Made by a program: the position numbers and the translations under genes
The notes under the pieces: model-generated
The model's input: the letters and a program-made list of their open reading frames with translations, nothing else
What the model was told of the DNA's origin: nothing
Databases searched by the model: none
Sequence record: HM035024
Source: Shigella phage Shfl1
Length of the DNA: 50,661 bases
Direction: 5' to 3' (one strand)
Shown: piece by piece, positions 1 through 50,661 of the stretch
How positions within the stretch are numbered: position 1 is the stretch's first letter
How the letters are laid out: the number at the start of each line of letters is the position of its first letter

Positions 1-46
1 AGAGGGAGGATCTGGTGTTACCCGGTTCGCCTGGTAGTCATCTCCA

Positions 47-66
47 TTTTTAGCAAAAAGTGCTAT
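47..66 (-). promoter_or_regulatory. conserved promoter-associated motif (reverse orientation), directed out of the window
   Basis: Reverse complement reads ATAGCACTTTTTGCTAAAAA. Confidence 0.4.
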
Positions 67-170
67 CGATTACACTTTAACTTGTCACGACTGTAATATT
101 TGTCTAGAATCGCCATTGTGACAAAATTACACACTGTGACGCCTCTAAATATACATATAGATATATGTAT

Positions 171-187
171 CTATATAATATATATAG
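171..187. repeat. 17-bp AT-rich palindromic element CTATATAATATATATAG (copy 1)
   Basis: Identical 17-mer also at 31230-31246. Confidence 0.85.
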
Positions 188-469
188 TGTTTTTTTTATT
201 TATATATATAGATAATTATATTGTAACAGCTGTGTATAGCTGTCTTACATTGTCTAGCGTACTGTTGGCATATTTCTATCTGCATGTTTATATATACAGT
301 ACTTTTTTGGGAGCTATATATTTCTATAGTGACTCTATACAGCTAGACAAATGTTACACGGCTTAAAATTGGCTCTCAGGCGTTGACGTATCTGCATTGC
401 GCTGTCACAATGGCAATTGTTGACACGTTATGACACCATTTACACACGAATAGACAAAGAGGTTATATT

Positions 470-985
470 ATGAGCAATACCAATCAGGAATTAAAAATCA
501 CCGACATGATTCGCCTAACCTGCGACGCAATGTATCGCGACAAGGGCATGAGTGAGTTCTCTTTCGTGGCTGATGATATGGCCCTGGAAGGCGCGCGATT
601 CTATTTCCGCAATCAGGATGTAAGCGATAGCGATCTTGAGTCTGCCGCTGCCGGATGGGTGGACCAGAACCAGGGGGAGGTAGAGAAGCGATTCAAGTCT
701 GCTTTCATCACTCCGATCATTACCAGGCACTTCTGCAAGTATGGCAAGGTAGCAAAGGTGAAGGTAGGCCGAAATGACGCAGCAATCACAATGATAACGG
801 TTATCGTTACAGACGAAGAGGTTCCTGTGAAGAAGCGCCGCAGTCGGAAAAAAGTTAGCCTGGCCGACTGCCTGGATTCTTTTGACGTTGATGTTAGTAA
901 GCTGGGCGATAGTGAACTGATGGTTCGTGATGTAAATGAGATCGTGCGCCAGATGAAAGCGCATATCGAAAAGTGCGGACTGTGA
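470..985 (+). CDS. hypothetical early protein (171 aa)
   Basis: Intact ORF; AGAGG-type RBS upstream of ATG; first gene after the AT-rich leader region; no recognisable catalytic motif. Confidence 0.55.
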   Translation: MSNTNQELKITDMIRLTCDAMYRDKGMSEFSFVADDMALEGARFYFRNQDVSDSDLESAAAGWVDQNQGEVEKRFKSAFITPIITRHFCKYGKVAKVKVGRNDAAITMITVIVTDEEVPVKKRRSRKKVSLADCLDSFDVDVSKLGDSELMVRDVNEIVRQMKAHIEKCGL

Positions 986-999
986 GCACTGAAAGGTAA

Positions 1000-1019
1000 A
1001 TAGCACTTTTTGTTAAAAC
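1000..1019 (+). promoter_or_regulatory. conserved motif ATAGCACTTTTTGTTAAAAC with TATAGT 18 nt downstream
   Basis: Motif, then 18-nt spacer, then TGgTATAGT (1038-1043) inside inverted repeat GGGATAAC/GTTATCCC. Confidence 0.5.
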
Positions 1020-1074
1020 CGGATCGGGATAACCTGGTATAGTTATCCCATCAACAACGAATGAGGAAACGAAG

Positions 1075-1269
1075 ATGGAAACGCAAATTGACGTAGTGGT
1101 TGTTCAGCGAGACTCAACTCATGAAAAGGGTCTGTTCAAGAAAGGAACCGAAATCACGATCGACCTTGAAGATATGGTTGCGTATCACTCGGGTCTTACC
1201 TGGAACGTAGTGCGCGTTGGTAGCGACTACAAACTCAAAGGCTTTAACACTTACTTTGCAGAGGCTTAA
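1075..1269 (+). CDS. hypothetical protein (64 aa)
   Basis: ORF preceded by conserved motif, -10-like hexamer and GAGGAA RBS. Confidence 0.5.
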   Translation: METQIDVVVVQRDSTHEKGLFKKGTEITIDLEDMVAYHSGLTWNVVRVGSDYKLKGFNTYFAEA

Positions 1270-1271
1270 TC

Positions 1272-1739
1272 ATGACGACCATTACCGTATTTCTGGCCAA
1301 AGATGAACTGGACGACGAAATGTCATTCTTCGCGTTCGAGCATAAAACCGGATCGCACTGGCACACGTACACTCATTACACGGTCATCGCAATTGAGGCT
1401 TACGACGGCGATTTCACTGACAAGCTGAGTAATTTTATTGAAGCGGTTAAGGCCAGTGATGGTTGCGAGTGGAAAGAAGATCACGAAGTTATGCGAATGT
1501 ATGAGATGATCAATCCGGTTCGCCTTGAGTCTTTCGAGCTGGATTCGAATGTTGGTATCAAGGTGAGAAAGTCGGGTGAGTTATTGCCAGGGATGCGTGT
1601 GCTGACTGGTTACTCAGGGCGTAAGGTATGGCGCACTGTATCCAAGATTCGCCAGCGATCGGCAACATGCTACAGCGTATTCTTTGAAGATGGCTGGAAT
1701 ATGCTTTCAGGCAGTGAAGTGAAGTATCTCACCAAATAG
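1272..1739 (+). CDS. hypothetical protein (155 aa)
   Basis: ORF tightly packed 2 nt after previous stop; same strand as early gene train. Confidence 0.55.
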   Translation: MTTITVFLAKDELDDEMSFFAFEHKTGSHWHTYTHYTVIAIEAYDGDFTDKLSNFIEAVKASDGCEWKEDHEVMRMYEMINPVRLESFELDSNVGIKVRKSGELLPGMRVLTGYSGRKVWRTVSKIRQRSATCYSVFFEDGWNMLSGSEVKYLTK

Positions 1740-1755
1740 CACGAACTGTTAAAAC
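1736..1755 (+). promoter_or_regulatory. conserved motif ATAGCACGAACTGTTAAAAC with TATAGT 18 nt downstream
   Basis: TGcTATAGT at 1774-1779. Confidence 0.5.
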
Positions 1756-1821
1756 AGGATCTGGGTATCTTGCTATAGTTACCACATTGAAACGCTTCGG
1801 GGCAAACCCAAAAGAAGGAAG

Positions 1822-1904
1822 CGGCAAACGTAGACCGGAGCCGCGCAAACCTCGAAGCAAATTGACTTGGGAAAACCCATTAGGAAGGAAGGGGCAAACG
1901 TAGA
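1822..1904 (+). repeat. direct repeat GGCAAACGTAGACCGGAGCC (two copies) in a long 5' leader
   Basis: Copies at 1822-1841 and 1885-1904, each preceded by GAAGGAAG-like purine tract. Confidence 0.8.
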
Positions 1905-1957
1905 CCGGAGCCTCGGAACCCCAGGTTAAAAATGATGTACCAATCAGAGGAATCACC

Positions 1958-2188
1958 ATGTCAATCGTCAAGAACCAGCAAGCCATCGATTCAACCAATA
2001 ACAACCGCTTTGCCATTTTCATCACGTCTATAGGTCGACGCTTTGCAGTCAAGGCCGTACCGGGCGGGTACAAAACATACATGGAAGATAACGGAAAGTG
2101 GGTGTGGTGCGAAAACCTTGCAAACTTCCTGGTATGGAACGCAGACCTCCAGGGCTTTGACGATATCAGCACTTTAATTGAGGAATAA
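1958..2188 (+). CDS. hypothetical protein (76 aa)
   Basis: ORF preceded by conserved leader ACCAATCAGAGGAAT. Confidence 0.5.
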   Translation: MSIVKNQQAIDSTNNNRFAIFITSIGRRFAVKAVPGGYKTYMEDNGKWVWCENLANFLVWNADLQGFDDISTLIEE

Positions 2189-2194
2189 ATAATC

Positions 2195-2422
2195 ATGCCA
2201 CATTACAGCAGCCTAACCAAACTGACCCGAGTCAACGGGCACATGATCCCGGCAAAATCCACTCACTACGCAATGGGCGCAAAACACGGAGTCTATTTCA
2301 AGTGGCGCGGTCAATGGAACTTCACGGCTGTGAACAATTTCTATATGCGCGTTCCTGGCGATGACCCGCAATCGGTAGTAGAGAACTCAATCGGCGACAA
2401 CAAGATCGAGGTGCTGAAATGA
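2195..2422 (+). CDS. hypothetical protein (75 aa)
   Basis: ORF with GAGGAA RBS 10 nt upstream. Confidence 0.5.
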   Translation: MPHYSSLTKLTRVNGHMIPAKSTHYAMGAKHGVYFKWRGQWNFTAVNNFYMRVPGDDPQSVVENSIGDNKIEVLK

Positions 2423-2529
2423 ACTTCAATACAATTGCATTATGGTCTGCCGTCTGGTTCTTCTGCATGGGTCACGCCATTGTTAGGATCGTAATCATGT
2501 TACTACTGTGTGCCGGAGCGTTCGAATGA
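2419..2529 (+). CDS. putative 36-aa hydrophobic peptide (MNFNTIALWSAVWFFCMGHAIVRIVIMLLLCAGAFE)
   Basis: ATGA start/stop overlaps at both ends link it to flanking genes; not in the ORF track (below 60 aa); hand translated. Confidence 0.25.
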   Translation: MNFNTIALWSAVWFFCMGHAIVRIVIMLLLCAGAFE

Positions 2530-2699
2530 TGCGCATTCTGATTTGCATGATGGCGGCAGTCGCCATAACTATCCTGGCTGTATCCGGTTGTGTGGAGGTA
2601 AAAGAGCGATGCCACGAAACCGGGAACCAGGTTACTACGTTCGTGATGGTCGGCAACGTATTGCTACCAATCACATCAAATGAGATCACTTGCGAATAG
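2526..2699 (+). CDS. small putative lipoprotein (57 aa precursor)
   Basis: N-terminal hydrophobic signal followed by lipobox-like LAVSGC; GGAG 10 nt upstream of internal ATG at 2526 (track ORF 2508..2699 trimmed). Confidence 0.45.
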   Translation: MMRILICMMAAVAITILAVSGCVEVKERCHETGNQVTTFVMVGNVLLPITSNEITCE

Positions 2700-2708
2700 G
2701 ATTTAACA

Positions 2709-2900
2709 ATGTCTGATTTTATGCACCAAATGATTGCAGTATTCAAAGGCAGTGATGATGAGGAGGTTAAAGAGTGCTTTAACGTTGACAAGTCTTATAA
2801 CGCGTCACTAACCAGCTTTGGTAATATCTCATTGCTTGATGATAATGGCGATCCCTGGATATTCGACGAAGACACTGATTGCTTCGAGATTAAAGAATAG
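2709..2900 (+). CDS. hypothetical acidic protein (63 aa)
   Basis: ORF with AGGA RBS; Asp/Glu-rich. Confidence 0.45.
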   Translation: MSDFMHQMIAVFKGSDDEEVKECFNVDKSYNASLTSFGNISLLDDNGDPWIFDEDTDCFEIKE

Positions 2901-2916
2901 CACTTTTTGTTAAAAC
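2897..2916 (+). promoter_or_regulatory. conserved motif ATAGCACTTTTTGTTAAAAC with TATAGT 18 nt downstream
   Basis: TATAGT 2935-2940 inside inverted repeat GGGGTT/AACCCC. Confidence 0.5.
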
Positions 2917-2970
2917 TCAATATCGGGGTTGCGATATAGTAACCCCATCAACAACGAACGAGGATTTATC

Positions 2971-3177
2971 ATGAAACTGCGGTGCATTGAATCAAATCAA
3001 ATTAACTACTCAGAAGGCTTCGAATATGTCGCTCAAATCGATAGCTTTACAAACAAAAACGGAGAGGTTATTGATGTGGTTCATGGAGTGTATACGTGGT
3101 TCTACTTTGACAAGAAAGCGCTAACAGCAACTAAGCGCAATGGTGATGTGGTGGCTAAATTTAAACGTGAACAATGA
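2971..3177 (+). CDS. hypothetical protein (68 aa)
   Basis: Start trimmed to ATG at 2971, preceded by CGAGGA RBS and conserved CATCAACAACGAA leader. Confidence 0.5.
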   Translation: MKLRCIESNQINYSEGFEYVAQIDSFTNKNGEVIDVVHGVYTWFYFDKKALTATKRNGDVVAKFKREQ

Positions 3178-3187
3178 GGACGATAGC

Positions 3188-3676
3188 ATGAAAATTAAAT
3201 TACTGAGCAATGGCGGTTACAAAGGCTTTACTCGCGATCTGGAAGCTGACCCTATCGTGGTTGACGCGGTGAAGCGTGATGATAGCTTGGGCGGCTACCG
3301 CGTTAAGGTTGACGACCTGGTTAAAGCTGGAGTGTACGATCTTGACTATGGGCTTTCGGTTAGCCCTGTATTTGGTCCGGCTGACTTCAACGAGAAAGAC
3401 GGAACGATGTTCTTCTTCGAATGGGAAGTCCTGGCAAATCCTAGACCGCGCAAGGTTCGACTTCTCAACAATGGCGGCTACCCGATGCGACCAGGTTATG
3501 AGAACCGCACGTTCCCGGTTATCGTGGACTTTACCGAAATCACTAACAACTTGGTCTACGTCAGCAATGAGCATCTCCAGGCTGTAGGATTCACTGGCGG
3601 TATGCATAAAGAGAGTTTGTGCTTCGTTCGCGAAGAAATGCCCGGTTACTATTCTGAGTGCGAGTTGGTTTACTAA
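3188..3676 (+). CDS. hypothetical protein with internal duplication (162 aa)
   Basis: Start trimmed to ATG 3188 (GAGGA RBS); two NGGY-containing repeats (LLSNGGYKGF / LLNNGGYPMR). Confidence 0.6.
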   Translation: MKIKLLSNGGYKGFTRDLEADPIVVDAVKRDDSLGGYRVKVDDLVKAGVYDLDYGLSVSPVFGPADFNEKDGTMFFFEWEVLANPRPRKVRLLNNGGYPMRPGYENRTFPVIVDFTEITNNLVYVSNEHLQAVGFTGGMHKESLCFVREEMPGYYSECELVY

Positions 3677-3693
3677 GCACGAATTGTTAAAAG
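3674..3693 (+). promoter_or_regulatory. conserved motif variant TAAGCACGAATTGTTAAAAG with TATAAT 18 nt downstream
   Basis: TGgTATAAT 3712-3717 inside inverted repeat GGGGATT/AATCCCC. Confidence 0.5.
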
Positions 3694-3747
3694 GGGATTC
3701 TGCCTGATTGGTATAATCCCCACATCAACCACTAAGAGGAAATCGAT

Positions 3748-4233
3748 ATGTTGAAATTAAACGAGATTAAATTCCCTGTAGTTTTTAACACTATTAGCTG
3801 CGGAAAAATAACCTGCCATAACAAAGATCGTGCAACAGATTCGTCATTCAATGAGTGTCATCCGTCTATTGTTGGCAATCTCATTGAACTTCATAACAAT
3901 CACAACCCCGATAACATCCCATCTCTTCCATATTATGTTGAGTATGCTGGTCCTGGTTGGAAGGCTGGTCGAGCAATCTTTCACTCGTCAAAGCCAGAAA
4001 TCAAGCTATCGCTACAGCGCACTCAGATCGAGAACATGCCATTGAGCGCAACGCTAAAAGGTATCCAGCTTGATAGCGAATCCTGGCTTGAAATCACCGC
4101 TACACCGAAAACTATTGAGGTACACGATGATGTGGTGATTCTCCTGTTGCATTACGGCGGCTTTAAGCACAAGACTGTATCAGGTGAAATAAGCATTAAG
4201 CGCGGAACGCTTGTACGCTACGAGGTGAAATAA
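3748..4233 (+). CDS. hypothetical protein (161 aa)
   Basis: ORF preceded by motif, TATAAT and AAGAGGAAA RBS. Confidence 0.6.
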   Translation: MLKLNEIKFPVVFNTISCGKITCHNKDRATDSSFNECHPSIVGNLIELHNNHNPDNIPSLPYYVEYAGPGWKAGRAIFHSSKPEIKLSLQRTQIENMPLSATLKGIQLDSESWLEITATPKTIEVHDDVVILLLHYGGFKHKTVSGEISIKRGTLVRYEVK

Positions 4234-4296
4234 TGAGCAACTGGTATAACGAACATGTAATGCAGTTTTACCGCAATCGCATCAAGAAAATTTTGA

Positions 4297-4316
4297 ACAG
4301 CACGAATTGCTAAACC
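4297..4316 (+). promoter_or_regulatory. conserved motif variant ACAGCACGAATTGCTAAACC with TATAGT 18 nt downstream
   Basis: TGaTATAGT 4335-4340 inside inverted repeat AAGGCCA/TGGCCTT. Confidence 0.5.
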
Positions 4317-4380
4317 TTCCGCAAGGCCATTTGATATAGTGGCCTTATTGAAGCACGGCAACCAATCAGAGGAATTAGCT

Positions 4381-4587
4381 ATGGCTACACGACTCACTCA
4401 GTGGCAGATTTACGACAAGGCATCACGCCTACGCGAATCACTTCGCGGATTGACAGCAAACGACAGAATGGAGATTATCGGGCACGCTTTGCACGAACTC
4501 ACGCCTCAGGACGTAACCTATCATTCATGCGGCAATAAATTCTGGAACGTAACATTCGAGGTAAAGAAAGATGAGCAAAACTCATAA
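4381..4587 (+). CDS. hypothetical protein (68 aa)
   Basis: Start trimmed to ATG 4381 after conserved leader CAACCAATCAGAGGAAT. Confidence 0.5.
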   Translation: MATRLTQWQIYDKASRLRESLRGLTANDRMEIIGHALHELTPQDVTYHSCGNKFWNVTFEVKKDEQNS

Positions 4588-4858
4588 GTTAAAAATTGCC
4601 CCGATCCATTTCATCGGTGTAATGAACGGCACAAAAACGGCAGAGTTCCGCATTAATGACCGCAACTTCCAGCCTGGCGATATCCTGGAGCTATGCGAGT
4701 TCGATCGGGGTGAGTTTACCAGGTGGGAAGTACATGCCAGGGTATCCGATGTTACAGACGTGACGCCATACATCAATAGCGGGTATGACGAGCAAGAATG
4801 CGACTTCACGCAATACGTGATGTTATCAATAAAACCTTACAGAAAGGTTAGACCATGA
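4571..4858 (+). CDS. ASCH-like (DUF3850-type) domain protein
   Basis: N-terminal pattern K-x-H-x-LKI-x-P-x-HF-x-GV-x-NG-x-KT-x-EFR-x-NDR-x-F-x-PGD matches the ASCH/DUF3850 signature from memory. Confidence 0.4.
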   Translation: MSKTHKLKIAPIHFIGVMNGTKTAEFRINDRNFQPGDILELCEFDRGEFTRWEVHARVSDVTDVTPYINSGYDEQECDFTQYVMLSIKPYRKVRP

Positions 4859-5493
4859 AATTTGAGTGCGTATCAAGTAGCGGATCTGGTTTCAAGTGGG
4901 GTAAGGTCTACGAAGGCGCTCGCGTCAATGACAATAGATTCGTCATCACGGATGAGCGCGGTAGAAATGTTAACGTTGTCCGGCGTCACGAATACCAGGA
5001 AATACTCCTTCCGTATGGCGGTAGCTCAAAATATATCTTCCATCGAATCGTGGATGGTGTTAAATTTAAAGACGTAATCGAAGCAATCAACCAACTGCAT
5101 AATAAAGAGGTCAAATTTATGAAATTCGAATGTATCAGTGATAACACCAAAAAATTTACCGTTGGCAAAATCTACGATGTGCCTACTGAGCACGCAAAGC
5201 ACACTGTAGCACTGACCGACGACACGGGCCGCCACCGCATTGCAACCGTAACGCACAACGGTGAAGGTCTTCGCTGGAATAGCGGCGGCACTAAATTCGC
5301 AACGTTCGGCAAGAAGCGCAAGCGTACTTTCTGCGTCAATGGCAAGGTTACAGCGAACAAGATCCACAACGTCAAGCCGTCAGAAGTTTACCGTAAGCCA
5401 GCGACGAAGTTTGAAGAGAAGGCAGATTTGTCTGGTCTGGCTATCGCTCTTGTTCTCCTTGTTGCTTCGATTTCGCTGCTGTTCATCATGTAA
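4855..5493 (+). CDS. membrane-anchored protein with tandem repeated domain (212 aa)
   Basis: Two copies of a KFEC(V/I)S...GK(V/I)Y module; C-terminal hydrophobic helix LSGLAIALVLLVASISLLFIM. Confidence 0.55.
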   Translation: MKFECVSSSGSGFKWGKVYEGARVNDNRFVITDERGRNVNVVRRHEYQEILLPYGGSSKYIFHRIVDGVKFKDVIEAINQLHNKEVKFMKFECISDNTKKFTVGKIYDVPTEHAKHTVALTDDTGRHRIATVTHNGEGLRWNSGGTKFATFGKKRKRTFCVNGKVTANKIHNVKPSEVYRKPATKFEEKADLSGLAIALVLLVASISLLFIM

Positions 5494-5500
5494 TGCTAAT

Positions 5501-5534
5501 GGGGAATCGGCTCTGAACGGTTCCCCTTTCTTTT
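5501..5534 (+). terminator. intrinsic terminator
   Basis: Hairpin GGGGAATCGG...CGGTTCCCC followed by TTTCTTTT. Confidence 0.5.
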
Positions 5535-5641
5535 GGAGAAAACACTATGCCAGACTTTTCTAACTGGAATAACGAGCCGCCATCATTTCAGGAGTTGCTA
5601 TTTTGCCTCCTGATCCTAACATTATCTCTTAAGGGTGTTTT

Positions 5642-5860
5642 ATGGCTACTATCATGACAGCAGAAGATGCAGCACACGATGCAGTGGAAGGGATGCGCCC
5701 AAATAGCTCCAGAATCGCCCACTACTACAAATCTGATGTGTCGGCAGTGCAATTGGTCCATGAAATTTTAAGGCTCCCACAAGTCGATTCAGCGCGCGTG
5801 GTGACGTGCTTAAAAAATTATTTTTGCATCACTATTAAAACGAATAGCACGAATTGCTAA
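5642..5860 (+). CDS. hypothetical protein (72 aa), doubtful
   Basis: ORF only; its 3' end runs through the conserved promoter motif at 5844. Confidence 0.25.
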   Translation: MATIMTAEDAAHDAVEGMRPNSSRIAHYYKSDVSAVQLVHEILRLPQVDSARVVTCLKNYFCITIKTNSTNC

Positions 5861-5863
5861 AAC
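5844..5863 (+). promoter_or_regulatory. conserved motif ATAGCACGAATTGCTAAAAC with TATGAT 18 nt downstream
   Basis: TATGAT 5882-5887 inside inverted repeat AGGGGAAT/ATTCCCCT. Confidence 0.5.
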
Positions 5864-5917
5864 CTATCAAGGGGAATGCGCTATGATTCCCCTACACCAA
5901 CAAACGAGGAATCACCA

Positions 5918-6364
5918 ATGAAACACTTAATTTGCATTGAAACGCCTAACGATGAATACACTCTTCACGGCATAGGAATGTTCAAAGGTCACTACATGAC
6001 AGCAAGTATTCATGATGCGCGTCTTTGCGATGGCGATCTGATGATTACGTCAAAAGAAGTAAATCCGTACATTATGCAGAATCTTGGCAATAACGAATAT
6101 ATGGCCTACGGCTGCAACGCCGTGTACAAGCATATCAAGATCCGCAAGCGTGTCGTGCGTGCATTCAAGAAGATTGCAATGAAATACTGGAAGATGAGCA
6201 AGAAGGACGCCGGACGCTGGGCGCGCAATGTTGCTGACTCGTACTTCTATCGTAACGGTGAGTCCTGCTACTTCCTGATCGATGAAATTATGGAAAACTA
6301 CGGTGGCGACTTCAGTCAGTGTAACTTTGACGATTGGGCTGACTATGAGATCAGTTGTTGGTGA
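5918..6364 (+). CDS. hypothetical protein (148 aa)
   Basis: Start trimmed to ATG 5918 after ACGAGGAA RBS and conserved leader. Confidence 0.55.
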   Translation: MKHLICIETPNDEYTLHGIGMFKGHYMTASIHDARLCDGDLMITSKEVNPYIMQNLGNNEYMAYGCNAVYKHIKIRKRVVRAFKKIAMKYWKMSKKDAGRWARNVADSYFYRNGESCYFLIDEIMENYGGDFSQCNFDDWADYEISCW

Positions 6365-6383
6365 TAGCACGAATTGCTAAAAC
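6364..6383 (+). promoter_or_regulatory. conserved motif ATAGCACGAATTGCTAAAAC with TAGAAT 18 nt downstream
   Basis: TGtTAGAAT 6402-6407 inside inverted repeat AAGGGCATT/AATGCCCTT. Confidence 0.5.
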
Positions 6384-6446
6384 TTGCTCAAGGGCATTTG
6401 TTAGAATGCCCTTCGTTGAGTTAAGCAACCAATCAGAGGAATCAAT

Positions 6447-6650
6447 ATGAAAACTATTACCGGAATGAGCAACGAAACGAGAACGCAGATCGTTAACATG
6501 CTAATCGGGATGGCTGACGATATTCAGAATAGCCATGTCGTTATTGATTCATGCAATCAGACTCGTGAGAGTAAATTTGAATCATCCGGCTACAAAATTG
6601 TTGAAGAAGAATTAACCATCAAAATCATTCGCGTACAGGAGAAAGCATAA
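6447..6650 (+). CDS. hypothetical protein (67 aa)
   Basis: ORF preceded by CAACCAATCAGAGGAAT leader. Confidence 0.5.
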   Translation: MKTITGMSNETRTQIVNMLIGMADDIQNSHVVIDSCNQTRESKFESSGYKIVEEELTIKIIRVQEKA

Positions 6651-7183
6651 TGGATAAAATCACAATTTGGGGTCAGACAATCAACCTGTTTCTCGGCACT
6701 TGCCGCGTGGCAATCTTTGACTTCGACGGAACACTGAGTGACGGCTCAAAACGTCTTCACCTGCTACCGACGAAAGATTTGCACTTGACGGAAAGCTGGT
6801 CTGAGTTTAACAGGGCGGCAATATTTGATAACCCAATCCATAGTACGATTGAAGTGATGAACTCTATGCATGCCTCTGGTCATTATGTGATCATTTTAAC
6901 TGGGCGAAGTGATGAGGTGCGTTACGAATCTGAGTTATGGCTTAAGCATCACGGCGCTCGATATGATTACTTAGTCATGAGGCCGCATACCGACAACCGC
7001 AAAGACACGGTAATGAAAGAAGAGGCTGTGCGCGCGATCGGCATTGATAACATTCTGGCGGCTTGGGATGACTCACCGCAAATTATTCCATTATTCCGTT
7101 CGCTTGGAATAACTACGTATGCTGTAGTTGACTATGGCGATAACGTTCACGATCATTTAAAATATCACGGGGTGGATGAATGA
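6650..7183 (+). CDS. HAD-superfamily phosphatase (polynucleotide 3'-phosphatase-like)
   Basis: HAD motif I FDFDGTLSDG (DxDGT); later motifs IILTGRS and AAWDDSP; resembles the T4 Pnk phosphatase domain. Confidence 0.6.
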   Translation: MDKITIWGQTINLFLGTCRVAIFDFDGTLSDGSKRLHLLPTKDLHLTESWSEFNRAAIFDNPIHSTIEVMNSMHASGHYVIILTGRSDEVRYESELWLKHHGARYDYLVMRPHTDNRKDTVMKEEAVRAIGIDNILAAWDDSPQIIPLFRSLGITTYAVVDYGDNVHDHLKYHGVDE

Positions 7184-7290
7184 ACCTATACGAATTTATT
7201 GCAGCGCATCCGGTATTGACGGTTATCATCCTGTTAATCATCAATCACACTATCATCAATGTGGCAAAATTATTTTTAGGGAGATGCTAA
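7180..7290 (+). CDS. putative 36-aa hydrophobic peptide (MNLYEFIAAHPVLTVIILLIINHTIINVAKLFLGRC)
   Basis: ATGA overlap with upstream stop; hand translated; below ORF-track size cutoff. Confidence 0.25.
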   Translation: MNLYEFIAAHPVLTVIILLIINHTIINVAKLFLGRC

Positions 7291-7291
7291 C

Positions 7292-7864
7292 ATGAAAACA
7301 GCTATCATTTTAAACGGCGCACCTGGATCTGGAAAAGACACTATCGGATGTATCCTGGCTGACACTTACGATCACGTAGCCTTGCGCAGCTTCAAAGCGC
7401 CAATGTTTGAGATTGCCCGGGCAATCCTGGGTGAAGCTAACTACGAGTATTTCATGTTCTTATATGAGGACCGTCGATATAAAGAAGAGCCAGCATCAAT
7501 CCTGAACGGTAAAAGCCCACGCCAGTTTATGATCTGGATTAGCGAGGAAGTCATCAAGCCGCAGTTCGGAAATCGCTTCTTCGGTATGCGAGCGGAAAGC
7601 AAAGTGAAAGAGTCGCACTCCCTTTCGGTATTTACTGACGGTGGATTCAAAGACGAAATCTTGCAGATGATTGAAGGTGATATCCAGGTCAAGCTATGTC
7701 GAATACATCGCAACGGCTGCAACTTCGATAATGACAGTCGAGACTATATCTACCTGGATGATATGATCGGTGTCAACGGTTATCAAGAATGTGACTTCTT
7801 CTCTGTCGAAGGTCATCCAGAAATTACCGCTCATCACATAGCCGCCACATTCATCAATAAATAG
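7292..7864 (+). CDS. P-loop nucleotide kinase (dNMP-kinase-like or polynucleotide-kinase-like)
   Basis: N-terminal Walker A ILNGAPGSGKDT, as in T4 gp1 dNMP kinase and Pnk kinase domains. Confidence 0.55.
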   Translation: MKTAIILNGAPGSGKDTIGCILADTYDHVALRSFKAPMFEIARAILGEANYEYFMFLYEDRRYKEEPASILNGKSPRQFMIWISEEVIKPQFGNRFFGMRAESKVKESHSLSVFTDGGFKDEILQMIEGDIQVKLCRIHRNGCNFDNDSRDYIYLDDMIGVNGYQECDFFSVEGHPEITAHHIAATFINK

Positions 7865-7880
7865 CACGAATTGCTAAAGC
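7861..7880 (+). promoter_or_regulatory. conserved motif ATAGCACGAATTGCTAAAGC with TATAGT 18 nt downstream
   Basis: TGaTATAGT 7899-7904. Confidence 0.5.
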
Positions 7881-7936
7881 GTCGATGGGGTGATTTGATA
7901 TAGTTACCTCATCGACAACGAATAGAGAAAATCGAA

Positions 7937-8146
7937 ATGATGGTATCAACTGATAAGTTTTTTACTTGCACTAAAACTTCCGAGGTATTCGAACTGGTTC
8001 ATACTGACAACGGTGATTTCATGCATGACGGTTGCGACGTTTTCATTGAAGTGAAAGAAAGCGACTATGACGAAGGAGTTTATTACAACCCGGCAGTTAA
8101 CACGCAGTTTTTTACCCCGATCGAGGAAGATGGAGAAGAGGCATGA
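7937..8146 (+). CDS. hypothetical acidic protein (69 aa)
   Basis: ORF; about 17 Asp/Glu against 3 Lys. Confidence 0.5.
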   Translation: MMVSTDKFFTCTKTSEVFELVHTDNGDFMHDGCDVFIEVKESDYDEGVYYNPAVNTQFFTPIEEDGEEA

Positions 8147-8487
8147 TTACGATTAACCTGTCAGAGAAGCAAGCTCGTGAAATCCTGGATACGATCGGCG
8201 ACCAGTTACACATCAAAGGCGCTACCGCCGAACTTCTTAACCAGATCGAAAGGCAGCTTACCCCAGCATCAACGAATCAATCTGAGTTTGCGACCTGGAA
8301 GAGCGAGCGCATCTTGCCAAATATCATCAATGCATGGAAGCGCAAGCATAAAAAAGAAATCAACGTTGAGGATTTATTTACCGATGAATTAAGTCCTTCA
8401 AAGGTTGCTCAATATCAGTTGCGATACATGGAATCAGTTTGCAATCAGGTTTTAGGTGCTAATTTTTCATTTGGGAGAGGTAAATAA
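8143..8487 (+). CDS. hypothetical protein (114 aa)
   Basis: ORF; ATGA overlap with previous gene. Confidence 0.5.
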   Translation: MITINLSEKQAREILDTIGDQLHIKGATAELLNQIERQLTPASTNQSEFATWKSERILPNIINAWKRKHKKEINVEDLFTDELSPSKVAQYQLRYMESVCNQVLGANFSFGRGK

Positions 8488-8717
8488 TGTTCGGTTTAAG
8501 TGAAGCAGAATGGAACGTGGTAAAGCGCGCGGCGAAGGAATTAAATAAATTCGTCAGTGGCATGAAAAAAGAAGATCGGAAAAACGACAAAATCATGATT
8601 GACGTTATTTCTGCTCACCACAAAAAGGTCGAATTACTCATCGATCGCTACAAATTTGTCTGGACTGCCGGGTATATTGCCGGGCGCGTAGGTAACAAAG
8701 AAGGGGATTACGAATAA
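8487..8717 (+). CDS. hypothetical protein (76 aa)
   Basis: ORF; overlapping stop/start with neighbours. Confidence 0.5.
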   Translation: MFGLSEAEWNVVKRAAKELNKFVSGMKKEDRKNDKIMIDVISAHHKKVELLIDRYKFVWTAGYIAGRVGNKEGDYE

Positions 8718-8920
8718 TGGCTAATTTACCAAAGAAAGGCGATCAGGTTCGATGCGTAACGTCACGCAGTGGCGATGCTTTCTCTGCTGGCTGCTCTTAC
8801 GATGTGGAAAAGATTAGTAAAGCAAAGAGACTTGTGTATGTGTACGGCGACGATGGAAACTTGCATGAGATTGATTACCCGCAGGATATGACTAAGGGTC
8901 AATTTGAAATTAATGATTGA
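8717..8920 (+). CDS. hypothetical protein (67 aa)
   Basis: ORF; overlapping stop/start. Confidence 0.5.
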   Translation: MANLPKKGDQVRCVTSRSGDAFSAGCSYDVEKISKAKRLVYVYGDDGNLHEIDYPQDMTKGQFEIND

Positions 8921-9085
8921 CCTGAATCCCTGAGCGGTGATAGTATTAATCCCGTAGACATACGAGGCGCAATGAGTCGCAACGCGTGAGACGATTCTCA
9001 CCATTCCAGCTAACAAGCTCGGTTGCATAGTGGTTAAGCAACGCCGCAGACCCGTAAGCGGCAACAATTCAAGAGGATTGCATAA

Positions 9086-9247
9086 TGCAAAACAATAAAG
9101 ACGAATCAGTAAAAATTGAAATTAAAGTAACTCGCAACGGTGAAACCACTCGTTATAAAAAGCGATTAAATCCTGGCGAGGCTGTTATTGGTCGCATTGC
9201 TGGCGTTATGATTAAGGCGCAGGAAGATGAAGCGATTCAAAGTTAAA
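9086..9247 (+). CDS. small hypothetical protein (53 aa, MQNNKDESVKIEIKVTRNGETTRYKKRLNPGEAVIGRIAGVMIKAQEDEAIQS)
   Basis: Hand translated; AAGAGGA RBS 7 nt upstream; below ORF-track cutoff. Confidence 0.35.
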
Positions 9248-9413
9248 TTAATTATTCGAAAGATGGGAATGTTTTGCCAGTCGTGCAAACAATCTTTCGA
9301 AACAGAATTATCTGCAACCAGTCAGGCAGAAGCCATCACGAAAGCGAAGAAACTTTCAGGCGCTAATCTTGACACTCACAAAATAAACATTGAATTAATC
9401 AAGGAGATTTAAC

Positions 9414-9641
9414 ATGACCATTTTTTTATTGATTATCGCTGGTATCGTTATTTTTGGTGCTGGTTTGCTTGCTGGATTCGTACTTGTGGCGGCAGCAATT
9501 GCGATGGACGCGAAGGATAAAACTGGTGTGTGGCTGACCTACTCACCTAAGAAGGACCAGTGGGAAATGACTGGCGACCTTGCTCACTGCTACTCTAAAG
9601 CTCAGACCCACCCAAAAGGCATTAAACGACGATTATCATGA
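9414..9641 (+). CDS. small membrane protein (75 aa)
   Basis: N-terminal transmembrane helix FLLIIAGIVIFGAGLLAGFVLVAAAIA; GGAG RBS; followed by an intrinsic terminator. Confidence 0.5.
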   Translation: MTIFLLIIAGIVIFGAGLLAGFVLVAAAIAMDAKDKTGVWLTYSPKKDQWEMTGDLAHCYSKAQTHPKGIKRRLS

Positions 9642-9650
9642 TAAATACTA

Positions 9651-9673
9651 ACCCGCTTCGGCGGGTTTTTTTA
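9651..9673 (+). terminator. intrinsic terminator
   Basis: ACCCGCTTCGGCGGGT followed by T7. Confidence 0.7.
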
Positions 9674-9691
9674 TGTCTGCAATATGGTAAA

Positions 9692-9710
9692 ATAGCACTA
9701 AATGTTAAAC
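9692..9710 (+). promoter_or_regulatory. conserved motif variant ATAGCACTAAATGTTAAAC upstream of small terminase
   Basis: Motif directly followed by GAGAGGA RBS region; no hairpin. Confidence 0.35.
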
Positions 9711-9725
9711 AGAGAGGATGGATTT

Positions 9726-10250
9726 ATGAGTGAACCTAAGAACGCTCCCGTAGTCCAGGGTGGTAATTTCAAAGAGCTATACAAGAAAAAATTCGGCACT
9801 GTACTCGCGAAAAACCGTGCGATGACGCCTGAACAATTATTCGATCTGTCAGTGAAGTACTTTGAATGGGCCGAGGACAACGCGATCAAGGCGTCAGAAT
9901 CAGCCAGCTTTCAGGGTGGAGTTTATGAATCGCTTGTTCATAAGCCGCGCGTCTTCACCTGGACCGGATACCGACTATTTATCGGTGCAAGCGAGGCCGC
10001 AATCATTAAATGGAAGCGCGAGGAAGAATACAGTGAGGTTATGGAGTTCGTGGAATCCGTAATCAACGAGCAAAAATTTCAGCTTGCCGCAAACGGCGTT
10101 ATTAACGCCTCATTTATCGGCAAAGATCTCGGAATCGACAAGCCAGCCTCAATCAACATCGAAAACTCAGCGGCTTCAGCGTCGACCACCGTCGCCACTA
10201 CTGAGGACGCAATGAAAGAGGCTGTAAACAGTATTCTTGACATGCTTTAA
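9726..10250 (+). CDS. putative terminase small subunit
   Basis: Position immediately upstream of large terminase; start trimmed to ATG 9726 (GAGGA RBS); sequence has no decisive motif. Confidence 0.45.
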   Translation: MSEPKNAPVVQGGNFKELYKKKFGTVLAKNRAMTPEQLFDLSVKYFEWAEDNAIKASESASFQGGVYESLVHKPRVFTWTGYRLFIGASEAAIIKWKREEEYSEVMEFVESVINEQKFQLAANGVINASFIGKDLGIDKPASINIENSAASASTTVATTEDAMKEAVNSILDML

Positions 10251-10288
10251 CGTTACGGGCGCGCAAGCGCCCATACAGGAGAATTGAC

Positions 10289-11857
10289 ATGATTCAATGG
10301 GAAGAACTCGACGCAACTCAGAAGTTGGCGATCAAAAAAATGAGCGAGGCCAATTTCGAAAAAATGATTCGGATCTGGTTCCAGCTTATGCAGGCGCAGC
10401 AGTTCCAGCCTAACTGGCATCACCTTTACCTCTGTCACGAAGTGGAGGAAATTATTGCAGGCCGACGCGGTAATACTATCTTTAACGTCACGCCAGGCTC
10501 CGGTAAAACTGAGGTGTTCTCAATACACCTTCCGGTATACGCAATGCTCAAGTGTAAGAAGGTGCGAAACCTTAACGTGTCGTTTGCCGACAGCTTAGTT
10601 AAGCGTAACAGTAAGCGCGTCCGTGAGATTATCAGCAGCAACGAGTTCCAGGAATTATGGCCCTGCAAATTTGGCACATCGAAAGATGAAGAGATGCAGG
10701 TTCTTAACGAAGACGGAAAGGTTTGGTTTGAGTTGATATCCGCTGCGGCTGGCGGTCGCATTACTGGTTCGCGTGGTGGCTACATGATGCCGGGATTCTC
10801 AGGGATGGTAATGCTCGACGATATCGACAAGCCTGATGATATGTTCTCAAAGGTTAAGCGTGAGCGTACGCACATGCTATTGAAAAACACCATTCGATCC
10901 CGTCGTATGCATAACGAGACGCCTATTATTGCAATTCAGCAGCGACTACATGCGCAGGACTCAACGTGGTTCATGATGAATGGCGGCATGGGTATTGAGT
11001 TTGATCAGATCTCAATTCCGGCACTGGTTACTGAAGAATACGGAAAGACGCTCCCTGACTGGTTACAGCCTTACTTTGAGCGCGACGTTTTGTCGTCTGA
11101 ATATGTAGAGTTGGATGGAGTTAAGCATTACTCATTCTGGCCCAGCAAGGAAAGTGTTCACGACCTGTTAGCCTTGCGAGAAGCGGACCAGTACACCTTT
11201 GACTCTCAGTATCAGCAGAAGCCGATTGCGCTTGGTGGCTCCGTGTTTAACTCGGAGTGGTGGACTTATTACGGCAGCAGCCTTGACGCTGACGAGCCAG
11301 ATCCTGGTAAATATGATTACCGTTTTATCACAGCGGATACCGCTCAGAAGACGGGCGAGCTAAACGACTACACAGTCTTTTGTTTATGGGGTAAGAAAAA
11401 CGATAAGGTTTACTTTATCGACGGCATTCGCGGCAAGTGGGAAGCGCCTGATATGGAGAAACAATTTACCGCCTTTGTGAATCAGGCATGGAGGCACAAT
11501 AAATCAATGGGCGTGCTTCGCAAAATCTACGTGGAAGATAAAGCGAGCGGAACGGGCTTGATTCAGAACTTAAGGAAAAAGACCCCGATCTCAATTACAC
11601 CATTGCAACGCAACAAAGATAAAGTTACCAGAGCGATGGATGCTCAACCAGTCATTAAGGCAGGGCGTGTAGTTCTTCCAGAAGAGCACCCTATGCTTGC
11701 GGAAATCATCGCAGAGCATAGCGCTTTCACATATGATGACACACATCCGCATGATGACATTGTCGATAACTTCATGGATGCGGCGAACATTGAATTGCTG
11801 ACTATTGACGATCCTATCGAGCGAATGAAGCGACTTGCCGGGATGGTTAAGCGGTAA
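10289..11857 (+). CDS. terminase large subunit
   Basis: 522 aa; P-loop TPGSGKTE; Walker-B-like MVMLDDIDKPDD; C-terminal RNaseH-like nuclease region with acidic residues; lies upstream of portal. Confidence 0.85.
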   Translation: MIQWEELDATQKLAIKKMSEANFEKMIRIWFQLMQAQQFQPNWHHLYLCHEVEEIIAGRRGNTIFNVTPGSGKTEVFSIHLPVYAMLKCKKVRNLNVSFADSLVKRNSKRVREIISSNEFQELWPCKFGTSKDEEMQVLNEDGKVWFELISAAAGGRITGSRGGYMMPGFSGMVMLDDIDKPDDMFSKVKRERTHMLLKNTIRSRRMHNETPIIAIQQRLHAQDSTWFMMNGGMGIEFDQISIPALVTEEYGKTLPDWLQPYFERDVLSSEYVELDGVKHYSFWPSKESVHDLLALREADQYTFDSQYQQKPIALGGSVFNSEWWTYYGSSLDADEPDPGKYDYRFITADTAQKTGELNDYTVFCLWGKKNDKVYFIDGIRGKWEAPDMEKQFTAFVNQAWRHNKSMGVLRKIYVEDKASGTGLIQNLRKKTPISITPLQRNKDKVTRAMDAQPVIKAGRVVLPEEHPMLAEIIAEHSAFTYDDTHPHDDIVDNFMDAANIELLTIDDPIERMKRLAGMVKR

Positions 11858-11911
11858 TAAATGAGATATAATCAAGGCTGTCAATTGACGGCCTTTTTTA
11901 TTGGAGGAAAC

Positions 11912-13195
11912 ATGAAAATTGTTAAACATGATGGATATAACGATATCTTTAACGGCGGTGCTGACGGTTCACCAAAGCCATTTTTTATGTCAGACGCATC
12001 ATATCACGTAGGATCTTTCTATAACGATAACGCCACGGCGAAACGAATTGTAGATGTGATCCCGGAAGAAATGGTGACGGCTGGTTTTAAAATTTCAGGC
12101 GTTAAGGATGAAAAAGAGTTCAAATCTCTTTGGGATAGTTACAAAATTGATCCTAGCTTGGTTGATGTTCTTTGCTGGGCGCGCCTATACGGTGGAGCGG
12201 CTATTGTAGCAATCATTAATGACAACAGAATGCTAACCAGCCCAGTTAAGCCTGGGGCTAAACTTGAAGGTGTGCGTGTTTACGATAGGTTCTCAATTAC
12301 AATAGAAAAAAGAGTAACCAATGCGAGATCGCCTCGCTATGGTGAGCCTGAGATCTATAAGGTGTCGCCAGGTGACAATGTTCAACCTTACTTAATCCAC
12401 CACACGAGAATTTTCATTGCTGATGGTGAGAGAGTTACCCCTCAGATTAGAAGACAGAATCAGGGGTGGGGTGCTTCCGTTTTGAATAAGTCACTGATTG
12501 ATGCAATCTGCGACTACGACTATTGCGAATCACTTGCGACTCAGATTTTGCGGCGTAAGCAACAGGCGGTATGGAAGGTCAAAGGTCTTGCCGAAATGTG
12601 CGATGATGACGACGCTCAGTATGCGGCGCGCCTGCGACTTGCTCAGGTTGATGATAACTCCGGTGTAGGTCGCGCGATCGGTATCGACGCTGAGACGGAA
12701 GAATACGACGTTCTCAACTCTGATATCAGCGGAGTCCCTGAGTTCTTATCAAGCAAGATGGACCGCATTGTCTCCCTATCCGGGATTCATGAGATTATCA
12801 TCAAGAATAAGAACGTAGGCGGCGTATCAGCGAGCCAAAACACGGCGCTTGAGACTTTCTATAAGTTAGTCGATCGCAAGCGTGAGGAAGATTACAGGCC
12901 GCTTCTTGAGTTCTTGTTGCCGTTCATTGTTGATGAAGAAGAATGGTCGATCGAGTTTGAGCCATTGTCGGTCCCTAGCAAGAAAGAAGAATCCGAGATC
13001 ACGAAGAACAATATTGAGTCGGTGACGAAAGCCATCACTGAGCAAATCATCGATCTGGAGGAGGCTCGCGATACGTTGCGCTCTATCGCTCCTGAGTTTA
13101 AACTCAAGGACGGTAATAACATCAATATTCGCGAACCGGAAGAAACAACTGAACCGGAGCCGGGATTGGGGGAGAAGTTAGAAGATGAAAATTAA
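11912..13195 (+). CDS. portal protein
   Basis: 427 aa directly after TerL; acidic C-terminus; start trimmed to ATG 11912 (GGAGGAAAC RBS). Confidence 0.65.
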   Translation: MKIVKHDGYNDIFNGGADGSPKPFFMSDASYHVGSFYNDNATAKRIVDVIPEEMVTAGFKISGVKDEKEFKSLWDSYKIDPSLVDVLCWARLYGGAAIVAIINDNRMLTSPVKPGAKLEGVRVYDRFSITIEKRVTNARSPRYGEPEIYKVSPGDNVQPYLIHHTRIFIADGERVTPQIRRQNQGWGASVLNKSLIDAICDYDYCESLATQILRRKQQAVWKVKGLAEMCDDDDAQYAARLRLAQVDDNSGVGRAIGIDAETEEYDVLNSDISGVPEFLSSKMDRIVSLSGIHEIIIKNKNVGGVSASQNTALETFYKLVDRKREEDYRPLLEFLLPFIVDEEEWSIEFEPLSVPSKKEESEITKNNIESVTKAITEQIIDLEEARDTLRSIAPEFKLKDGNNINIREPEETTEPEPGLGEKLEDEN

Positions 13196-13946
13196 TGGCG
13201 TTGCTACTCAGTGGCGCTATCCTGAAATGAGCGAGCGCGCTATGTCGCGCTCCCTACAGGATGTAGCAGCCAAACTAACTGAAAAAATGCGTGACGAATT
13301 AAAGCCGATGAAATTTGACGCTACCGACGAAGAGATAGACCAGGCAGAAAGGTCATTGCTTGATTACGTTGAATCGCTCATCGCGCCGATTATCGGTTCT
13401 CTATCATCCGTTGCGCTCACGATCTATAAATTCAACTCTAGGCAGTGGTTGCGTATCGCTCGCAACTCTGGAGGGAAGAAGAATCAGGCCGTAATGCTAC
13501 TTGCCCTGATTGGTCCTACCGCTGCCGAAAGCTGGTACTCAGGACAATATAATCTGTGGCGATCGCAGGTGACTACTTCTATCAGGAAATTTGCCGCCAA
13601 CATGGTTACTGATTTCACTGATAAACTTCGTGCAGCATCCGGTCAGGGTAAAAGCAAGGATTTTGTTGTTGAACTTGCTAAGGAGCGATTTGGTATTTAC
13701 CGTAATTGGGCCAAAAATAGAGCGTCTGGAATTGTCGGAACATGGAACAGTAGACTAATGCGCCAACGCATAAAAGATGCTGGTGTCTCTTACTATTTCT
13801 GGCACGGGGTGATGGATTTACGAGAACGTGAAAAGCATGTAAGATGGGAAGGTAAGCGAATAGCGGTAGATTCTGATCACGTATTCCCTGGTGAAGAATA
13901 CAACTGCCGTTGTTGGGCTGTTCCAGACTTTTCCACAGGAGATTAA
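13185..13946 (+). CDS. head morphogenesis protein (Mu F / SPP1 gp7-like)
   Basis: C-terminal signature WEGKRIAVDSDHVFPGEEYNCRCW typical of Mu F-like minor head proteins. Confidence 0.7.
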   Translation: MKINGVATQWRYPEMSERAMSRSLQDVAAKLTEKMRDELKPMKFDATDEEIDQAERSLLDYVESLIAPIIGSLSSVALTIYKFNSRQWLRIARNSGGKKNQAVMLLALIGPTAAESWYSGQYNLWRSQVTTSIRKFAANMVTDFTDKLRAASGQGKSKDFVVELAKERFGIYRNWAKNRASGIVGTWNSRLMRQRIKDAGVSYYFWHGVMDLREREKHVRWEGKRIAVDSDHVFPGEEYNCRCWAVPDFSTGD

Positions 13947-13948
13947 AA

Positions 13949-15061
13949 ATGAAGGCAAAGCAAAGATTCGATTCGGTAAAAATCAAGGCTCACTTTGATG
14001 ATAATGGTTTTTTGGTTGATCGCCCCATCGTGGCGCGAATCGGTGCTCAGGTTTACAAGACTCCACACGGCGATCGCGTTGAGTTCCGTCCGGCATCCGA
14101 AGTTTTCAAGCAAGAATCCTTGCAAAGTTTTGCAGGTAAGCCAATTACTGTCGGTCACGTAACGGTAACTCCGCAGAATGCTAAGGACGTTGTTGTCGGA
14201 TCGTGTGCTGGCGCTGGTATTGCTTCAGGGGTTGGCGTTGAAGTTCCTTTGAGTATTTACAGCGACTACGCGATCAGCAAAGCTAAAGCAAAAGAAGCGG
14301 GTGAATTATCTGTTGGCTACACGTCAGTAGATATTGATAAGCCTGGATGGGGTTCTAACGAGACGGGGGAGTATATCTTCGAAGAGGATATGAAGCAGGA
14401 TGAAGCGCCGCCGGAAGGATGGGTTAAATTTGACGCGGTACAGACTAATATCAAGGTCAACCATATCGCACTAGTTTTCAAGGGTCGTGCTGGAATTGCT
14501 AAATTAAACCTTGATGCTGAACAGGAATTTCCGTATGATAATAACGTTCAATCAACTAACGAGGACAAGCAAATGAAAAAAATCAAGATCGACTCCGTTG
14601 ATGTGGAAGTAACCGAAGACGTTGCTAACCACATCGAAAAATTAACCGCACAGATTGCCACCATTCAGGGGAAAGCCGATGGCTTCGAAGCTGAACGCGA
14701 CGCTCTTAAGGTTAAGGTTGATTCTATCCCTGAACTGGTAAAAGCAGAAGTAGAGAAGCAGAAAGCTGACGCCGCAGCACGTGCAGAAGTTACCGCAGTG
14801 GCAGAAACCGCAGGCGTTAAGCATGATGGCCTTGAAATCAAAGACGTTAAGGTCGCAGTAGTCAAAGCAATGCTGAACAAAGATGTGAGCGAAAAATCTG
14901 ATGCATATATCGACGCTATGTTTGATGTTGCTAAAGATTCTGATATCATGGCTATTCAGCGTAAAGCAGTAAAAGGCGACTCTATCGAAGGCGGTAAGCC
15001 GGAAGAGAAAAACGACGCCGCGCCTGTTACGCCAAATTCACGTTTAAGCAAAGTAATGTAA
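13949..15061 (+). CDS. putative scaffolding protein
   Basis: Position between head morphogenesis and capsid genes; C-terminal half Ala/Glu/Lys-rich, coiled-coil-like (AERDALKVKVDSIPELVKAEVEKQKADAAARAE); start trimmed to ATG 13949. Confidence 0.5.
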   Translation: MKAKQRFDSVKIKAHFDDNGFLVDRPIVARIGAQVYKTPHGDRVEFRPASEVFKQESLQSFAGKPITVGHVTVTPQNAKDVVVGSCAGAGIASGVGVEVPLSIYSDYAISKAKAKEAGELSVGYTSVDIDKPGWGSNETGEYIFEEDMKQDEAPPEGWVKFDAVQTNIKVNHIALVFKGRAGIAKLNLDAEQEFPYDNNVQSTNEDKQMKKIKIDSVDVEVTEDVANHIEKLTAQIATIQGKADGFEAERDALKVKVDSIPELVKAEVEKQKADAAARAEVTAVAETAGVKHDGLEIKDVKVAVVKAMLNKDVSEKSDAYIDAMFDVAKDSDIMAIQRKAVKGDSIEGGKPEEKNDAAPVTPNSRLSKVM

Positions 15062-15072
15062 GGGGAAATATT

Positions 15073-15549
15073 ATGGCACAAATTAACGCATCTTATCAGC
15101 GCGATATGGCGATCGCCCTTCCGGGTATGGTTGCAGACACTTCCAAGTACAACATTGACGGCGCTTGTGTCGTTAACGAAGGTGATGTTTTTGTTGGCGC
15201 TGCCGTACAAGTCGTTCAAGCTCAGGCGGTTGATGGTCATAAGTTGGTTAAGGCTCTTACTACCGGAACCACTCCGTACGGTGTAGCTATTCGATCTCAC
15301 TGGCAGACTGTGAACTCTAAAAACCAAATGGTTTATGAAGAAGGCGGCGCAATCAACGTCATGACCTCCGGGCGAGTATGGATGCTTTCAAAATCAGAAG
15401 AAGCACCAACTTTCGGAACCGCCGTAAAACTCGACGTTGACGGTCAAGAGAAATCTGATGGCACGATCGAAACTACATGGACTTACGCTGGCGGTTGGAC
15501 TAAATACAAAGACGTTCAGCTTGTAGAGGTTCAGTTGCATCAACTGTAA
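15073..15549 (+). CDS. capsid decoration-like protein (paralog A)
   Basis: N-terminal about 130 aa alignable by eye with the next gene (DTSKYNIDGACV / DTSTYNIDGSCV; TPYGVAIRS / TPYGIAFRS); flanked by intrinsic terminators. Confidence 0.4.
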   Translation: MAQINASYQRDMAIALPGMVADTSKYNIDGACVVNEGDVFVGAAVQVVQAQAVDGHKLVKALTTGTTPYGVAIRSHWQTVNSKNQMVYEEGGAINVMTSGRVWMLSKSEEAPTFGTAVKLDVDGQEKSDGTIETTWTYAGGWTKYKDVQLVEVQLHQL

Positions 15550-15565
15550 TTAGAGTTTAATATGG

Positions 15566-15596
15566 GGACTATCCTTTTTGGATAGTCCTTTTTTTA
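15566..15596 (+). terminator. intrinsic terminator
   Basis: GGACTATCC-TTTTT-GGATAGTCC followed by T7. Confidence 0.7.
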
Positions 15597-15609
15597 TGGA
15601 GAAATTATT

Positions 15610-16410
15610 ATGGCTTACGAAAATTTAATGTTGCGCCCAGCGTGTCCGGGCAATCTTTCTGATACTTCAACCTACAACATTGATGGATCTTGTGTTGCTC
15701 AGGGGGATATTGAGTTCGGCGCTGCGGTTCAGGTTGTCGGGATCGTTGATGGAGTGAAGGTTGTAAAGGCGCTTGCTGATGGTGGAACTCCTTACGGTAT
15801 CGCTTTCCGTTCACAATACGAACACCTGAGCGGTAAAATATTAGACGGTGAAGTTTGCAATGTCGTTTCTCATGGTCGCATGTGGACACTTACTTCTCTT
15901 GATGAATCTCCGGCCTTATTCTCAAAGTTACAATTTGGATCTGGTGGTGTTGTTACTGGTAGCTCTGGTTCCGTAGGTTGGACATTTGCTGGCGGGTTTG
16001 TTAAGCACGATGACGGGTACATTATTGAGGTGCAGGTGAAGCAAAATTCTTTCATTACTCCACCTCCACCACCTCCTGTGGTTCTTGTTGAGTCTGCGAC
16101 GATTACCACTAACAAGGAGAGTCCTCAGCCAAACAATGCACCCGTGCAATTTAGCGTTGCTGTGAAACCTGACAACGCCACTAATAAAACTGGCGTGTGG
16201 AAACCTGACAACGCCACTAATAAAACTGGCGTGTGGTCTGTTGATGCTGAAGATGTTGCGACAATAGATCCAAAATCTGGCGTTCTTACTCCAATTGGTG
16301 GAGATGCGGCAGGTAGCGTAAGCGTAAATTGGACGGCTAACGATGCCAGCAAAACTAAAGAATCGATCGCTTATGTCTTTAATGCTACGCCAGCCGAAGA
16401 AGAGTCATAA
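15610..16410 (+). CDS. capsid decoration-like protein with C-terminal Ig-like domain (paralog B)
   Basis: Shared N-terminal domain with 15073..15549; PPPPPP linker; C-terminal Big_2-like segment with exact 12-aa tandem repeat KPDNATNKTGVW. Confidence 0.4.
   Translation: MAYENLMLRPACPGNLSDTSTYNIDGSCVAQGDIEFGAAVQVVGIVDGVKVVKALADGGTPYGIAFRSQYEHLSGKILDGEVCNVVSHGRMWTLTSLDESPALFSKLQFGSGGVVTGSSGSVGWTFAGGFVKHDDGYIIEVQVKQNSFITPPPPPPVVLVESATITTNKESPQPNNAPVQFSVAVKPDNATNKTGVWKPDNATNKTGVWSVDAEDVATIDPKSGVLTPIGGDAAGSVSVNWTANDASKTKESIAYVFNATPAEEES
16165..16236 (+). repeat. perfect 36-bp tandem duplication within coding sequence
   Basis: AAACCTGACAACGCCACTAATAAAACTGGCGTGTGG occurs twice back to back (16165-16200 and 16201-16236). 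Confidence 0.9.
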
Positions 16411-16429
16411 CATAAAAACACTTTGACGC

Positions 16430-16447
16430 TTTAACAAAAAGTGCTAT
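16430..16447 (-). promoter_or_regulatory. conserved motif, reverse orientation, adjacent to terminator
   Basis: Plus strand reads TTTAACAAAAAGTGCTAT. Confidence 0.3.
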
Positions 16448-16454
16448 TATTGAA

Positions 16455-16481
16455 GCCGTGAACATAATCACGGCTTTTTTA
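16455..16481 (+). terminator. intrinsic terminator
   Basis: GCCGTGAACATAATCACGGC followed by T6. Confidence 0.65.
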
Positions 16482-16501
16482 TTAACTACGGAGAAGTAAT
16501 C

Positions 16502-17461
16502 ATGACTACTAAAAAATTTGATGAAGCAGATAAAAGCAATGTTGAAATGTATCTGATCCAGGCTGGCGTAAAACAGGATGCAGCAGCAACGATGGGTATC
16601 TGGACCGCTCAGGAACTACACCGCATCAAGAGCCAGTCCTATGAAGAAGACTACCCGGTAGGCTCCGCACTGCGAGTATTTCCGGTTACTACCGATCTTT
16701 CTCCGACCGACAAGACGTTTGAGTATATGACCTTTGATAAGGTTGGTACTGCGCAGATTATCGCTGACTATACAGATGACCTGCCGCTTGTTGATGCCCT
16801 GGGTACTTCTGAGTTCGGTAAGGTATTTCGTTTGGGTAACGCGTATCTGATCTCAATTGATGAAATCAAAGCAGGTCAGGCAACTGGTCGCCCACTGTCA
16901 ACTCGCAAGGCAAGCGCGTGTCAGTTAGCACACGACCAACTGGTTAACCGCCTGGTGTTCAAAGGTTCTGCTCCGCACAAGATCGTGTCCGTGTTCAATC
17001 ATCCGAACATCACCAAAATTACCTCGGGTAAGTGGATGAATGCCGCAACTCCGAAACCGGAAACAGCAGAGGCTGAACTGACTCAGGCGATCGAAACCAT
17101 CGAGACGATTACGCGCGGTCATCACCGAGCTACCAACATCCTGATCCCGCCGTCTATGCGTAAGGTTCTGGCGATCCGTATGCCTGAAACTACCATGTCT
17201 TACCTGGACTATTTCAAGTCTCAGAATGCGGGTATCGAAATCGACTCTATCGCAGAGCTTGAAGATATCGACGGTGCGGGTACTAAAGGCGTGCTGGTGT
17301 ACGAAAAAAATCCGATGAATATGTCCATCGAGATCCCGGAAGCGTTTAACATGCTGCCAGCGCAGCCGAAAGACTTGCACTTTAAAGTGCCTTGCACCTC
17401 TAAGTGCACTGGTCTTACAATTTATCGCCCGATGACTATTGTCTTAATCACTGGCGTGTAA
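16502..17461 (+). CDS. putative major capsid protein
   Basis: 319 aa ORF after decoration-like genes; strong RBS (GGAGAAG); terminators on both sides imply high expression; size fits an HK97-fold capsid protein. Confidence 0.55.
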   Translation: MTTKKFDEADKSNVEMYLIQAGVKQDAAATMGIWTAQELHRIKSQSYEEDYPVGSALRVFPVTTDLSPTDKTFEYMTFDKVGTAQIIADYTDDLPLVDALGTSEFGKVFRLGNAYLISIDEIKAGQATGRPLSTRKASACQLAHDQLVNRLVFKGSAPHKIVSVFNHPNITKITSGKWMNAATPKPETAEAELTQAIETIETITRGHHRATNILIPPSMRKVLAIRMPETTMSYLDYFKSQNAGIEIDSIAELEDIDGAGTKGVLVYEKNPMNMSIEIPEAFNMLPAQPKDLHFKVPCTSKCTGLTIYRPMTIVLITGV

Positions 17462-17468
17462 TATTATA

Positions 17469-17497
17469 GGGGCTAACTTAGTTAGTCCCTTTTTTTA
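17469..17497 (+). terminator. intrinsic terminator after major capsid gene
   Basis: GGGGCTAAC-TTA-GTTAGTCCC followed by T7. Confidence 0.65.
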
Positions 17498-17511
17498 TTG
17501 GAGAAATCAAA

Positions 17512-17799
17512 ATGGCTAAAGAAAAAACTGTTGTTATCGTAAACGTTGGTGTGGCTCTTCAGATGTTCCGTCTTGAAGATGGTTCCTTTGCTAAAGTTCT
17601 TCCAGATGAAGAGGTCACGCTTCCGGCTTCCGTTCTTGATTTACCTGGCCTGCGTTGCTTGATTGCTCGCGAAGAAATCGAAGTTAAAGACGACAGTGCA
17701 ACCAACCGCAAAATCCGCGATGAAATGGCAAAGATCACTAAGCCAGATCCGTGGGATAGCAAAAGCGTTAAAGAGCTTGAGGACGGCGGCGAATATTAA
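17512..17799 (+). CDS. hypothetical structural protein (95 aa)
   Basis: ORF flanked by two intrinsic terminators in the head module. Confidence 0.4.
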   Translation: MAKEKTVVIVNVGVALQMFRLEDGSFAKVLPDEEVTLPASVLDLPGLRCLIAREEIEVKDDSATNRKIRDEMAKITKPDPWDSKSVKELEDGGEY

Positions 17800-17805
17800 T
17801 CATCA

Positions 17806-17831
17806 AGGCGCTCACGTAGCGCCTTTTTTTA
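17806..17831 (+). terminator. intrinsic terminator
   Basis: GGCGCTCACGTAGCGCC followed by T7. Confidence 0.7.
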
Positions 17832-17843
17832 TGGGGGTAAATT

Positions 17844-18257
17844 ATGAATCAAGAAAATTTAATTGCAGTTATTGAGCAAATGCGAAAGCTGGTTCCGGCA
17901 CTTCGCAAGGTTCCAGACGAAACGCTTTATGCGTGGGTAGAAATGGCTGAGCTATTTGTATGCCAGAAGACCTTTAAAGATGCATACGTCAAGGCGCTTG
18001 CTCTTTATGCATTGCACCTTGCTTTTCTTGATGGTGCGCTAAAAGGTGAAGATGAGGATATTGAATCGTACTCACGACGCGTTACGTCATTCTCCCTGAG
18101 CGGTGAATTTAGCCAGACTTTCGGAGAGGTGACGAAGAACCAGTCAGAGAACATGATGTTATCGACGCCGTGGGGTAAGATTTTCGAACAACTTAAAGCG
18201 CGACGCCGTGGTCGATTCGCATTAATGACAGGACTCCGTGGAGGATGCCACCAATGA
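17844..18257 (+). CDS. putative head-tail connector protein
   Basis: Position between capsid and tail genes; size. Confidence 0.35.
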   Translation: MNQENLIAVIEQMRKLVPALRKVPDETLYAWVEMAELFVCQKTFKDAYVKALALYALHLAFLDGALKGEDEDIESYSRRVTSFSLSGEFSQTFGEVTKNQSENMMLSTPWGKIFEQLKARRRGRFALMTGLRGGCHQ

Positions 18258-18625
18258 ACTACTCACAGATTGAAAGGATGGCTCGTAAAGGCGTAGCTTT
18301 CTTCACCGATCCTTCAAGACCTATGAACCTGATAAAGCAAGGTGAATACGGATATGATGAAAACGGATTCGAGATCCCGCCTATGGAGCAGGTTATTCCA
18401 ATATCCGGCACGACGCGAAGACCGAGTGCGCGTGAGATTGACGGGGAAACTATCCGCGCATCAGATATTTTGGGGATTTTCAATAATGATCATGAAATAA
18501 ACGAAGGTGACTATATAGAGATTGATGGCATTCGTCATGTTGTCGTTGATGCTCGCCCGGTTCAGGCGTCACTGAAACCAGTCGCCTATCGTCCAGTATT
18601 GCGGAGGGTATCAGTCGGTGGCTAA
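18254..18625 (+). CDS. putative head-tail joining protein
   Basis: Start trimmed to ATG 18254 (GGAGG 9 nt upstream, ATGA overlap). Confidence 0.35.
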   Translation: MNYSQIERMARKGVAFFTDPSRPMNLIKQGEYGYDENGFEIPPMEQVIPISGTTRRPSAREIDGETIRASDILGIFNNDHEINEGDYIEIDGIRHVVVDARPVQASLKPVAYRPVLRRVSVGG

Positions 18626-19061
18626 TTATCAGATTCGTAGATTTCAAGGCGAGATTGATGCGTGGATTAAGGCCGCTGAAAGCACGTTAGAACATGCCAT
18701 TGAGATATTCGTAAGGGATATTCACGATGCGCTCGTTAGCCGTTCTCCTGTCGACACAGGGCGATTTAAGGGTAACTGGCAGATAACTTTTAACGAAATC
18801 CCCAACTACGCATTAAATAGATACGATAAAACTGGCGGCGTCGTCCGTAGTGAGGAGCAAGCCAAAACTTATGGCATGTTCAGCCGTGGAGGCGCGATAA
18901 CATCCGTTCACTTCTCAAACATGTTGATTTATGCAAACTCTCTTGAGTACGGTCATTCACAACAAGCACCAAACGGCGTAGTCGGACTGGTTGCATTGAG
19001 ATTGCGATCGTATATGGCAGACGCAATAAAGCAAGCAAGGAGACAACAAAATGCACTATGA
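18618..19061 (+). CDS. putative tail completion protein
   Basis: GTG start with GGAGGG RBS; position. Confidence 0.35.
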   Translation: MANYQIRRFQGEIDAWIKAAESTLEHAIEIFVRDIHDALVSRSPVDTGRFKGNWQITFNEIPNYALNRYDKTGGVVRSEEQAKTYGMFSRGGAITSVHFSNMLIYANSLEYGHSQQAPNGVVGLVALRLRSYMADAIKQARRQQNAL

Positions 19062-19449
19062 GTTATCAGCGGCGGCGCGCGCCGCCTTTCTGTCGAAGTA
19101 TAGAGACTTTCCTCACTACATGGAAAACAGGAACTTTACACCGCCGAAGGGTGGCGGCATGTGGCTAAGGTTCAACTACATTGAAGGCGATACGCTTTAT
19201 CTATCAATTGACAGAAAGTGTAAATCTTACATCGCAATAGTTCAGATCGGAGTTGTGTTCCCTCCTGGTTCCGGCGTTGATGAGGCAAGATTGAAAGCAA
19301 AAGAGATTGCCGATTTTTTCAAAGATGGTAAAATGCTTAACGTTGGTTATATTTTTGAGGGTGCAATCGTGCATCAAATTGTTAAACATGAAAGCGGATG
19401 GATGATTCCAGTTCGCTTCACGGTACGAGTAGACACAAAGGAGACTTAA
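19051..19449 (+). CDS. putative tail component
   Basis: ORF; AAGGAGA RBS; position. Confidence 0.35.
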   Translation: MHYELSAAARAAFLSKYRDFPHYMENRNFTPPKGGGMWLRFNYIEGDTLYLSIDRKCKSYIAIVQIGVVFPPGSGVDEARLKAKEIADFFKDGKMLNVGYIFEGAIVHQIVKHESGWMIPVRFTVRVDTKET

Positions 19450-19451
19450 TT

Positions 19452-20120
19452 ATGCACTTACCAAATGGCGCGCAAATTTTCGTGGAAACCTCTCGCGGAG
19501 AAGAGATCGAGGCAACCGCTGTCACTAACGCAAAAAATCCTGTTGCTACAGTTGCATCTAAGGGAGACTTGACTAAAGGTGATTACGTTATTGTAACTCA
19601 GTCAATGTGGGCTAAGATGATCAGTCGAGTTCTTATTGTGACTGATGCTCAAGAAACGGAAATTACACTTGCTGGCATTGACACAACGGATACTCTTGTT
19701 TTCCCGGCTGGCGGCACGATGAGCTTTGCAAAAGTTACTGGCTGGACTGAGATCCCTTGCGTACAGGAGATTGGTCAGGACGGAGGCGAGCAACAGTATT
19801 ACACTTATCAGTGTTTGTCAGATGACAAAGAACAGCAGATCCCAACGTTTAAATCTGCGATCTCGTTAACGTATACTTTCGCGCACGAATTTGATAACCC
19901 GATCTACCCTATTCTGCGTAAGCTGGATTCTTCTGGTCAGGTAACTGCGGTTCGGATGTATGTTCCAAAAGCGAACGAGATGCGCATGTGGGCTGGTATC
20001 TTGTCTTTTAACGACATTCCATCTACGCAAGTAAACGAAATGGAAACAGTACAACTCGCCGTATCCCTGAAAGGTGATTTTACTTTCGTTTCATCCACTC
20101 TGGCATCTCCAGGTGCCTAA
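19452..20120 (+). CDS. putative major tail protein
   Basis: 222 aa; start trimmed to ATG 19452 (AAGGAGA RBS); followed by GC hairpin terminator; immediately upstream of chaperone and tape measure. Confidence 0.5.
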   Translation: MHLPNGAQIFVETSRGEEIEATAVTNAKNPVATVASKGDLTKGDYVIVTQSMWAKMISRVLIVTDAQETEITLAGIDTTDTLVFPAGGTMSFAKVTGWTEIPCVQEIGQDGGEQQYYTYQCLSDDKEQQIPTFKSAISLTYTFAHEFDNPIYPILRKLDSSGQVTAVRMYVPKANEMRMWAGILSFNDIPSTQVNEMETVQLAVSLKGDFTFVSSTLASPGA

Positions 20121-20132
20121 ATCACATCCATA

Positions 20133-20160
20133 GGGGGGCTTGCGCCCCCTTCTTCATTTC
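20133..20160 (+). terminator. intrinsic terminator after major tail gene
   Basis: GGGGGG-CTTGCG-CCCCC followed by T-rich TTCTTCATTTC. Confidence 0.5.
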
Positions 20161-20194
20161 TGTAGAATCATCGTATCAACTTTATTCACTTCAC

Positions 20195-20213
20195 TTTTAA
20201 CAAAAAGTGCTAT
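20195..20213 (-). promoter_or_regulatory. conserved motif, reverse orientation, upstream of tail assembly chaperone
   Basis: Plus strand reads TTTTAACAAAAAGTGCTAT, directly followed by CAACCAATCAGGAGAAC leader. Confidence 0.3.
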
Positions 20214-20233
20214 CAACCAATCAGGAGAACATC

Positions 20234-20551
20234 ATGGCTAAATTCAATTTTGTGCTGGGCCAGCTTCCAGACTTCAAACTTCCGGTTACTTTCACCATGC
20301 CAAACGGTGAAGATGCGACGATTATTTTTACCGTGCGCCACCTTTCCAGTAAAGAAGTACAGGATATGTACACTAAACAGGGAGAAATGAATGATAGCGA
20401 TTTCATCACTAAGATCGCGTCCGGGTGGAATCTGGAAGAAGAATTTAACGAAGAGAATGCGCGTAAACTGGTACAGTATTACCCTTCCGCAGCGTACAAT
20501 CTGACGGCAACTTACATCAAGGCGCTCGCCGGACACCGCGCAAAAAACTAA
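20234..20551 (+). CDS. tail assembly chaperone (lambda gpG analogue)
   Basis: Position before tape measure; ends at slippery heptamer A_AAA_AAC. Confidence 0.6.
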   Translation: MAKFNFVLGQLPDFKLPVTFTMPNGEDATIIFTVRHLSSKEVQDMYTKQGEMNDSDFITKIASGWNLEEEFNEENARKLVQYYPSAAYNLTATYIKALAGHRAKN

Positions 20552-20868
20552 AAAGGGCGGTTTATCTGTTATATCAGAAACCGCCGACAGAAGAGCAATT
20601 ACGATCGGTTGGCCTCAGTCTTTCTGACTATGAAGACGAGGAACCGGAAACGATAATTGGCGACGCTGAAATGGTGAAGGCGTGGAATGTTTTTACGTCA
20701 ATGCTCACTCAGTGGAGAAGTTCAGGCGCTGGAGCTTATGGTCTTGACTATAATGTTTTGCCTATGCTGTTCAAAATCTATAAAATAGATGATGAAGAAC
20801 TGGCATTGCAGGACGTTAGAATCATGGAAGCGAAAGCGCTTGAAATGATTGCTAAGCAGAATAACTAA
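20234..20868 (+). CDS. tail assembly chaperone, -1 frameshift-extended form (gpGT analogue)
   Basis: Slippery site A_AAA_AAC at 20542-20548; the -1 frame is open from 20548 to stop at 20866-20868. Confidence 0.5.
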
Positions 20869-20890
20869 GCCGCCGTTTGGCGGTTTTTTC
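20869..20890 (+). terminator. intrinsic terminator between chaperone and tape measure
   Basis: CCGCC-GTTT-GGCGG followed by T6. Confidence 0.55.
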
Positions 20891-20906
20891 GTATATAGGG
20901 GGCTAT

Positions 20907-23780
20907 ATGGTTGATAAAGTAGCAGGTTTGTCTCTTGACGTTGACGTGTCAACAGTACAGCGCGCCGTCAAGTCACTGAAAGAGTTTTCAAGGGCCAACG
21001 ACCAGGCCGCTGACTCTATGGGATCTTTAATCAATGAGGCAGAAGTAGCGAAGCAGAAGGCTAAAGAACACGCAGAACAACTCAAGCGACAGAGAAAAGA
21101 GTACGAAGCGGTAGAGAAAGCAATCGATCCTACAGTTGCAAAAATGGAGAGGTTAAAAGTTGCTTCCCAGCAGCTTGATAAACTCTGGCAGCAAGGCGTT
21201 ATTCCAGATGGCACGTTTTTCCGTTTAGGTGAAATGCTGGATATGCAAAACGCAAAACTTGCTCGCAGTCGTGCGATGCTGACGGAAGAGGGTCAGGCGG
21301 CATTGCAGGAAGCGAAAGCAAAAGAACAGGCGGCAGCACGAAGCAAGGCATTCATGGATGCCCTGAATGGTCAAGTTAACGCGATCGGCAAGACTCACGC
21401 TGAATTGATGGAACTTAAAGCGGCTGAGCTTGGCTTATCGAAAGAAGCAGCGCCACTAATCGCAAAACTGAAAGATCAGGGTCGGGCAATGAATGCCGCA
21501 GGCATTAGCGCAGGGCAATATAGGCAGGCAATGCGAATGCTTCCTGCGCAGATCACAGACGTCGTAACGTCTCTTGCTTCTGGTATGCCTGTATGGATGG
21601 TTGCTATCCAGCAGGGAGGGCAGATTAAGGATTCTTTCGGCGGGATCGGCAACACGTTTAAGGTATTGCTCAGTTATATTAATCCGGTCACAGCAGGTAT
21701 TGGTGTTCTAGTTGGTTCGTTAGGTCTTCTCGCGAAAGCTGGTTATGACTCTTACAAGTCAATAACTGATATGCAGAATGCTCTTGTTGAGACTGGAGGT
21801 TATGCAGGAGTCACGGCTGAAGACCTTGATTCTGTTGCTAAAAAGGTAGCTCAGACGAGCAACTCAACAATTTCAAGCATTCGTGAGATTGTTACTGAAC
21901 TTGCCAGTACGGGGAAATATACGCGAGAGCAGATTCAGAACATCACAAAAGCTACCGCCGAGTGGTCGACAGCAACAGGAAAATCAGCAAGTAAAATCAT
22001 TGCTGAGTTCGATAAAATCGCAAGCGATCCTGTAAAGGGTCTGGCTAAACTTAACGAGCAATACAACTTTTTGGAAAAAGGACAACTGACATATATCGAT
22101 ACGCTAAGCCGTACTAAGGGTGAAACGGAGGCAGTGTCTGAAGCAACGAAATTATTCGCCGAAGTTATGGAAAAGCGAATGAAGTCGATCGCAGACAATG
22201 CCACACCTCTTGAAAAAATGTGGAACGATATTAAGCAGTGGGCCTCTGATGCGTGGGGGTGGGTTGGGGATCACACTCTCGGGGCATTAAACCTGATTAT
22301 TGACGTAGTTCAGGGGACGGTAATTCAGGTAAAAATGATTCTAGCGAAGGGTGATGAGTACATTTCAAACTTTATAGCATCTGCAATCAAGGCCACGCAA
22401 TCACTGCCTGGTATGAGTGATTTTGGTGCTGATGTGCTGAAGGAGCAGGAGAACATCGTAAAAAGTTCTCGCGACAACTACGAACAGTTGGCTTCAGAGC
22501 TTGATGCCATTAACGCCCGTGTTGAAAAAGGTGAGATGGGATACGTTGAAGCAATGAAGCAGCGTCGTACCCTTGAGAAGCAGTACATCCAGGAAACTAA
22601 GGATGCTATCAAGGAAGAAGCTGAAGAGATCGAAAAGCGAAACCGTGAGCGAAATAAGCAGTCGAAAATTTTACGCTCACCTACAGAGCAATTCGATAAG
22701 GAGTTAATTTCACTAAAAGCGCAGCTTAAGGTTTTGCAAGAGCACAAGGAGATCGGGCAAAAACTTTCCGCGCAGAGAAAGGCGCTGTTTACTACTGAGG
22801 CTACGATCGCTGTTCTTCGCGAGGCTAGTTCTAAGCGTCAGTTGTCTGCGGAAGAAAAAGCACTACTTGCAAATCAGGAGAAAGTTTTAGAGCTTGCGAA
22901 ACAGAAGGCTGAGATTGGCGATCAGATTGTTAAGCAGCAGCAGTTGAACGCTCTTACCGATAAATCACTGAAATTTGTTAATGATTTGACGGCAGCTACA
23001 GAGCAGCTAAACGCGTCTCGCGGGATGAGCACCCGAGAAATGGAACGGCAAGCTGAGTTGGCTAAGATCACCACTGATTATATTAATGCAGGTGGCAGCG
23101 AAGGAGATGAAAAACTCCAGAACATGATCAAAGCACAAAATGATTACTATTCTGCGGAAGATGCCAAGCGTGCTGACTGGTTGGCAGGTGCTGAAAGCGC
23201 ATTTGCAGATTACGGCGATTCTGCAATGGATATGTATGGTAACGTATATGATATCGCGTCAAGTTCACTTAACGGAATGAGTGATATGATGACTCAATTC
23301 CTGACTACAGGTAAGGCAAACTTTGAGGACTTTGCGAAAAACATCATTAGCATGATTATTAAGATGATTGCTCAGATGGTAATCTTCAATACGATCTCAG
23401 GCATGATGGGAGGTAAGACGTGGAGCTTTGCTGGAGTGGCGTCGTCTGGTGCTTCTGCGGCATCACAGGCAACTCCTACGCCTGCCGCCTCCGGTTTTAG
23501 GTCTTTATCATCTGGCGCTGCCGTTACCTCTCTTGCTGCCGCAGCTGGTAGTGTGGCAACATCTGGATTTAACGCATCTAAAGCAGCACCGAAGGCAGTA
23601 AACCAATCAGCAGGTGGGACGGTCGTTGACGTTAGTGGTATGGAGGTTAAAGTTGACAACGGTTCAGATCCGAGAGGCATTTCTCAGGGTGTAGAAATGA
23701 TGTTCAAAAAAATGATTCGTGAGTCTTGTTCTCAGGGCGGCGAGGTTTATAATTACATTCAGGAAAAAACAGGAGGTTAA
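20907..23780 (+). CDS. tail tape measure protein
   Basis: 957 aa; long Ala/Glu/Lys/Gln-rich helical region; C-terminal Gly/Ala/Ser-rich segment; located after chaperone/frameshift pair. Confidence 0.85.
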
Positions 23781-23782
23781 TA

Positions 23783-24136
23783 ATGGCGACACTTGACACT
23801 TTCGGTTGGTGTACGCAGGTTCAAGGGGGCGGTGGCTCCCTTACTACTACCAATAACGACCGCTCCATCCAGTTTGGTAATGGCTACATGCAGCTTGCAT
23901 CGTCTGGATTTAACACCACTCGACGCGAGTATTCAGTTGTCTATGCCGGGGAAGATTTCATGGCTGTTTACGACTTCTGCGATTCTCACCGCATTAAGCC
24001 GTTCGCATGGACGCCGCCGGACGGGAAGATCGGAGTATGGGTTGTCAAGCCTAACAGCCTGGGGGCGAAGCCAGTATCACGCGAAGTGATGGAGATTAAC
24101 GTAACGTTTATTGAGCAGTTTACATCTATGGAATAG
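23783..24136 (+). CDS. minor tail protein (lambda gpM-like)
   Basis: 117 aa, first gene after tape measure, as in lambda-type tail tip clusters. Confidence 0.55.
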   Translation: MATLDTFGWCTQVQGGGGSLTTTNNDRSIQFGNGYMQLASSGFNTTRREYSVVYAGEDFMAVYDFCDSHRIKPFAWTPPDGKIGVWVVKPNSLGAKPVSREVMEINVTFIEQFTSME

Positions 24137-24147
24137 CGCCACATAAC

Positions 24148-24174
24148 AAAGCCCGCCTTGCGCGGGTTTTTTTG
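24148..24174 (+). terminator. intrinsic terminator
   Basis: CCCGCCTTGCGCGGG followed by T7; identical hairpin at 26328. Confidence 0.7.
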
Positions 24175-24214
24175 TAGCTGTAGAATGGTTGCAGGTAAAC
24201 AAGAGGAAAAATCA

Positions 24215-24997
24215 ATGAGCGAAAACAAAAAACTTTATGATGAAGAAAGCGGGAGAAGCCTGTTTCACAACTGCCTACAATCACTGTATCCGGGCGAAAT
24301 AATCACCCTTATTGAAGTTGATGGTAGTAAGTTCGGTGCTCAGGTGTACAGATTTCACGGCGAGAATATCCAGTACACTCCAGAAGAAATCATGCAGGCC
24401 CAGCAAACAGGAACGCTACCGCCGAAAGAAATTACCTTCCGTGGTGAACAGTACGGCGCGCGACCGTTCGGTATATCAGGGATCTCGTTCGACAGTTCAG
24501 GCAAGGCCACAAAACCACAATTAACGGTAGCAAACATTGATAGTAGAGTGTCTGCGATGATTCGCGCGTATAACGGATTGATGCAGGCGAAGGTGACAAT
24601 CTGGATAACTCAAAAGGACTTGATTAAACCTGATGGCTCAATCGCTGACGGTGCTTATCGGAAGCTGGTATACTATATCGAACGCCCGAGCTATGTCGAT
24701 AAGAGTGTTGCACGATTCGATCTCACGTCGCCGTATGATATGGATGGAATCATGATACCGTCACGACTCACGCAAAGCGTTTGCTATTGGGCGCAGCGTG
24801 GCTGGTATAAAACCGGGAAAGGTTGCGGATACAACGGGCAAAATGGTTACTTTGACAAAGACAATAATCCTGTAGATGATCCTTCGCTTGATTTTTGCCC
24901 AGGAACAGTAACGGCCTGCCGCCTGCGGTTCGGCGCAAACAATGAATTGGATTTTGGCGGTTGCGCTGTCGCTTCACTACAGAGGAAAAATCAATGA
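24215..24997 (+). CDS. minor tail protein (lambda gpL-like)
   Basis: C-terminal cysteine cluster CYWAQ...CGYNG...FCPGTVTACRL consistent with the gpL Fe-S site; start trimmed to ATG 24215. Confidence 0.6.
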   Translation: MSENKKLYDEESGRSLFHNCLQSLYPGEIITLIEVDGSKFGAQVYRFHGENIQYTPEEIMQAQQTGTLPPKEITFRGEQYGARPFGISGISFDSSGKATKPQLTVANIDSRVSAMIRAYNGLMQAKVTIWITQKDLIKPDGSIADGAYRKLVYYIERPSYVDKSVARFDLTSPYDMDGIMIPSRLTQSVCYWAQRGWYKTGKGCGYNGQNGYFDKDNNPVDDPSLDFCPGTVTACRLRFGANNELDFGGCAVASLQRKNQ

Positions 24998-25728
24998 TTA
25001 GTGCAAAAATTAAACTTGAAATTATGACTCACGCTCATGAAGAATACCCCCGAGAATGCTGCGGGGTAGTCACCCAAAAGGGCCGCGTGCAAAAATACCA
25101 TCGCGTTGATAATGTACACCGCGATCCTGAAAATCACTTCATGATGGACGCAGTGCAATACGCATGTATTGAGGACGATGCGGAATCAACTACGATCGCA
25201 ATTGTTCACAGCCACACCGGAGACGGGGCTACAACTCTTCCAAGCGCTCACGATACGTGCATGTGTAATGAGATGGAAGTGACATGGATTATTGTTAGCG
25301 TACCGGAAGGAGATATGCGATTTGTGAAGCCTGAGAAATTACCTCTGATTGGTCGTCCGTGGTCGTTAGGCTCATTTGACTGTTACGGTCTTGTTATGGC
25401 TTGGCACAAAGAGCACGGCGTAGAATTGCGCGATCGAAGGTTGAATTTTGAATGGTGGAAACCTGAGTACGGAATTAATCTCTATCAGGACTATTACAGG
25501 CAAGATGGATTTGTTGAAATTCCAGATCAGAATAATCCTTCATTTGGTGATATGGTAATCATGCAAATAGGGCAAAATGTTCCGGTGTGGAACCATGCGG
25601 GGATTTACCTGGGTGATAATCAGATCTTGCATCACGCATTCGGAAAGCTATCGCGTCGTGATATTTATTCTGGCTGGTATCAGGATCACACAGTTTTAAT
25701 TGTTCGCCATAAGGATCTTAAATTATGA
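24994..25728 (+). CDS. tail assembly protein (lambda gpK-like, JAMM/MPN plus NlpC/P60)
   Basis: JAMM-type motif HSHTGDGATTLPSAHD; C-terminal NlpC/P60-like segment with Cys (FDCYGL) and His; ATGA overlap with previous gene. Confidence 0.65.
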   Translation: MISAKIKLEIMTHAHEEYPRECCGVVTQKGRVQKYHRVDNVHRDPENHFMMDAVQYACIEDDAESTTIAIVHSHTGDGATTLPSAHDTCMCNEMEVTWIIVSVPEGDMRFVKPEKLPLIGRPWSLGSFDCYGLVMAWHKEHGVELRDRRLNFEWWKPEYGINLYQDYYRQDGFVEIPDQNNPSFGDMVIMQIGQNVPVWNHAGIYLGDNQILHHAFGKLSRRDIYSGWYQDHTVLIVRHKDLKL

Positions 25729-26324
25729 ATGATGTAAAAGTGATCAAATTATCCGGTTCACTTGGGAGACGCTTCGGCGTCTTTCACAGATTCGCTATCG
25801 ACTCTTACCCGGAAGCTATCCGAGCGCTATCCAGTCAGGTAGACGGATTTAAAGAATACATGCAGAGTGAAGTCGGATCACGTAGCAAGTTTGCAATATT
25901 TGTGGATGGCGTTAACGTTGGACACCATGAAGAGGAAAAATTCAAGTGCGCCAAAGAGATAAGGATTGTCCCCATCCCTACTGGTTCTAAGTCAGGCGGT
26001 CTATTCCAAGTTGTATTGGGGGCGGCAATAATGGTTGCGGCGTTCTATACTGGAGGTGCGTCTCTGGCATTAATGGGAACAATGTCATCTTCTCTGTTTA
26101 TGATGGGCGGCGCTATGGTGCTGGGAGGCGTGATGCAGATGATTTCACCGCAGCCTGGAGGGGCAAACTTTGAAGTTCAATCAAGCAAGAATAAACCTTC
26201 GTACGCGTTCGGCGGTGCTGTCAATACGACGGCGGCGGGATACCCTCTCCCGGTCCCGTATGGATATCGCGCCGGAGGTGGCGCAACTTTCTCAGCAGGT
26301 TCCTATGCCGAGGATATGAGTTAA
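25725..26324 (+). CDS. tail assembly protein (lambda gpI-like)
   Basis: 199 aa; Gly/Ala/Met-rich hydrophobic C-terminal half; position between K-like and J-like genes. Confidence 0.5.
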   Translation: MNDVKVIKLSGSLGRRFGVFHRFAIDSYPEAIRALSSQVDGFKEYMQSEVGSRSKFAIFVDGVNVGHHEEEKFKCAKEIRIVPIPTGSKSGGLFQVVLGAAIMVAAFYTGGASLALMGTMSSSLFMMGGAMVLGGVMQMISPQPGGANFEVQSSKNKPSYAFGGAVNTTAAGYPLPVPYGYRAGGGATFSAGSYAEDMS

Positions 26325-26327
26325 AAT

Positions 26328-26354
26328 ATACCCGCCTTGCGCGGGTTTTTTTTC
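26328..26354 (+). terminator. intrinsic terminator
   Basis: CCCGCCTTGCGCGGG followed by T8. Confidence 0.7.
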
Positions 26355-26379
26355 GCCTGTATAATGGGTTCACCGATAA

Positions 26380-26398
26380 ATAGCACAAAAAGGTAAAC
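26380..26398 (+). promoter_or_regulatory. divergent motif copy ATAGCACAAAAAGGTAAAC upstream of gpJ-like gene
   Basis: Preceded by TATAAT at 26360-26365 and terminator at 26328. Confidence 0.3.
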
Positions 26399-26401
26399 AT
26401 C

Positions 26402-29400
26402 ATGATTCAAAAAGTGATAAGCGGATCGAAAGGCGGTTCACCTAAGCCGCATAAGCCAGTTGAGATGGAAGATAATCTAATCTCAATCAACAAAATCAAG
26501 ATCCTGTTAGCTGTGTCTGATGGCGAGATTGACGAAACATTCAGCCTAAAGCAGTTGATGTTTAACTCAGTCCCGGTGCAAAACGAGGATGGCTCATTTA
26601 ACTTCGAGGGAGTAAAGGCAGAGTTTAGGCCGGGGACGCAGACTCAGGAATATATCAAGGGGATGGAAGATAGCTCTAGTGAGGTAACTGTAAACCGTGA
26701 GGTTACTACAGATAACCCATACACGATCTCAGTAACCAACAAAACACTTTCGGCAATCCGTATCAAAATGTTTATGCCTCGCGGCGTACGAATTGAAAGC
26801 AACGGTGATAAAAACGGCGTAAGAGTTGAGTATGAGGTGCAACAAGCTGTTGATGGCGGCTCGTTTGAGACGGTGCTCACCGATGTAATCGAAGGCAAAA
26901 CAATGTCAGGTTACGATCGAAGCAGACGTGTAAACCTACCTAACTTCAATAATCAGGTGATATTCAGAGTCGTTCGTAAAACTCCAGACTCTAAAGACTC
27001 GAACGTTGTTGACGCGATTCAAGTAAAGAGCTATGCCGAGGTGATTGATGCTAAATTCCGTTACCCTCTGACTGGTCTTCTTTTTGTCGAGTTCGATTCG
27101 AAGATGTTCCCAAACCAGTTGCCTACGATCTCAATTCGTAAGCGCTGGAAGATTGTAAACGTTCCGTCAAACTATGATCCAGAATCGCGAACTTATAACG
27201 GAAATTGGGATGGAACTTTTAAGAAGGCGTGGACGAATAATCCGGCTTGGGTGCTTTATGACCTGATGATTAATCAGCGTTATGGGCTGGATCAGAAAGA
27301 GCTTGGAATATCTGTCGATAAATGGGCGCTATATGAGGCGGCGCAATATTGCGATCAGATGGTTCCTGACGGTAAAGGCGGTACGGAGCCTCGCTACCTT
27401 TGTGACGTGATAATTCAGTCACAGACTGATGCGTACAAGGTGATTCGAGATATTTGCTCAATCTTCCGTGGCATGAGCTTTTGGAATGGTGAAAGCATTT
27501 CGGTAATCATCGACAGGCCGCGTGAACCTGCGTACATCTTCACTAACGACAACGTGGTTAATGGTGACTTCTCCTACACGTTCGCAAGCGAAAAGAGCAT
27601 GTACACGACGTGTAATGTGATGTTTGATGATGAACAAAACATGTATCAGCAGGACGTTGAGCCAGTATTCGATCGTGAGGCTACTCTACGTTTTGGGAAC
27701 AACGTAACGAGTATTACAGCGATCGGTTGCACACGTCGAAGCGAGGCCAACCGACGCGGGAGGTGGATTCTGAAAACTAACCTCCGCAGCACTACGGTAA
27801 ACTTCGCTACCGGACTTGAGGGCATGATCCCGACAATCGGAGATGTTGTAGCAATAGCTGATAACTTCTGGTCAAGTAACTTGACGATGAACCTGTCAGG
27901 GCGTTTGCTCGAAGTATCCGGTAGTCAGATTTTCCTGCCGTTCCGCGTTGATGCTCGCGCAGGTGACTTTATTATCGTAAATAAGCCCGATGGTAATCCC
28001 GTGAAGCGCACAATCTCAAGTGTTAGTGCGGATGGTAAGACTATAGAGGTTAACATCGGCTTTGGCTTTCCTGTGAAGCCTAACACGGTATTCGCAATCG
28101 ACCGTACCGACATTGCGTTGCAGCAGTACGTCGTGACCAAAATCGACAAGGGTGATGATGATGAAGAGTTTACCTACAAGATTACTGCGGTTGAGTACGA
28201 TCCTAACAAGTACGATGAGATTGATTACGGAGTTAACATCGACGACCGACCGACGAGCATCGTTGAGCCAGATCAGATCCCTAAACCGGAAAACGTGCAG
28301 GTGTCCTCAGAGTCGAGAATCGTCCAGGGTATGAGCGTAGAAACGATGATTGTTAGCTGGGATAAAGTGCCGTACGCAGTTTTCTATGACGTCCAGTGGC
28401 GAAAGGATAACGGCAACTGGCAGAACGTTCCGCAGACGGCAAACAAAGAGGTTTACGTTGAAGGGATTTACGCTGGAAACTATCAGGTTCGCGTTCGATC
28501 TGTAGCTGGCTCAGGTACGACTTCAGGATGGTCAAATATCGTAGCTGCGACGCTGACGGGTAAACAAGGTGAGCCGGGACGACCTATTAACCTTACAGCT
28601 ACGGATGATGTTGTTTTTGGTATCCGTACAAAATGGGGGTTCTCTGATGGTTCTGGAGATACGGCCTATACAGAGTTGCAACAGTCACCGGATGGAACAG
28701 TGGATAACGCAAGTTTGCTTTCTTTGATTCCGTACCCGCAGCATGAGTATTATCACTCACCGATGCCTGGAGGGAATATTGTGTGGTATAGGGTAAGGAC
28801 GGTTGACAGGATCGGTAACGTGTCTCAGTGGACTGATTTTGTCAGAGGTATGGCATCAACAAACGTTGACGATATCATCGGAGAGATTTCTGTCGATATC
28901 GAAAACTCGCCGGGTTACGAGTGGCTTGTTGATAACGCAACAGACAACGCGGCGCAGAACGCAGCTAACGCAGAGGCAGCAATAGAAAACGCGCTCGCCA
29001 ATGACAAAGACGCGATCTACATGAAGAAGGAGAACGGAAAACGAAAAGCTGAGTACACGAAATCACTTAAACTTATTGCTGATGAGACGCAGGCGCGAGT
29101 GACGTCGATCGAGCAGTTGAAGGCAAGTTTTGACGATCAGATTAGCGCAAGCAATAGCGAATTGCGTGAAGTTATAGCGACTGAGACTGGAGCGCTATCG
29201 CGTGAAATTGACCAACTCAAGGCAGAGATTGGTGATGATATCCAGGCAAGTTTGACTGATATCAGAGAGGCTATAGCAAACGAGACTGAGGCGAGAACGC
29301 AAGCTGACTTGTCGTTAAGCGCGAGGCTCGGGAATAATGAGGCGGCACTTTCTCAAAAACTTGATTCGTGGAGTAACGCGGATTCGACTGGTGCAATGTA

Positions 29401-29851
29401 CGGCGTCAAATTGGGTCTTAAATACAACGGGCAGGAATACAGCGCAGGCATGGCTATGTCTCTGATTGGTTCCGGCGCTGCGGTTAAGGCTCAGATTTTA
29501 TTTGAGGCATCACGATTTGCCATCATGACTGGAATGAATGGTCAGACGCAGTACCCATTCGTTGTTGAGAATGGCCAGGTTATTCTAAGTAGCGCGATCA
29601 TCAAGGATGGATTTATTACTAACGCCATGATTGGTAACGCGATTCAGTCTAACAATTGGGATGGAAATCAAGGGTGGCATATTAACAAGAATGGCGCAGC
29701 TTACTTCATGAACGCAACCGTAAGAGGTGCTTTGTATGCAAATAACGGAGCCTTTGCATTCAACGGGACAAACAATACGGTTCAGATAAACAATAACGGG
29801 ATCACGGTTAACCTACCTAACGGTGGACGAGTGGTTGTTGGTGTATGGTAA
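26402..29851 (+). CDS. central tail fibre / host specificity protein (lambda gpJ-like)
   Basis: 1149 aa; last large gene of tail cluster; fibronectin-III-like segments; Gly/Asn-rich C-terminal region. Confidence 0.8.
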   Translation: MIQKVISGSKGGSPKPHKPVEMEDNLISINKIKILLAVSDGEIDETFSLKQLMFNSVPVQNEDGSFNFEGVKAEFRPGTQTQEYIKGMEDSSSEVTVNREVTTDNPYTISVTNKTLSAIRIKMFMPRGVRIESNGDKNGVRVEYEVQQAVDGGSFETVLTDVIEGKTMSGYDRSRRVNLPNFNNQVIFRVVRKTPDSKDSNVVDAIQVKSYAEVIDAKFRYPLTGLLFVEFDSKMFPNQLPTISIRKRWKIVNVPSNYDPESRTYNGNWDGTFKKAWTNNPAWVLYDLMINQRYGLDQKELGISVDKWALYEAAQYCDQMVPDGKGGTEPRYLCDVIIQSQTDAYKVIRDICSIFRGMSFWNGESISVIIDRPREPAYIFTNDNVVNGDFSYTFASEKSMYTTCNVMFDDEQNMYQQDVEPVFDREATLRFGNNVTSITAIGCTRRSEANRRGRWILKTNLRSTTVNFATGLEGMIPTIGDVVAIADNFWSSNLTMNLSGRLLEVSGSQIFLPFRVDARAGDFIIVNKPDGNPVKRTISSVSADGKTIEVNIGFGFPVKPNTVFAIDRTDIALQQYVVTKIDKGDDDEEFTYKITAVEYDPNKYDEIDYGVNIDDRPTSIVEPDQIPKPENVQVSSESRIVQGMSVETMIVSWDKVPYAVFYDVQWRKDNGNWQNVPQTANKEVYVEGIYAGNYQVRVRSVAGSGTTSGWSNIVAATLTGKQGEPGRPINLTATDDVVFGIRTKWGFSDGSGDTAYTELQQSPDGTVDNASLLSLIPYPQHEYYHSPMPGGNIVWYRVRTVDRIGNVSQWTDFVRGMASTNVDDIIGEISVDIENSPGYEWLVDNATDNAAQNAANAEAAIENALANDKDAIYMKKENGKRKAEYTKSLKLIADETQARVTSIEQLKASFDDQISASNSELREVIATETGALSREIDQLKAEIGDDIQASLTDIREAIANETEARTQADLSLSARLGNNEAALSQKLDSWSNADSTGAMYGVKLGLKYNGQEYSAGMAMSLIGSGAAVKAQILFEASRFAIMTGMNGQTQYPFVVENGQVILSSAIIKDGFITNAMIGNAIQSNNWDGNQGWHINKNGAAYFMNATVRGALYANNGAFAFNGTNNTVQINNNGITVNLPNGGRVVVGVW

Positions 29852-29854
29852 CAG

Positions 29855-29880
29855 AAAGGGGCCGATTGGCCCCTTTTTTA
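29855..29880. terminator. bidirectional intrinsic terminator between convergent gpJ-like and receptor-binding-protein genes
   Basis: GGGGCC-GATT-GGCCCC flanked by A-run and T-run. Confidence 0.65.
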
Positions 29881-30843
29881 ATACATGTTTGGAGTGAAAG
29901 GAATTGGCATTGAAATGTTTATATTGAAGGGGAATCGCGCTCCGCTTTGGGTGGAATAGTTACCTACTCTTGTTCCGGGGGCGCTTCTCACGTTACCGCC
30001 ACTCATACACACGCCCTTGTATCGAATGTTATTATATCCACCTGTAACTCTGCATATTGTACCAGTTCTAAGTATTGGGAAAAATCCACCGCACCACTGC
30101 CACCCGTCATTTATCGCCATAGTCCCGCCGAGAACAAAAGGACGTCGAACGATTGAGAAAACAATCTGACCAGCAGGATTGCTCATAGTGATTCCAGGGC
30201 CGGGAGGTGGTGGGGTGTTATTAAATATTACGAGTTGAACGTATACGCTCGCGCCAACGTCATCAATACCGTTATAGTTTGCGTCTCTGCACCATATTGT
30301 ATTCCCGTCAGATTCAAGTGTTACATTTGGGTTATCCCACATACCGAAAGGAACACCCTGGACTGGCAACTGAGCCTGACCGTTAACCTGGATGCCTCCA
30401 ACAAATGCCGCACTCATCAACCTGGCGTTATTCGGTATCGCCGCGAAGTTCGTTGAATCGCTAACAAGCATCCCCTGATTTCCAGCCTGGGCGGGGAGAA
30501 TTTCGTAACAGTTGCCGTAAAACCTCATCCTTCTTCCACCATGACCGTTAAAATTACCTACCGTTATTCTCCCGGTTGAATCATTAACCTTCTGAAAGCT
30601 GGTTAAATAATACACCTCCGGGATATAATCCATGTCGTCTATGTAGATAGCCTGAGATGGAAGGCAAAAAGCGGTAGATCCTGGACTCATTTGCAGACCA
30701 AAATCAAAAACCGATCCAGATGAATCAACCCCGTCCGCTTGTATTGGTCCGCACCATGAAGGGGCGCGAAGTCCAGAGGTTATCTCCATTGCCGGACGAC
30801 CGTCATTTAGGTTTATGTATATTCCTTGTCCCATAATTACCAC
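29878..30843 (-). CDS. putative receptor-binding protein
   Basis: 321 aa Gly/Asn-rich protein convergent on gpJ-like gene and co-transcribed with a small lipoprotein, an arrangement like T5 pb5-llp; no catalytic motif. Confidence 0.35.
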   Translation of the reverse strand: MVIMGQGIYINLNDGRPAMEITSGLRAPSWCGPIQADGVDSSGSVFDFGLQMSPGSTAFCLPSQAIYIDDMDYIPEVYYLTSFQKVNDSTGRITVGNFNGHGGRRMRFYGNCYEILPAQAGNQGMLVSDSTNFAAIPNNARLMSAAFVGGIQVNGQAQLPVQGVPFGMWDNPNVTLESDGNTIWCRDANYNGIDDVGASVYVQLVIFNNTPPPPGPGITMSNPAGQIVFSIVRRPFVLGGTMAINDGWQWCGGFFPILRTGTICRVTGGYNNIRYKGVCMSGGNVRSAPGTRVGNYSTQSGARFPFNINISMPIPFTPNMY

Positions 30844-31067
30844 TCTTTGGTTTTGATTGATACCTTACCGCTGAAGTTACCCTGATCGTCGTCGGATGAC
30901 AGACCTTTGAATCGCATATCTATTTCTCCAGCCGGAACCTTCTTGCCGTCAACGAATCGCATCATGCAAGATCCGTAAGTGTAAGTAACGCAGTCTCCAT
31001 TTTTAAGATTCTGAGCGCAACCAGTCAGGATGAATGCAGCAGTAATAATGGCGATTAACTTTTTCAT
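30837..31067 (-). CDS. small lipoprotein, putative superinfection-exclusion factor (Cor/Llp-like)
   Basis: Signal peptide MKKLIAIITAAFILTGC with lipobox LTGC; start trimmed to internal ATG 31067 (GAGGA RBS); adjacent to putative receptor-binding protein. Confidence 0.45.
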   Translation of the reverse strand: MKKLIAIITAAFILTGCAQNLKNGDCVTYTYGSCMMRFVDGKKVPAGEIDMRFKGLSSDDDQGNFSGKVSIKTKEW

Positions 31068-31124
31068 TTGTATGTCCTCGTCTTTAGTGTGATTGCATTG
31101 TATGTCGCATTTACTTTTATTGCA

Positions 31125-31140
31125 ATAGCACGATTGCAAT
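31125..31140. promoter_or_regulatory. palindromic motif variant ATAGCACGATTGCAAT in divergent intergenic region
   Basis: Near-perfect palindrome TTGCAATAGCACGATTGCAA. Confidence 0.3.
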
Positions 31141-31146
31141 TTTTTA

Positions 31147-31320
31147 GTGTAACAGGTGTCTATTTTTGTAACCGTAACGGGTGTTACAAAATACACCACA
31201 TCCGATCGCAGAGGGATATGATAAAAACTCTATATAATATATATAGATAGATAATATTTAATTTTAGCTTTATATATATAATTATTGCTGTGTAACAGTT
31301 GTCTATCGTGTAACAGGTGA
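31147..31320. repeat. iteron-like repeats GTGTAACAG(G/T)TGTCTAT
   Basis: Copies at 31147-31163, 31290-31306, partial 31308-31320; inverted half-sites TGTTACA (31414) and ATAGACACC (31432); palindrome TGTAAC-N10-GTTACA at 31167-31188. Confidence 0.7.
31230..31246. repeat. 17-bp AT-rich palindromic element CTATATAATATATATAG (copy 2)
   Basis: Identical to 171-187. Confidence 0.85.
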
Positions 31321-31480
31321 TTTTATTGATTCGTCAAATTTCTATCATATATGTTCAAAATTTAATCAATATTGATTCTATTCATGGATATCTGTGTATT
31401 TCTAAGAAAATGCTGTTACAAGTATTACACAATAGACACCACATAAAAACAGTGCTAAGCTATTGATTACGTTGACACTG

Positions 31481-31515
31481 GTTGTAACTTGAGCGATATA
31501 GACACGCAATTACAC
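31481..31515 (+). promoter_or_regulatory. candidate sigma70-type promoter for exonuclease/erf/ssb operon
   Basis: TTGACA (31481-31486), 17-nt spacer, GATATA; overlaps a TGTAAC iteron half-site. Confidence 0.35.
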
Positions 31516-31593
31516 GCCAATTACATGTATTCGATTGACTAAACGCCGTTAATGGCTATAATGGATTCATCGTAAACGAAGGAGATAAACGCA

Positions 31594-32658
31594 ATGTTCC
31601 AAGTATTCACATCAAGTCAGCTTTCTAATGACGAGTATCATAGTAACGAAGGTTGGGCGGCAGAGTATGTAAGCGGATCGAGCCTTGCAGAAATCTACCA
31701 AACTTGCCCGGCTAACTGGCGATTCAAGAAGAATGAGACAACGAAAGCGCTTGAGTTTGGCACTCAGTCGCATACTAACTTTGAGAGTCGTGATCTGTTT
31801 ACTGCAACGTATGCACGTTGTCCGGCTCCGTCAGAGTTCAAGGATCTGATTACGTCACAAGCCGCACTGGCTGCAAAATTAAAATCTTTCGGCCTGAAAG
31901 GTACATCCGGCAAGCAATACCCGGACCTCATCAAAATGATGATTGATTGCGGTGAAGAACTCAACGTTCAGTATCTGATCGAACTGATCGCAGAAGCAGA
32001 GGCGCGTGCTGAAGGAAAGCAATTGGTTGACGCTGACAAATACGACGCCTGCATGAAGATGAGGGCGATCCTTGAGCAAAATCCGGATCACGAAGCATGC
32101 ATCAATAGCGAGACGGCTCAGCGTGAGATCTCAATCTTCGGTGAGATATCCGGCGTCAAAGTTAAGGTTCGTCTTGACCATCTGGACTACAAAGAGAATG
32201 TTCCAGGTCGTGTGCTGACTGGTTATGATGAGAGCGGCGATCCGGTATTTGAAGACGTTATTTTCCCTGAAGCGCTAATTATCACTGACTTCAAAACCAC
32301 GATGAGCGCTAACCCGTTAGAGTTCCCGAGACTGGCATACAATCACGGGTATTATCTTAAAATGGCCTTGCAGCATGACCTGCTACGACGTGCAATCCAG
32401 GCTGGCGCTTTTGAAGGAAACTTTCCGGAAGATATCCCGATCGTAGTTCGATTGCTTGCGCAGGAGAAAAAAGAGCCTTACATCGCACTTGCTTACCGTA
32501 TGACTATGGAGCAAATCAGGATCGGGCGCAGTCAGTACATTAGCGTAGTCCACACTTACAAGGCTTGCTCTGAAATGGATGTTTGGCCTGGATACGCTGG
32601 CGATGCAAGCGAGATTGAACTTGAAACGCCGTCATGGGTACGCTACCAAAACAAGTAA
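31594..32658 (+). CDS. putative PD-(D/E)XK exonuclease (RecE-like)
   Basis: 354 aa; D..E..K-like segments VRLDHLDYKE and IITDFKTT; immediately upstream of Erf and SSB genes. Confidence 0.45.
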   Translation: MFQVFTSSQLSNDEYHSNEGWAAEYVSGSSLAEIYQTCPANWRFKKNETTKALEFGTQSHTNFESRDLFTATYARCPAPSEFKDLITSQAALAAKLKSFGLKGTSGKQYPDLIKMMIDCGEELNVQYLIELIAEAEARAEGKQLVDADKYDACMKMRAILEQNPDHEACINSETAQREISIFGEISGVKVKVRLDHLDYKENVPGRVLTGYDESGDPVFEDVIFPEALIITDFKTTMSANPLEFPRLAYNHGYYLKMALQHDLLRRAIQAGAFEGNFPEDIPIVVRLLAQEKKEPYIALAYRMTMEQIRIGRSQYISVVHTYKACSEMDVWPGYAGDASEIELETPSWVRYQNK

Positions 32659-32732
32659 ACGGCACAAATAGCTAAACAAATAATTAATGAGGTGTTATAA
32701 TGCACCTCATACACCAATCAGGAGAAGTTAAG

Positions 32733-33380
32733 ATGCAATTATCACCAGAAACAAACGAAATACTTCCGGCTCTGTTCAACGCTCGCAATAAATTCGCGAA
32801 GGCAAAGAAGGACGCGAAAAACAATCACCTGAAAAATTCATACGCAACTCTTGACGCAATGATGGCGGCAGTAAGTCCGGCGTTAACCGACAACGATATC
32901 ATGATCCTGCAATCAATGCTGGATACCAGTACAGAAACTACTTTCCATCTTGAAACTATGCTGATTCACAAATCAGGGCAGTGGGCCAAATTCTTCATGA
33001 TGATGCCGATTGCAAAACGCGATCCGCAAGGCGTAGGTTCTGCAATGACGTATGCGCGACGTTACTCTCTAGCCGCAGCGCTTGGAATTAGCCAAAGTGA
33101 CGACGACGCGCAGCTTGCGGTGAAATCTGTCAAGGACTGGAAGAAAGAACTTGATGCGTGTGAAGATATCGAGTCACTGAAGGATGTTTGGGCCAATGCT
33201 TACCGCCAGACTGACACAGCGAGCAAGTCAATCATTCAGGATCACTACAACGCACTGAAGGCTAAGTTTGAGATCGGAAAAGCTCGCGGCATTCGCCCGG
33301 CCAAACCGGAACAGAAAAAACAGGTTGAAGCAACGAGCGCGAAACCTGTACAATCCCAATCAATAACCAACTTTGAATAA
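32733..33380 (+). CDS. erf: single-strand annealing protein (Erf family)
   Basis: N-terminal region (LPALFNARNKFAKAKKDAKNNHLKNSYATLDAMMAAV) resembles Erf family; start trimmed to ATG 32733. Confidence 0.5.
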   Translation: MQLSPETNEILPALFNARNKFAKAKKDAKNNHLKNSYATLDAMMAAVSPALTDNDIMILQSMLDTSTETTFHLETMLIHKSGQWAKFFMMMPIAKRDPQGVGSAMTYARRYSLAAALGISQSDDDAQLAVKSVKDWKKELDACEDIESLKDVWANAYRQTDTASKSIIQDHYNALKAKFEIGKARGIRPAKPEQKKQVEATSAKPVQSQSITNFE

Positions 33381-33426
33381 CAACTCGGGCGGCTTCGGTC
33401 GCCCATAAATTTTAGGAGAGAAAATC

Positions 33427-33840
33427 ATGCATATTATCACTGGCGAGATCCGAAAAGAGCCTAAGATTCTTGAACGTAATGGCGGGAATACTTATATAAT
33501 CGAACTGGCAGAAAGCTACAAGCCTCGTGATGGCGATCGCGAATACACAAACTACACATTCTTTTTTAGCGATGGTGGAAAGCCTGGTCTTGCTGACTGG
33601 TATCGTGAAGCATTCCAGGTTGGTCGCGTAGTGTCAGTATCGTGCGAGACGTTGAAGATCTCATCCCGTGAGCACAACGGAAATGTTTACAATTCATTGC
33701 AGGCTGCTGATTTTCCGAAACTGGTATTCAGTCAACGAGGTCAAGGTAATCAACAACGAGCACCGCAGCAACAACAACGAACGCAATCACAGCCACAGCC
33801 AAATCCTCAATCAACTTTCGATGATGATATCCCGTTCTAA
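33427..33840 (+). CDS. ssb: single-stranded DNA-binding protein
   Basis: OB-fold-sized N-terminal domain, Gln/Pro-rich linker and acidic C-terminal tail DDDIPF. Confidence 0.65.
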   Translation: MHIITGEIRKEPKILERNGGNTYIIELAESYKPRDGDREYTNYTFFFSDGGKPGLADWYREAFQVGRVVSVSCETLKISSREHNGNVYNSLQAADFPKLVFSQRGQGNQQRAPQQQQRTQSQPQPNPQSTFDDDIPF

Positions 33841-33844
33841 CAAA

Positions 33845-33872
33845 AATCCCCGCATTGCGGGGATTTTATCAT
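33845..33872. terminator. bidirectional intrinsic terminator between convergent ssb and tail fibre genes
   Basis: ATCCCCGC-ATT-GCGGGGAT flanked by A-run and T-run. Confidence 0.65.
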
Positions 33873-35653
33873 TTGGACTTCAACATTTTTATCTCTTCTT
33901 GTAACTCTTCAACTTTCTTTATTGTATCCTGCAAAGCTCTCATAGTGTCAAGCAATAAAGGAGTTGTATCAAGCTCAAGCCTTTCAACTTTTGGCCCGTT
34001 TAGCTCGTGGCTCTCATACAACCTTCTCTTAACATATAGATTGTCGATCTCTTCTATCTCCTGAGCTATAACACCTCGCCTTACCCTTTCTTGCTCATCA
34101 TCGTTAAATATAAAGTTCCTAAATCTCATTGATTTTATATTGTTGTATGCAATGCTTGATTCATCATCCTTTATGCTGTGCTTTATATTTCTGTCAGATG
34201 CCGGAACTTGTTGGAAACTTCCAGCCCCTTGCGGTCCAGCGTAAGATATTTGCCCTGAAGCCATAAACCTGAAATGCATTTGCAGACCAATATTGCCTGC
34301 TCCATCCCTATCTTGAGCACCTACTGATATTTGTGCCCTGGGCCATTCAGGATTGCCCGTAGTCATCATGCCAAAAGCTACGCCGCCAACGTACCCTTGC
34401 CCCCTCGTATCACACGATCCAGCAACAAGCGATTGATAGTTTTCAGCACCACTATCGGCGGTGAAAGCATTTCCTTGAAAGCATGAAGCGGACCACATCT
34501 GGTTATAACCCATAGTTGTTTTCTGGCATAAAAACTGATTGGATCTGAATCTATTGTTAGTCTCGAAGTAGTTTGCATATTCGTAAAATAATAAAGTCCC
34601 AGCATATCCATCACTGCCATTTTTTTTTCTGACGTAAATCCCTGGCTCAGACACTCCATCAGGTGACATAATCATCAATGATGACAATATGGACTGACTA
34701 CCCCAGTTAGAACCGTCCCATGAGTTCCTTCCTGCACCTATAGCCCCGGTGGTGTTAATAGTAAGAAAGTTAACAGCATCATTTTCACCTAACCCAATAT
34801 TTTTTCTAGACTCTTTTTTGTTCACAAGACCAGAGAGATTACCATCCTTAGTTAAAAGATTATCGGCATTAATGCTATTAGCTGCGTCTTTAGCTTCTTG
34901 AGCGCTTACCGAAGCCGCATCTTTTGATCTTACGGCATCGTCACGCGCTGCCTGAGCATCGTTTTTTGCAGAGGTTGCCGTTTGCGCTGCCGTTTGAGCG
35001 TCGTTAACGTAAACCGATAAATCACCTTTAGCATCATTAATTGCCTGAATAGCCGAAGCCTCTTCCGTGTCGATGTGAGAGATGACAGATGATTCCTTAG
35101 AGCCGATATCAGTGATAGCCTGATCTTTTGCGGCATTAATTCCACCGACAGCACTGTCAACAATCTGCTGTGTCTGATTCTTGATTGAGTTAGTTTCATC
35201 ACGCGCAGCGTTGGCTGCGTCACGCGCTAATTCAGCCTGATTTTGCGCAGCTTGAGAATCAGATTTCGCCTTATTCACATCAGCAACTATTTGCTCAAGT
35301 TTATTCATATCAAGCTGATTTATCAGATCTATAGCTGCCGCGATCTCAGTCTCTTTGCTTTGATAGTATCGAAGCGTCTCGGCAACGTTTTGAGCTAAGC
35401 CGTTAACAGTTAACGAATCGTTAAGCAAGATCACATACTTTCCGTCAGATGCGGTCTGACCATCCGTAGAGATAGCCTTTAGCTCTGTGTCGCTCACAAT
35501 ATCGCTAATTACAGCCAGCTTAATTGGTTGCTCCAGGAATACGATAGTTGCACCGACTCGAATCAGAGCAAGCTGATCTTTCCATTTTGTATCTGTTCCG
35601 TGAACCGTACCGTCTGCATCCATTGATGCAGTACCGCGTCTGTATAAAGCCAT
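33869..35653 (-). CDS. tail fibre protein with C-terminal intramolecular chaperone (peptidase S74-like) domain
   Basis: 594 aa; C-terminal segment ...SDRNIKHSIKD...LLDTMRALQDTIKKVEELQEEIKMLK matches auto-cleaving chaperone domains of endosialidase and T5 L-shaped fibres; Ala/Gln/Asp-rich coiled stalk. Confidence 0.75.
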   Translation of the reverse strand: MALYRRGTASMDADGTVHGTDTKWKDQLALIRVGATIVFLEQPIKLAVISDIVSDTELKAISTDGQTASDGKYVILLNDSLTVNGLAQNVAETLRYYQSKETEIAAAIDLINQLDMNKLEQIVADVNKAKSDSQAAQNQAELARDAANAARDETNSIKNQTQQIVDSAVGGINAAKDQAITDIGSKESSVISHIDTEEASAIQAINDAKGDLSVYVNDAQTAAQTATSAKNDAQAARDDAVRSKDAASVSAQEAKDAANSINADNLLTKDGNLSGLVNKKESRKNIGLGENDAVNFLTINTTGAIGAGRNSWDGSNWGSQSILSSLMIMSPDGVSEPGIYVRKKNGSDGYAGTLLFYEYANYFETNNRFRSNQFLCQKTTMGYNQMWSASCFQGNAFTADSGAENYQSLVAGSCDTRGQGYVGGVAFGMMTTGNPEWPRAQISVGAQDRDGAGNIGLQMHFRFMASGQISYAGPQGAGSFQQVPASDRNIKHSIKDDESSIAYNNIKSMRFRNFIFNDDEQERVRRGVIAQEIEEIDNLYVKRRLYESHELNGPKVERLELDTTPLLLDTMRALQDTIKKVEELQEEIKMLKSK

Positions 35654-35673
35654 AGTATAAACTCCTTAAGTAA

Positions 35674-35715
35674 ATAGCACGAATTGCTAAACAATGATTT
35701 TATCATTGTGCTATC
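35674..35715. promoter_or_regulatory. inverted pair of motif copies between tail fibre start and primase stop
   Basis: ATAGCACGAATTGCTAAAC followed by AATGATTTTATCATTGTGCTAT. Confidence 0.35.
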
Positions 35716-35729
35716 TGACTTGCAATGGA

Positions 35730-35756
35730 CAATAAAAAACCGCCAGAAGGCGGTTA
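35730..35756 (-). terminator. intrinsic terminator after primase (minus strand)
   Basis: Minus strand AACCGCCTTCTGGCGGTT followed by T6. Confidence 0.6.
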
Positions 35757-36689
35757 GAGTAGGTCACTCGCTGAGAATAACTTGGCTTGCATCCCTGAGC
35801 GGTATCCTCCATGATTTGGGATGATTATTTTTAATTGTCGGTCGTCTGCCATGTATAAAGTCTCCTTGTCTGAAGGTTCGCACGCAACCCTTACTTCTCG
35901 ATCCCCTTTATATCTGTATGCAACCATTTCCAGATTCTCAGGAGTGAAGCAGGCCCATACCTCTTGCTTTGTGTGAAATGCAATATGCTGAGCATCAATC
36001 CAATTAAGGCATAAGTAGATCGCTTTTTCTGTTTTACCAGTCACGGCAACCGAACAACTCGTATATTTCTTAGCGTAAAACGATTCCCTTCCTTCTTCAT
36101 CAATAATCAAAATATTGCAAAACTCGTCATCAAGACCGTCCTCGTGTACAAGTTGACACGGGATAGTGTGAAATACGCTCTCCCTGCCATCATCGCGACG
36201 TTTTACGCCAACGTCGAATGATTCAGTTGGTAGAGATTCAAACATGCTTAGAGGTGTGTTTACGCGCTTCTCTGTGCGCTCCATTACTTTCATCACTTCT
36301 TCATGATCTGCCATCATCACATTGACACCAGACACCGGAGTCCTGCGTGCTTTCTTGTTTGCCTTGACGATGTATTCCTGAGGGACTTTTCCGAGAAATC
36401 TTCCCAGGATGTTTATGCAATCGCTATACGGCATACCAGTTAACTTCATCAACCAACCGATCCCGGAGTCGTTACCGCATGAGTTGCAGATCGCACCGCC
36501 GTCTCCTGGAGTGTTCAGATTATCAGTCCAGCGAAAGCGGTCTTTACCTCCGCAGTTAGGGCAAGGTTGGTGCTTCTTGTTGAAAACCTCGTTAGGTAAT
36601 CCGCATACGGACTGGAACGCCTCGCGCCATAACCCATTCATATACGGCAATACGTCCTCTTTCTGAAACATCATAAATTCTTCGTTCAC
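35754..36689 (-). CDS. DNA primase (zinc-ribbon plus Toprim-like)
   Basis: N-terminal CPNCGGKDRFRW...GGAICNSCG matches the primase-helicase zinc-binding domain; GTG start with GGAG RBS. Confidence 0.6.
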   Translation of the reverse strand: MNEEFMMFQKEDVLPYMNGLWREAFQSVCGLPNEVFNKKHQPCPNCGGKDRFRWTDNLNTPGDGGAICNSCGNDSGIGWLMKLTGMPYSDCINILGRFLGKVPQEYIVKANKKARRTPVSGVNVMMADHEEVMKVMERTEKRVNTPLSMFESLPTESFDVGVKRRDDGRESVFHTIPCQLVHEDGLDDEFCNILIIDEEGRESFYAKKYTSCSVAVTGKTEKAIYLCLNWIDAQHIAFHTKQEVWACFTPENLEMVAYRYKGDREVRVACEPSDKETLYMADDRQLKIIIPNHGGYRSGMQAKLFSASDLL

Positions 36690-36702
36690 TTCCAGATCTC
36701 CA

Positions 36703-36741
36703 AATAAAAAACGCGTAGAAGGATGTTACCCCGCTACGCGT
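36703..36741 (-). terminator. hairpin/T-run between HTH regulator and primase (minus strand)
   Basis: 8-bp stem ACGCGTAG/CTACGCGT with 15-nt loop followed by T6 on minus strand. Confidence 0.4.
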
Positions 36742-36746
36742 CGTTT

Positions 36747-36766
36747 GTTTTAACTAAAAATGCTAT
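36747..36766 (-). promoter_or_regulatory. conserved motif (minus orientation) overlapping 3' end of HTH regulator gene
   Basis: Reverse complement reads ATAGCATTTTTAGTTAAAAC. Confidence 0.4.
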
Positions 36767-37202
36767 TGGTCGTCCCGATATCTTCCTTCTTCACCACTCG
36801 CATAAACTTCTTGTTCTTGCATCGCTTCTCTAGGCACTTGCCGTTACCGTCAAACTTGAGGTCGAATCGCAACCATGCGGCGCGGAATCCTTTACAACCC
36901 TGACGACGGTAAGCACGATGTGCAGCTTCAGCACCTTGCCACGAAATCATGTTGCGCTCCTTCCATCCCTGCACGGTCTGATTGCTAACTTTCAGAGCCT
37001 TTGCGCAGGCCGCAGGGCCGCCATAATATTCGATAAGAGCATCAAGTCTCGCTCTCAGTCCGGCGCGTGTTTCTTCTTTATGGATATAGAAACCGCAGCG
37101 TTGGCGTGGCTTTTTATCTTTACCGCGTCTCGTTCCGTTGTTACCATTGATGTGACGTTTATCGATTTCACCAGTTGACTCTGCGATGCGTTGCATATTC
37201 AT
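36750..37202 (-). CDS. putative HTH DNA-binding regulator (Cro/YdaS-like)
   Basis: GGPAACAKALKVSNQTVQGWKERNMISWQ resembles Cro/YdaS-type helix-turn-helix; basic N-terminus; start trimmed to ATG 37202 (AGGAG RBS). Confidence 0.4.
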   Translation of the reverse strand: MNMQRIAESTGEIDKRHINGNNGTRRGKDKKPRQRCGFYIHKEETRAGLRARLDALIEYYGGPAACAKALKVSNQTVQGWKERNMISWQGAEAAHRAYRRQGCKGFRAAWLRFDLKFDGNGKCLEKRCKNKKFMRVVKKEDIGTTNSIFS

Positions 37203-37214
37203 CTTAATTCTCCT

Positions 37215-37235
37215 GTAGCACTTTTTGCTAAAAAC
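37215..37235 (+). promoter_or_regulatory. conserved motif GTAGCACTTTTTGCTAAAAAC upstream of helicase, divergent from HTH regulator gene
   Basis: TATTAT about 18 nt downstream (37253-37258). Confidence 0.45.
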
Positions 37236-37296
37236 GTTTACTGTATGTCGTGTATTATAGCGTAAACGATACAATGATTCAAAGGATTAAATAGCC

Positions 37297-39315
37297 GTGA
37301 CAATTAACATCAAGAAGCAAATCGCATTACTTGGCGAGGACTATATAAAACGCACTCAAGAACGATTCACTGTCGGTGAGGTCGTTCCTTATCCGTATCA
37401 GGTTGTTGCTTATGCCGAGATCGCAAAACGCCTGTCAAATTACGAGCATCCATTCTTTGTTAAAGCGTCAGTATCTGCGGGTAAAACAATCATATTCGCT
37501 ATGGTGGCAAAGCAGTGTCAAAAAATGGGCCTGAAAATGCTTGTGCTTGCCCGACAGGGTGAGATCGTCGATCAGGATAGTGAGGAGATCGACAACTTCG
37601 GGGTAACGAACTCCATCTTCTCAGCATCGCTTGGAATCAAGTCCTGCTACTTCCCGATCGTGGTTGGCTCTGAGGGTACGGTTGCAAATGGCCTCGACAA
37701 TGAGTTGGCTGATTTTGTCCCGCATGTAATTGGGATCGACGAATGTCACCAGGTGGATTGGGAAGACCTTGCTCAAGCCATCGAAGGAAAAGAAACGATG
37801 GAGCAGATGAGGGGCGAGAAAGGGAAAATTATTATGGACGGGGAGATTCCTCTGATTGGTAATGACGGGAAACCTTTACTTGGAACTAAGCGAAGCCAGT
37901 ATACGATCGTAATCATGGAGATGATGCGTCGCTGTAAAGAGATTCACGGGCATGACCTCAGAATATTTGGCATGACAGGATCTGAATTTAGGGGCGTTGT
38001 TCCGATTCTGGTGGAGAATCCAAAGGCGTTAGGATTCTGGCGTGAGCGCGTAACTGATATCGACACAAACTATCTGATTGAGTTTGGCTCTGTTGTGCCG
38101 ACGATATTCGGTTCGACTGACGGAGTACACTACGATCTGGATAAGTTCAAGGCATCAAGCGAGGACGGCGTACAGGACTTTGCAGAGAAAGATATGAAGG
38201 CAATGGAAGATGAGATCCTTCATGATAAATCTCTTACTCAGCGAATCATGCAAATGGTCGCCAAAAAGGCTGAAGAACGTAACGCGGTTCTGATTACATG
38301 CGCGGGTGTGCGTCACTGTAAAGAGGCGGCGGCGGCACTGCCTCCAGGAAGCACCTATGCAATAATCACTGGCGACACAGACACCAAAACGCGCAAGAAG
38401 ATTCTGGACGATGTAAGGGCCGGGAAGATTAAATACACCTTTCAGGTAATGGCTCTCACTACTGGCGTTAACGTTCCAAATTGGGATTTCAGTGTCATAC
38501 TCCGCAAGATAGGATCTCTCACTCTGTTGATTCAGCTTTTGGGTAGGGGTATGCGGCTGCTTAAATCATGGCAGGTTGCTGAAGGAATGGTTAAGCAAGA
38601 CCATCTGGTATGGGATTTCGCTGGCACTATGGATGAGTTGGGCCAACTTTATTTCGATCCGATACTTGAGCAGGCGCAATTCCAGAAGCGTTTTGAAAAC
38701 GGCAAAGACCCGAAAACGTGTCCTAAGTGTGGTTGCGTTAATAGCTTCTACGCTCGCCGATGCGTTAACGTTATAGACGGTGAGAGATGCGATCACTTCT
38801 GGACTTCTCAGATTTGCGAGGACCAGGTTGATGAGCGAACCGGGAAAATTCTTGTTAAAGGATGTGGTGCCGAGAATGACGTTGTCGCCCGAGTTTGTCG
38901 TTGCTGTGATGTGTCACTTGTCGATCCTAACCTGAAATTGTCCGGCAAGGCGTACACCAAGAATGACTGGTATGAGGTCAAGAATTTTGAGGTAACGCTA
39001 ACCAAAAACCAAAAGGGCGTGATATACAAATACACGCTGATTAACGATGATGGTGATGAGTTCAAGGCGTATGAAAAATTCTTCCCCGAGTCCGACTCTA
39101 AGATTTGCGGTACGCTATGGAAAACTAAGGGTGTATTGCCTCATGTGTCAGATCCTAAAATGCGTCGCTACTTTATCGGAATGAAGAACGCAATCAAGAT
39201 CGTGCAGTACTCACATCATATTGCTCATCCGGTACGAGTCACACACCGACGCAACCAGAAGAAGGAAGATATTATTTCACGTAAAGATTTCGGTATGGAG
39301 GATATCCCGCAATGA
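37297..39315 (+). CDS. SF2 helicase (DEAD/DEAH-box-like) with C-terminal zinc-finger region
   Basis: Walker A SVSAGKT; DExH box GIDECHQ; C-terminal Cys clusters CPKCGC...CDHFW and CRCC; GTG start. Confidence 0.7.
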   Translation: MTINIKKQIALLGEDYIKRTQERFTVGEVVPYPYQVVAYAEIAKRLSNYEHPFFVKASVSAGKTIIFAMVAKQCQKMGLKMLVLARQGEIVDQDSEEIDNFGVTNSIFSASLGIKSCYFPIVVGSEGTVANGLDNELADFVPHVIGIDECHQVDWEDLAQAIEGKETMEQMRGEKGKIIMDGEIPLIGNDGKPLLGTKRSQYTIVIMEMMRRCKEIHGHDLRIFGMTGSEFRGVVPILVENPKALGFWRERVTDIDTNYLIEFGSVVPTIFGSTDGVHYDLDKFKASSEDGVQDFAEKDMKAMEDEILHDKSLTQRIMQMVAKKAEERNAVLITCAGVRHCKEAAAALPPGSTYAIITGDTDTKTRKKILDDVRAGKIKYTFQVMALTTGVNVPNWDFSVILRKIGSLTLLIQLLGRGMRLLKSWQVAEGMVKQDHLVWDFAGTMDELGQLYFDPILEQAQFQKRFENGKDPKTCPKCGCVNSFYARRCVNVIDGERCDHFWTSQICEDQVDERTGKILVKGCGAENDVVARVCRCCDVSLVDPNLKLSGKAYTKNDWYEVKNFEVTLTKNQKGVIYKYTLINDDGDEFKAYEKFFPESDSKICGTLWKTKGVLPHVSDPKMRRYFIGMKNAIKIVQYSHHIAHPVRVTHRRNQKKEDIISRKDFGMEDIPQ

Positions 39316-39728
39316 TTACAGACAAAGGAGATTACTTAGAGTTTTACGAGCGAGATCCCAGCGACACTCGAAAGGAGGACGCGCACCAGGTAGATTGCGT
39401 GTCCTGGCTGAAATACAATTTCCCACACCTTCTATTTTGGCACACTGTCAATGAAGGTGAAAAAACAATCACTTCAGCACTCAGGGATGAGCAGGCTGGA
39501 TTACTTAAAGGCGTGTCAGACTTCGTTATCCTGATTGGTGTAAACTCACGCCACCCGTTCGCAGCTATCGAACTCAAACGGGTTAATAAGTCCGGCAAAG
39601 GAAAGGCATCACCAGTCAGCGATAAGCAAAAGGAATTTCTCCGTAAGGTTCGCGAACGCGGTGGATTCTCTGCGGTGGCTTACGGATTTGAGCAATTCAA
39701 GATCGCAATTTACGAAATGATGAAATAG
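39312..39728 (+). CDS. VRR-NUC domain nuclease
   Basis: PD-(D/E)XK-type core VSDFVILIG ... AAIELKRVNKSG ... SDKQKEFL typical of VRR-NUC. Confidence 0.55.
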   Translation: MITDKGDYLEFYERDPSDTRKEDAHQVDCVSWLKYNFPHLLFWHTVNEGEKTITSALRDEQAGLLKGVSDFVILIGVNSRHPFAAIELKRVNKSGKGKASPVSDKQKEFLRKVRERGGFSAVAYGFEQFKIAIYEMMK

Positions 39729-39744
39729 CACTTTTTGTTAAAAC
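39725..39744 (+). promoter_or_regulatory. conserved motif ATAGCACTTTTTGTTAAAAC upstream of Dam methylase
   Basis: TGgCATTAT 18 nt downstream (39763-39768). Confidence 0.45.
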
Positions 39745-39795
39745 TGCCGGAATGGAATCTGGCATTATTATTTCACCAAAACGAGAGGACTAAAA

Positions 39796-40509
39796 ATGAA
39801 AGACTTCAATGATATTGAAACCATAGACTTTGCAGAAACTGGTTGCTCATTTACTCGCGAAGCAATAGCATCAGGCGGTTATTATCAGGCGCTAAAAACG
39901 CCAACATGCAAAGAGATTTCAGGTCGTCGATATAAGGGTACAAACACACCTGACGCCGTTCGTGATTTATGGTCGACTCCGCGCGAGGTTATTGCATACC
40001 TTGAGGGGCGATACGGAAAATATGATCTCGACGCTGCGGCAAGCGAAGAAAATAAAGTTTGCGATAAGTTTTATTCTCAGGAAACAAACTGCTTAAAACG
40101 TTGGTGGGGTAAAAATAAGCATGTGTGGCTAAATCCCCCTTATAGCCGACCTGATATGTTCGTCAAGAAGGCGATCGAGCAAATGGAGCACAACAACCAG
40201 ATCGATATGTTGTTACCTGCCGATAACTCGACGGCGTGGTTTACTGAGGCGCGACAGCACGCGGCTGAAATCATCTGGATTGAAGCGGATTTGACTGAGG
40301 ATATCGACGGGAATGAGTACGCACGATCAGGTCGCCTGGCGTTCATATCCGGTGAAACAGGAAAGGCGGTTGACGGCAACAACAAAGGTTCGGTAATTTT
40401 CATTATGCGAGAACTTAAAGAGGGTGAGACACAGCAAACTCACTATATCCCAATCACAAGCATTTGCCCTTCAGTGAAAAACAAACGCGCAAAAGTGAGG
40501 AAATTATGA
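39796..40509 (+). CDS. dam: DNA N6-adenine methyltransferase (phage Dam-like)
   Basis: Catalytic motif NPPYS (WLNPPYSRPDMF). Confidence 0.65.
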   Translation: MKDFNDIETIDFAETGCSFTREAIASGGYYQALKTPTCKEISGRRYKGTNTPDAVRDLWSTPREVIAYLEGRYGKYDLDAAASEENKVCDKFYSQETNCLKRWWGKNKHVWLNPPYSRPDMFVKKAIEQMEHNNQIDMLLPADNSTAWFTEARQHAAEIIWIEADLTEDIDGNEYARSGRLAFISGETGKAVDGNNKGSVIFIMRELKEGETQQTHYIPITSICPSVKNKRAKVRKL

Positions 40510-40757
40510 TGAACGAGAAAATGATTCAGGTTAAGTTAACTGATCAAGGTTTATGGCTGCTTTATCGAGCTACGTGCTGCGAAATTATGGAGCGAAACGG
40601 ATTGACTCAGGATGTTATTGGTTGCGATCTGTGGGAGTTCACTAGTTCTCTTGATATGTCTTTCGATGAGATAAAAAATGAATATATCGAGAATTGGCCT
40701 TCAATTATCCAGAAGGACGTAGATGAACTTAAAGCAGATACGATCGTACAGCACTAA
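40506..40757 (+). CDS. hypothetical protein (83 aa)
   Basis: ATGA overlap with Dam stop; start trimmed to 40506. Confidence 0.45.
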   Translation: MMNEKMIQVKLTDQGLWLLYRATCCEIMERNGLTQDVIGCDLWEFTSSLDMSFDEIKNEYIENWPSIIQKDVDELKADTIVQH

Positions 40758-40767
40758 TTGCTAAAAA
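40748..40767 (+). promoter_or_regulatory. conserved motif variant ACAGCACTAATTGCTAAAAA with TATAGT 18 nt downstream
   Basis: TATAGT 40786-40791 after inverted repeat CCCGGCGAAAGTCGGG. Confidence 0.45.
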
Positions 40768-40823
40768 TACCCGGCGAAAGTCGGGTATAGTTATTTCATC
40801 GATACGAAATGAGGAATCAAAAG

Positions 40824-41033
40824 ATGGCACGCATTAACGAAAACTTTTTCAATATAGCTCAACAGTCCGCAAAAATGGCTGTTCATATCACTAATGAGAA
40901 AGGCGGCAACTTTGATTGGGATATTGCCATGAACTTCCTTAAAATGGCTTATTACCTATGCTCAGTCAAAGATATTGAGTGTTTTATTGAAAGCGTGGAG
41001 AAACTAACTAATGCTGATAAAAAAACAAGGTAA
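40824..41033 (+). CDS. hypothetical protein (69 aa)
   Basis: Start trimmed to ATG 40824 after motif, TATAGT and GAGGAA RBS. Confidence 0.5.
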   Translation: MARINENFFNIAQQSAKMAVHITNEKGGNFDWDIAMNFLKMAYYLCSVKDIECFIESVEKLTNADKKTR

Positions 41034-41283
41034 ACGAGAGGTTTGGGAGCACGCGAAGGAATGCGGAATCTCAGAAGATATAGCACTAATAGCAAAATAT
41101 TTCGATATAAAGGATGTTAGCATTATCTCAAACGGAAAGATTTCATTTATGGAAGATATGCCGAGAAAAATGCATAGAGTGCCAGCCACCCCATCACTTG
41201 AGTTTTATCGTGAAGAAGGAAAGAGAATTGAGCGAGAACGAAAGAACGCAAAGAACAACAAGCCTTCCAGGCTTAAATATTAA
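41011..41283 (+). CDS. hypothetical protein (90 aa), uncertain frame
   Basis: ORF overlapping 41114..41515 in another frame; weak RBS; A7 run at 41016-41022. Confidence 0.3.
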   Translation: MLIKKQGKREVWEHAKECGISEDIALIAKYFDIKDVSIISNGKISFMEDMPRKMHRVPATPSLEFYREEGKRIERERKNAKNNKPSRLKY

Positions 41284-41515
41284 CTCAGATGACTACCAGA
41301 CAATATGGATTGGGAAAAAGCAGGTTAAGCAAATCCCTTTCTCTGACTGGTTGCCACCTGACTTTGTTAACGTGCTTTGCACTATCGGTATTGAGCAGGA
41401 GTTGCATATAGGTTACTACTCACCAGGCAGAAACAGTATGATGCTTGAGGTTGACGGAAAACTTGTTGAGTTTAAATCTTCGGATCTAGGATTCTGGTTA
41501 AAGGCTGTGGCATGA
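41114..41515 (+). CDS. hypothetical protein (133 aa), uncertain start
   Basis: ORF overlapping 41011..41283; no convincing RBS at 41114. Confidence 0.3.
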   Translation: MLALSQTERFHLWKICREKCIECQPPHHLSFIVKKERELSENERTQRTTSLPGLNINSDDYQTIWIGKKQVKQIPFSDWLPPDFVNVLCTIGIEQELHIGYYSPGRNSMMLEVDGKLVEFKSSDLGFWLKAVA

Positions 41516-41583
41516 AACTTTATTTTGCTGTAGTATTAACACCGCTAATTTCATTTTCAGTAATGTATTTCATTATCATGTAA
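41512..41583 (+). CDS. putative 23-aa hydrophobic peptide (MKLYFAVVLTPLISFSVMYFIIM)
   Basis: ATGA overlap with upstream stop; hand translated. Confidence 0.2.
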   Translation: MKLYFAVVLTPLISFSVMYFIIM

Positions 41584-41593
41584 GGATTAAAAT

Positions 41594-42745
41594 ATGTCAC
41601 AAGCTAAAATCACCACCGAGCAACTTATTGAAGAGCGCATGAGCGGCCTAACACTTCGCGAAATCGCGGAAAAATACGGTATGCACATTCGCACTGTTGA
41701 AGCGCGCCATGCCAAGCTGGCAAAAGAAGGTCATTTTCACGGTAACGAGCATGTTGCTAAAAACGTGCCCGAGGGATTCATGGTAAAAGGCACGTCGACG
41801 ATGATTCGCGGCGATGGGACCGAGGTAGTGCGCTGGGTAAAAACCGATCAGGACCGTGAGAAGATTGCGGCAATGATGGAGGCGGCGCGCATTGCATTCT
41901 GTGAAGACCTGCCGCGAGCAAAGCCAACCGAGCTACTAACCTCGCAAGGGATTACGACAGCGATGGGTAAGCTGGCACTCTATCCGGTATTCGACCTGCA
42001 CATTGGTGCGCTTGCTCACAAGCATGAATGCGGAGAGAACTACTCTACCGACGTAGCCGAAAAAGTGCTTGTCGACTTCTTCAATTACGCGATCGATATT
42101 GCCCCGAACGCAGAGAAAGCTGTTCTGTTAATCGGCGGTGACTTCCTTCACTCGGACGGCCTTGATGCTGTTACCCCGGCAAGCGGTCACGTTCTGGATC
42201 AGGATTCACGATACGCAAAATTGGTGCATGTTGCGATCCGTTCGGTGCGTCGCGCTATCGACAAAATGCTTATGAAACACAAAGAAGTCGAGGTTCAGAT
42301 TATTGAAGGGAACCACGACCAGGCCGGGATGATTTGGCTACGTGCTGCAATGTCGGCATATTATGAAGACGAGCCGCGAGTATTCGTTGACGTTAGCCCT
42401 ATGATTCTGCATAAGACTCGATGGGGAAACACCTTATTGGGATACACTCACGGGCACACTATGAAAAAGGCAGACACGCGACTTGCAGCGATGGCGGCAG
42501 ACTTCCGTGCAGACTTCGGAGAGAGCAAGTATGTGTATACTCATAGCGGTCACTGGCATCATCAGACAATCACTGAACACTCGTTAGGTATCGATGAGGT
42601 TCACGGTCAGTTAGGAGCGAAGGATGCATACGCCGCGCGCGGCGGGTGGCGCTCATATCGTCAGGCGGCGGTAATCGTTTACGATAAACAGTTTGGGGAA
42701 ATCGGTCGGTTCATCTATCGTCCAGAAATGACAGGATCGCACTAA
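41594..42745 (+). CDS. calcineurin-like metallophosphoesterase with N-terminal HTH-like segment
   Basis: Metallophosphatase motifs FDLHIG (DxH), GGDFLHSDG (GD...), EGNHDQ (GNHD/E), HSGHWHH; N-terminal LTLREIAEKYGMHIRTVEARHAKL. Confidence 0.55.
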   Translation: MSQAKITTEQLIEERMSGLTLREIAEKYGMHIRTVEARHAKLAKEGHFHGNEHVAKNVPEGFMVKGTSTMIRGDGTEVVRWVKTDQDREKIAAMMEAARIAFCEDLPRAKPTELLTSQGITTAMGKLALYPVFDLHIGALAHKHECGENYSTDVAEKVLVDFFNYAIDIAPNAEKAVLLIGGDFLHSDGLDAVTPASGHVLDQDSRYAKLVHVAIRSVRRAIDKMLMKHKEVEVQIIEGNHDQAGMIWLRAAMSAYYEDEPRVFVDVSPMILHKTRWGNTLLGYTHGHTMKKADTRLAAMAADFRADFGESKYVYTHSGHWHHQTITEHSLGIDEVHGQLGAKDAYAARGGWRSYRQAAVIVYDKQFGEIGRFIYRPEMTGSH

Positions 42746-42756
42746 TTGATAAAAAC
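42737..42756 (+). promoter_or_regulatory. conserved motif variant TCGCACTAATTGATAAAAAC with TATAGT 17 nt downstream
   Basis: TATAGT 42774-42779 after inverted repeat CCCGAAGGGATTCGGG. Confidence 0.4.
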
Positions 42757-42810
42757 GCCCGAAGGGATTCGGGTATAGTAACCACATCAAAAACAAAGAG
42801 GCTACATATC

Positions 42811-42987
42811 ATGAAACGAGTTAAGTGCATCAGAAATGACTCCAAAACACTTCCATTCCGCGTAAATCAGATCTATAGTGTTGGTTATGATTTCGTTGGG
42901 GGATTGTTTGAGATTTACGACGGTCGAGGCTCAGTAATCCAGGCGCCTCTGAATGGTTACTACCTGGAATTTATTGAGATAAATTAA
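42811..42987 (+). CDS. small hypothetical protein (58 aa)
   Basis: Hand translated; AAAGAGG RBS; preceded by motif and TATAGT; followed by intrinsic terminator. Confidence 0.4.
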   Translation: MKRVKCIRNDSKTLPFRVNQIYSVGYDFVGGLFEIYDGRGSVIQAPLNGYYLEFIEIN

Positions 42988-43010
42988 CAATATCATTCAT
43001 CACCTTACAG

Positions 43011-43041
43011 GCTGGCATGATTTACATGCTGGCCTTTTTGC
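43011..43041 (+). terminator. intrinsic terminator upstream of lysis cassette
   Basis: GGCTGGCATG...CATGCTGGCC (with G-U pairs) followed by T5. Confidence 0.5.
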
Positions 43042-43106
43042 GTTGTATCAAGTAAATTTGAAGGTTAAAATCGACTCACTTGTTCAAAAAAATATATGGT
43101 GAGATT

Positions 43107-43322
43107 ATGAAAGAATTTTTAACAGCAGCCACGTCAAGCACGGGCGGTGCTTCGTTGGTAGGGGCGGCGACAGGTCAACTTTATATTGCTGGCGCTACAT
43201 TCATTTGCTTTCTGCTTTTTGGCGCTTGGGGAGCGTACTGGAAGTATCGCGATAGCAAGGCAATTCAGGAAGCGTTAAACGATGGCGATCTAAATAAGGC
43301 GCTTAAGATCAGGGGGAGATAA
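43107..43322 (+). CDS. putative holin (pinholin-like, two transmembrane segments)
   Basis: 71 aa; weakly hydrophobic Gly/Ala-rich first segment and second [19 protein letters not shown]; charged C-terminus; directly upstream of lysozyme. Confidence 0.5.
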
Positions 43323-43810
43323 TGAGTTTAAAAAATAACGTTATAGGCGCATCGATCGGGGCAGCTTTGACGTTGACACCTACCCTACTGGAACGAATCG
43401 AAGGTATAGAATACGAGGTTTATTACGATATCGCCGGAGTCCCTACCGTATGCAGCGGAATAACCGGGCCGGACGTCATACCTGGTAAGAAATACACTAA
43501 GCGAGAATGCGATGCTTTGTTGATAAAACACATCGGCGTCGCTCAGCGATACGTTGACAAAAAGGTAAAGGTTGATATTCCGGTAACGATGCGAGCGTCA
43601 TTGTATAGCTTTACTTTCAACGTTGGTACTGGCGCGTTCGGATCTTCTACAATGCTTAAGCTAATAAATCAGGGTAAGCACAGGGAAGCGTGCAATCAGT
43701 TATGGCGATGGGTATACTACTACAACCCAAAAACCAAAAAGCGCGAAGTGTCTAGAGGACTCAAGAACAGACGCGCTGAAGAATACGCGTATTGCGTTAA
43801 GGAATTATGA
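43322..43810 (+). CDS. endolysin (T4-type lysozyme, probable SAR endolysin)
   Basis: Catalytic triad spacing E-x8-D-x5-T in [19 protein letters not shown]; N-terminal Gly/Ala-rich weakly hydrophobic stretch [17 protein letters not shown]. Confidence 0.7.
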
Positions 43811-44211
43811 TGAAACTGAAGAAAACATGCATTGCGATTGTAGTGGCTGTTGGTGTTATTTCTCTATCCGGTTGCTCGATGCCATCTGCCCTGAGCGGTT
43901 TAATCGGATCTAAACCTGAAGTTACAGCACAGATTGGAGAGGAGAACACAAAGCAATTAGCAGGAGTAACCGCAAAATCCGAAGATAAGCGAGATGTTAA
44001 AGTTGAAAAGTCCAATGTAGGAAAGGTTGACTCTTCCGTGAAGAAGTCAATTGAAGTGTCAACCATTCAGGCCAACACGGTTAACGCTGAAAGCATCACT
44101 GTGACTAAGCCTGGAAACTGGTATGATCCTATAGTTGGTTGGACACTCGTTCTCATTGGTCTGTTGCTGGTTTATTTTTCAATTCGTAAGGGCGAAAAAA
44201 AGGAGGCTTAG
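43807..44211 (+). CDS. unimolecular spanin (lipoprotein with C-terminal transmembrane anchor)
   Basis: Lipobox LSGC after signal peptide; C-terminal [18 protein letters not shown]; last gene of lysis cassette. Confidence 0.55.
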
Positions 44212-44228
44212 CCTCCTTTCTTATTTGT
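44195..44228. terminator. bidirectional intrinsic terminator after spanin
   Basis: AGGAGGC-TTA-GCCTCCT flanked by A7 and T-rich run. Confidence 0.6.
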
Positions 44229-44332
44229 ACCTTTTTACATGGAGGAGTAATTCACCCTCCTGATCGCAAAGATTGTGCTCACTGTCGTTATTTGCCCTCA
44301 TAGAAGTAAGCAATAGACTGAGCAATCCTTGT

Positions 44333-44740
44333 TCAAATTCTTCTTTCGTAAGCTGGAGACTTGCGCACAATTCGACGTTCCGATCTATCAACGTTTCTAC
44401 GTTCGCCAAACAATTCTTCATCACTCATTTCTCCAATGTGCATCATTTCCCACGTATATCGATTATTGTAGCCATCAATACACATCAGCTTCATCATTAC
44501 CGGGCGCTTGATCTTTCCCTTGCACCAGTAAAATCCATCCTTACGATCCAAGTAACCATCAGTAACACAACGAGCGCAAAACTCCTTAGATAGCGCGCTT
44601 GTAAATTCACGGTGAGTCATCCCTGCGGCCTTAGCAAATCGCTCACTTTCCTTGTGGGCGTATATAAATTTCGCTATGTGCTGCCGAGTGTATTTGTCGT
44701 AACCTTCGCAGAACCTGAACAGATCTAAAAGAAGAAGCAT
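44333..44740 (-). CDS. hypothetical Cys-rich protein (135 aa)
   Basis: ORF coupled to upstream ATPase gene; several Cys (FCEGY, FCARC, YWCKG, MCIDGY). Confidence 0.45.
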   Translation of the reverse strand: MLLLLDLFRFCEGYDKYTRQHIAKFIYAHKESERFAKAAGMTHREFTSALSKEFCARCVTDGYLDRKDGFYWCKGKIKRPVMMKLMCIDGYNNRYTWEMMHIGEMSDEELFGERRNVDRSERRIVRKSPAYERRI

Positions 44741-44744
44741 ATTT

Positions 44745-46313
44745 TTAACCCATCAGTCGAGGATTGATGAAAACAATATCATCAATACGGCAAGTGTAAT
44801 TCATCTCTTCGAGCGTAATCAGAAGGCTGTCGATTCGCTCAGATACTTTCTGTTGACCGTTGAACGGCGTAACGTTCCGGCACTTTGCAACAATACTATG
44901 AATAGGTGCGCGCCCTTTGTTCTTCTTTGCGATCTCAGTGATAACATCAATCAGCTTACGAGATTCAGCCTCATCACCAGCATACCCGGCAGCGCTGGCA
45001 GACGACAGATAAGTCCTGGAAAGCTCATTGAAGATCATGATCGCTTCCTGCATTGTTTCAAGGTCAATCTCACGGTTGGAACGGTTCGGTGATTCACCCT
45101 CCCAATTCTTGATCGTGTGTAGAACTGAAGCAATACGCAAAGCGTGCTTATCGAACTTGCCGAGATGACCGCGAAGCATTGAGTGAGAGTATTTTCCCCC
45201 GGCGGCGAAATCAGGCTCCATCGCCTGGCGTGCAAGGTTTAATTCACGCATAGCATTACGGCTCACAGAGAGAACAACGTTGTCCTCCTTCATGATGTTG
45301 TGCACGAGTCTGTAATATTTGCTAACCAGTCCGCGATCGACTTCTTTATACAGTGCATCACCATTTTCATCACAAAGAATACGAGTACCTAAAAGCGGTT
45401 CCTCTCGAACCAGGAGGAAACGCTCAGATACACCGATACCGCGCTGTCCTGCGTCCATGATACCCTTGATTGTTTCATCCTGAGCAATTACGCAGATTGA
45501 ACCGACCGGGCATAGAGACAAGTTATTATCCTGGTTGGAACGCGCGACCTCCATATGGTTTTTATCCCACGCCTTAAGGATAAGCTCACTGTTAGATTTC
45601 TTATCTGAACCGCCATACGTAAGCCCGAGCAATGTATTGATTGCCGTTGCCTCGTCAGATATTACGGAAAAGTGACCTTGCACTGCCGCCACTTTCGCAA
45701 GACCTTCAGGTGTAGGATCTGATACCGCGAAAACAATATCAGCCATCTTCTTGATCTTCTCTTCCAGTTTTTCTTTGTCCTCGTACAGTGCCGCAGTCGT
45801 GTTGCCTTTAGGATCATTCTTGATTTCCTTCTCAACCTGGCGTAGCTGACTGGTTAAACGGATACGTTCCTTTTTGCGCTCTTCATTCAGTCGCTGAATC
45901 TCCGCACGCATAGGTGTAATCGCCGCTGAGTTAATCGCTGACTTACCTGTTGATGGTGGCTGGCTGATTACCATGTAAAGCGCGGTCGGCTGTTCCTCTC
46001 CGTGATATTGCACCCAAAACTTCCCGAGCATCGCGGCTGAGATGCAACCGATAAAATGAGCATACGCGGATGAAACCGGGAACTGGACTGATTCAGCTTT
46101 TGCTTTTGCATATTCGAATACCAGGTTATCACCACCTAACGAAATCAGAGGGAACTTATCGTTTCCGCTGTTGATATCGATCGGATCTTGCCAAAAAGAA
46201 ACTGAATCCCCGTAACTGTTTTCACGAATTGCGATCGCCACCGGATTCACTCCAGTGCTATTTGCGATCTCAATAATTTGTTGGTAATTCAGTTTTGGCT
46301 TAATGTTAAACAT
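44745..46313 (-). CDS. P-loop NTPase (DUF3987-like, putative replication ATPase)
   Basis: Walker A ISQPPSTGKSA; Walker-B-like VISDEA; start trimmed to ATG 46313 (AAGGAG RBS). Confidence 0.5.
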   Translation of the reverse strand: MFNIKPKLNYQQIIEIANSTGVNPVAIAIRENSYGDSVSFWQDPIDINSGNDKFPLISLGGDNLVFEYAKAKAESVQFPVSSAYAHFIGCISAAMLGKFWVQYHGEEQPTALYMVISQPPSTGKSAINSAAITPMRAEIQRLNEERKKERIRLTSQLRQVEKEIKNDPKGNTTAALYEDKEKLEEKIKKMADIVFAVSDPTPEGLAKVAAVQGHFSVISDEATAINTLLGLTYGGSDKKSNSELILKAWDKNHMEVARSNQDNNLSLCPVGSICVIAQDETIKGIMDAGQRGIGVSERFLLVREEPLLGTRILCDENGDALYKEVDRGLVSKYYRLVHNIMKEDNVVLSVSRNAMRELNLARQAMEPDFAAGGKYSHSMLRGHLGKFDKHALRIASVLHTIKNWEGESPNRSNREIDLETMQEAIMIFNELSRTYLSSASAAGYAGDEAESRKLIDVITEIAKKNKGRAPIHSIVAKCRNVTPFNGQQKVSERIDSLLITLEEMNYTCRIDDIVFINPRLMG

Positions 46314-46368
46314 CACAATAAACTCCTTAGTTGACGGTGTGAATGATACACCGCCAATGTTACACGCG

Positions 46369-46386
46369 TTTTGCAAAAAGTGCTAT
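46369..46386 (-). promoter_or_regulatory. conserved motif (minus orientation) upstream of P-loop ATPase gene
   Basis: Reverse complement ATAGCACTTTTTGCAAAA; hairpin GGTGT...ACACC with TATCAT downstream. Confidence 0.45.
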
Positions 46387-46389
46387 TGG

Positions 46390-46806
46390 TTATAAGTATT
46401 TGGCCTCAAAGGTTGTGCCGTCAGCAATACTAAAACCAACCTCTTCGCGAAATAATGTCCAGCGGCAACCGTCCTCATCAAAGATGTAACCAGCCACTCC
46501 ACCGAGAGCGCGACCGCTTTCAACCTGGTAACGCTTTCCAACTTTGAATGATTTTTTAATTGGGTTGCGATGGTCAAGCCCGGTACACTTTAGTGTTTTG
46601 GTCTTAAGTTCAGTGAATTTTGCGAAGAAGATTTCATCAGATCCGTGAATCTGTAATTCATCGTGCTTTTCAAGTTTTAAATACTTACCACACTTTAACT
46701 TAACCTCACGAGTACCATCGTAGCGCTCTCTACCTTTGTACAGGTTGTTAACTTCAAATCCTGTGATTTTGTCTGCGGAAGTACATTTAAGTTTGATGGA
46801 TTTCAT
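46390..46806 (-). CDS. hypothetical protein with three K(L)KC-containing repeats (138 aa)
   Basis: ORF preceded by conserved leader CAGGAG; internal repeats IKLKCT / VKLKCG / KTLKCT. Confidence 0.5.
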   Translation of the reverse strand: MKSIKLKCTSADKITGFEVNNLYKGRERYDGTREVKLKCGKYLKLEKHDELQIHGSDEIFFAKFTELKTKTLKCTGLDHRNPIKKSFKVGKRYQVESGRALGGVAGYIFDEDGCRWTLFREEVGFSIADGTTFEAKYL

Positions 46807-46868
46807 TGCGTTAACTCCTGATTGGTTATCTTGAATAAGGTCACTTTATCAAATGACCTTACGGCAAT

Positions 46869-46886
46869 ATTAACAAATCGTGCTAT
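46869..46886 (-). promoter_or_regulatory. conserved motif (minus orientation)
   Basis: Reverse complement ATAGCACGATTTGTTAAT; followed by inverted repeat AAGGTCA/TGACCTT. Confidence 0.45.
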
Positions 46887-47096
46887 TTACCAGGGAATAT
46901 AATCGTCGTCATTATCACCAATATCATCTCCTGGCATCTCGAAGTCGGGATTATATTCACTTTCTGCGTCCATATCCATATTCCCTAGCGCGTCGTCAAG
47001 CGTAATTTCTTTATATGCAACCTTGATACACCATTCCGCACTAAGCCCGGCATCGAGCGCGGCAAAATAACGGGTCCAGAAATTATCCTGTTCCAT
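46887..47096 (-). CDS. small highly acidic protein (69 aa)
   Basis: About 19 Asp/Glu against 3 Arg/Lys; GGAG RBS. Confidence 0.5.
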   Translation of the reverse strand: MEQDNFWTRYFAALDAGLSAEWCIKVAYKEITLDDALGNMDMDAESEYNPDFEMPGDDIGDNDDDYIPW

Positions 47097-47099
47097 TAA

Positions 47100-47324
47100 T
47101 TAGCTCCATGAATTAATGTAAATCGAGTTAGCCTCAAGCGTTGCGCGAACATCTGCATCTGTTGCATTTACTAAGCGCGATCCTGGTGTGCTGCCAATAA
47201 CATTATTACCGTTCCGAGCCTTAGTTACCGTCATTGAAATAAAACCGGAAGACTTATCCATTTTGATAACTACACGCCCTTTCGCGTTCAGATGCTTGAT
47301 GATATTCTCAACTTTAATGCTCAT
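47100..47324 (-). CDS. hypothetical protein (74 aa)
   Basis: ORF with AAAGGAA RBS downstream of motif and hairpin. Confidence 0.5.
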   Translation of the reverse strand: MSIKVENIIKHLNAKGRVVIKMDKSSGFISMTVTKARNGNNVIGSTPGSRLVNATDADVRATLEANSIYINSWS

Positions 47325-47383
47325 TTTTAATTCCTTTGTTTCGTTTGGTGTGGGAGTAATATACCTTACTCCCTATTTATTGT

Positions 47384-47402
47384 CTTTAGCAATTAGTGCT
47401 AT
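47384..47402 (-). promoter_or_regulatory. conserved motif (minus orientation)
   Basis: Reverse complement ATAGCACTAATTGCTAAAG; followed by inverted repeat GGGAGTAA/TTACTCCC with TATATT. Confidence 0.45.
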
Positions 47403-47541
47403 CAGTACTCTGAAATTACTTTACACTCTTTGATTGTTCCACCTAGCACTACTTTCTGCATCATTGCTTTTTGGTGGCTATCGTAAACGCGAACATTTTT
47501 TACGCTGTTAAATTTGCCAGTATAGAAAGTGTGAATATAAA

Positions 47542-47862
47542 TCATTTTTTACCGTCCCATGTTTGATACACCGTCACAAGGTTAATGCTATGGTCGAACT
47601 CGTCAATGCTAAGCGATCCGATTCGAACCAGTTCTTTATCATGCTTTATATCAATCATCCGGCTATATGGATGGCCTGGAACATATTTGAATAGTCGCTT
47701 ACTGTCAGCAATGTCGGCGTTGATTCCATAGAACCGACCTACAGCCGCCTTTACGCGTTCCATGATGTTTTTTTCGTGGATTGCTGCCGCGTTATTCAAT
47801 GCCGCGACCGTGCTTCCGTTAATCTTCGGTGATTTCGTTGTGATTTTATAAGTGTGGTTCAT
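47542..47862 (-). CDS. hypothetical protein (106 aa)
   Basis: Start trimmed to ATG 47862 (GGGGGA RBS). Confidence 0.45.
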   Translation of the reverse strand: MNHTYKITTKSPKINGSTVAALNNAAAIHEKNIMERVKAAVGRFYGINADIADSKRLFKYVPGHPYSRMIDIKHDKELVRIGSLSIDEFDHSINLVTVYQTWDGKK

Positions 47863-47878
47863 TATTCCCCCTAACCAG

Positions 47879-48079
47879 TCAGGATAGCTTTCTCGCTTCA
47901 TCAATGATAACAGGTTCGAGACGCTCAAGTCGAACGCGGAACGTGTTCATAAATCCTTCGTTATTCTTCAGTAGCTCGAATGCGTCTGTTGCCTCAATTG
48001 CGCTATTTCCCATGTAGGCAACTACTCTCTTTTGCGTCTTGCGTGAGATCGCAACCACGCGGTAGATATTATCACTCAT
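47879..48079 (-). CDS. hypothetical protein (66 aa)
   Basis: Start trimmed to ATG 48079 (AAGGAGG RBS 7 nt upstream). Confidence 0.45.
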   Translation of the reverse strand: MSDNIYRVVAISRKTQKRVVAYMGNSAIEATDAFELLKNNEGFMNTFRVRLERLEPVIIDEARKLS

Positions 48080-48443
48080 ACAATGCCTCCTTAACACGAT
48101 CCGCAATGCAGGAGTTTACAGTGATTGAGTAGTTAGCCACGCCCCATAATGCAATATTGCCAAGCTCGGTACGCATAGATGGATTATTAAGCTGAATGAT
48201 TGCCTCTCCAGTGTCTTTATCGACGAATCGAGACACTCCAGAATGGTCCACCACGCGCGTTACGCGATTCACGCACTCCATTGCATCACTCACACCATAA
48301 TAGGCGCTCAGAGCGGCTCTCACGGCCTTCTCTTGCTTGTTGTAAATCTTGTGCGCAATGTTCTCGATCGCAACGTGCTCTTTTTCGTCAGTAGGTATTG
48401 CTGCGCTTGCTGAGAAGTCGAGGTCAGTGAACTGCTTAAACAT
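48072..48443 (-). CDS. hypothetical protein (123 aa)
   Basis: Start trimmed to ATG 48443 after motif, TATAGT hairpin and CGAGGAA RBS. Confidence 0.5.
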   Translation of the reverse strand: MFKQFTDLDFSASAAIPTDEKEHVAIENIAHKIYNKQEKAVRAALSAYYGVSDAMECVNRVTRVVDHSGVSRFVDKDTGEAIIQLNNPSMRTELGNIALWGVANYSITVNSCIADRVKEALYE

Positions 48444-48500
48444 AATTATTTCCTCGTTTACTGTTGATGGGATGACTATACCATCCACCCCATTTATGCG

Positions 48501-48518
48501 TTTAACAAAAAGTGCTAT
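48501..48518 (-). promoter_or_regulatory. conserved motif (minus orientation)
   Basis: Reverse complement ATAGCACTTTTTGTTAAA; TATAGT (plus 48475-48480) within inverted repeat GGATGG/CCATCC. Confidence 0.45.
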
Positions 48519-48679
48519 TCTATAACTTCCTTTTGAACGACCTTGATCTCATCAAAGAAGATATTCCTGTCATTCTCAGTGAGATTCTTGATCTCGTTAG
48601 CTTTGCTCTCGGTTGAGCATATCTCGATCAGTTCGTCACCTTCATAATAGATGGTCCCAACAACGCAATATACGATCAT
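48515..48679 (-). CDS. small hypothetical protein (54 aa)
   Basis: Hand translated; ATGA overlap with upstream gene; GGAGG RBS; 3' end overlaps promoter motif. Confidence 0.35.
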   Translation of the reverse strand: MIVYCVVGTIYYEGDELIEICSTESKANEIKNLTENDRNIFFDEIKVVQKEVIE

Positions 48680-49056
48680 AATTTTTCCTCCAGCACTTCA
48701 CGGATGCGGTTTATTGCGTCCAGCTTATCGCAATCCCAACGAGTCGTTCCGTTATCCGGTCGCTCTTCGAACGCGAGACTCACCTCTTCGAGAAGGTTGT
48801 CAATGATAGCCTCCTTCTCGTCACCGCCCAGCTTTCCGAACTCAACCGATCCTACGTAACGATTGATATAAGCAATCATGCTCTGATGTTCTTCAATGGT
48901 GAATATATCCGTGATACTGATCCCGGTATCTCGCTGAGTGATAACAACCCGGTTGCTGGGGTGGATTATCCCGCCCACCAGGCGATTGCAAATCTCAACT
49001 GTGAAACCTTTCTCATTTGCGCGGTCAATTGCTTCCTGAAGTTTTGAATCTGTCAT
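48676..49056 (-). CDS. hypothetical protein (126 aa)
   Basis: ORF preceded by conserved leader CAACCAATCAGAGGAAT. Confidence 0.5.
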   Translation of the reverse strand: MTDSKLQEAIDRANEKGFTVEICNRLVGGIIHPSNRVVITQRDTGISITDIFTIEEHQSMIAYINRYVGSVEFGKLGGDEKEAIIDNLLEEVSLAFEERPDNGTTRWDCDKLDAINRIREVLEEKL

Positions 49057-49123
49057 CTCGTCATTCCTCTGATTGGTTGATGTGTTAAATATACCCCGAT
49101 TACCTTCGGGGCGTTTAGCAATT

Positions 49124-49141
49124 CGTGCTATTAAGCGATAT
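49124..49141 (-). promoter_or_regulatory. conserved motif (minus orientation)
   Basis: Reverse complement ATAGCACGAATTGCTAAA; hairpin CCCCGAAGGTAATCGGGG then TATATT. Confidence 0.45.
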
Positions 49142-49466
49142 CGAACTCAGCGGCATATGCTTTCTTGAAGCCAGCTTCACGCATGGTGCGCTTGCTGATT
49201 TTGCGAGGGAATTTGTACTGGCTGTTAGGCTTAATCCACCAAAAGCAGGCAGTTTCACGAACGATTTCATATTTACCATAGCGGGTGAAGGTGTCACGTT
49301 CAGCGTCCGGCTGATAAATACAGGTCAGGAATTTAGCTGCATTTTCTTCAGTTTTGATTTCTTCCCATACGAAGGAATCCATACCGTTAACTTTGCAAGC
49401 TACCATGATGTACTCAACGCCGTTTTCGATTTTGATGATTTCGTTACCGCGATTTTCGTATTTCAT
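49131..49466 (-). CDS. hypothetical protein (111 aa)
   Basis: ORF downstream of motif. Confidence 0.5.
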   Translation of the reverse strand: MKYENRGNEIIKIENGVEYIMVACKVNGMDSFVWEEIKTEENAAKFLTCIYQPDAERDTFTRYGKYEIVRETACFWWIKPNSQYKFPRKISKRTMREAGFKKAYAAEFDIA

Positions 49467-49529
49467 TTTCCTGCCCCTGATGTGTATCTCGTTTCGATGA
49501 GGTAATTATGCCAAATCACACCGATCGAG

Positions 49530-49548
49530 TTTTAACAAAAAGTGCTAT
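49530..49548 (-). promoter_or_regulatory. conserved motif (minus orientation) overlapping 3' end of methyltransferase-like gene
   Basis: Reverse complement ATAGCACTTTTTGTTAAAA. Confidence 0.4.
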
Positions 49549-50236
49549 TTGCGATTGCTTTGAAAAATCCACGCGGCGACAGCGATCGTATCAACTTCGT
49601 TTTGGCAGACTTGCCGCCCAGCTTGTTATGCTGTGCAGAGTACCCGTCAGGAAGGTTTACAGGTTTTCTCTCCGGCATGACAAAATCGTCCGAGGTCCAA
49701 AGGCACGTCTTTTTCGGGTAAGCATCGCGCGGCGCAATATACATAGGGAACCAGGGATGTGAGTCATTCTCAGGAAGGTAGCCGCCATACTCCCAGGGAT
49801 TGAATGAGTGATCTGGTTTTCTCCAGGCAGATGACAGGACGCTAACCGGATTCTCAATGATGTAGGTCACGCCCAGGGCATCGCCAATATTCGCAGCAAT
49901 CCGTGCGGTTGCAACAGCCTTCTCCTGGAATAACGGATCGCGCTCACGCTTACTTGCAAAGTGCGCGGCACCACTAACAGCCAGGTCGGTGCATGGAGGA
50001 AATGCCATGATGAAATCTGGCTTGCCATACACACCCGCGATCGCATCACGTTCGAACTTCTCATCAATGAAGACGTTCACATACTCAATATTCGGATGCT
50101 CTACCCGGGCGTTGTACTTTGCATAATCTCCGTGATCGGCCCCGTCAAAGTTGAAGCACATTACCTTATGACCTCGCTTAGCCAGTTCATGACCAGCAAG
50201 GCCGGAGCCATCGAATAATGACCAGATTAATTTCAT
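49532..50236 (-). CDS. C5-cytosine-methyltransferase-like protein (short, divergent)
   Basis: Motif-I-like LFDGSGLAG, motif-IV-like FPPCTDLAVSG (Pro-Cys but Thr in place of Gln), motif-VI-like IIENPV; only 234 aa. Confidence 0.4.
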   Translation of the reverse strand: MKLIWSLFDGSGLAGHELAKRGHKVMCFNFDGADHGDYAKYNARVEHPNIEYVNVFIDEKFERDAIAGVYGKPDFIMAFPPCTDLAVSGAAHFASKRERDPLFQEKAVATARIAANIGDALGVTYIIENPVSVLSSAWRKPDHSFNPWEYGGYLPENDSHPWFPMYIAPRDAYPKKTCLWTSDDFVMPERKPVNLPDGYSAQHNKLGGKSAKTKLIRSLSPRGFFKAIANSTFC

Positions 50237-50445
50237 TTCGTTACCTCCTTGAATACCGTTTTTCCGTCATTGGTCAGGAATCGATCCCACCCATTCATTG
50301 AACGGAAAACGCCGATTTGATTTTGATGATTGTCAGTCGCAAAGTAACCGCCATCAATAAGGTAGATCTCATATACTGATTGATTCGTGAAGCTGTCGGT
50401 GCTGACGCTAATGCATCGCACAGCACATTCAAATTCTGGTTCCAT
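50233..50445 (-). CDS. hypothetical protein (70 aa)
   Basis: ORF preceded by conserved leader CAACCAATCAGAGGAAT. Confidence 0.45.
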   Translation of the reverse strand: MEPEFECAVRCISVSTDSFTNQSVYEIYLIDGGYFATDNHQNQIGVFRSMNGWDRFLTNDGKTVFKEVTK

Positions 50446-50504
50446 TGCATGATTCCTCTGATTGGTTGATGTGATGAATCATACCCTGCCAACATGGATA
50501 AGTC

Positions 50505-50522
50505 GTTAGCAAAAAATGCTAT
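50505..50522 (-). promoter_or_regulatory. conserved motif (minus orientation)
   Basis: Reverse complement ATAGCATTTTTTGCTAAC; TATGAT downstream on minus strand. Confidence 0.4.
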
Positions 50523-50661
50523 TCCAATAGTTGCTCATTATTCCATCAATACTGGAATAGTTGGAATAATTTTGATTGTGATTGATTGCGAATGATGAAA
50601 CGTGATTATTGCATGATGTGCAACAGTTGTTTGATTTGTTGCTGAGATTGCAATGATTGTG

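Follow-up and report, generated by a model that had tools for sequence, protein, structure and literature searches.

Conserved hydrophobic micro-genes at three gene junctions of the T1-like Shigella phage Shfl1

Three junctions between genes of Shigella phage Shfl1, a T1-like phage (Tunavirus, Drexlerviridae), hold open reading frames so short that one must ask whether they are genes and, if so, what their peptides might do. The window analyzed here is the entire stretch of 50,661 nt, and each of the three ORFs occupies an intergenic gap on the coding (plus) strand. ORF1 (2419..2529) encodes a 36-aa peptide, MNFNTIALWSAVWFFCMGHAIVRIVIMLLLCAGAFE; its ATG is shared with the TGA of the gene at 2195..2422, and at its other end the stop codon, TGA, runs into the ATG (2526) of an ORF for a 57-aa lipoprotein. 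ORF2 (7180..7290) encodes a 36-aa peptide, MNLYEFIAAHPVLTVIILLIINHTIINVAKLFLGRC; its ATG is shared with the TGA of 6650..7183 and its stop lies 1 nt short of the next ATG at 7292. ORF3 (41512..41583) encodes a 23-aa peptide, MKLYFAVVLTPLISFSVMYFIIM; its ATG is shared with a TGA at 41513..41515 and its stop lies 10 nt short of the next ATG at 41594. These coordinates, peptides and ATGA overlaps had been noted in a sequence-only reading, and re-translation reproduced all of them. Comparison with relatives shows ORF1, ORF2 and ORF3 to be real, conserved coding genes. We consider it probable that they are unrelated micro-genes, translated in tightly packed operons, coupled to their neighbors, and each specifying one hydrophobic alpha-helix that likely inserts into a membrane. 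The interpretation offered by the sequence-only reading is supported in part.

The very small size of the ORFs is what would be expected of chance open frames within non-coding spacers, and so is the frequency of the start context, since 147 of the 616 ATGA sites on both strands of the genome, about a quarter, open a frame of 20–45 codons. However, when membrane-grade hydrophobicity was set at a 17-residue Kyte-Doolittle mean of at least 2.2, only 3 of these 147 frames reached it. The search returned the count alone; we take the three to be ORF1, ORF2 and ORF3 because each starts at ATGA and scores 2.23–2.34. Among 244 short ATG-initiated ORFs in six frames, only 2.5% were as hydrophobic (≥2.2). 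The 19-residue maxima were 2.27, 2.22 and 2.24 for ORF1, ORF2 and ORF3, respectively, and the earlier proposal of one hydrophobic helix per ORF is borne out by hydropathy for all three and by AlphaFold2 models of ORF1 and ORF2. Like small single-pass membrane proteins, all three peptides are no longer than 50 aa and have one bilayer-spanning hydrophobic stretch. Gaps of 45 nt or more, roughly mapped, numbered 35, and such an ORF fills four of them: ORF1, ORF2, ORF3 and 5547..5657. ATGA junctions as such are ordinary in this genome, with eight on the plus strand, four of them between ordinary genes. The frame-specific substitution patterns and the retention of ORF3 in 78 of 80 divergent loci, described below, already contradict an origin by chance, which we regard as extremely improbable.

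ORF1 is a homolog of T1 gp73 (ST73, YP_003871.1). It matched the phrog_25570 profile with an E-value of 4.2e-26 over its full length (residues 1–36 on profile positions 1–36), and its 36-aa length and its position between the ST74 (DUF7274) and ST72 (lipoprotein) genes are those of gp73. The upstream DUF7274 gene (2195..2422, plus strand; 75 aa; PF23939, E 5e-40) carries the GAGGT Shine-Dalgarno sequence for ORF1 within its last codons, and the downstream gene (2526..2699, plus strand; 57 aa) corresponds to T1 ST72 (phrog_8628), with the lipobox VSGC read directly from its translation. ORF1 was intact in 13 of 13 relatives, including one 40-aa form. Its pN/pS was 0.115 in frame and above 1 in both other frames, with variable sites distributed 8/6/22 by codon position; the lipoprotein gene was more variable (pN/pS 0.41). 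AlphaFold2 predicted one helix spanning residues 3–35 (pLDDT 92). In the middle of this helix, residue 23 is Arg in Shfl1 and Gly in all other sampled relatives (G23R), a difference from T1 gp73 in an otherwise direct homolog; membership in phrog_25570 gives ORF1 a name, not an explanation. ORF1 belongs to the T1 gp73 family, and in the early left-end region a gene for a small lipoprotein always accompanies it.

ORF2 has a much narrower distribution. It lies between a polynucleotide kinase/phosphatase gene that retains only the phosphatase domain (6650..7183, plus strand; PF25109 HAD_PNKP, E 3e-17) and a P-loop dNMP-kinase-like gene (7292..7864, plus strand; phrog_139, E 1e-46), whose GGGAG Shine-Dalgarno sequence is embedded in the last ORF2 codons. 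The ORF was intact in 10 IMG/VR Tunavirus loci, with ATG or GTG as the start codon, and was found in Tunavirus only; just one 50%-identity cluster matched it among 1.84 billion representative proteins, and profile scans gave no PHROG or Pfam match. In its own frame pN/pS was 0.10, whereas both other frames exceeded 1 (variable sites 5/3/15 by codon position), and AlphaFold2 predicted helices at residues 3–9 and 11–35 (pLDDT 87). Conservation of the ORF itself in relatives, a check that the sequence-only reading had named, shows purifying selection on the peptides of ORF1 and ORF2, confined to their own frames. In phages with a longer phosphatase gene, ORF2 starts at a GTG behind a strong Shine-Dalgarno sequence (AAGGAG-N7-GTG), and the frame is retained even where the start context shifts in this way from ATGA. 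T1, JMPW2 and Eco_BIFF lack ORF2. Its replacement in T1 by an HNH endonuclease gene marks it as a dispensable accessory gene confined to Tunavirus. In other genera the place before the kinase gene is taken by unrelated genes, some of whose products have a C-terminal membrane anchor; none is a homolog of ORF2. ORF2 and ORF3 were also considered as paralogs, given that both peptides begin with MNLY and have Pro at position 11, but the ORF3-family HMM did not detect ORF2 (E<10).

ORF3 is the most widely distributed of the three. It follows a T1 gp17-like gene (41228..41515, plus strand; phrog_4596, phrog_38834; annotated in both phiL and T1), the TGA of which runs into the ORF3 ATG, and precedes a metallophosphoesterase-type DNA repair exonuclease gene (T1 gp16; 41594..42745, plus strand; phrog_704, E 5e-157). 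Homologs of 22–26 aa were found in 78 of 80 Drexlerviridae loci, 76 of them directly upstream of the exonuclease gene and two more (Tls type) upstream of an inserted HNH gene. They occur in at least four subfamilies, Tunavirinae (T1), Braunvirinae (Rtp), Tempevirinae (Tls, ESh4) and Rogunavirinae (AHS24), and also in Webervirus. Although the upstream gene varies between genera, the linkage to the exonuclease gene is kept, and ORF3 is a near-universal Drexlerviridae gene forming a conserved two-gene unit with it. L108 has lost ORF3 and L125 has a nonsense codon in it; together with the absence of ORF2 from T1, JMPW2 and Eco_BIFF, they indicate that neither ORF2 nor ORF3 is strictly essential. 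When the ORF3-family HMM was run against all small ORFs of Shfl1, ORF3 was the sole match (E 6e-13; next best E 1). Profile scans of ORF3 gave no PHROG or Pfam match. A role as holin or antiholin was rejected, as no PHROG or Pfam holin profile matched and ORF3 lies outside the lysis cassette: the holin, endolysin and spanin genes are at 43080-44211, beyond the exonuclease gene, and in T1 a terminator separates the exonuclease gene from the lysis genes.

None of the 31 distinct peptides of the family contains Asp or Glu, and most variants have an N-terminal Lys or Arg, a mid-helix Pro, a Tyr at about position 19 and a Met at about position 23. Nucleotide identity falls to 41–64% while hydrophobicity is retained, and since the GC content of the family ranges from 25% to 46%, this hydrophobicity is no by-product of AT-richness. 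The cross-genus pN/pS was only ~0.6 because substitutions are saturated; what is shown for ORF3 is its maintenance across the family. The start context varies here too: ORF3 of Webervirus, among other genera, is preceded by a spacer and a ribosome-binding site of its own. Insertion by ATGA overlap, as the sequence-only reading described the three ORFs, thus does not define them, and the ORFs do not form one set, as they differ in family, distribution and dispensability.

That such ORFs are often missed in annotation is true to differing degrees. Of the annotated records, about 22 of 50 carry a CDS for ORF1 and about 13 of 49 one for ORF2; for ORF3, whose 58 listed matches include 56 annotated Tunavirus records, none does. 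With its 72 nt, ORF3 is shorter than the 111-nt ORFs that do get annotated, and a length cut-off in gene callers is the likely reason for its omission. More than 400 GenBank records carry the ORF3 sequence, and no exact ORF3 peptide was found in a collection of 15 billion proteins. One annotation in Rogunavirus AHS24 is probably in the wrong frame.

Ribosome-binding sites precede all three ORFs. At the end of ORF3, the stop codon and the exonuclease Shine-Dalgarno sequence merge in TAAGGA, a fusion (TAAGGA(G)) seen in most genera. Coupling would then act on both sides, with each start overlapping or closely following the upstream stop and the next ribosome-binding site inside or directly after the last codons. 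The same layout, with its ATGA starts and with the ribosome-binding site of the following gene lying in the ORF end or joined to it, could be that of mere translational-coupling spacers, similar to uORFs, which ribosomes traverse to reach the next gene and whose peptides are functionless. The replacement of ORF2 by an HNH gene agrees with this idea, as does nucleotide-level constraint on ORF3 that reaches into the exonuclease initiation region. A leader peptide or uORF should combine a downstream initiation region coupled to its end with a peptide that is free to vary; the former was found for all three ORFs, whereas the peptides are not free to vary. For ORF1 and ORF2, pN/pS is as low as 0.10–0.12 only in the frame of the ORF, and the physicochemical pattern of ORF3, a hydrophobic, acid-free helix with an N-terminal base and the recurrent Pro, Tyr and Met, persists over the whole GC range. 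Moreover, Tls and FSL SP-126 retain ORF3 even though an HNH gene separates it from the exonuclease gene. We therefore consider functionless spacers quite unlikely.

Within Tunavirus, ORF3 is subject to a further constraint. A near-invariant nucleotide block (41520..41613) takes in the greater part of ORF3 and the exonuclease ribosome-binding site and extends 20 nt into the exonuclease gene, with an invariant run at 41559-41613. Identity over 41518-41590 is 100% in 48 of 58 GenBank records, against 90–98% in the flanking 1 kb. The block is the least variable 72-nt window of 2.3 kb, with 1–4 variable sites against a typical 10–35; the least variable windows of the ORF1 and ORF2 regions have 15 and 6, respectively. 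Since pS is 0.044 in ORF3 and 0.32 in the exonuclease gene, a ~7-fold lower synonymous variation, some of the constraint must fall on the nucleotides rather than the peptide. No plus-strand promoter was found within ORF3, folding of 41480-41620 gave an RNA structure no better than shuffled sequence (z −0.07), and an Rfam search of the entire window gave no match. In a search for regulatory motifs, the 12-nt repeat ATTTCATTWTCA was found twice inside ORF3, with no exact copy elsewhere. It is conceivable, although we think it rather unlikely, that ORF3 is an undescribed family-wide Drexlerviridae micro-protein, tied to the gp16-type exonuclease and acting as a host-membrane effector, that is overlaid in Tunavirus by a second nucleotide signal. 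Such a signal would be an operator, a cis-antisense RNA or a homing/recombination site in the same 90-nt stretch, and would explain why this is the most invariant DNA in ~8 kb of comparisons.

Antisense RNA pairing would also account for the nucleotide invariance if ORF3 were a type I toxin-antitoxin-like element, that is, an Ibs-like membrane-depolarizing peptide under a cis-antisense RNA. The size and hydrophobic composition of ORF3 resemble those of the Ibs peptides, and IbsC of E. coli (b4665; MMRLVIILIVLLLISFSAY) has LISFS in common with the Tunavirus variant found in Shfl1. In addition, a minus-strand promoter-like site (GTGACA-17-GATAAT, 10/12 matches) at 41600..41572, in the invariant block, would direct transcription antisense through ORF3. 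However, its position is not conserved in other genera, and promoter matches in this region are no commoner than in shuffled sequence; neither the folding nor the Rfam result gives any sign of a structured RNA. Homology to the Ibs peptides was rejected, as IbsC scored only 1.3 bits on the ORF3-family HMM and 2.2% of IbsC shuffles equaled its 7 identities to ORF3, a p of ~0.02 that applies to the Shfl1 variant only. ORF3 also differs from the Ibs family in its context, a lytic phage operon. We judge an Ibs-like toxin to be very unlikely.

In the reading that we favor, the inner membrane of the host is the most likely site of insertion for the helix of each peptide, and ORF3 would lie with its N-terminus in, because a Lys or Arg at position 2–3 carries its only charge. 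The peptides are too small for catalysis and would therefore bind or perturb host envelope components; we infer a modulator role, of which superinfection exclusion and host take-over would be examples. ORF3 would additionally deliver ribosomes to the exonuclease start. Phages of the T1 type are widely isolated and enter therapy collections, among them ones directed at Klebsiella (Webervirus) and Shigella or E. coli (Tunavirus), and ORF3, present in nearly all sampled Drexlerviridae yet missing from the sampled annotations, illustrates how a small gene can go unannotated and leave conserved biology unnoticed. The three peptides are short and easily synthesized for work on host-envelope effects, and a specific host target of ORF3, if there is one, would be a new phage-host interaction common to the whole family.

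A search of the literature on small proteins of T1 and Drexlerviridae, ribosome profiling and membrane effects found nothing relevant. Bacterial small single-pass membrane proteins have 20–50 aa, one hydrophobic helix and almost no soluble part, and gene callers routinely miss them; AcrZ, MgtS, KdpF and CydX, in the inner membrane, bind larger membrane complexes. The Shfl1 peptides are alike in size and in their single hydrophobic helix, but are phage-encoded. T4 Imm, HK97 gp15 and the T5 Llp and Cor lipoproteins are small phage membrane proteins of superinfection exclusion. Such proteins are envelope-targeted and often encoded beside lipoprotein genes, as ORF1 is, although they are usually larger than the Shfl1 peptides, and PHROG and Pfam scans detected no homology to them. 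T4 Stp, a 26-aa peptide that acts on a host complex, demonstrates that so small a phage peptide can serve as a specific effector, but Stp is hydrophilic and cytoplasmic whereas the peptides of ORF1, ORF2 and ORF3 are hydrophobic. A true Stp homolog is encoded in Shfl1 itself, at 4233-4313.

Judging from its sequence, the window comprises an almost complete genome of a T1-like siphophage (Tunavirus, Drexlerviridae), with ~90-97% identity to Shigella phages phiL, pSf-2 and SH6 and to many E. coli Tunavirus isolates. A sequence-only reading had placed three tiny hydrophobic ORFs between genes of this phage by means of ATGA overlaps, and the coordinates, translations and overlaps of all three were reproduced when we re-read them. 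ORF1 (2419..2529, + strand, 36 aa) shares its ATG at 2419 with the TGA of a DUF7274 gene (2195-2422, + strand), and its own TGA with the ATG (2526) of a gene for a 57-aa lipoprotein. The ATG of ORF2 at 7180 (7180..7290, + strand, 36 aa) is shared with the TGA of a polynucleotide kinase/phosphatase gene, and the ORF ends 1 nt before a P-loop kinase gene (7292..7864, + strand). Similarly, ORF3 (41512..41583, + strand, 23 aa) shares its ATG at 41512 with the TGA of a gp17-like gene (41228..41515, + strand) and ends 10 nt before the gene for a metallophosphoesterase-type DNA repair exonuclease (T1 gp16; 41594..42745, + strand). Each ORF fills a coding-strand gap otherwise without an assigned gene and has a plausible Shine-Dalgarno sequence or a coupled start. 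The ATGA junction itself is normal operon grammar for this phage; the + strand carries eight, and four of them connect ordinary genes. The genome contains 616 ATGA sites, 147 of which open a frame of 20-45 codons. The possibility that the three ORFs are chance frames is less well supported, since just 3 of these 147 frames reach membrane-grade hydrophobicity. The scan returned only this count; we equated the three with ORF1, ORF2 and ORF3, each of which begins at an ATGA and scores 2.23-2.34.

Selection on the peptide was evident for ORF1 and ORF2. Variable sites in ORF1 were distributed 8/6/22 over codon positions 1, 2 and 3, and pN/pS was 0.115 in frame vs. 1.2 and 2.8 in the two alternative frames. 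ORF2 was intact in 10 Tunavirus loci, with a pN/pS of 0.10 in frame and >1 out of frame. These values argue against chance frames and also against pure translational coupling, in which the ORFs would serve the junction rather than encode a useful product. ORF1, ORF2 and ORF3, the last of which is kept across the family, are coding genes in a coupled operon context, each encoding one hydrophobic helix. This part of the earlier interpretation held; insertion into the membrane and action on the host we infer.

ORF1 had been recorded before, as a hypothetical gene. It matches phrog_25570 along its full length (E 4e-26), its homologue ST73/gp73 is annotated at the same position in T1, and the gene appears again as SH6 gp7 and phiD2-2 GP24. 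Its length was 36 codons in 12 of 12 IMG/VR Tunavirus loci, with a 40-aa form in one more distant relative. An AlphaFold2 model predicted a single helix spanning residues 3-35, and residue 23 is Arg in the window copy vs. Gly in all other sampled relatives. With a pN/pS of 0.41 and variable sites split 40/46/53, the lipoprotein gene that follows (2526-2699, + strand; T1 ST72, phrog_8628) is changing far more quickly than the genes beside it, a pace that would suit an envelope or exclusion factor. ORF1 is paired with this gene in the early left-end region, which points to a role in the envelope or in exclusion for ORF1 as well.

ORF2, an orphan with only occasional annotation, has no family in PHROG or Pfam, and a HMMER search of 1.84 billion representative proteins matched one cluster, that of Tunavirus. 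The ATGA overlap failed as a general account of how ORF2 is placed: in some phages the phosphatase gene has 26 extra codons, and ORF2 is kept there without the overlap, starting from a GTG behind AAGGAG. The ORF is dispensable, since an HNH endonuclease gene sits in its place in T1 (ST63), JMPW2 and Eco_BIFF. HNH homing-endonuclease genes lie exactly at micro-ORF junctions in T1 (L021), in comparison loci L017 and L019, and in Tls (L119/L120, also L151). The "polynucleotide kinase" gene upstream of ORF2 (6650-7183) has only the phosphatase (HAD_PNKP) domain, and the P-loop kinase-like protein is encoded separately, across ORF2, at 7292-7864. In loci of other Drexlerviridae genera (L035, L037, L038, L041 and L048), the position that ORF2 holds in Tunavirus, immediately ahead of the dNMP-kinase-like gene, is taken by genes for 92-102-aa proteins that are unrelated to ORF2 and carry a membrane anchor at the C-terminus.

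Our main result is how widely ORF3 is distributed: it joins a known class of small hydrophobic phage proteins as a new member that spans the family. Among 80 loci gathered through the exonuclease protein (identity down to 60%), 76 carry a hydrophobic ORF of 22-26 aa that ends 1-26 nt before the exonuclease start (tblastn coordinates). In Tls-type phages an inserted HNH gene follows the homologue; in one locus codon 3 is a nonsense codon, and the ORF is absent from another. Carriers include T1 (Tunavirinae), Rtp (Braunvirinae), Tls and ESh4 (Tempevirinae), AHS24/Rogue1 (Rogunavirinae) and Webervirus; the gene upstream varies by genus and the linkage to the exonuclease gene is kept. Most of the 31 distinct peptides have Lys or Arg at position 2-3, none contains Asp or Glu, and most variants also have Pro in mid-helix, Tyr at about position 19 and Met at about position 23. 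Different genera share as little as 41-64% of nucleotides here, and their GC content spans 25% to 46%; it is therefore the hydrophobic peptide that has been maintained, not AT-richness. When the family HMM was run against all small ORFs of the window, ORF3 alone matched.

The ORF3 stop codon and the exonuclease Shine-Dalgarno sequence are fused as TAAGGA(G) in most genera, an arrangement consistent with termination-reinitiation coupling. Within Tunavirus, 48 of 58 records are identical across 73 nt at ORF3, with flanks differing by 2-10%, and pS is 0.044 vs. 0.32 in the exonuclease gene. No other 72-nt stretch within 2.3 kb varies so little, and positions 41559-41613 form an invariant run; the minimum number of variable sites was 15 in the ORF1 region and 6 in the ORF2 region. 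Webervirus shows a milder dip (pS ~0.11-0.13 vs. 0.26-0.28). We looked for RNA structure, an Rfam family and a plus-strand promoter, none of which accounts for the invariance. A minus-strand promoter-like site does lie within the block, but it is not conserved in other genera. A type I toxin is a less well supported reading of ORF3. We favour instead peptides that would insert in the inner membrane and target components of the host envelope, with ORF3 probably combining a peptide function with delivery of ribosomes to the exonuclease start. ORF3 also contains a 12-nt direct repeat, ATTTCATT[T/A]TCA, at 41548-41559 and 41567-41578 (+ strand), 19 nt apart and in different codon phases, with no further exact copies elsewhere in the genome.

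The claim that such peptides are often missed in annotation applied fully to ORF3, over which none of 56 annotated Tunavirus records (58 matches in all) has a CDS, whereas ~22 of 50 annotated Tunavirus records carry one at ORF1 and ~13 of 49 at ORF2. A gap of ~80 nt is left at ORF3 in the annotations of T1, phiL, phi2457T, LeonhardEuler and Rtp, and a CDS is present in 2 of 34 annotated Webervirus records (from a spread of 40 drawn from 348). A 15-billion-protein collection has none of the exact 23-25-aa peptides and just a single longer version, 29 aa (90 nt) and extended at the N-terminus. The default minimum of gene callers is 90 nt, and the length cut-off of standard callers is the likely reason for the omission. 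A small-protein catalogue required a modified Prodigal with a lowered size limit (PMC11364881). In AHS24, the annotated 39-aa CDS LA65_gp47 (L152, 179-298) occupies another frame than the ORF3 homologue MKTLLPLMAMPLTFIIMYFIIC; because the hydrophobic frame is conserved family-wide, LA65_gp47 is probably a wrong-frame call. In Tls, endY separates the ORF3 homologue from the exonuclease gene, and the start annotated for endY covers the homologue.

Other small genes were seen in the window. A gap scan yielded a fourth hydrophobic 36-aa micro-ORF at 5547-5657 (+ strand; MPDFSNWNNEPPSFQELLFCLLILTLSLKGVLWLLS), which was not among the three originally described; it differs from T1 ST67 by one residue, lies behind a terminator-like hairpin and shares 16 nt with the following gene. 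A 26-aa ORF at 4233-4313 (+ strand; MSNWYNEHVMQFYRNRIKKILNSTNC) begins with the final base of the stop codon before it. By profile match (E 3.5e-14) it belongs with phrog_6763, "activator of host PrrC lysyl-tRNA endonuclease" (T4 Stp-like). The ORF occurs in some Tunavirus phages only, T1 having the unrelated 49-aa gene ST69 there, and the Stp-like annotation is present in Citrobacter phage Stevie and in U136B.

Follow-up and report, generated by a model that had tools for sequence, protein, structure and literature searches.

Two adjacent genes of Shigella phage Shfl1 (sequence record HM035024) encode a HAD phosphatase and a P-loop kinase, and raise the question of whether their products together heal broken nucleic acid ends or serve nucleotide metabolism. 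The earlier note on this DNA had taken them for a split counterpart of T4 polynucleotide kinase/phosphatase (Pnkp), which could repair tRNA or RNA ends with the help of a host ligase, and had named a dNMP kinase as the fallback for the second protein. The whole stretch of DNA that was analysed, 50,661 nucleotides in length and called here the window, showed 90-97% identity over nearly its full length to Tunavirus and other Drexlerviridae genomes in megablast searches with the region of the pair and with the first 25 kb, and thus represents a complete genome of a T1-like (Tunavirus) phage. Orthologues of the locus are present in phiL and other Tunavirus records at 92-97% nucleotide identity.

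The locus and its genome

The layout of the locus is exactly as had been described (Table 1): a HAD gene and a kinase gene with their diagnostic motifs, encoding separate polypeptides in an order reversed with respect to T4 Pnkp, with the kinase downstream rather than fused upstream, and a hydrophobic micro-ORF of 36 codons in between. The HAD gene is joined to the micro-ORF by an ATGA stop/start overlap, and the ATG of the kinase gene follows the stop of the micro-ORF after a single base. By their family matches (see below), the two large ORFs are well above what chance would produce. All three lie among small plus-strand genes between two terminator-like hairpins, directly upstream of the terminase genes. 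In the stretch from the HAD gene to the kinase gene, our consensus scan found no comparable plus-strand terminator-like site with a T-rich tail; its sole plus-strand match there was a weak 5-bp hairpin at 6700-6713.

Table 1. Positions in the window of the genes and terminator-like sites discussed in the text
Feature	Position	Strand	Remarks
HAD (DxDxT) phosphatase, stand-alone, assigned to the Pnkp 3'-phosphatase lineage	6650-7183	+	177 aa; FDFDGTL at residues 23-29
Micro-ORF, hydrophobic, 36 aa	7180-7290	+	MNLYEFIAAHPVLTVIILLIINHTIINVAKLFLGRC; GRAVY 1.36
P-loop kinase, assigned to a sister family of T4 gp1 dNMP kinase	7292-7864	+	190 aa; GAPGSGKDT at residues 9-17
phrog_704 metallophosphoesterase with N-terminal HTH, annotated 'DNA repair exonuclease'	41594-42745	+	Probable third partner
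Terminator-like hairpin upstream of the plus-strand early gene run that holds the pair	5501-5526	+	9-bp stem, 6 GC pairs, T-rich tail (consensus scan; weak)
Terminator-like hairpin ending the early gene run, directly before the small terminase gene	9650-9667	+	7-bp stem, 5 GC pairs, then TTTTTTAT (consensus scan)

Among the non-structural ORFs, PHROG scans identified a RecE-like exonuclease VIII, Erf, SSB, a primase, two helicases and two methyltransferases, in addition to a 'DNA repair exonuclease', lysis genes and unknowns; the structural ORFs were assigned through the annotation of relatives. No ligase was found by these scans, which covered all non-structural ORFs of at least 100 aa and the early ORFs, and the window has no unassigned ORF long enough for one. 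Thus, the earlier statement that a ligase is missing stands at the level of protein families. Its other half, that no ligase-like KxDG motif occurs anywhere in the window, does not: ORFs of 80 aa or more contain K.DG seven times, where relatives have annotated portal, capsid, tail and regulator genes, and these occurrences are chance matches. None of the four proteins (HAD, micro-ORF, kinase and metallophosphoesterase) matched a defence system in PADLOC.

Families of the phosphatase and the kinase

The HAD protein scored 63.4 bits on the Pfam family HAD_PNKP (cut-off 27.6) and matched phrog_415 at 1.2e-64. Its only significant sequence relatives in the PDB were Pnkp1 of the Capnocytophaga RNA-repair complex (4XRP) and T4 Pnk (PseT, 1LTQ/5UJ0), and its nearest structures were likewise RNA-repair enzymes. 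In the alignment with T4 PseT, the nucleophile D165 and the acid-base D167 correspond to D24 and D26 of the HAD protein, and R176, S211, R213, D254, K258, D277 and D278 to R35, T84, R86, D119, K123, D140 and D141, respectively; the roles of these residues in T4 Pnkp have been described (PMC3592404). The protein thus has the DxDxT HAD domain with the catalytic residues that mark a T4-type Pnkp. As the catalytic residues correspond to those of PseT, it is very probably an active Pnkp-type phosphomonoesterase, and its placement in the T4 Pnkp phosphatase lineage is supported by family, fold and catalytic residues, all of which it shares with the T4 enzyme. In contrast to PseT and Pnkp1, it is a separate polypeptide with an N-terminal beta-hairpin and an insert of about 14 residues after motif I (LLPTKDLHLTESW), which is conserved in sequence and modelled with low confidence. 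It further differs from PseT by a Ser in place of R279, by a kinase partner from another family, and by the lack of an accompanying RNA ligase.

Hundreds of Drexlerviridae records label the gene 'polynucleotide kinase'. Judging from the sequence, this is a misnomer, as the protein lacks a kinase domain and is predicted to be only a 3'-phosphatase. T4 Pnkp hydrolyses the mononucleotide 3'-dTMP besides polynucleotide ends (PMC3592404), and therefore membership of its family does not fix a polynucleotide as the substrate of the HAD protein. The protein had no Pfam match to NT5C (PF06941) or to HD (YfbR-like, PF12917), which places it outside the 5'(3')-deoxynucleotidases, and BLASTP against a Vequintavirus NT5C protein was insignificant beyond a stretch of 26 residues.

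The kinase matched phrog_139, 'deoxynucleoside monophosphate kinase', at 1.4e-46 over profile positions 82-260; T4 gp1 matches the same PHROG at 1.8e-65 over positions 83-261. Neither phrog_505 nor phrog_2071, the PHROGs matched by T4 PseT, was matched by the kinase. The earlier note had called for profile searches to tell a Pnk-type kinase from a dNMP kinase, and the Pnk half of this choice found no support. Direct searches detected the P-loop alone, but the family profile of the window kinase aligned with that of T4 gp1 over 152 columns (98.2% probability, E 2.9e-14). With the T4 Pnk kinase domain, the alignment was limited to 26 P-loop columns, although the single T4 PseT sequence used here is a weaker and asymmetrical control; no homology to T4 Pnk residues 1-150 as a domain was seen. 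When the kinase family profile was compared by hhalign with a single T4 gp1 sequence, only the P-loop aligned as well, and the scores with a local HMM were 19.8 bits for T4 gp1 and 11.3 for PseT, so that the clear assignment came solely from the alignment with the gp1 family and not from single-sequence comparisons. The best structural match of the kinase was also T4 gp1 (PDB 1DEK), and its neighbours among viral models in Foldseek are named dNMP kinase. Full-length homology and a common fold therefore join it to the gp1-type dNMP kinases, in a family of 5215 representatives at E <=0.001.

The kinase is not a typical member of this group. It fell below the threshold of Pfam DNMK (PF21448) and was unlisted there even at E up to 1, compared with 357.9 bits for T4 gp1 and 74-86 bits for short relatives. 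Like T4 gp1 and T5 Dnk, it has the GKD(T) variant of Walker A, but it is 50 residues shorter than gp1 and lacks the gp1 insert. Counterparts of gp1 R132, D175, E181 and R197 are found in R77, D116, E122 and R140, whereas R177 and H206, invariant in gp1, are replaced by G118 and R150, and the acceptor could therefore differ. The kinase has invariant features of its own, K35, K89 and a DGGF motif. These comparisons place it with the gp1-related dNMP kinases and not with the polynucleotide kinases, and they set it apart as a distinct sister group of gp1. The substrates of T4 gp1 are dGMP, dTMP and hm-dCMP, and T5 Dnk accepts all four dNMPs (PMC10653934).

The likeness to the two T4 Pnkp domains thus held for the phosphatase, while that of the kinase went no further than the P-loop, and the former fallback, a dNMP kinase, is to be preferred. 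In a true split end-healing system, the kinase would phosphorylate 5'-OH ends and the HAD protein would remove 3'-phosphates, so that tRNA or mRNA cut by anticodon nucleases could be repaired with a host ligase. The bona fide Pnkp-type phosphatase with its RNA-repair relatives fits such a function, as do kinase-phosphatase fusions present in some phages (see below); moreover, mammalian PNKP has the same order, phosphatase followed by kinase. In an SP6-like group, a kinase homologue even has a Metallophos protein on one side and an ATP-dependent DNA ligase on the other, an arrangement that echoes bacterial Pnkp, in which kinase, metallophosphoesterase and ligase-like domains are combined. Against it, besides the family assignment of the kinase, stands an invariant Lys35 after beta-2; Pnk-type hydroxyl kinases have an essential Asp35 in the segment after beta-2, and we infer that the two positions are equivalent. 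Most kinase homologues in the broad, seed-based sample described below have no Pnkp-type partner. We know of no E. coli RNA ligase that would seal 3'-OH/5'-P ends, and the RtcB of this host requires unhealed 3'-P/5'-OH ends. Because of the kinase family, the missing phage ligase and the lack of a host ligase known to us for healed RNA ends, the repair of RNA ends proposed earlier is hardly to be expected.

Linkage of the two genes and a probable third partner

To what extent the two genes belong together can be judged from 80 loci on viral contigs, whose kinase homologues range from close to moderately distant. In 73 of them, a HAD_PNKP gene lies upstream of the kinase gene on the same strand, at a distance of 0 to about 2.2 kb; in the other seven, the kinase gene occurs without it. 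Two natural fusions were found in the representative library, P0085 (403 aa, present on three contigs) and P0153 (461 aa), both with the HAD part N-terminal and the kinase part C-terminal, and with both halves clearly orthologous to the window genes. The conservation of gene order and the fusions in the same order support the view that the genes are truly linked and form a real functional pair. The pair also travels as a unit between genomic positions: in Webervirus it sits after a 'DNA repair exonuclease' gene, beside lysis genes, and in Kagunavirus K1ind3, which is unrelated, it is embedded in the tail-gene module.

If the two proteins had unrelated jobs, their adjacency would merely reflect an inherited Drexlerviridae gene order, together with occasional gene-calling artefacts. 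The loci without the HAD gene and the intervening genes, which may span up to 2.2 kb and in T1 include an HNH endonuclease gene, agree with this, as does the occurrence of each gene alone in other phage families. However, the pair shifts together between two Drexlerviridae positions and into the Kagunavirus module, and the fusions are found on several contigs, with the domains intact on both sides, which makes such a coincidence quite improbable.

The micro-ORF is another matter. It is kept in frame in close Tunavirus relatives, where 33 of 57 substitutions fall on the third codon position and 40 are synonymous as opposed to 17 non-synonymous, although these are not independent counts. It had no family match, and is missing from the approximately 30 loci in which the HAD and kinase genes abut (gap 0-3 nt). 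In phage T1 its slot, between the two enzyme genes, is taken by a 164-aa HNH endonuclease, and in other genera by hydrophilic small ORFs. The micro-ORF is probably a real gene for a small membrane protein at an insertion hot spot. It is a lineage-specific insert confined to Tunavirus and no core part of the enzyme pair; a role as a linker or regulatory part was rejected in view of its absence from the abutting loci and its replacement elsewhere.

A third gene is associated with the pair, even though in this genome it is located about 16 kb away (Table 1). Its product matched phrog_704 at 4.8e-157, and in alignments combines an N-terminal HTH with the invariant DxH, GD, GNHD and GHxH motifs of calcineurin-like metallophosphoesterases; its match to Pfam Metallophos was below the cut-off, and a PDB profile search gave nothing beyond the HTH. 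BLASTP detected no relation between it and the Metallophos protein of the SP6-like group. A phrog_704 homologue lies directly upstream of the HAD and kinase genes in 33 of the 80 loci, and also in Webervirus. In Kagunavirus K1ind3 it directly precedes the HAD gene, and on a contig with the P0085 fusion it directly follows the fusion gene; each of these homologues is 45% identical to the window ORF. The cassette of nuclease, HAD and kinase genes is thus found in three arrangements. As the phrog_704 homologue adjoins the HAD and kinase genes across lineages, the ancestral unit was likely nuclease-phosphatase-kinase, from which the nuclease gene later became separated in Tunavirus.

The nuclease could also point to a function in the processing of DNA ends, in which it would clean damaged or blocked ends, such as 3'-phosphate breaks made by host nucleases, together with the HAD protein for recombination-dependent replication, and the kinase would ride along, supplying dNTPs. 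The tight cassette with overlapping genes in Webervirus and Kagunavirus is consistent with this, and the window encodes the RecE-like exonuclease VIII, Erf and SSB. The 3'-phosphatase of T4 is reportedly tied to DNA metabolism by early genetics (Depew and Cozzarelli in 1974). Polynucleotide 3'-phosphates are, in addition, a substrate of the T4 Pnkp phosphatase (PMC3592404). On the other side, the fusions unite the HAD domain with the kinase and not with the nuclease, which suggests that HAD and kinase share a substrate stream. The nuclease gene is remote from the pair in this window, and T1 infection has no known source of DNA ends with 3'-phosphates. We consider DNA-end processing a possible, though unlikely, function of the three genes.

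Genomic contexts and a possible role in nucleotide salvage

Outside Drexlerviridae, both genes keep company with nucleotide metabolism, as their neighbours indicate. On a T4-like contig, a gene for a YfbR-like HD 5'-deoxynucleotidase overlaps that of a kinase homologue, which is followed by ThyX and occupies the position of gene 1 beside a gp2 homologue. Another kinase homologue is overlapped by a dCMP deaminase gene next to a DNA polymerase gene. In Vequintavirus, the kinase homologue is followed by an NT5C-type deoxynucleotidase with a match above the Pfam cut-off, ThyX and RNR; such pairing of NT5C with the kinase was seen in 5 of 80 loci of the broad sample. A Krischvirus with a normal pseT and rnlA has, in addition, a stand-alone paralogue of the HAD gene, which overlaps nrdB. 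Mostly, however, no phosphatase was detectable beside the kinase in the 80 environmental loci of the broad sample; neighbours were detected there with single-sequence phmmer seeds, which miss divergent phosphatases, and 'no phosphatase' is to be read as a lower bound. Searches for loci with single distant kinases returned few of them. This prevalence of loci with no detectable phosphatase indicates that the kinase is an autonomous enzyme.

The kinase-deoxynucleotidase-ThyX clusters of Vequintavirus and T4-like phages, and Dmp/Dnk of T5, resemble the window pair in combining a kinase homologue with a phosphatase in overlapping genes. Their phosphatase is, however, an NT5C-type HAD or a YfbR-type HD 5'-deoxynucleotidase, with genes of dTMP synthesis adjacent, whereas the window has a Pnkp-type 3'-phosphatase in a phage devoid of ThyX, RNR and polymerase. 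By analogy with these clusters, the HAD protein could be a mononucleotidase of 5'(3')-dNMPs and the kinase could act on other dNMPs, both of them setting the dNTP pool. The direct pairing of kinase homologues with NT5C-type enzymes and with YfbR-type ones near ThyX speaks for it, and so does a near-threshold match of the HAD protein to Acid_phosphat_B (25.5 bits, cut-off 27), class B acid phosphatases being nucleotidases. In addition, the extra segment after motif I occupies the insertion site of those HAD caps that confer selectivity for small substrates. Nevertheless, the HAD protein lies outside NT5C and every 5'-nucleotidase family, its closest relatives act on 3'-phosphates, and a 5'-nucleotidase fused to such a kinase would be in danger of cycling futilely, so that pool balancing of this kind seems unlikely.

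The reading of the HAD-kinase pair as a nucleotide-salvage module, and not as a split RNA-repair enzyme, is the best of those considered here, and in our estimate about evenly poised between right and wrong. Both T1 and TLS break down the host genome, put its nucleotides to new use and lack a gene for DNA polymerase; the genes behind this degradation and reuse have not been identified (PMC11447400). In the KanT1 paper, the position of the pair after an exonuclease gene had already been noted, with the proposal that the pair 'enhances nucleotide supply' (PMC13164509). In a salvage pathway, the metallophosphoesterase would be the likely upstream nuclease, yielding fragments and mononucleotides. 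The HAD protein would strip 3'-phosphates from DNA ends, 3'-dNMPs or 3',5'-bisphosphates through an aspartyl-phosphate intermediate on D24, which would unblock the digestion of fragments and avoid unusable 3'-nucleotides, so that the products would become 5'-dNMPs ready for the kinase. The kinase would then convert the 5'-dNMPs of the degraded host chromosome to dNDPs with ATP, and host Ndk would convert these to dNTPs for the replication of T1 by host polymerases. These substrates, this order of steps and the sharing of one pathway by the three proteins are what we infer from the observed family membership, conserved catalytic residues, linkage and fusions, and from the company kept by relatives.

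Salvage is favoured by the phrog_139 match and profile homology to gp1, by the structural neighbours among dNMP kinases, by the contexts with ThyX, deaminase, deoxynucleotidase and RNR, by the Pnkp-type family, fold and catalytic residues of the HAD protein together with the action of T4 Pnkp on 3'-dTMP, by the HAD paralogue that overlaps nrdB, and by the linkage, the fusions and the three-gene cassette. Several points argue against it: the kinase fails the Pfam DNMK model and has lost gp1-invariant R177 and H206; synteny within one phage family is, taken alone, a weak argument; and most kinase homologues of the broad sample have no seed-detectable phosphatase as a neighbour. Furthermore, typical exonucleases already yield 5'-dNMPs with 3'-OH ends, so that it is not obvious why salvage should call for a 3'-phosphatase, and all four NMP kinases are already present in E. 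coli.

The same three proteins might alternatively constitute one mobile machine, in which the gp1-like kinase had been recruited to phosphorylate 5'-OH ends of DNA or RNA, and which, with host LigA sealing, would counter host nucleases that leave 3'-P/5'-OH ends. This we regard as highly improbable; if true, polynucleotide end healing would have evolved independently in a third form. As components of nucleotide salvage, the pair and the phrog_704 nuclease offer a concrete, testable candidate for the pathway by which T1-like phages reuse the nucleotides of host DNA; beyond this candidate pathway and the correction of annotation, the locus would represent ordinary phage nucleotide metabolism.

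The pair itself is already known at the level of annotation. The 'PNK' and 'dNMP kinase' genes of T1, TLS, KanT1 and Webervirus are the same orthologues, with no substantive difference from those of the window, and papers on T1-like genomes treat them under nucleotide metabolism on the basis of annotation (PMC11447400, PMC13164509). Literature searches on the biochemistry of enzymes from T1 and of Pnkp-type phosphatases that stand alone yielded nothing but papers on genome annotation, and a paper on retron Eco2 was set aside, as it concerns T4 PNK only as a laboratory reagent. To this annotation, the present analysis adds the correction of the 'PNK' label, the placement of the kinase in a separate family, sister to gp1, in which invariant residues are altered, the natural HAD-kinase fusions, and the linkage of three genes rather than two across phage families.

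The gene slot between HAD and kinase

In phage T1, an HNH-type homing endonuclease gene takes the place of the hydrophobic micro-ORF that lies between the HAD phosphatase and kinase genes in the window, and other relatives carry inserted genes totalling up to 2.2 kb in the same slot. The slot between HAD and kinase is thus an insertion hot spot.

In Shigella phage phiL, the closest relative, a full-length HAD homologue is present (HMM match at 4189-4638 of L001) despite the shorter annotated CDS. A 78-bp insertion separates the phiL HAD gene from its version of the micro-ORF, which is extended and GTG-initiated.

Features of the window (Shfl1) and of loci carrying relatives (L-numbers)
Feature	Location	Strand	Length (aa)	Remarks
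HNH-type homing endonuclease	L006 5465-5959		164	phage T1; replaces micro-ORF
HAD gene as annotated	L001 4312-4719		135	phiL; CDS from internal codon
Stand-alone Pnkp-type HAD paralogue	L089 3998-4474		158	Escherichia virus KFS-EC (Krischvirus, T4-like)
phrog_704 'DNA repair exonuclease'	window 41594-42745	+		HTH plus calcineurin-like motifs
phrog_704 protein	L184 1848-2978
phrog_704 protein	L185 1889-3019
phrog_704 protein	L087 9340-10500
Unknown function, phrog_10580	window 4855-5493	+	212
DNA methyltransferase, phrog_111	window 39796-40509	+
DNA methyltransferase, phrog_757	window 49532-50236	-

HAD and kinase homologues in other phages

The stand-alone HAD paralogue of KFS-EC is 34% identical to the window HAD, and its gene overlaps the end of nrdB; about 3.7 kb from this paralogue, the phage also encodes a normal pseT and rnlA. 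In the SP6-like contigs L047, L057, L066, L073 and L139-L141, the kinase homologue gene has the gene of a Metallophos protein on one side and that of an ATP-dependent DNA ligase on the other, and the ligase start overlaps the kinase stop. This gene arrangement recalls the domain content of bacterial Pnkp.

Several kinase homologues (P0118, P0123, P0138, P0145, P0173 and L091 3689-4582) are extended by 100-120 residues at the N- or C-terminus, and these extensions had no Pfam match. The N-terminus is Cys-rich in one extended homologue and bears a phrog_26149 segment in another.

The phrog_704 protein and other genes of the window

Searches of Pfam and PDB found no relative of the phrog_704 protein. 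In Webervirus and Kagunavirus its gene forms a tight three-gene cassette with HAD and kinase, and in a 60-kb contig it adjoins a natural HAD-kinase fusion.

The phrog_10580 ORF seems to hold two copies of a unit of about 95 aa; both begin with MKFEC[VI]S, and each has a GK[VI]Y motif. The two methyltransferase genes, from different phrogs, are carried separately by this one 50-kb genome.

What the first reader, a model, noticed from the sequence alone, without database searches (positions are those of the whole stretch)
29878..31067. Convergent receptor-binding/lipoprotein module resembling superinfection-exclusion pairs
A 76-aa lipoprotein (lipobox LTGC) is translationally coupled (stop 30837-30839, next ATG 30841-30843) to a 321-aa Gly/Asn-rich protein. 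The operon is transcribed towards the 3' end of the gpJ-like gene and shares a bidirectional terminator with it. The organisation mirrors T5 llp-pb5 and Cor-type systems in which the phage makes a lipoprotein that blocks its own outer-membrane receptor. A second small lipoprotein candidate lies in the early region (2526..2699).
Basis: partly seen in the sequence, partly recalled or inferred. Interest (0 to 1): 0.5.

Follow-up and report, generated by a model that had tools for sequence, protein, structure and literature searches.

The report
Phage LptD-binding protein plus exclusion lipoprotein
This is the known host-recognition cassette of a T1-like phage: a tail-tip protein predicted to bind the essential outer-membrane protein LptD, co-translated with a small lipoprotein that blocks the same receptor in infected cells. 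It is real but ordinary.

Summary
The two genes exist as described, are under strong purifying selection, and are tightly coupled. They converge on the gpJ-like gene across a strong two-way terminator hairpin. One detail is wrong: the codon at 30841-30843 is GTG. The real start is the ATG at 30832-30834, two bases after the lipoprotein stop, so the protein has 318 aa, not 321.

The window is a Tunavirus (T1-like, Drexlerviridae), about 90% identical to T1 and to Shigella phages SH6 and Sfin-1.

- **The 318-aa protein** belongs to Pfam DUF6453. It aligns end to end with the phage Oekolampad receptor-binding protein solved on LptDE (PDB 9RPT, E=1e-66). It is 68% identical to the receptor-binding protein of phage OzMSK, which needs LptD.
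- **The 76-aa lipoprotein** belongs to Pfam PF24052. It matches Rtp45, the exclusion lipoprotein solved on the periplasmic face of LptDE (9RPS), and keeps its lipid cysteine and disulfide cysteines.

The receptor is predicted to be LptD, not FhuA, BtuB or TolC. The pair resembles T5 pb5/Llp in function but shows no detectable sequence homology to it.

This locus type is published, and the near-identical SH6 allele is already listed as a predicted LptD binder. The only small addition is that, relative to T1, the cassette was swapped with one joint exactly after the lipobox cysteine codon.

The parts
29656..29851 (+). Last ~65 codons of the gpJ-like central tail-fibre gene (whole gene 26402..29851). 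This is the probable docking tip for the separate receptor-binding protein, and it was exchanged together with the cassette.
   Evidence: The last 65 aa are 31% identical to T1 but 75-77% to AHP42, TR1 and Rtp. The preceding 335 aa are 97% identical to T1 and about 60% to those phages. Nucleotide homology to T1 ends at about 29638-29655. Pfam domains are Phage_Tail_Tip, FNIII-A_GpJ and Phage-tail_3. A 2026 preprint reports the GpJ C-terminal tip as associated with receptor specificity.
29853..29877 (.). Two-way intrinsic terminator hairpin between the convergent gpJ and receptor-binding-protein genes.
   Evidence: GGGGCC-GATT-GGCCCC with a T run on each strand. Folding energy is -19.2 and -16.9 kcal/mol, and no shuffle out of 200 folds as well. 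The site is annotated as opposed terminators in SA32RD and AHP42. The simple scan missed it.
29878..30834 (-). Receptor-binding protein, 318 aa, DUF6453 family, predicted to bind the extracellular face of LptD/LptE.
   Evidence: DUF6453 at 4.8e-126. It aligns 1-318 to residues 1-321 of the PDB 9RPT/9RPW/9RQI chain, the Oekolampad protein on LptDE, at E=1.1e-66. It is 68% identical over its full length to OzMSK_038, 98.7% to SH6, and 43% and 41% to the Oekolampad and Rtp44 proteins. There is no hydrophobic span: the highest 19-aa Kyte-Doolittle mean is 1.2. dN/dS is 0.013-0.035.
30837..31067 (-). Superinfection-exclusion lipoprotein, 76 aa, PF24052/Rtp45 family. The signal peptide is codons 1-17 (31017..31067) and the mature domain is codons 18-76.
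   Evidence: PF24052 at 6.8e-24 and LPAM_1. It matches 9RPS chain D (Rtp45) at E=1.5e-8 alone and 4e-35 with a family profile. Cys17, Cys26, Cys34 and the C-terminal E-W are invariant in the family. It is 67% identical to the Oekolampad lipoprotein and 40% to Rtp45 in global alignment. Codons 1-17 and the leader match T1 cor in all but 7 of 114 aligned nucleotides, and identity collapses right after the Cys codon.
30832..30848 (-). Coupling junction. The lipoprotein's last codons, AAA GAG TGG TAA, are followed by TT and then the ATG of the receptor-binding-protein gene.
   Evidence: Read directly from the sequence. In Rtp, AHP42 and TR1 the same K-E-W codons read AAGGAGTGG, a consensus ribosome-binding site, and the stop overlaps the start as TAATG.
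31097..31125 (-). Candidate sigma-70 promoter for the two-gene operon (TTGCAA-17-TACAAT), inside the 526-nt AT-rich region shared with T1 upstream of cor.
   Evidence: A consensus match only, 9 of 12 positions. The stretch matches T1 upstream of cor almost base for base. It is not experimentally supported.

Best explanation
This is the dedicated receptor-recognition cassette of a T1-like siphophage, of the type that targets LptD.

**Proposed mechanism**
- The 318-aa DUF6453 protein is made as a separate polypeptide. It docks by its conserved N-terminal base onto the C-terminal tip of the gpJ-like central fibre (inferred).
- Its variable distal loops insert into the extracellular mouth of the LptD/LptE lipopolysaccharide translocon. 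This is the terminal, irreversible receptor step (inferred from homologues).
- The 76-aa gene upstream encodes a lipoprotein. It is exported, lipidated at Cys17 and sorted to the inner leaflet of the outer membrane, since it has Ala rather than Asp at +2 (inferred).
- There it binds the periplasmic side of LptD and pushes extracellular loop 4 into a shape that cannot accept the receptor-binding protein. Infected cells and their debris therefore stop adsorbing this phage and other LptD-dependent phages (inferred from the Rtp45 structure).
- The two genes form one unit, read towards gpJ, translationally coupled and ended by a shared two-way terminator.

**Origin relative to T1**
- The cassette (gpJ tip, receptor-binding protein and mature lipoprotein) replaces the FhuA-type genes ST32, ST31 and cor.
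- The cor promoter, leader and signal peptide were kept.

**Shown here:** the genes, their coupling, the terminator, family membership, selection and the swap joints.
**Inferred:** LptD binding, the exclusion activity and docking on gpJ.
For: **Family membership**
- DUF6453 and PF24052 both score far above their curated cut-offs.
- The large protein aligns end to end with the Oekolampad protein solved on Shigella LptDE (9RPT, E=1e-66; family profile 8e-148).
- The lipoprotein matches Rtp45 solved on LptDE (9RPS). The lipid Cys and the two disulfide Cys are invariant (disulfide Cys30-Cys38 in Rtp45).

**Receptor**
- The large protein is 68% identical to the OzMSK protein. That phage cannot infect two lptD loop-deletion strains (PMC13035648).
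- A survey of 255 coliphages found four unrelated protein families at this locus, each tied to one receptor: FhuA, BtuB, LptD or YncD. Identity within each family is above 30%.
- The window protein is 31-68% identical to every LptD-family member tested.
- T1 ST31 and ST32 have no match in the window.
- SH6, whose protein is 98.7% identical to this one, is listed as a predicted LptD-dependent phage.

**Locus and organisation**
- The position directly after gpJ is that of the published 'bona fide RBP loci' (PMC8594841).
- The same lipoprotein-then-binder order, coupling and convergent terminator occur in Rtp, AHP42, TR1, Oekolampad and OzMSK.
- The gpJ tip co-varies with the cassette.

**Selection**
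- dN/dS is 0.013-0.13.
Against: - No experiment exists for this allele or for the near-identical SH6 allele. LptD use is a prediction.
- Conserved residues in the family lie at the base, not at the receptor-contacting tip. A diverged tip could in principle have changed target or binding mode.
- The lipoprotein is only 33-40% identical to Rtp45, the one solved member (33% by BLASTP; 40% in global alignment). The closer Oekolampad lipoprotein could not be expressed by the authors.
- My own structure model, made from a single sequence, failed with mean pLDDT 33.8. The fold was therefore not tested independently.
- Promoter and timing are unverified. One transcript carrying both an exclusion factor and a virion protein has not been demonstrated.
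Confidence: 0.85

Rival explanations
1. It is the same kind of cassette, but this allele recognises an outer-membrane protein other than LptD, or needs a second receptor as phage Bas01 does with NupG.
For: The receptor-contacting loops are the least conserved part of the family, and authors describe three loop groupings. This allele is only 41-43% identical to the Rtp44 and Oekolampad types. Bas01 needs both NupG and LptD, through a special gpJ domain. No experiment exists for the SH6-type allele.
Against: Across 64 T1-like phages, family membership at above 30% identity predicted the receptor. Members only 33-35% identical to each other (Rtp44/Bas01 type and Oekolampad type) both use LptD. 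This allele is 68% identical to the protein of an experimentally LptD-dependent phage. The paired lipoprotein also belongs to the LptD-blocking family.
Confidence: 0.08
2. It is a FhuA, BtuB or TolC system of the T5 Llp/pb5 or T1/phi80 Cor type.
For: The backbone is about 90% identical to T1, which uses FhuA. The lipoprotein gives a weak match to the Cor family in PHROGs (4e-5, residues 1-32).
Against: The Cor match is the signal peptide only, and nucleotide identity to T1 cor ends exactly after the Cys17 codon. T1 ST31 and ST32 are absent. Neither T5 pb5 nor Llp appears in PDB searches at E up to 10. TolC-type phages lack this locus and instead carry an extended gpJ.
Confidence: 0.03
3. The database labels are right: the large protein is a 'membrane protein' moron and the small one is a lysis spanin or a generic lipoprotein, with no role in adsorption.
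For: RefSeq and PHROGs label the large protein 'membrane protein / moron'. One record (phage Chapo) labels the lipoprotein homologue 'u-spanin'.
Against: The large protein has no hydrophobic span, and its homologue is a soluble protein solved on LptDE. The true u-spanin homologue lies at 43810..44208, next to the holin and endolysin genes. The lipoprotein homologue was solved bound to LptDE.
Confidence: 0.02

Closest known systems
LptD-type 'bona fide RBP locus' of small siphophages: Rtp rtp44/rtp45, Oekolampad bas18_0025/0026, OzMSK_038/039, SH6
   Same: Same two protein families (DUF6453 and PF24052). Same place directly after gpJ, same gene order, same tight coupling and same convergent terminator. 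The proteins are 96-99% identical to those of SH6, pSf-2 and SA32RD.
   Different: The combination is mixed. The binder and the gpJ tip are closest to Rogunavirinae and Braunvirinae alleles (68% to AHP42 and OzMSK). The mature lipoprotein is closest to the Dhillonvirus type (67% to Oekolampad, 40% to AHP42). The signal peptide and leader are those of T1 cor. LptD use has not been tested for this allele.
Phage T5 pb5 (receptor-binding protein) and Llp (exclusion lipoprotein), acting on FhuA
   Same: The logic is the same. A separate tail-tip protein binds an outer-membrane protein, and a small periplasm-facing lipoprotein binds the same receptor from inside and prevents further adsorption.
   Different: No detectable sequence relationship. 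The receptor differs (FhuA against LptD). Llp works by long-range allostery, whereas Rtp45 physically displaces a loop.
T1/phi80/N15 Cor cassette (ST32, ST31, cor), acting on FhuA
   Same: It occupies the identical genomic slot, between gpJ and the exonuclease VIII gene, in a backbone about 90% identical. The promoter region, leader and signal peptide are shared.
   Different: The mature lipoprotein and the binder genes are unrelated. T1 has two + strand genes followed by cor on the - strand. Here both genes are on the - strand.

Membership tests
LptD-specific receptor-binding protein family (DUF6453; Rtp44, Oekolampad and OzMSK proteins) | Full-length sequence homology: above 30% identity at about full coverage to family members, or a Pfam DUF6453 match | tested here: met
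   DUF6453 at 420 bits against a cut-off of 25. Residues 1-318 align to 1-321 of the 9RPT chain at E=1e-66. Identity to eight members is 31-68%.
LptD-specific receptor-binding protein family (DUF6453; Rtp44, Oekolampad and OzMSK proteins) | [quoted passage not shown] | tested here: met
   The stop lies 26 nt from the gpJ stop, in convergent orientation. The layout is the same in Rtp, AHP42, TR1, Oekolampad and OzMSK.
LptD-specific receptor-binding protein family (DUF6453; Rtp44, Oekolampad and OzMSK proteins) | Two-beta-sandwich fold with a loop-bearing tip | tested here: inconclusive
   The single-sequence AlphaFold2 model was unusable (mean pLDDT 33.8). The fold is implied only by 43% identity to a solved structure.
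LptD-specific receptor-binding protein family (DUF6453; Rtp44, Oekolampad and OzMSK proteins) | Physical binding to LptD/LptE, and infection dependent on LptD | not testable with these tools
   This needs plating on lptD mutants or in vitro binding. It is shown for Oekolampad, Bas01/02 and OzMSK but not for this allele.
Rtp45-type exclusion lipoprotein (PF24052) | Sequence homology to Rtp45 or the Oekolampad lipoprotein | tested here: met
   PF24052 at 84 bits against a cut-off of 27. 9RPS chain D at E=1.5e-8. 67% identical to the Oekolampad lipoprotein.
Rtp45-type exclusion lipoprotein (PF24052) | Lipoprotein signal peptide with a lipobox cysteine, plus the conserved intramolecular disulfide pair | tested here: met
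   LTGC with Cys17. Cys26 and Cys34 align with Rtp45 Cys30 and Cys38 and are invariant in seven members.
Rtp45-type exclusion lipoprotein (PF24052) | Blocks adsorption of the cognate phage when expressed | not testable with these tools
   This needs expression in a sensitive host. Structural evidence exists only for Rtp45.
T5 Llp / pb5 pair | Sequence homology to Llp or pb5 | tested here: not met
   No T5 chain appears in single-sequence or profile searches of the PDB at E up to 10.
Cor (T1/phi80/N15) | Homology of the mature protein to Cor | tested here: not met
   The PHROG Cor match covers residues 1-32 only. Nucleotide identity to T1 cor stops after codon 17. Global identity is 33%, driven by the signal peptide.

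The most novel reading that the evidence does not exclude
The cassette is a three-way natural mosaic.
- The gpJ tip and the receptor-binding protein are of the Rogunavirinae/Braunvirinae type.
- The mature exclusion domain is of the Dhillonvirus type.
- The promoter, leader and signal peptide come from T1 cor, with the joint exactly after the lipobox cysteine codon.

If the mosaic reflects function, two things follow. The exclusion lipoprotein would not be matched to a particular subtype of receptor-binding protein, but would protect against all LptD-dependent phages. And the conserved signal-peptide/lipobox sequence would serve as a recombination joint that lets T1-like phages change receptor and exclusion specificity in one step.
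Probability: 0.5. Interest if true: 0.3.

Novelty: already known. Interest (0 to 1): 0.15.

Why it matters
The result lets this phage's terminal receptor be predicted from sequence as LptD, an essential and conserved protein. It also identifies the gene likely to make infected cells refractory to other LptD-dependent phages, which is useful for phage-cocktail design and for resolving laboratory contaminations. None of this is new biology. The locus type (2021), the structures and mechanism (2025) and the LptD prediction for the near-identical SH6 allele (2025) are all published.

Tried and rejected
- **Terminator scan:** the simple scan found no terminator in 29500-31700. Direct folding shows a strong hairpin, so the scan result was set aside.
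- **Structure model:** the single-sequence AlphaFold2 model of the 318-aa protein was unusable (pLDDT 33.8), so no fold search was run.
- **RNA families:** an Rfam search of 29800-31650 gave only a sub-threshold SraG match over the terminator (23.8 bits against a cut-off of 50). This was rejected as chance.
- **Contact residues:** I looked in the supplement of PMC12685063 for residue-level contacts between the binder and LptD. They are given only as images, so conservation of contact residues could not be scored.
- **Rtp genome paper:** Wietzorrek et al. 2006 (PMC1367250) is not held. From memory only, it reported that cloned rtp45 confers resistance to Rtp.
- **Experimental receptor data for Tunavirus LptD alleles:** a literature search found none.
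- **u-spanin and 'membrane protein' labels:** considered and rejected.

Full report
**What is in the sequence**

On the minus strand there are two adjacent ORFs.
- The first, 31067..30837, encodes 76 aa beginning MKKLIAIITAAFILTGC. This is a textbook lipoprotein signal peptide: a Lys-Lys n-region, a hydrophobic core, the lipobox L-T-G-C with Cys17, and Ala at +2.
- Its TAA stop (30839..30837) is followed by TT and then an ATG at 30834..30832. That ATG opens a 318-aa ORF ending at 29878.
The mechanical ORF list starts there and so gives 321 aa.
- Every annotated homologue, and the solved Oekolampad protein, start at the ATG, reading MGQGI.../MGAGI....
- The large protein has 13.2% Gly and 8.5% Asn and no hydrophobic span.

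Both genes point at the 3' end of a 1149-aa gpJ-like gene (26402..29851, +; Pfam Phage_Tail_Tip, FNIII-A_GpJ and Phage-tail_3).
- The 26-nt gap contains GGGGCC-N4-GGCCCC between an A run and a T run.
- It folds at -19.2 and -16.9 kcal/mol on the two strands, better than all 200 shuffles.
- It is annotated as a pair of opposed terminators in related phages.
- The consensus scan missed it.

The genes are real. Against Sfin-1, the large gene is 92.4% identical in nucleotides but 98.7% in protein (dN/dS 0.013). The small gene has dN/dS of 0.048.

**Which genome this is**

- The window is collinear with phage T1 at about 90% identity.
- It is about 90% identical to Shigella and E. coli Tunavirus phages.
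- At this locus it is 96% identical to SA32RD and SH6.
- The main breaks in T1 homology are this module (about 29640-31017), the distal part of the lateral tail fibre gene (33867-34818) and a few small-ORF stretches.

**What the proteins are**

The 318-aa protein:
- It matches Pfam DUF6453 at 4.8e-126.
- It aligns from first to last residue with the chain called 'tail fiber protein' in PDB 9RPT, 9RPW and 9RQI (E=1.1e-66; 8e-148 with a family profile).
- Those entries are the receptor-binding protein of phage Oekolampad bound to the Shigella LptD/LptE translocon (PMC12685063).

The 76-aa protein:
- It matches Pfam PF24052 'Phage lipoprotein' (6.8e-24).
- It matches PDB 9RPS chain D (E=1.5e-8; 4e-35 with a profile).
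- That chain is Rtp45, the exclusion lipoprotein of phage Rtp, solved on the periplasmic side of LptDE.
- According to that paper, Rtp45 sits between LptE and LptM. It sends a hairpin up the LptD lumen and lifts extracellular loop 4 by up to 20 Å, so the receptor-binding protein can no longer bind.
- The lipid cysteine, the two disulfide cysteines (Cys26 and Cys34 here, Cys30 and Cys38 in Rtp45) and the C-terminal Glu-Trp are invariant in seven family members.

**Which receptor**

- The BASEL study matched allelic variants of the locus just downstream of gpJ to the terminal receptor. It identified LptD as a new receptor (PMC8594841).
- A 2026 preprint on 255 coliphages reports four unrelated protein families at this locus. 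Each is tied to FhuA, BtuB, LptD or YncD, with more than 30% identity within a family.
- The window protein is 31-68% identical to every LptD-family member I extracted.
- It is 68% identical over its full length to OzMSK_038. That phage fails to infect two lptD loop-deletion strains (PMC13035648).
- The same paper lists SH6 as a predicted LptD-dependent phage. The SH6 protein is 98.7% identical to the one here.
- The T1 FhuA-type genes ST32 and ST31 have no counterpart in the window.
- I therefore assign LptD with about 85% confidence. This is a prediction, because I found no experiment on this allele.

**How it probably works**

- The binder's N-terminal 23 residues are the most conserved part of the family (invariant M1, G4, I7, N10, D11, G12, M16, I18, T19, G21, R23).
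- Published models place the conserved residues at the base that faces the tail.
- The last 65 residues of gpJ follow the cassette rather than the backbone. They are 31% identical to T1 but 75-77% to AHP42, TR1 and Rtp. The preceding 335 residues are 97% identical to T1.
- This fits a separate binder docking on the gpJ tip, as others have proposed. It remains an inference.
- The lipoprotein lacks Asp at +2, so it should go to the inner leaflet of the outer membrane. That is where Rtp45 meets LptD.
- Tight coupling is a family trait. In Rtp, AHP42 and TR1 the final K-E-W codons read AAGGAGTGG, a consensus ribosome-binding site, and the stop overlaps the start as TAATG. Here and in Oekolampad the stop and start are separated by two bases.
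- A candidate promoter, TTGCAA-17-TACAAT at 31125..31097, is only a consensus match.

**Relation to T1, T5 and Cor**

- In T1 the same slot holds ST32 and ST31 on the plus strand and cor on the minus strand.
- Nucleotide identity between the window and T1 runs through the shared upstream region, the leader and codons 1-17 of the lipoprotein. It collapses immediately after the TGC cysteine codon.
- That explains the weak PHROG 'Cor' match, which is restricted to residues 1-32.
- The left joint lies in gpJ near codon 1085.
- Within the cassette the parts have different nearest relatives. The binder is 68% identical to AHP42 and OzMSK but 43% to Oekolampad. The mature lipoprotein is 67% identical to Oekolampad but 40% to AHP42.
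- Profiles of both families find no T5 pb5 or Llp in the PDB. The T5 comparison is therefore one of logic, not of ancestry.

**Verdict**

- The system is already described in the literature down to the near-identical SH6 allele, so interest is low.
- The exact lipobox joint and the mixed origin of the parts are a modest footnote.

Noticed in passing
L009:4941-5222 (phiEco32 phi32_106); also SU10 and Bas89 KarlSchell: Homologues of this LptD-blocking lipoprotein (35-47% identity, same cysteines and C-terminal K-E-W) occur in phiEco32-like podophages (Kuravirus). They sit among early small ORFs, far from any DUF6453 gene. The BASEL follow-up reports no outer-membrane-protein receptor for these phages. 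They might exclude LptD-dependent siphophages, or might use LptD themselves.
   Followed up: partly
window 31017..31067 (-) and 29656..29851 (+): The cassette swap relative to T1 has one joint exactly after the lipobox Cys17 codon of the lipoprotein. The other lies about 65 codons before the end of gpJ. The T1 cor promoter, leader and signal peptide are retained.
   Followed up: yes
window 2526..2699 (+): A 57-aa ORF with a lipoprotein-like N-terminus (MMRILICMMAAVAITILAVSGC). It is 84% identical to T1 ST72 and falls in phrog_8628, of unknown function. It is conserved in T1 despite the different receptor cassette, so it is unlikely to be tied to this phage's receptor.
   Followed up: partly
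L008:2501-3457 (Klebsiella phage NJS2); L005:2501-3466 (FritzHoffmann, Bas20): In Klebsiella Webervirus the DUF6453 homologue (about 30% identity) lies on the same strand directly after gpJ, with no lipoprotein annotated beside it. In FritzHoffmann no lipoprotein is annotated beside the binder either. The pairing is therefore not universal.
   Followed up: no
window 33867..34818, within the ORF 33869..35653 (-): The distal part of the lateral tail fibre gene is the other large block with no T1 homology. Only the first 288 aa match T1 ST26, at 82%. This fits independent exchange of the primary-receptor fibre.
   Followed up: no
window 29161..29292 versus T1 27902..27933: The offset between the window and T1 shifts by 99 nt inside gpJ (1149 aa here against 1172 aa in T1), and the BLAST segments overlap there. 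This suggests a repeat-associated insertion or deletion in the coiled-coil-like region.
   Followed up: no
window 31535..31562 (+): A near-consensus sigma-70 promoter (TTGACT-16-TATAAT, 11 of 12) lies upstream of the exonuclease VIII gene. It diverges from the lipoprotein operon across a 526-nt AT-rich spacer shared with T1.
   Followed up: no

Follow-up and report, generated by a model that had tools for sequence, protein, structure and literature searches.

The intergenic region between the cor-type lipoprotein gene and the exonuclease operon of Shigella phage Shfl1 (module B, Table 1) carries four arrays of helically phased, 9-10-bp TGT repeats around a 60-nt alternating-AT core, and a second region of the same genome (module A) is built in the same way. 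The window, meaning the whole 50,661-nt stretch that we analysed (HM035024), is a complete Tunavirus (T1-like) genome. We propose that module B is one of two replication origins composed of iterons and an unwinding element, which would also act upstream of the exonuclease promoter, and we give this proposal nearly an even chance. The module is the best current candidate for an origin in T1-type phages, or else a shared control region of their early genes. An earlier note on this DNA had read the repeats as an origin or an operator array; the part of that claim which stands is that they form a constrained cis element of protein-binding type, and either function is plausible from the sequence.

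Table 1. Coordinates of modules A and B, their parts and the genes discussed in the text.
Feature	Position	Strand	Remarks
Module B, whole intergenic region, cor-type lipoprotein gene to exonuclease operon	31068..31593		
cor-type lipoprotein gene	30837-31067	minus	Left neighbour of module B
Candidate sigma-70 promoter of the lipoprotein operon, TTGCAA-17-TACAAT	31097..31125	-	9/12; consensus match only
Imperfect copy of the ATAGCAC-N3-TTGnTAAAA element (ATAGCAC-GA-TTGCAATTTT)	31125..31145	+	
Left iteron array, TGTAACAGG / TGTCTATTTT / TGTAAC	31147..31172	+	
Palindrome, TTTTGTAAC-N10-GTTACAAAA	31164..31191		Arms conserved, loop variable among Tunavirus
Alternating-AT core, candidate DNA-unwinding element	31225..31284		
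Right iteron array, TGTAACAGT / TGTCTATCG / TGTAACAGG	31289..31319	+	
Perfect 14-bp palindrome, AATCAATATTGATT	31364..31377		In spacer separating the convergent arrays
Inverted iteron array 1, TGTCTATTG / TGTAATACT / TGTAACAG	31413..31440	-	Minus-strand reading
Promoter-like TTGACA-17-GATATA	31472..31500	+	-35 not conserved in other Tunavirus
Promoter-proximal sites	31483..31525	-	TGTAAC (+) 31483, TGTCTA (-) 31499, TGTAAT (-) 31509 and 31520
Exonuclease-operon promoter, TTGACT-16-TATAAT	31535..31562	+	11/12; consensus match
Exonuclease VIII / Erf / SSB operon	from 31594	plus	Right neighbour of module B
Zn-ribbon primase	35754-36689	-	
Cro-type HTH protein	36750-37274	-	
DUF3987, MCM-like AAA+ helicase	44745..46313	-	522 aa from second Met
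Module A, left part	50446..50661		Joined to position 1 in permuted genome
Module A degenerate iteron copy, GTGCAACAGTTGTTTGAT	50618-50635		
Module A, right part	1..469		Paralogous to module B
Module A ATAGCAC element	60-66	minus	
Module A left array	83-103	+	
Module A AT core	161-220		
Module A 17-mer	171-187		Within AT core; identical to module B's
Module A right array	221-256	+	
Module A inverted arrays	339-359 and 423-456	-	
Module A promoter-like TTGACG-17-CACAAT	383-411		

The individual repeats named in the earlier note were all found in place. Direct reading and a repeat finder both recovered GTGTAACAGGTGTCTAT (31147-31163) and GTGTAACAGTTGTCTAT (31290-31306), with a partial third copy, GTGTAACAGGTG, at 31308-31319; the inverted half-sites TGTTACA (31414-31420) and ATAGACACC (31432-31440), the palindrome formed by TTTTGTAAC and GTTACAAAA, and the AT tract were likewise confirmed. 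The TGT starts lie at 31148, 31157 and 31167 in the left array, a spacing of 9 and 10 nt, and at 31291, 31300 and 31309 in the right array, giving module B the three or more phased direct repeats of one short site that are expected of an iteron origin. The two arrays flanking the core are co-oriented, with opposing arrays ~100-200 nt rightward and a single inverted site leftward, at 31183; the orientation of TGTAACA is ambiguous, as it is itself a TGT-N-ACA palindrome. The six sites adjoining the core are >100-250 nt away from either promoter, and the promoter-proximal sites stop 10 nt short of the exonuclease -35. These repeats are far beyond chance. The 17-mer has five matches in the genome at up to three mismatches, against 0.14 expected; TGTAACAG occurs five times in the two modules and nowhere in the remaining 49.4 kb; and of eight phased triplets of the form TGT-N6/7-TGT-N6/7-TGT genome-wide, seven fall inside the two modules (1.2 kb), for which shuffled sequences predict 0.08.

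The AT-rich segment next to these iterons, which contains CTATATAATATATATAG (31230-31246) and TATATAGATA (31240-31249), has the exceptionally low duplex stability of an iteron-origin core. In a nearest-neighbour free-energy profile it ranks second from the bottom in stability among the 60-mers of Shfl1 (z 5.6), and the cores of the two modules are the two least stable segments at both 60 and 100 nt (z 5.8 and 5.6), followed by a segment with z 3.1. The two cores also rank least stable in phage S2_02, Henu7 (Tempevirinae) and cp41 (Webervirus). ATATATA is found 17 times in the modules and nowhere else in the genome. Only 5 of 74 core columns vary among 16 Tunavirus sequences, and a TATAAT-like hexamer on the left edge of the core is conserved even in the distant contigs described below. 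Since the core is conserved in its exact sequence and not just in its composition, a sequence-specific role is suggested, rather than that of a passive unwinding element, which speaks against the origin reading; a promoter-like function of the left-edge TATAAT, or a protein site, would be examples.

Module A occupies the other large divergent intergenic region (50446-50661 and 1-469), and its parts follow the order seen in module B: left array (+), AT core, right array (+), inverted array 1 (-) and inverted array 2 (-). The modules share a colinear block of ~80 nt. One inverted array of module A separates the start codon from the promoter-like TTGACG-17-CACAAT. Two separated, like-organised copies per genome, the arrangement of SPP1-type origins, were found in the Shfl1 window, Henu7 and cp41, and all three lineages checked use the same hexamer in both modules of a genome. 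The earlier note had also described module B as the largest non-coding block; 31251-31593 is indeed the longest stretch of the window without any ORF of at least 50 or at least 60 aa, but once the window ends are joined the gap of module A (50446-469, 685 nt) exceeds it.

Persistence of the repeats in related phages, on which the earlier note had made its reading depend, was observed at the syntenic position in all 16 aligned Tunavirus sequences. As a blastn search with the module B region returned Tunavirus matches only, other relatives were reached via their helicase and exonuclease proteins. Equivalent repeats, with a sequence specific to the genus, were thereby found in Tempevirinae, Braunvirinae and Webervirus. 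The iteron hexamer is TGTAAC in Tunavirus and L023 and TGTAAT, in ten copies, in L022, with TGTTTC/TGTTC in Tempevirinae, GTAAC and GTATAC in Braunvirinae, and GTAAGAT in Webervirus. Because several phages with differing sites share E. coli as a host, a phage-encoded binder is likelier than a host factor. Across the 16 Tunavirus genomes, 7% of columns vary in the core, 14% in the right array (5 of 35), 15% in the exonuclease CDS and 58% in the cor CDS, so that the core surpasses the neighbouring exonuclease gene in conservation. Module B lies directly upstream of exo/erf/ssb across Drexlerviridae, and in every genus its last sites end from a few nt to, in Webervirus, ~30 nt ahead of the exonuclease promoter's conserved -35. 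Webervirus keeps the module, directly behind an HTH-HNH-primase operon, even though its upstream neighbour there is on the same strand, a primase gene closed by a terminator. Three distant phage contigs, found via DUF3987 helicases 35-36% identical to that of Shfl1, also keep the layout, with iterons GGGCTA, GGGCG or GGGGG. In these contigs the module is at most 10 kb from the helicase gene, directly upstream of the helicase operon in L108, and 6-15 kb away from the exonuclease gene in L106 and L107; the co-occurrence of module and helicase is partly by construction, because the contigs were found through the helicase. By these comparisons, the architecture has been kept across subfamilies and distant contigs while the iteron sequence turned over.

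This persistence, together with a core better conserved than coding DNA and motif statistics far beyond chance, argues against a functionless AT-rich spacer or a relic of duplicated or mobile sequence. AT-rich intergenic DNA is common among phages, and the block shared by the modules could reflect duplication, but this reading is already disfavoured and we find it barely credible. It is also very improbable that the region encodes a small protein or small RNA to which the repeats are incidental. A 46-aa ORF is marked at this place in the GenBank record of T1, as are hypothetical proteins in some other records; the Shfl1 ORF (31317-31466), however, meets an in-frame stop at codon 3 in each of the 15 other Tunavirus sequences, and its variable columns are spread 9/19/12 over the three codon positions without a third-position excess, compared with 1/1/14 in the exonuclease gene. 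Given the in-frame stops and the lack of third-position bias, the constraint on module B is not protein-coding, and we rejected this ORF as a gene. An Rfam scan of the whole genome produced no match reaching the gathering score; the module B region gave a single chance-level match (E 0.98), and no plus-strand promoter or terminator was found in its interior.

The conserved promoter at the right end of module B, TTGACT-16-TATAAT, had been overlooked in the earlier note. It does not vary within Tunavirus and can still be recognised in other genera, and is followed by a Shine-Dalgarno sequence (AGGAG, 31580-31584) and the ATG of the exonuclease gene at 31594. The promoter proposed instead, TTGACA-17-GATATA, exists as a sequence, but it is displaced from the 31481-31515 originally given and, with a -35 that differs in other Tunavirus, is probably not a conserved promoter. 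On the left, the annotation of SA32RD places a different leftward promoter ~35 nt to the right of TTGCAA-17-TACAAT. Between these ends, a scan of the plus strand from 31126 to 31534 returned no promoter matching at 9/12 or better. The left edge also holds a copy of the ATAGCAC element, with N2 for N3 and TTGCAATTTT for TTGnTAAAA. This family has 23 copies in the genome, mostly before genes and oriented with transcription. The module B copy is 470 nt from the next plus-strand gene and does not qualify as a standard element, which stands ~70-76 nt upstream of a start codon. The element corresponds to the 21-nt intergenic repeat of TLS and T1, aaATAGCACnnnTTGnTAAAA (PMC11447400), so far the sole family of repeats to have been reported in T1-like genomes; single copies of it mark the left edge of module B and a boundary of module A, and the TGT iterons and AT core are distinct from it.

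These features invite a purely transcriptional account, the main rival of the origin reading, in which the TGT sites would be operators or activator sites of a phage regulator that times two divergent early promoter regions, the core would be an UP-element-like, curved or nucleoid-protein-binding spacer, and replication would not start here. The two modules occupy the large divergent intergenic regions that head the early and recombination operons, just where early divergent promoters are expected, and the inverted arrays touch promoters, which by position would fit operators equally well. The closeness of the last sites to the exonuclease -35 in every genus, the module A array between promoter and start codon, the TATAAT-like hexamer that persists to the distant contigs and the Cro-type HTH protein encoded by the phage are all consistent with this account. 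Nevertheless, TGT sites occur at two loci only and are missing from more than 20 other promoter-associated ATAGCAC elements; ~400 nt of constrained DNA separates the promoters, far above what operators need, with no internal plus-strand promoter of the scanned quality; the arrays are helically phased direct repeats and not dimer-type palindromes; and the Webervirus module is not between divergent promoters. The HTH protein has nearly the same recognition helix in Henu7 (THQVIQQWRKR) and Sin4 (SIQVVQQWRKR), whereas their sites are completely different (TGTTTC vs GTAAGAT). The sole recognisable HTH regulator thus lacks DNA-reading residues that track the sites, as an operator-binding protein should have, and it is disfavoured as the iteron binder; a regulator of an unrecognised type may still read the sites. 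We hold transcriptional control alone to be possible, but on the doubtful side.

Other potential binders and signals were also considered. The 171-aa gene beside module A is disfavoured as a binder, as its product varies between 47 and 100% identity within Tunavirus while the aligned module B iterons are constant. No DnaA box (TTWTNCACA) lies within either module, and the genome holds three against 5.1 expected; with no cluster of boxes, an oriC-type or DnaA-dependent origin was discounted. The one match to the IHF consensus (31456-31468) was set aside, as the genome-wide count is at chance (5 vs 3.6). Cumulative GC and AT skew tracked gene orientation and transcription, without a replication or origin signal.

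If module B is an origin, a phage-encoded, sequence-specific protein would occupy the phased TGT-iterons on either side of the core, and negative supercoiling generated by the two outward promoters (lipoprotein left, exonuclease right) would help the core to melt. The MCM-like DUF3987 helicase and the Zn-ribbon primase would load at the melted core, and the inverted arrays by the exonuclease promoter would couple occupancy of the module to exo/erf/ssb expression. We infer protein binding, the identity of the binder, unwinding and initiation at the module. In the lambda origin and in iteron plasmids, phased direct repeats adjoin an AT-rich, easily melted segment, as in the Shfl1 module, and iteron plasmids carry inverted repeat copies near a promoter that act in Rep autoregulation, matched in Shfl1 by promoter-near inverted copies. 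In lambda, the O gene contains the iterons, which stand to one side of the AT region, and Shfl1 has no recognisable initiator of the O or Rep kind. Satellite phage P4 has two separated cis regions, ori and crr, that share the same short iteron, the target of a C-terminal domain in its primase-helicase (P4 alpha, an SF3 primase-helicase fusion). The Tempevirinae sites (TGTTCAC) resemble the P4 iteron, which is a lead only. The origins of lambda, SPP1 (oriL) and the SaPI islands are in or beside the initiator gene; in Drexlerviridae the module stands apart from the helicase gene, and this counts against the origin reading.

SPP1, a pac-type siphovirus of similar size, has two separated, like-organised sequences, oriL and oriR, each with repeats in direct orientation and an AT-rich unwinding element; one protein binds both, and one of them is in a long non-coding region (PMC6316719). 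It differs from Shfl1 in using gp38, the known binder, with a DnaB-type helicase and loader, unrelated to the T1 set of MCM-like helicase and Zn-ribbon primase, and in having oriL inside the initiator gene. The Shfl1 module has repeats on both sides of the core and additional inverted arrays. For the second origin copy of SPP1, a role in stalling forks and setting off the switch to concatemeric replication is proposed (PMC6316719), and module B could analogously serve another DNA transaction: as a programmed break or entry site for exo/Erf/SSB recombination, supporting recombination-dependent replication and concatemer formation, as an oriR-like fork barrier, or as part of a packaging signal. 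Its place immediately upstream of exo/erf/ssb in Drexlerviridae, and the fact that module A straddles the point at which T1-type sequences are conventionally begun, fit such a role; yet there are two modules, whereas a pac site is single, the module is far from the exonuclease gene in L106 and L107, and no evidence of nuclease or terminase recognition was found. We judge this explanation unlikely.

For the origin reading, the SaPI islands offer the second precedent. Their origins consist of 6-12 penta- or hexanucleotide iterons split by a central AT-rich region, and what reads them is a self-loading, MCM-related AAA+ helicase, by way of its C-terminal winged-helix domain (PMC9371898). Shfl1 similarly has hexanucleotide-core iterons flanking a central AT-rich region on both sides, and encodes an MCM-like AAA+ helicase whose C-terminus is predicted to be winged-helix-like. 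The SaPI ori is directly downstream of rep, whereas the Shfl1 helicase gene is 4-13 kb from the modules, and orientation seems to differ too: a SaPI-type origin has two or more oppositely pointing iterons per side, and direct arrays flank the Shfl1 core with the opposing arrays ~100 nt beyond. In Tunavirus the primase gene is 4 kb from module B, and the helicase gene is 13 kb from B and 4 kb from A.

We regard the DUF3987 helicase as a candidate initiator-helicase, by inference only, and our best guess is that it binds the iterons itself through one small terminal domain. Its structure model (pLDDT 88) has MCM subunits as best Foldseek matches (E 1e-5). The modelled C-terminal order, H447-464, E468-470, H471-478, H490-503, E507-510 and E513-516, would form an alpha-beta-alpha-alpha-beta-beta unit that is winged-helix-like by topology only; its third helix is acidic and hydrophobic, atypical for a DNA-reading helix. 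The termini diverge faster than the AAA+ core, by a modest difference. Genus-specific sites and these variable small terminal domains hint, indirectly, at a cognate initiator. The helicase is 94-100% identical among the retrieved Tunavirus contigs (99-100% in 11 of 12), the twelve of these that are also in the 16-sequence alignment having TGTAAC iterons, and 80% identical in the TGTAAT phage. Single-sequence and profile searches of the helicase against PDB chains returned no meaningful match, and gave no sign of sequence similarity to the SaPI Rep chains of solved structure. A search of plasmids for a minimal replicon carrying the helicase with an adjacent module gave only two helicase matches, one of which probably represents a phage genome misfiled among plasmids.

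A bolder form of the origin proposal, which we put forward tentatively and think rather unlikely, is that T1-family phages and distant siphoviruses with a DUF3987 helicase share an ancient origin design: two paralogous AT cores with phased, hexamer-core iterons, read directly by the MCM-like helicase. The helicase would read the iterons via a small terminal domain and serve as its own initiator and loader, following a logic like that in SaPI islands, archaea or eukaryotes.

T1 belongs to the seven classical T phages, and the T1-like phages (Drexlerviridae), very common among coliphages, are also contaminants of fermentations and candidates for therapy. Recent genome papers on T1-like phages found no origin or iteron-like repeats (PMC11447400, PMC7718038), and none of the latter were found anywhere in the TLS genome (PMC11447400). 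The literature that we searched yielded nothing on a T1-family origin or transcriptome and no description of this module. The present analysis provides two precise, conserved and experimentally tractable candidates per genome, of 60-500 bp with defined sites, and names a candidate trans-acting protein. Confirmation would settle where and how T1-like phages start replication, add to bacterial viruses a second case of a self-loading, MCM-like initiator-helicase, and provide a portable phage-dependent replication cassette. Were the ancient design real, it would give the first origin map for classical phage T1 and account for the failure so far to find an origin or an initiator gene in the T1 family. 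If the module is regulatory instead, it would define the master early control region of the family.

The window is the complete genome of a T1-like phage of the genus Tunavirus (Drexlerviridae), and its region 30800-32700 shares 92-93% identity with Shigella phage S2_02, DELF2, ISF002 and about 60 others. The 526-nt intergenic region between the cor-type lipoprotein gene and the exonuclease operon (31068-31593, module B) is ~90% identical to phage T1 and has nothing annotated in most GenBank records. Mechanical ORF coverage identifies 31251-31593 as the longest ORF-free stretch of the window, in agreement with the earlier note, which took 31070-31593 to be the largest non-coding block. The 17-mers that it placed at 31147 and 31290 were found there, as were an incomplete third one at 31308, the inverted half-sites TGTTACA (31414) and ATAGACACC (31432), the palindrome TTTTGTAAC-N10-GTTACAAAA (31164-31191) and CTATATAATATATATAG in the alternating AT tract (31230-31246). 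With up to 3 mismatches the 17-mer gives 5 matches against 0.14 expected, placing the repeats far beyond chance. They are better described as 9-10-bp iterons starting TGT (TGTAAC, TGTCTA, TGTAAT), which form phased arrays on either side of an alternating-AT segment, the AT core. A perfect 14-bp palindrome, AATCAATATTGATT, lies at 31364-31377 in the spacer between the convergent arrays.

Features of modules A and B, neighbouring genes and hairpin-associated ATAGCAC copies; variable-column fractions are from an alignment of 16 distinct Tunavirus sequences
Feature	Position	Strand	Remarks	Variable columns
DUF6453 gene			left of module B, with cor-type gene	
Cor-type lipoprotein gene	30837-31067	-	left of module B; Pfam Phage_lipoprotein	0.58
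Leftward promoter candidate	31097-31125	leftward	weak	
ATAGCAC element	31125-31145		imperfect	
Module B left array	TGT at 31148, 31157, 31167		3 phased sites	0.43 (region)
Inverted site	31183		between left array and AT core	
Module B AT core	~31225-31284			0.07
Module B right array	TGT at 31291, 31300, 31309			0.14
Module B spacer			~100 nt, right array to inverted array 1	0.22
Inverted array 1	31413-31440			0.25
Second site group	31483-31525		mostly inverted	
Exonuclease operon promoter, candidate	31535-31562		TTGACT-16-TATAAT; 11/12 match	0.10 (with leader)
Exonuclease VIII	31594-32658	+	right of module B; operon start	0.15 (coding start; nearly all third positions)
Erf	32700-33380	+	same operon	
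Putative SSB	33427-33840	+	same operon; named from T1 gp27 homologue; no Pfam match	
Module A left array	83-103	+		
Module A AT core	161-220			
Module A right array	221-256	+		
Module A inverted arrays	339-359 and 423-456	-		
ATAGCAC with hairpin	1000, 1736, 2897, 5844, 6364, 7861, 39725	+		
ATAGCAC with hairpin	46386, 46886, 47402, 48518, 49131, 49548	-		

TTGACA-17-GATATA, the promoter that the earlier note placed at 31481-31515, in fact spans 31472-31500, and other Tunavirus genomes do not conserve its -35 hexamer. The real candidate for the exonuclease operon promoter is TTGACT-16-TATAAT, which begins 10 nt after the second site group, is invariant in Tunavirus, recognisable in every other genus examined and annotated as a promoter in two GenBank records.

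Two further matches to the motif, at 221-237 (+) and 343-359 (-), fall in the other large divergent intergenic region of the genome (50446-50661 joined to 1-469, module A), between the leftward and rightward small early gene blocks. The parts of module A follow the same order as those of module B; a block of ~80 nt is colinear between them, the identical 17-mer CTATATAATATATATAG recurs at 171-187, and the sequence around the module A core is also well conserved. At 281-300, GCATGTTTATATATACAGTA resembles a LexA box (TACTGTATATATATACAGTA), with ATG replacing the critical CTG in one arm.

Phased triplets of the form TGT-N6/7-TGT-N6/7-TGT occur eight times genome-wide on both strands, seven of them in the two modules, where shuffling predicts 0.08. 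Word counts in the modules (1,211 nt) and the remaining 49.4 kb were 17 and 0 for ATATATA, 5 and 0 for TGTAACAG, and 8 and 4 for TGTCTA. Nearest-neighbour free-energy profiles rank the AT cores first and second in instability across the genome, far ahead of any other segment (60-nt windows, z of 5.8 and 5.6; third-ranked segment, 3.1), and two such outliers are likewise present in S2_02, Henu7 (Tempevirinae) and Klebsiella phage cp41 (Webervirus).

The small ORF at 31317-31466 appears as a 46-aa protein in the T1 annotation. All 15 other Tunavirus sequences carry an in-frame stop at its codon 3, and no third-position excess of variation was seen in the alignment; the constraint is therefore not protein-coding, and this ORF was ruled out as a gene. 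A small gene or junk, taken together, is a very improbable account of module B. No segment of the locus varies more than the cor-type gene (superinfection exclusion), whose variation extends over all codon positions (39/35/59) and which adjoins an almost invariant non-coding core.

Blastn with module B matched Tunavirus only, and the exonuclease protein was therefore used to reach relatives. Upstream of the exonuclease gene, all Drexlerviridae lineages examined have a non-coding region of 400-500 nt with the same design: a central alternating-AT core with phased short repeats on either side, inverted copies ~100 nt to its right, and further copies that precede the conserved TTGACT promoter by a few nt in most genera and by ~30 nt in Webervirus. 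The repeat itself is lineage-specific: TGTAAC in Tunavirus and L023-type phages, TGTAAT in the L022 type (10 copies; both types are named after retrieved sequences), TGTTTC or TGTTC in Tempevirinae (Henu7, ityhuna, TLS and others), GTAAC with GTATAC in Braunvirinae, and GTAAGAT in Webervirus (9 copies in Sin4, 10 in module B of cp41). A second module is likewise present in Henu7 and cp41, and one repeat is common to both modules of each genome; in cp41, ~45 nt are identical between the cores and 13 of the 16 genomic GTAAGAT copies lie inside the modules. Tempevirinae cores carry a perfect IHF consensus, AATCAATAGTTTA, in both modules (e.g. 17262-17274 and 47773-47785 of the retrieved sequence L009).

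Three distant metagenomic phage contigs, retrieved via helicases 35-36% identical to the DUF3987 helicase of the window, have the same design (L106:1-503, L107:2960-3560, L108:9081-9692). At each locus the strongest low-stability outlier lies <10 kb from the helicase, an association that is partly by construction since the contigs were found through it, and has direct repeats to one side of it and inverted copies to the opposite side. Their iterons are G-rich (GGGCTA, GGGCG or GGGGG); the core word AAAAACTCTATATAA is common to the window and L108, and TATATAGATA to Tunavirus, Webervirus and L106. The L108 module is directly upstream of the helicase operon, and the genes adjoining it on the left are lambda-like early ones, among them one that is N-antiterminator-like.

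The modules match known phage and satellite origins in having phased iterons to either side of an extremely unwinding-prone core, two copies per genome and lineage-specific sites. On these grounds we tentatively read them as an origin, possibly doubling as an upstream control of the exonuclease promoter. Two modules per genome that combine direct repeats with an AT-rich core recall SPP1, whose two similarly organised origins, each with direct repeats as well as an AT-rich unwinding element, are bound by one protein (PMC6316719). The flanking of the core on both sides resembles SaPI origins, where a self-loading helicase uses its winged-helix C-terminus to read iterons that lie to either side of an AT-rich centre (PMC9371898). 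By the twin-domain model, outward-facing promoters flanking the core would add negative supercoiling to it. A purely transcriptional control region, somewhat less likely, is the main rival that the same observations allow; it would account for both modules heading early operons, for inverted arrays touching promoters and for conservation of the exact core sequence, with its TATAAT-like hexamer at the left edge. In Webervirus a same-strand primase gene and terminator precede the module, which is thus kept even when not between divergent promoters. Some other DNA transaction, such as a fork barrier, recombination entry or packaging, is improbable.

Because several of the phages with different sites share E. 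coli as host, the lineage-specific sites suggest that the binder is encoded by the phage and is not a host factor; DnaA boxes were not found inside the modules. The 171-aa gene beside module A is disfavoured as binder: the identity of its product within Tunavirus ranges over 47-100%, yet the aligned genomes keep the module B iterons unchanged. The best candidate, on suggestive evidence only, is the DUF3987 protein (44745-46313, -), whose family members are 5'-3' helicases working with primases of mobile genetic elements (PMC11724360). Its AlphaFold model (pLDDT 88) is an MCM-like AAA+ protein closest to MCM subunits, with an N-terminal three-helix bundle and a C-terminal alpha-beta-alpha-alpha-beta-beta unit of winged-helix-like order, the third helix of which is not basic; neither single-sequence nor profile searches found a relative among solved structures. 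Both termini vary more than the AAA+ core. Identity of the whole protein is 94-100% among the Tunavirus contigs retrieved (99-100% in 11 of 12), and 80% in the TGTAAT phage, with 52-68% at the C-terminus. The binder may instead be an unrecognised small early protein or the 672-aa ResIII helicase, through its N-terminal domain. A T1-type DUF3987 helicase (47% identity across 96% of its length) is also encoded at 8625-10172 of CP124687.1 (Paraclostridium bifermentans), a record filed as a plasmid. At 49,647 bp it is as large as a T1-like genome and may represent a phage or a phage-plasmid.

The Cro-type HTH protein beside the primase (36750-37274, -) is unlikely to read the iterons, since its recognition helix is nearly identical in Henu7 and Sin4 despite their different sites; it is almost unchanged across subfamilies (SNQTVQGWKER / THQVIQQWRKR / SIQVVQQWRKR). 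A better fit for the protein is ATAGCAC-N3-TTGnTAAAA, an element described in TLS and T1 and likewise conserved family-wide. ATAGCAC has 23 copies in the window. A 7-bp hairpin with a TATAGT-like hexamer in its loop comes 5-8 nt after the element; next come CAACAACGAAnGAGGA, a conserved leader, and then the start codon. The stem differs between copies yet stays paired (76% paired vs 62% in shuffles), and its covariation score of 0.47 vs 0.25 was reached by 0 of 500 shuffles (slid controls, 0.12-0.20). TTGnTA and TATAGT are 22 nt apart, too far for a normal sigma-70 spacer. The element may be the cognate site of the HTH protein, which could for example be a middle or late promoter activator. 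At 37274-37297 the HTH/primase operon (-) and the ResIII helicase gene (+) diverge with ORFs 22 nt apart, so that their promoters must be within coding sequence or further upstream.

An iteron and AT-core element is of a well-known kind. Recent T1-family genome papers found no origin or iteron-like repeats (PMC11447400, PMC7718038), and the module family, with two copies throughout Drexlerviridae and a presence in distant relatives, appears undescribed in the searchable literature. With these modules, the long-standing question of where T1 replication starts can be put to a direct test.

Follow-up and report, generated by a model that had tools for sequence, protein, structure and literature searches.

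Modular organization of a probable lateral tail fibre in the T1-like Shigella phage Shfl1

We found that the minus-strand gene between the ssb-like and primase genes of Shigella phage Shfl1 very probably encodes the lateral (side) tail fibre of this T1-like siphovirus, a modular protein whose tip and chaperone are exchanged as a unit. The window, i.e. the whole stretch of DNA analysed, is the complete 50,661-bp genome of Shfl1 (Tunavirus, Drexlerviridae). We assigned the fibre four modules by sequence comparison and modelling: an anchor, an alpha-helical stalk of ~145 residues, a variable tip and, at the C-terminus, an S74-type chaperone that contains the Ser486/Lys491 dyad (Table 1). Earlier publications already cover the fibre gene, where it lies, which domains it encodes and how its modules evolve; the finding is correct, not new.

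The first-pass annotation had called an ORF of 594 aa at 33869-35653 on the minus strand, and this was borne out, with an ATG start. We found the product to be 100% identical to the 'putative tail fiber' of Shigella phage Shfl1 at NCBI and to match PHROG 1980 (tail fiber) with an E-value of 5.5e-99. The accompanying claim, that the protein is a tail fibre with a self-cleaving chaperone domain, agrees with Pfam, the PHROG tail-fibre families, the alignment to DT57C, the invariant Ser486 and Lys491, and the fold matches.

Table 1. Features of the fibre locus, with positions counted from the first base of the window
Feature	Position	Strand	Basis or remark
ssb-like gene, left neighbour	33427-33840	+	SSB-type tail DDDIPF; annotated ssb in relatives
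Bidirectional intrinsic terminator, common to ssb (+) and fibre (-)	33843-33867	both	Perfect 12+12 palindrome
Exchangeable cassette, tip plus chaperone	33868-34824	-	Unrelated sequence in T1 and JMPW1 (blastn)
Probable lateral tail fibre gene, 594 aa plus stop	33869-35653	-	ORF list, ATG start
Peptidase_S74 intramolecular chaperone (predicted auto-processing), codons 486-594	33872-34198	-	PF13884; long C-terminal helix
Codons Ser486-Lys491 (SDRNIK), predicted catalytic dyad; predicted scissile bond between Ala485 and Ser486	34181-34198	-	
Gly/Ser/Asn-rich distal region, presumed receptor-binding tip, codons 276-485	34199-34828	-	Composition
Ala/Asp/Gln-rich alpha-helical coiled stalk, codons 121-275	34829-35293	-	Composition, AF2, periodicity
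Conserved N-terminal anchor, codons 1-120	35294-35653	-	Beta-rich domain 1-77, then helix 86-113 (AF2)
Shine-Dalgarno AAGGAG	35662-35667	-	8 nt upstream of ATG; invariant in five phages
T1-like direct repeat copy ATAGCACGAATTGCTAAA	35674-35691	+	Perfect; antisense to fibre, between -10 element and Shine-Dalgarno
Fibre promoter-like site	35697-35725	-	TTGCAA, 17 nt, TAAAAT, TG at extended -10
Primase terminator, upstream of fibre unit	35738-35755	-	-12 kcal/mol, z -5.6, then TTTTTT
Primase gene, right neighbour	35754-36689	-	Primase zinc ribbon

An exchangeable cassette had also been proposed, and a comparison of the locus among relatives, suggested as a way of finding mosaic boundaries, placed these at the terminator end (33867) and at codons 277-285. 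With blastn, homology to Shfl1 ends at 33867, which is both the last base of the terminator and the left cassette boundary, and resumes at 34825 in T1 or 34801 in JMPW1, i.e. at codons 277-285. Beyond these codons T1 (728 aa) and JMPW1 (615 aa) have a tip and C-terminus unrelated to those of Shfl1. Among the top 120 homologues, identity falls from ~96% at residues 1-100 to ~40% after residues 280-300, and one third of them cannot be aligned in the tip; stalk identity among homologues is 65-80%. We found the anchor in 846 phage records (identity 93-100% within Tunavirus, 50-72% outside that genus) and the tip in only 44, which comprise a Tunavirus subset and Dhillonvirus at 49-58%. In homologues the same anchor carries S74, gp37_trimer plus S74, Phage_tail_C_2 or pectate-lyase modules. 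Hence, in these alignments, tip and chaperone are exchanged as a unit between the terminator and the stalk/tip junction.

Other members of Tunavirus share the setting of the gene. The T1 fibre ST26 and the 'tail fiber' genes of phiL, Sfin-1 (CDS61), pSf-2 and JMPW1/2 have the same locus, strand, upstream leader and bidirectional terminator, with anchors 93-100% identical to that of Shfl1. In phiL, Sfin-1 and pSf-2 the whole protein is 91-98% identical to the Shfl1 fibre (93.6% for the Sfin-1 orthologue).

The tip had been described as an Asn/Gly/Ser-rich distal domain, and residues 276-485 indeed contain 14% G, 10% S, 9% A and 8% N. A profile search matched DT57C LtfA (E 2e-33) to the final ~80 residues of the tip plus the IMC only; the single-sequence match to LtfA begins at residue 464. 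T5 pb1 and DT57C LtfA (4UW7/4UW8, 8HQZ) share with Shfl1 the homologous end of the tip and, at the C-terminus, an IMC whose dyad has S(+5)K spacing. Their length is about double, their shafts and anchors differ from those of Shfl1, and most of the Shfl1 tip has no detectable sequence similarity to them. The AF2 monomer of residues 270-594 gave the tip a pLDDT below 50, too low to classify its fold. What points to a T5-like tip is the ~80-residue profile match together with published multimer models of 57%-identical relatives. BASEL phage proteins Bas07 Gp36 (JakobBernoulli, Drexlerviridae) and Bas85 Gp29 (RuthEpting, Dhillonvirus) begin with a coiled coil and end in an IMC, with a T5-like tip between them (PMC11990801). 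Bas83-85 have tips with 56-58% identity to Shfl1 residues 276-485; these phages are members of another genus and probably differ from Shfl1 in receptor specificity.

By analogy with BASEL, Cronobacter and Webervirus phages, the tip would bind reversibly to a glycan of the cell surface, for which O-antigen or LPS is the likeliest candidate. Such binding would help the phage cross the O-antigen/LPS layer, after which the gpJ-associated RBP, encoded downstream of gpJ, would engage the terminal receptor. Because the tip would bind glycan reversibly and the gpJ-associated RBP would engage the terminal receptor, we infer that the fibre modulates host range and is not its sole determinant. The lateral fibres of Bas83-85 are O16-targeting and facultative (Humolli 2025, PMC11990801), two residues change the O-serotype range of a Cronobacter Drexlerviridae fibre (CRES7/9; PMC12090712), and Webervirus ICA-type RBPs bind O-antigen and self-cleave, the cleavage being suggested by SDS-PAGE (PMC13463945). 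For the Drexlerviridae studied by Maffei 2021, glycan binding was never directly demonstrated (PMC8594841).

As for presence in the virion, the homologue in TLS has been assigned to a structural protein of 78 kDa and is related to the fibre of T5 (PMC11447400). The Sfin-1 orthologue, listed with pfam13884, was detected by LC-MS/MS of purified phage with 10% coverage (PMC6714547). Since that preparation also held non-structural proteins and the fibre coverage was only 10%, the Sfin-1 virion evidence is weak.

Alternatively, the fibre may be a largely dispensable accessory, or may bind the LPS core or another glycan, with little influence on host range, which the gpJ-associated RBP would set. 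Some phages that were isolated on rough K-12 hosts have the same tip (~90% identical), and the receptor may therefore be something other than O-antigen; near-identical tips are found across phages from rough K-12, BL21 or rfaD-mutant hosts. Also in keeping with dispensability, vB_SsoS_008 has its fibre gene annotated in two parts, the L013 ORF reaches no more than 272 aa, and Eco_BIFF lacks 34950-35217, an in-frame deletion of 93 stalk codons. Moreover, the BASEL authors call O-antigen binding facultative, and the DUF6453 and lipoprotein genes downstream of gpJ form a separate RBP-type locus. However, the fibre locus diversifies rapidly between conserved flanks, which is a signature of selection on receptor recognition, and the related fibres cited above change O-serotype range with two residues (Cronobacter) or bind O-antigen (ICA-type RBPs). 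On balance, we consider this alternative unlikely and favour a fibre that modulates host range.

The C-terminal segment had been read as an S74-type chaperone, and we found that PF13884 matches residues 486-536 above its gathering cut-off (E 9e-8; 32.7 bits vs 22), with the SDRNIKHSIKD motif starting at residue 486. A profile check against S74 chaperone domains, which had been recommended, likewise returned homology, both through Pfam and through matches to IMC-bearing chains (8HQZ_d, 7DC3, 8JOV, 6F45 and 3GUD). In the AF2 monomer, residues 497-594 have a pLDDT of 70-87 and include a terminal helix of 31 residues. The top Foldseek matches of the chaperone model are 7DC3, 3GUD and 3GW6, all chaperone domains, and the only matches with E below 0.03 are 7DC3 (E 2e-4, TM 0.52-0.55 on target) and 3GUD. 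The domain makes up the last 109 residues, directly after the tip; its profile score, Ser/Lys dyad, monomer-model fold and C-terminal position are those of an S74/IMC domain. The ICA domains of K1F endosialidase (3GW6), the GA-1 neck appendage (3GUD) and MyRF (7DC3) have the Pfam family, the fold matches and the dyad in common with it, but their passengers are unrelated: a sialidase beta-propeller/beta-helix in K1F, the appendage in GA-1 and a eukaryotic transcription factor in MyRF.

All 30 homologues compared have Ser486 and Lys491, even with tips as little as 23% identical, and in a sequence alignment these two residues line up with the Ser and Lys of DT57C LtfA (T5-like L-shaped fibre; 8HQZ_d). 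Their S(+5)K spacing equals that of Ser1264/Lys1269, the dyad of T5 pb1, in which the Thr1263-Ser1264 bond is cleaved and the receptor site is masked while the chaperone is uncleaved (PMC4690869). T5 pb1 is the model for cleavage and glycan-site unmasking. By analogy with T5 pb1, K1F endosialidase and Webervirus, three fibre chains would trimerise and the chaperone would template the folding of the tip; after the tip has folded, the dyad would cut between Ala485 and Ser486. This cut would free the chaperone, predicted at 13.0 kDa of the full-length 64.5 kDa, and the mature fibre (predicted 51.5 kDa) would remain part of the virion, its receptor site now exposed. On this analogy, we infer that the Shfl1 chaperone is released autoproteolytically after folding.

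It is very unlikely that the chaperone is instead kept or catalytically inactive, so that the virion bears the uncleaved 64.5-kDa protein. The Sfin-1 table does give the full-length predicted mass only; however, the dyad is invariant even beside such divergent tips, its spacing is identical to that in T5, related Webervirus RBPs migrate as cleaved products, and an uncleaved chaperone masks the receptor site of T5.

The stalk had been described as a long Ala/Gln/Asp-rich coil, and this held: residues 121-275 contain 22% A, 12% D, 10% S, 8% Q and 8% N, the AF2 model has a single unbroken helix at 116-260 (pLDDT 83-97), and the hydrophobic period of 3.55-3.6 residues was matched by only 2 of 1000 shuffles. 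The N-terminal model resembles generic small beta-barrels; Foldseek against the PDB found nothing below E 0.04 for it, with tailspike N-termini only at E ~0.2. In sequence, the anchor shares ~70% identity with the N-terminal parts of 7LZJ and 7VYV, two depolymerases of Klebsiella siphophages. Across the Webervirus (Klebsiella siphophage) proteins DpK2 (7LZJ), Depo32 (7VYV) and cluster I RBPs, the homologous anchor is 57-70% identical; the cluster I O-antigen RBPs end in a self-cleaving ICA domain, whereas the depolymerases have a lyase-type beta-helix in place of the fibre tip.

We regard it as highly improbable that the Shfl1 protein is itself a tailspike with depolymerase activity, as are the Klebsiella phage proteins with which it has the N-terminus in common. 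Its best PDB sequence matches are 'Depolymerase' entries (7LZJ, 7VYV and 7VZ3), and some same-anchor homologues, e.g. P0081, have a pectate-lyase-like domain, but the similarity to 7LZJ and 7VYV covers only residues 1-178 (anchor plus first part of the stalk), a Pfam search found no lyase or beta-helix domain in the 594-aa protein, and the C-terminal part matches fibre-type S74 proteins.

The gene had been reported ~4 kb from the tail genes, on the opposite strand and between ssb and primase, and this was accurate: the gpJ homologue ends at 29851, ~4.0 kb from the fibre gene. The left neighbour has no Pfam match and is labelled ssb because of its DDDIPF tail and its annotation in relatives. 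We found this locus in 64 phage records. The same fibre position and orientation occur in T1, in TLS (another subfamily) and in groups A-C of 80 viral contigs, among which Klebsiella-phage-type loci differ in ssb orientation; in Webervirus genomes the ssb-like gene lies upstream on the fibre strand, whereas it is convergent with the fibre gene in Shfl1. The T1 record already annotates the same layout, including terminators on both strands at the same place, and the lateral-fibre locus has been described as variable, lying between recombination genes and primase/helicase, conserved only at its 5' end and flanked by fully syntenic sequence (Maffei 2021, PMC8594841). In the genomes compared, a position between ssb and primase, with its own promoter-like site and flanking terminators, is the norm for Tunavirus- and Tlsvirus-type genomes; placement of the fibre gene apart from the tail module is not unusual but the family norm. 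A recently translocated or acquired cassette in a position peculiar to Shfl1, as its ~4-kb distance from gpJ, opposite strand and replication and recombination neighbours might suggest, is refuted by the same arrangement in T1, TLS and groups A-C of the 80 contigs and by the published synteny of the flanks, and can be dismissed.

The bidirectional terminator claimed to flank the fibre gene has perfect 12-nt arms and T-runs on both sides, with folding energies of -17.6 and -17.7 kcal/mol (z -4.4 and -3.9) for its two strands. On the upstream side, the primase terminator is kept in relatives and is predicted to isolate the fibre transcription unit. A consensus scan found the promoter-like site TTGCAA-17-TGaTAAAAT, which is invariant in T1, JMPW1, Eco_BIFF and SsoS_008, with the equivalent CAATGnTAnAAT in distant lineages; promoter-like sites in the region are no commoner than in shuffles, and this one is conserved nonetheless. 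Hence, the primase terminator, the conserved promoter-like site and the downstream terminator support, at the level of sequence, the proposal that the fibre gene is separately regulated. Rfam and tRNA scans of the whole genome found nothing.

The leader had been said to contain an inverted pair of motif copies (35674-35715), and only one half of this pair stood. The plus-strand element at 35674-35691 is a true copy of a repeat with 15 copies genome-wide (18 nt, up to 3 mismatches) against 0.05 expected; this is the known 21-nt T1-like direct repeat, described by the TLS authors, who list its function as an open question (PMC11447400). The minus-strand element at 35697-35714 is not a copy: it has mismatches at 8 of 18 positions and shares only ATAGCAC, a heptamer that relatives do not conserve (GTATCAC in T1, GTGGCAC in ISF002). 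The element is the conserved extended -10 region of the putative fibre promoter, CAATGATAAAAT. The true copy lies 34-39 nt upstream of the fibre ATG in all 12 Tunavirus-type loci and in ~15 more distant loci; the locus comparison did not find it in TLS-like and Klebsiella-phage loci.

We rejected further candidate elements in the leader. The 7-5-7 palindrome ACAATGA-TTTTA-TCATTGT (35691-35709) is discounted as an operator, its arms not being conserved in JMPW1, Eco_BIFF and SsoS_008. The copy at 35674 is not a sense promoter towards primase, as 20 nt downstream of it Shfl1 has TATCTG and relatives have TACCTG or TACCCG, hexamers that do not resemble a -10 element. A leader RNA hairpin from the repeat folds at -3.8 kcal/mol (z 0.1), which is not significant.

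Elsewhere in the genome, extended -10 promoters, one of them at 6364, have the repeat at about -50 to -33, and copies sit exactly 20 nt upstream of -10-like hexamers, often within covarying hairpins. In the fibre leader, the repeat covers or lies just downstream of the predicted fibre transcription start, near 35690. It is conceivable, though we think it improbable, that the antisense leader repeat is a regulatory switch, at which the same factor, for which the Cro-like protein at 36750-37274 is a candidate, could activate transcription elsewhere and block that of the fibre gene, or which could act through RNA complementarity. If so, fibre synthesis would be timed oppositely to the repeat-driven genes, and the direct repeat would gain a function.

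The analysis adds no new fibre biology, and its practical value is modest. The base-level boundaries of the cassette (33867/33868 and codons 277-285) could be of use for designing fibre swaps in T1-like phages of Shigella and E. coli that are considered for therapy or biocontrol.

We found that the 594-aa ORF lies on the minus strand at exactly the position claimed by the first-pass annotation (33869-35653), and its product matches, at 100% identity, the protein-database entry for the 'putative tail fiber' of Shigella phage Shfl1. By megablast, the fibre locus matched 64 phage records, all T1-like siphoviruses of Escherichia or Shigella (Tunavirus, Drexlerviridae), in which three genes are annotated alike (ssb or hypothetical, tail fiber, DNA primase). 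Hence, the window is a complete, published and annotated phage genome. As a whole, the protein falls into tail-fibre families of the PHROGs (best E 5.5e-99). The compositions described for its parts held: Ala makes up 22% and Asp 12% of the Ala/Gln/Asp-rich stalk (residues 121-275), and the Asn/Gly/Ser-rich distal domain (276-485) contains 14% Gly, 10% Ser and 8% Asn. AlphaFold2 modelled residues 1-300 as a small beta-rich domain (1-77) and one helix (116-260) at pLDDT 83-97. The hydrophobic period of this helix is 3.55-3.6 residues, reached by 2 of 1000 shuffles, and the predicted helix and its periodicity agree with a coiled stalk.

Four independent lines concur that the C-terminus is an intramolecular chaperone. 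Pfam Peptidase_S74 covers residues 486-536 (32.7 bits; curated cut-off 22), and the motif SDRNIKHSIKD begins at residue 486. The C-terminus aligns with LtfA, the L-shaped fibre of the T5-like phage DT57C (8HQZ_d; E 4e-11 with a single sequence and 2e-33 with a profile), such that Ser486 and Lys491 pair with the LtfA Ser and Lys. Both residues are invariant in 30 homologues, with tip identity down to 23%. For the AlphaFold2 model of residues 497-594 (pLDDT 70-87), the only significant fold matches are solved chaperone domains (MyRF ICA 7DC3 and GA-1 3GUD), and the next match is the endosialidase 3GW6. Thr1263-Ser1264 is the bond cut in T5 pb1, where Lys1269 acts as the base; O-antigen binding is masked as long as the chaperone stays uncleaved (PMC4690869). 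By analogy, the predicted Ala485|Ser486 cut in the Shfl1 fibre would leave a mature fibre of 51.5 kDa and free a 13.0-kDa domain.

The neighbours are also as claimed, with the tail protein gpJ (26402-29851) apart from the fibre gene, an exonuclease, Erf and an SSB-like ORF whose last residues are DDDIPF on the left, and a primase with a zinc ribbon on the right. The SSB-like ORF, 33427-33840 (+), has a Gln/Pro-rich linker followed by FDDDIPF, an acidic tip of the kind that typically ends bacterial SSBs; a Pfam search at E 0.001 or better gave zero matches for it, and relatives variously label its equivalent ssb or hypothetical. The palindrome of the bidirectional terminator is perfect (12+12) and folds at about -17.6 kcal/mol whichever strand is taken, and the terminator on the primase side has -12 kcal/mol and z -5.6. 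After the latter come, in turn, an extended -10 promoter-like site (TTGCAA-17-TGaTAAAAT), AAGGAG and the fibre ATG. In T1, JMPW1, Eco_BIFF and SsoS_008, conservation of this leader is 96%, and distant lineages repeat the same order of elements. Hence, with a primase terminator and its own promoter-like site upstream and a bidirectional terminator downstream, the fibre gene is predicted to be a monocistronic unit, and the proposed separate regulation is upheld on sequence grounds.

The same leader had been said to hold an inverted pair of motif copies at 35674-35715. One member is real, 35674-35691 (+) being a perfect copy of ATAGCACGAATTGCTAAA, and the second is no copy: it has only ATAGCAC in common with the repeat, relatives vary in this heptamer, and what occupies the site is the extended -10 region, which is conserved. 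In the window, ATAGCACGAATTGCTAAA occurs 15 times at up to 3 mismatches vs 0.05 expected; T1 has 7 copies in its first 10 kb, and TLS has 20 by a degenerate pattern. They are the published 21-nt direct repeat of TLS, T1, Rtp and Rogue1, aaATAGCACnnnTTGnTAAAA; the authors of that report list its function as an open question (PMC11447400).

Among the 15 near-consensus copies, the fibre-leader copy is antisense and all others lie on the strand of the local genes. In 12/12 Tunavirus-type loci, the start of the leader copy is upstream of the fibre ATG by 38 nt, and in about 15 loci of lineages with primases only 59-75% identical it is upstream by 34-39 nt; its distance to the ATG is kept near-fixed, and that to the -10 varies (5 or about 10 nt). 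Among the anchor-bearing loci compared, it is absent from TLS-like and Klebsiella-phage-type leaders. Another copy, 36766 (-), lies inside the 3' end of an ORF upstream of the primase, 36750-37274 (-), which has a weak P22_Cro-like helix-turn-helix match (23.3 bits vs a cut-off of 30.2) and corresponds to the annotated 'transcriptional regulator' of T1 (ST23) and TLS. Speculatively, this Cro-like ORF is a candidate binder of the repeat.

In the sense copies, TAnnnT follows the repeat at exactly 20 nt in 11/15 cases in Shfl1 and 11/20 in TLS (binomial P ~1e-17 and ~1e-15, respectively); five further TLS copies have CATAAT there, and TGn precedes many of these hexamers. With this spacing, the repeat spans about -50 to -33 in putative extended -10 promoters. 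The repeat's internal TTGnTA is 23 nt from the hexamer, which is too far off for a -35 element. When Shfl1 and TLS are searched with the degenerate pattern at no more than 3 mismatches, a -10-like hexamer follows 36 copies. Of these copies, 18 have the hexamer within a 10-12-nt loop on a 5-12-bp stem, the arms of which differ from copy to copy yet remain complementary (AAGGCC/GGCCTT, AGGGGA/TCCCCT, GGGATA/TATCCC, TAAGGCAC/GTGCCTTG and others). The mean best stem is 4.83 bp vs 3.39 bp with partners swapped between copies (maximum 4.06 in 200 swaps). An Rfam scan of the window matched no family, and the transcriptional-elements section of the TLS paper mentions neither the 20-nt spacing nor hairpins (PMC11447400).

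Positions of terminators, repeat copies and hairpins in the window, and anchor-bearing viral contigs (L numbers) with the antisense leader copy
Feature	Position or locus	Strand	Remarks
Bidirectional terminator	33843-33867	both	
Primase terminator	35738-35755		
Direct repeat ATAGCACnnnTTGnTAAA, first bases	1000, 1736, 2897, 3674, 4297, 5844, 6364, 7861, 37215, 39725, 40748, 42736	+	and others
Direct repeat, first bases	46886, 47402, 48518, 49131, 49548	-	and others; the repeat also occurs in TLS (L006) and T1 (L005)
Antisense leader copy, loci with copy	L007-L018, L031, L032, L034, L044, L045, L053, L062, L067, L068, L077, L078, L081, L082, L085, L086		leaders upstream of position 3001
Hairpin copies, examples	4297-4360, 5844-5905, 6364-6425, 1000-1060, 2897-2957	+	
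Hairpin copies, examples	46886-46825, 48518-48457	-	
Hairpin copies, examples in TLS (L006)	4061, 5136, 1523		

The position of the fibre gene apart from the tail genes is not unusual: T1, TLS and many relatives share the layout. In its reference record, T1 is annotated with this arrangement too, terminators on both strands included. TLS belongs to another subfamily and matches in the order and orientations of ssb, stf, priA, regulator and helA. Across 80 anchor-bearing viral contigs, the primase is upstream of the fibre in Tunavirus-type, TLS-type and a third group of loci, and in these groups the ssb homologue is convergent downstream of the fibre wherever detected. In Klebsiella-phage-type loci, the ssb-like gene is upstream of the fibre on the same strand; hence, a place between ssb and primase, convergent with ssb, is not family-universal. 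There, the ssb-like ORF is 44% identical and about 240 nt upstream of the fibre (L033, L035-L043, L047, L049, L051, L054-L061 etc.), the 3' end of a primase-like gene is about 2.9 kb upstream, and the fibres have 690 to >1100 aa. Directly downstream of gpJ in Shfl1, on the opposite strand, are a DUF6453 protein (29878-30843 (-), E 5e-126) and a small phage lipoprotein (30837-31199 (-), PF24052). This pair resembles the 'bona fide RBP locus plus superinfection-exclusion lipoprotein' that the BASEL paper ties to terminal-receptor choice (PMC8594841); T1 differs in carrying ST32, ST31 and cor.

The fibre reading is supported; the feature is already known and annotated, as a lateral tail fibre in its normal family position, and earlier publications describe it. 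Maffei et al. 2021 reported a very diverse Drexlerviridae lateral-fibre locus with conserved syntenic flanks (recombination genes and primase/helicase) and a large fibre gene alike among genomes at its 5' end only (PMC8594841). In the structures that Humolli et al. 2025 (PMC11990801) predicted for Bas07 Gp36 and Bas85 Gp29, a coiled coil forms the N-terminus, the tip is T5-like and an IMC domain lies at the C-terminus; the same study showed that Bas83-85 make facultative use of O16-targeting lateral fibres. The Sfin-1 orthologue carries pfam13884, was compared residue by residue with Shfl1 CDS53 and was found by LC-MS/MS in purified phage (PMC6714547). The TLS homologue was assigned to a structural protein of 78 kDa, a relative of the T5 fibre (PMC11447400), Webervirus ICA-type RBPs self-cleave and bind O-antigen (PMC13463945), and two residues shift the O-serotype range of a Cronobacter Drexlerviridae fibre (PMC12090712). 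The first-pass observation is confirmed, except for the second motif copy.

Comparison of the locus among relatives shows mosaic edges and bears out an exchangeable cassette with definable boundaries. In the 120 best homologues, identity is about 96% over residues 1-100, 65-80% through the stalk and about 40% after residues 280-300, where one-third of the proteins cannot be aligned. The DNA of T1 and JMPW1 matches the window at about 87-91% identity as far as 33867, the final base of the terminator palindrome, and is then unrelated until homology restarts at 34825 (T1) or 34801 (JMPW1), i.e. at fibre codons 277-285. By tblastn, the anchor (residues 1-120) was found in 846 phage records, with Klebsiella, Escherichia, Shigella, Salmonella, Citrobacter, Enterobacter, Cronobacter and Pantoea as hosts, and the tip (276-485) in only 44, a Tunavirus subset plus members of a different genus, Dhillonvirus, with tips 49-58% identical to that of Shfl1. 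Other C-termini on the same anchor are S74 tips of other lengths, gp37_trimer plus S74, Phage_tail_C_2 and a pectate-lyase-like domain; the similarity of the Klebsiella phage depolymerases 7LZJ and 7VYV to the Shfl1 fibre is restricted to residues 1-178.

In Eco_BIFF (L003), 93 stalk codons are deleted in frame (window 34950-35217). The FCWL1 fibre (501 aa) likewise is without 93 coiled-stalk codons, those of JMPW2 and SH2 have 518 aa, and stalk length differs among otherwise near-identical fibres (among them L010 and L011). These differences suggest that repeat-mediated deletions in the Ala/Asp/Gln-rich stalk are tolerated. In vB_SsoS_008 (L002 1981-3739), the annotation divides the fibre gene into two CDSs, the primase is split too, and translation from the conserved fibre start gives an ORF of only 272 aa (L013). 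The split fibre reflects either a sequencing error or a natural disruption. If naturally disrupted, the vB_SsoS_008 fibre would fit a facultative role.
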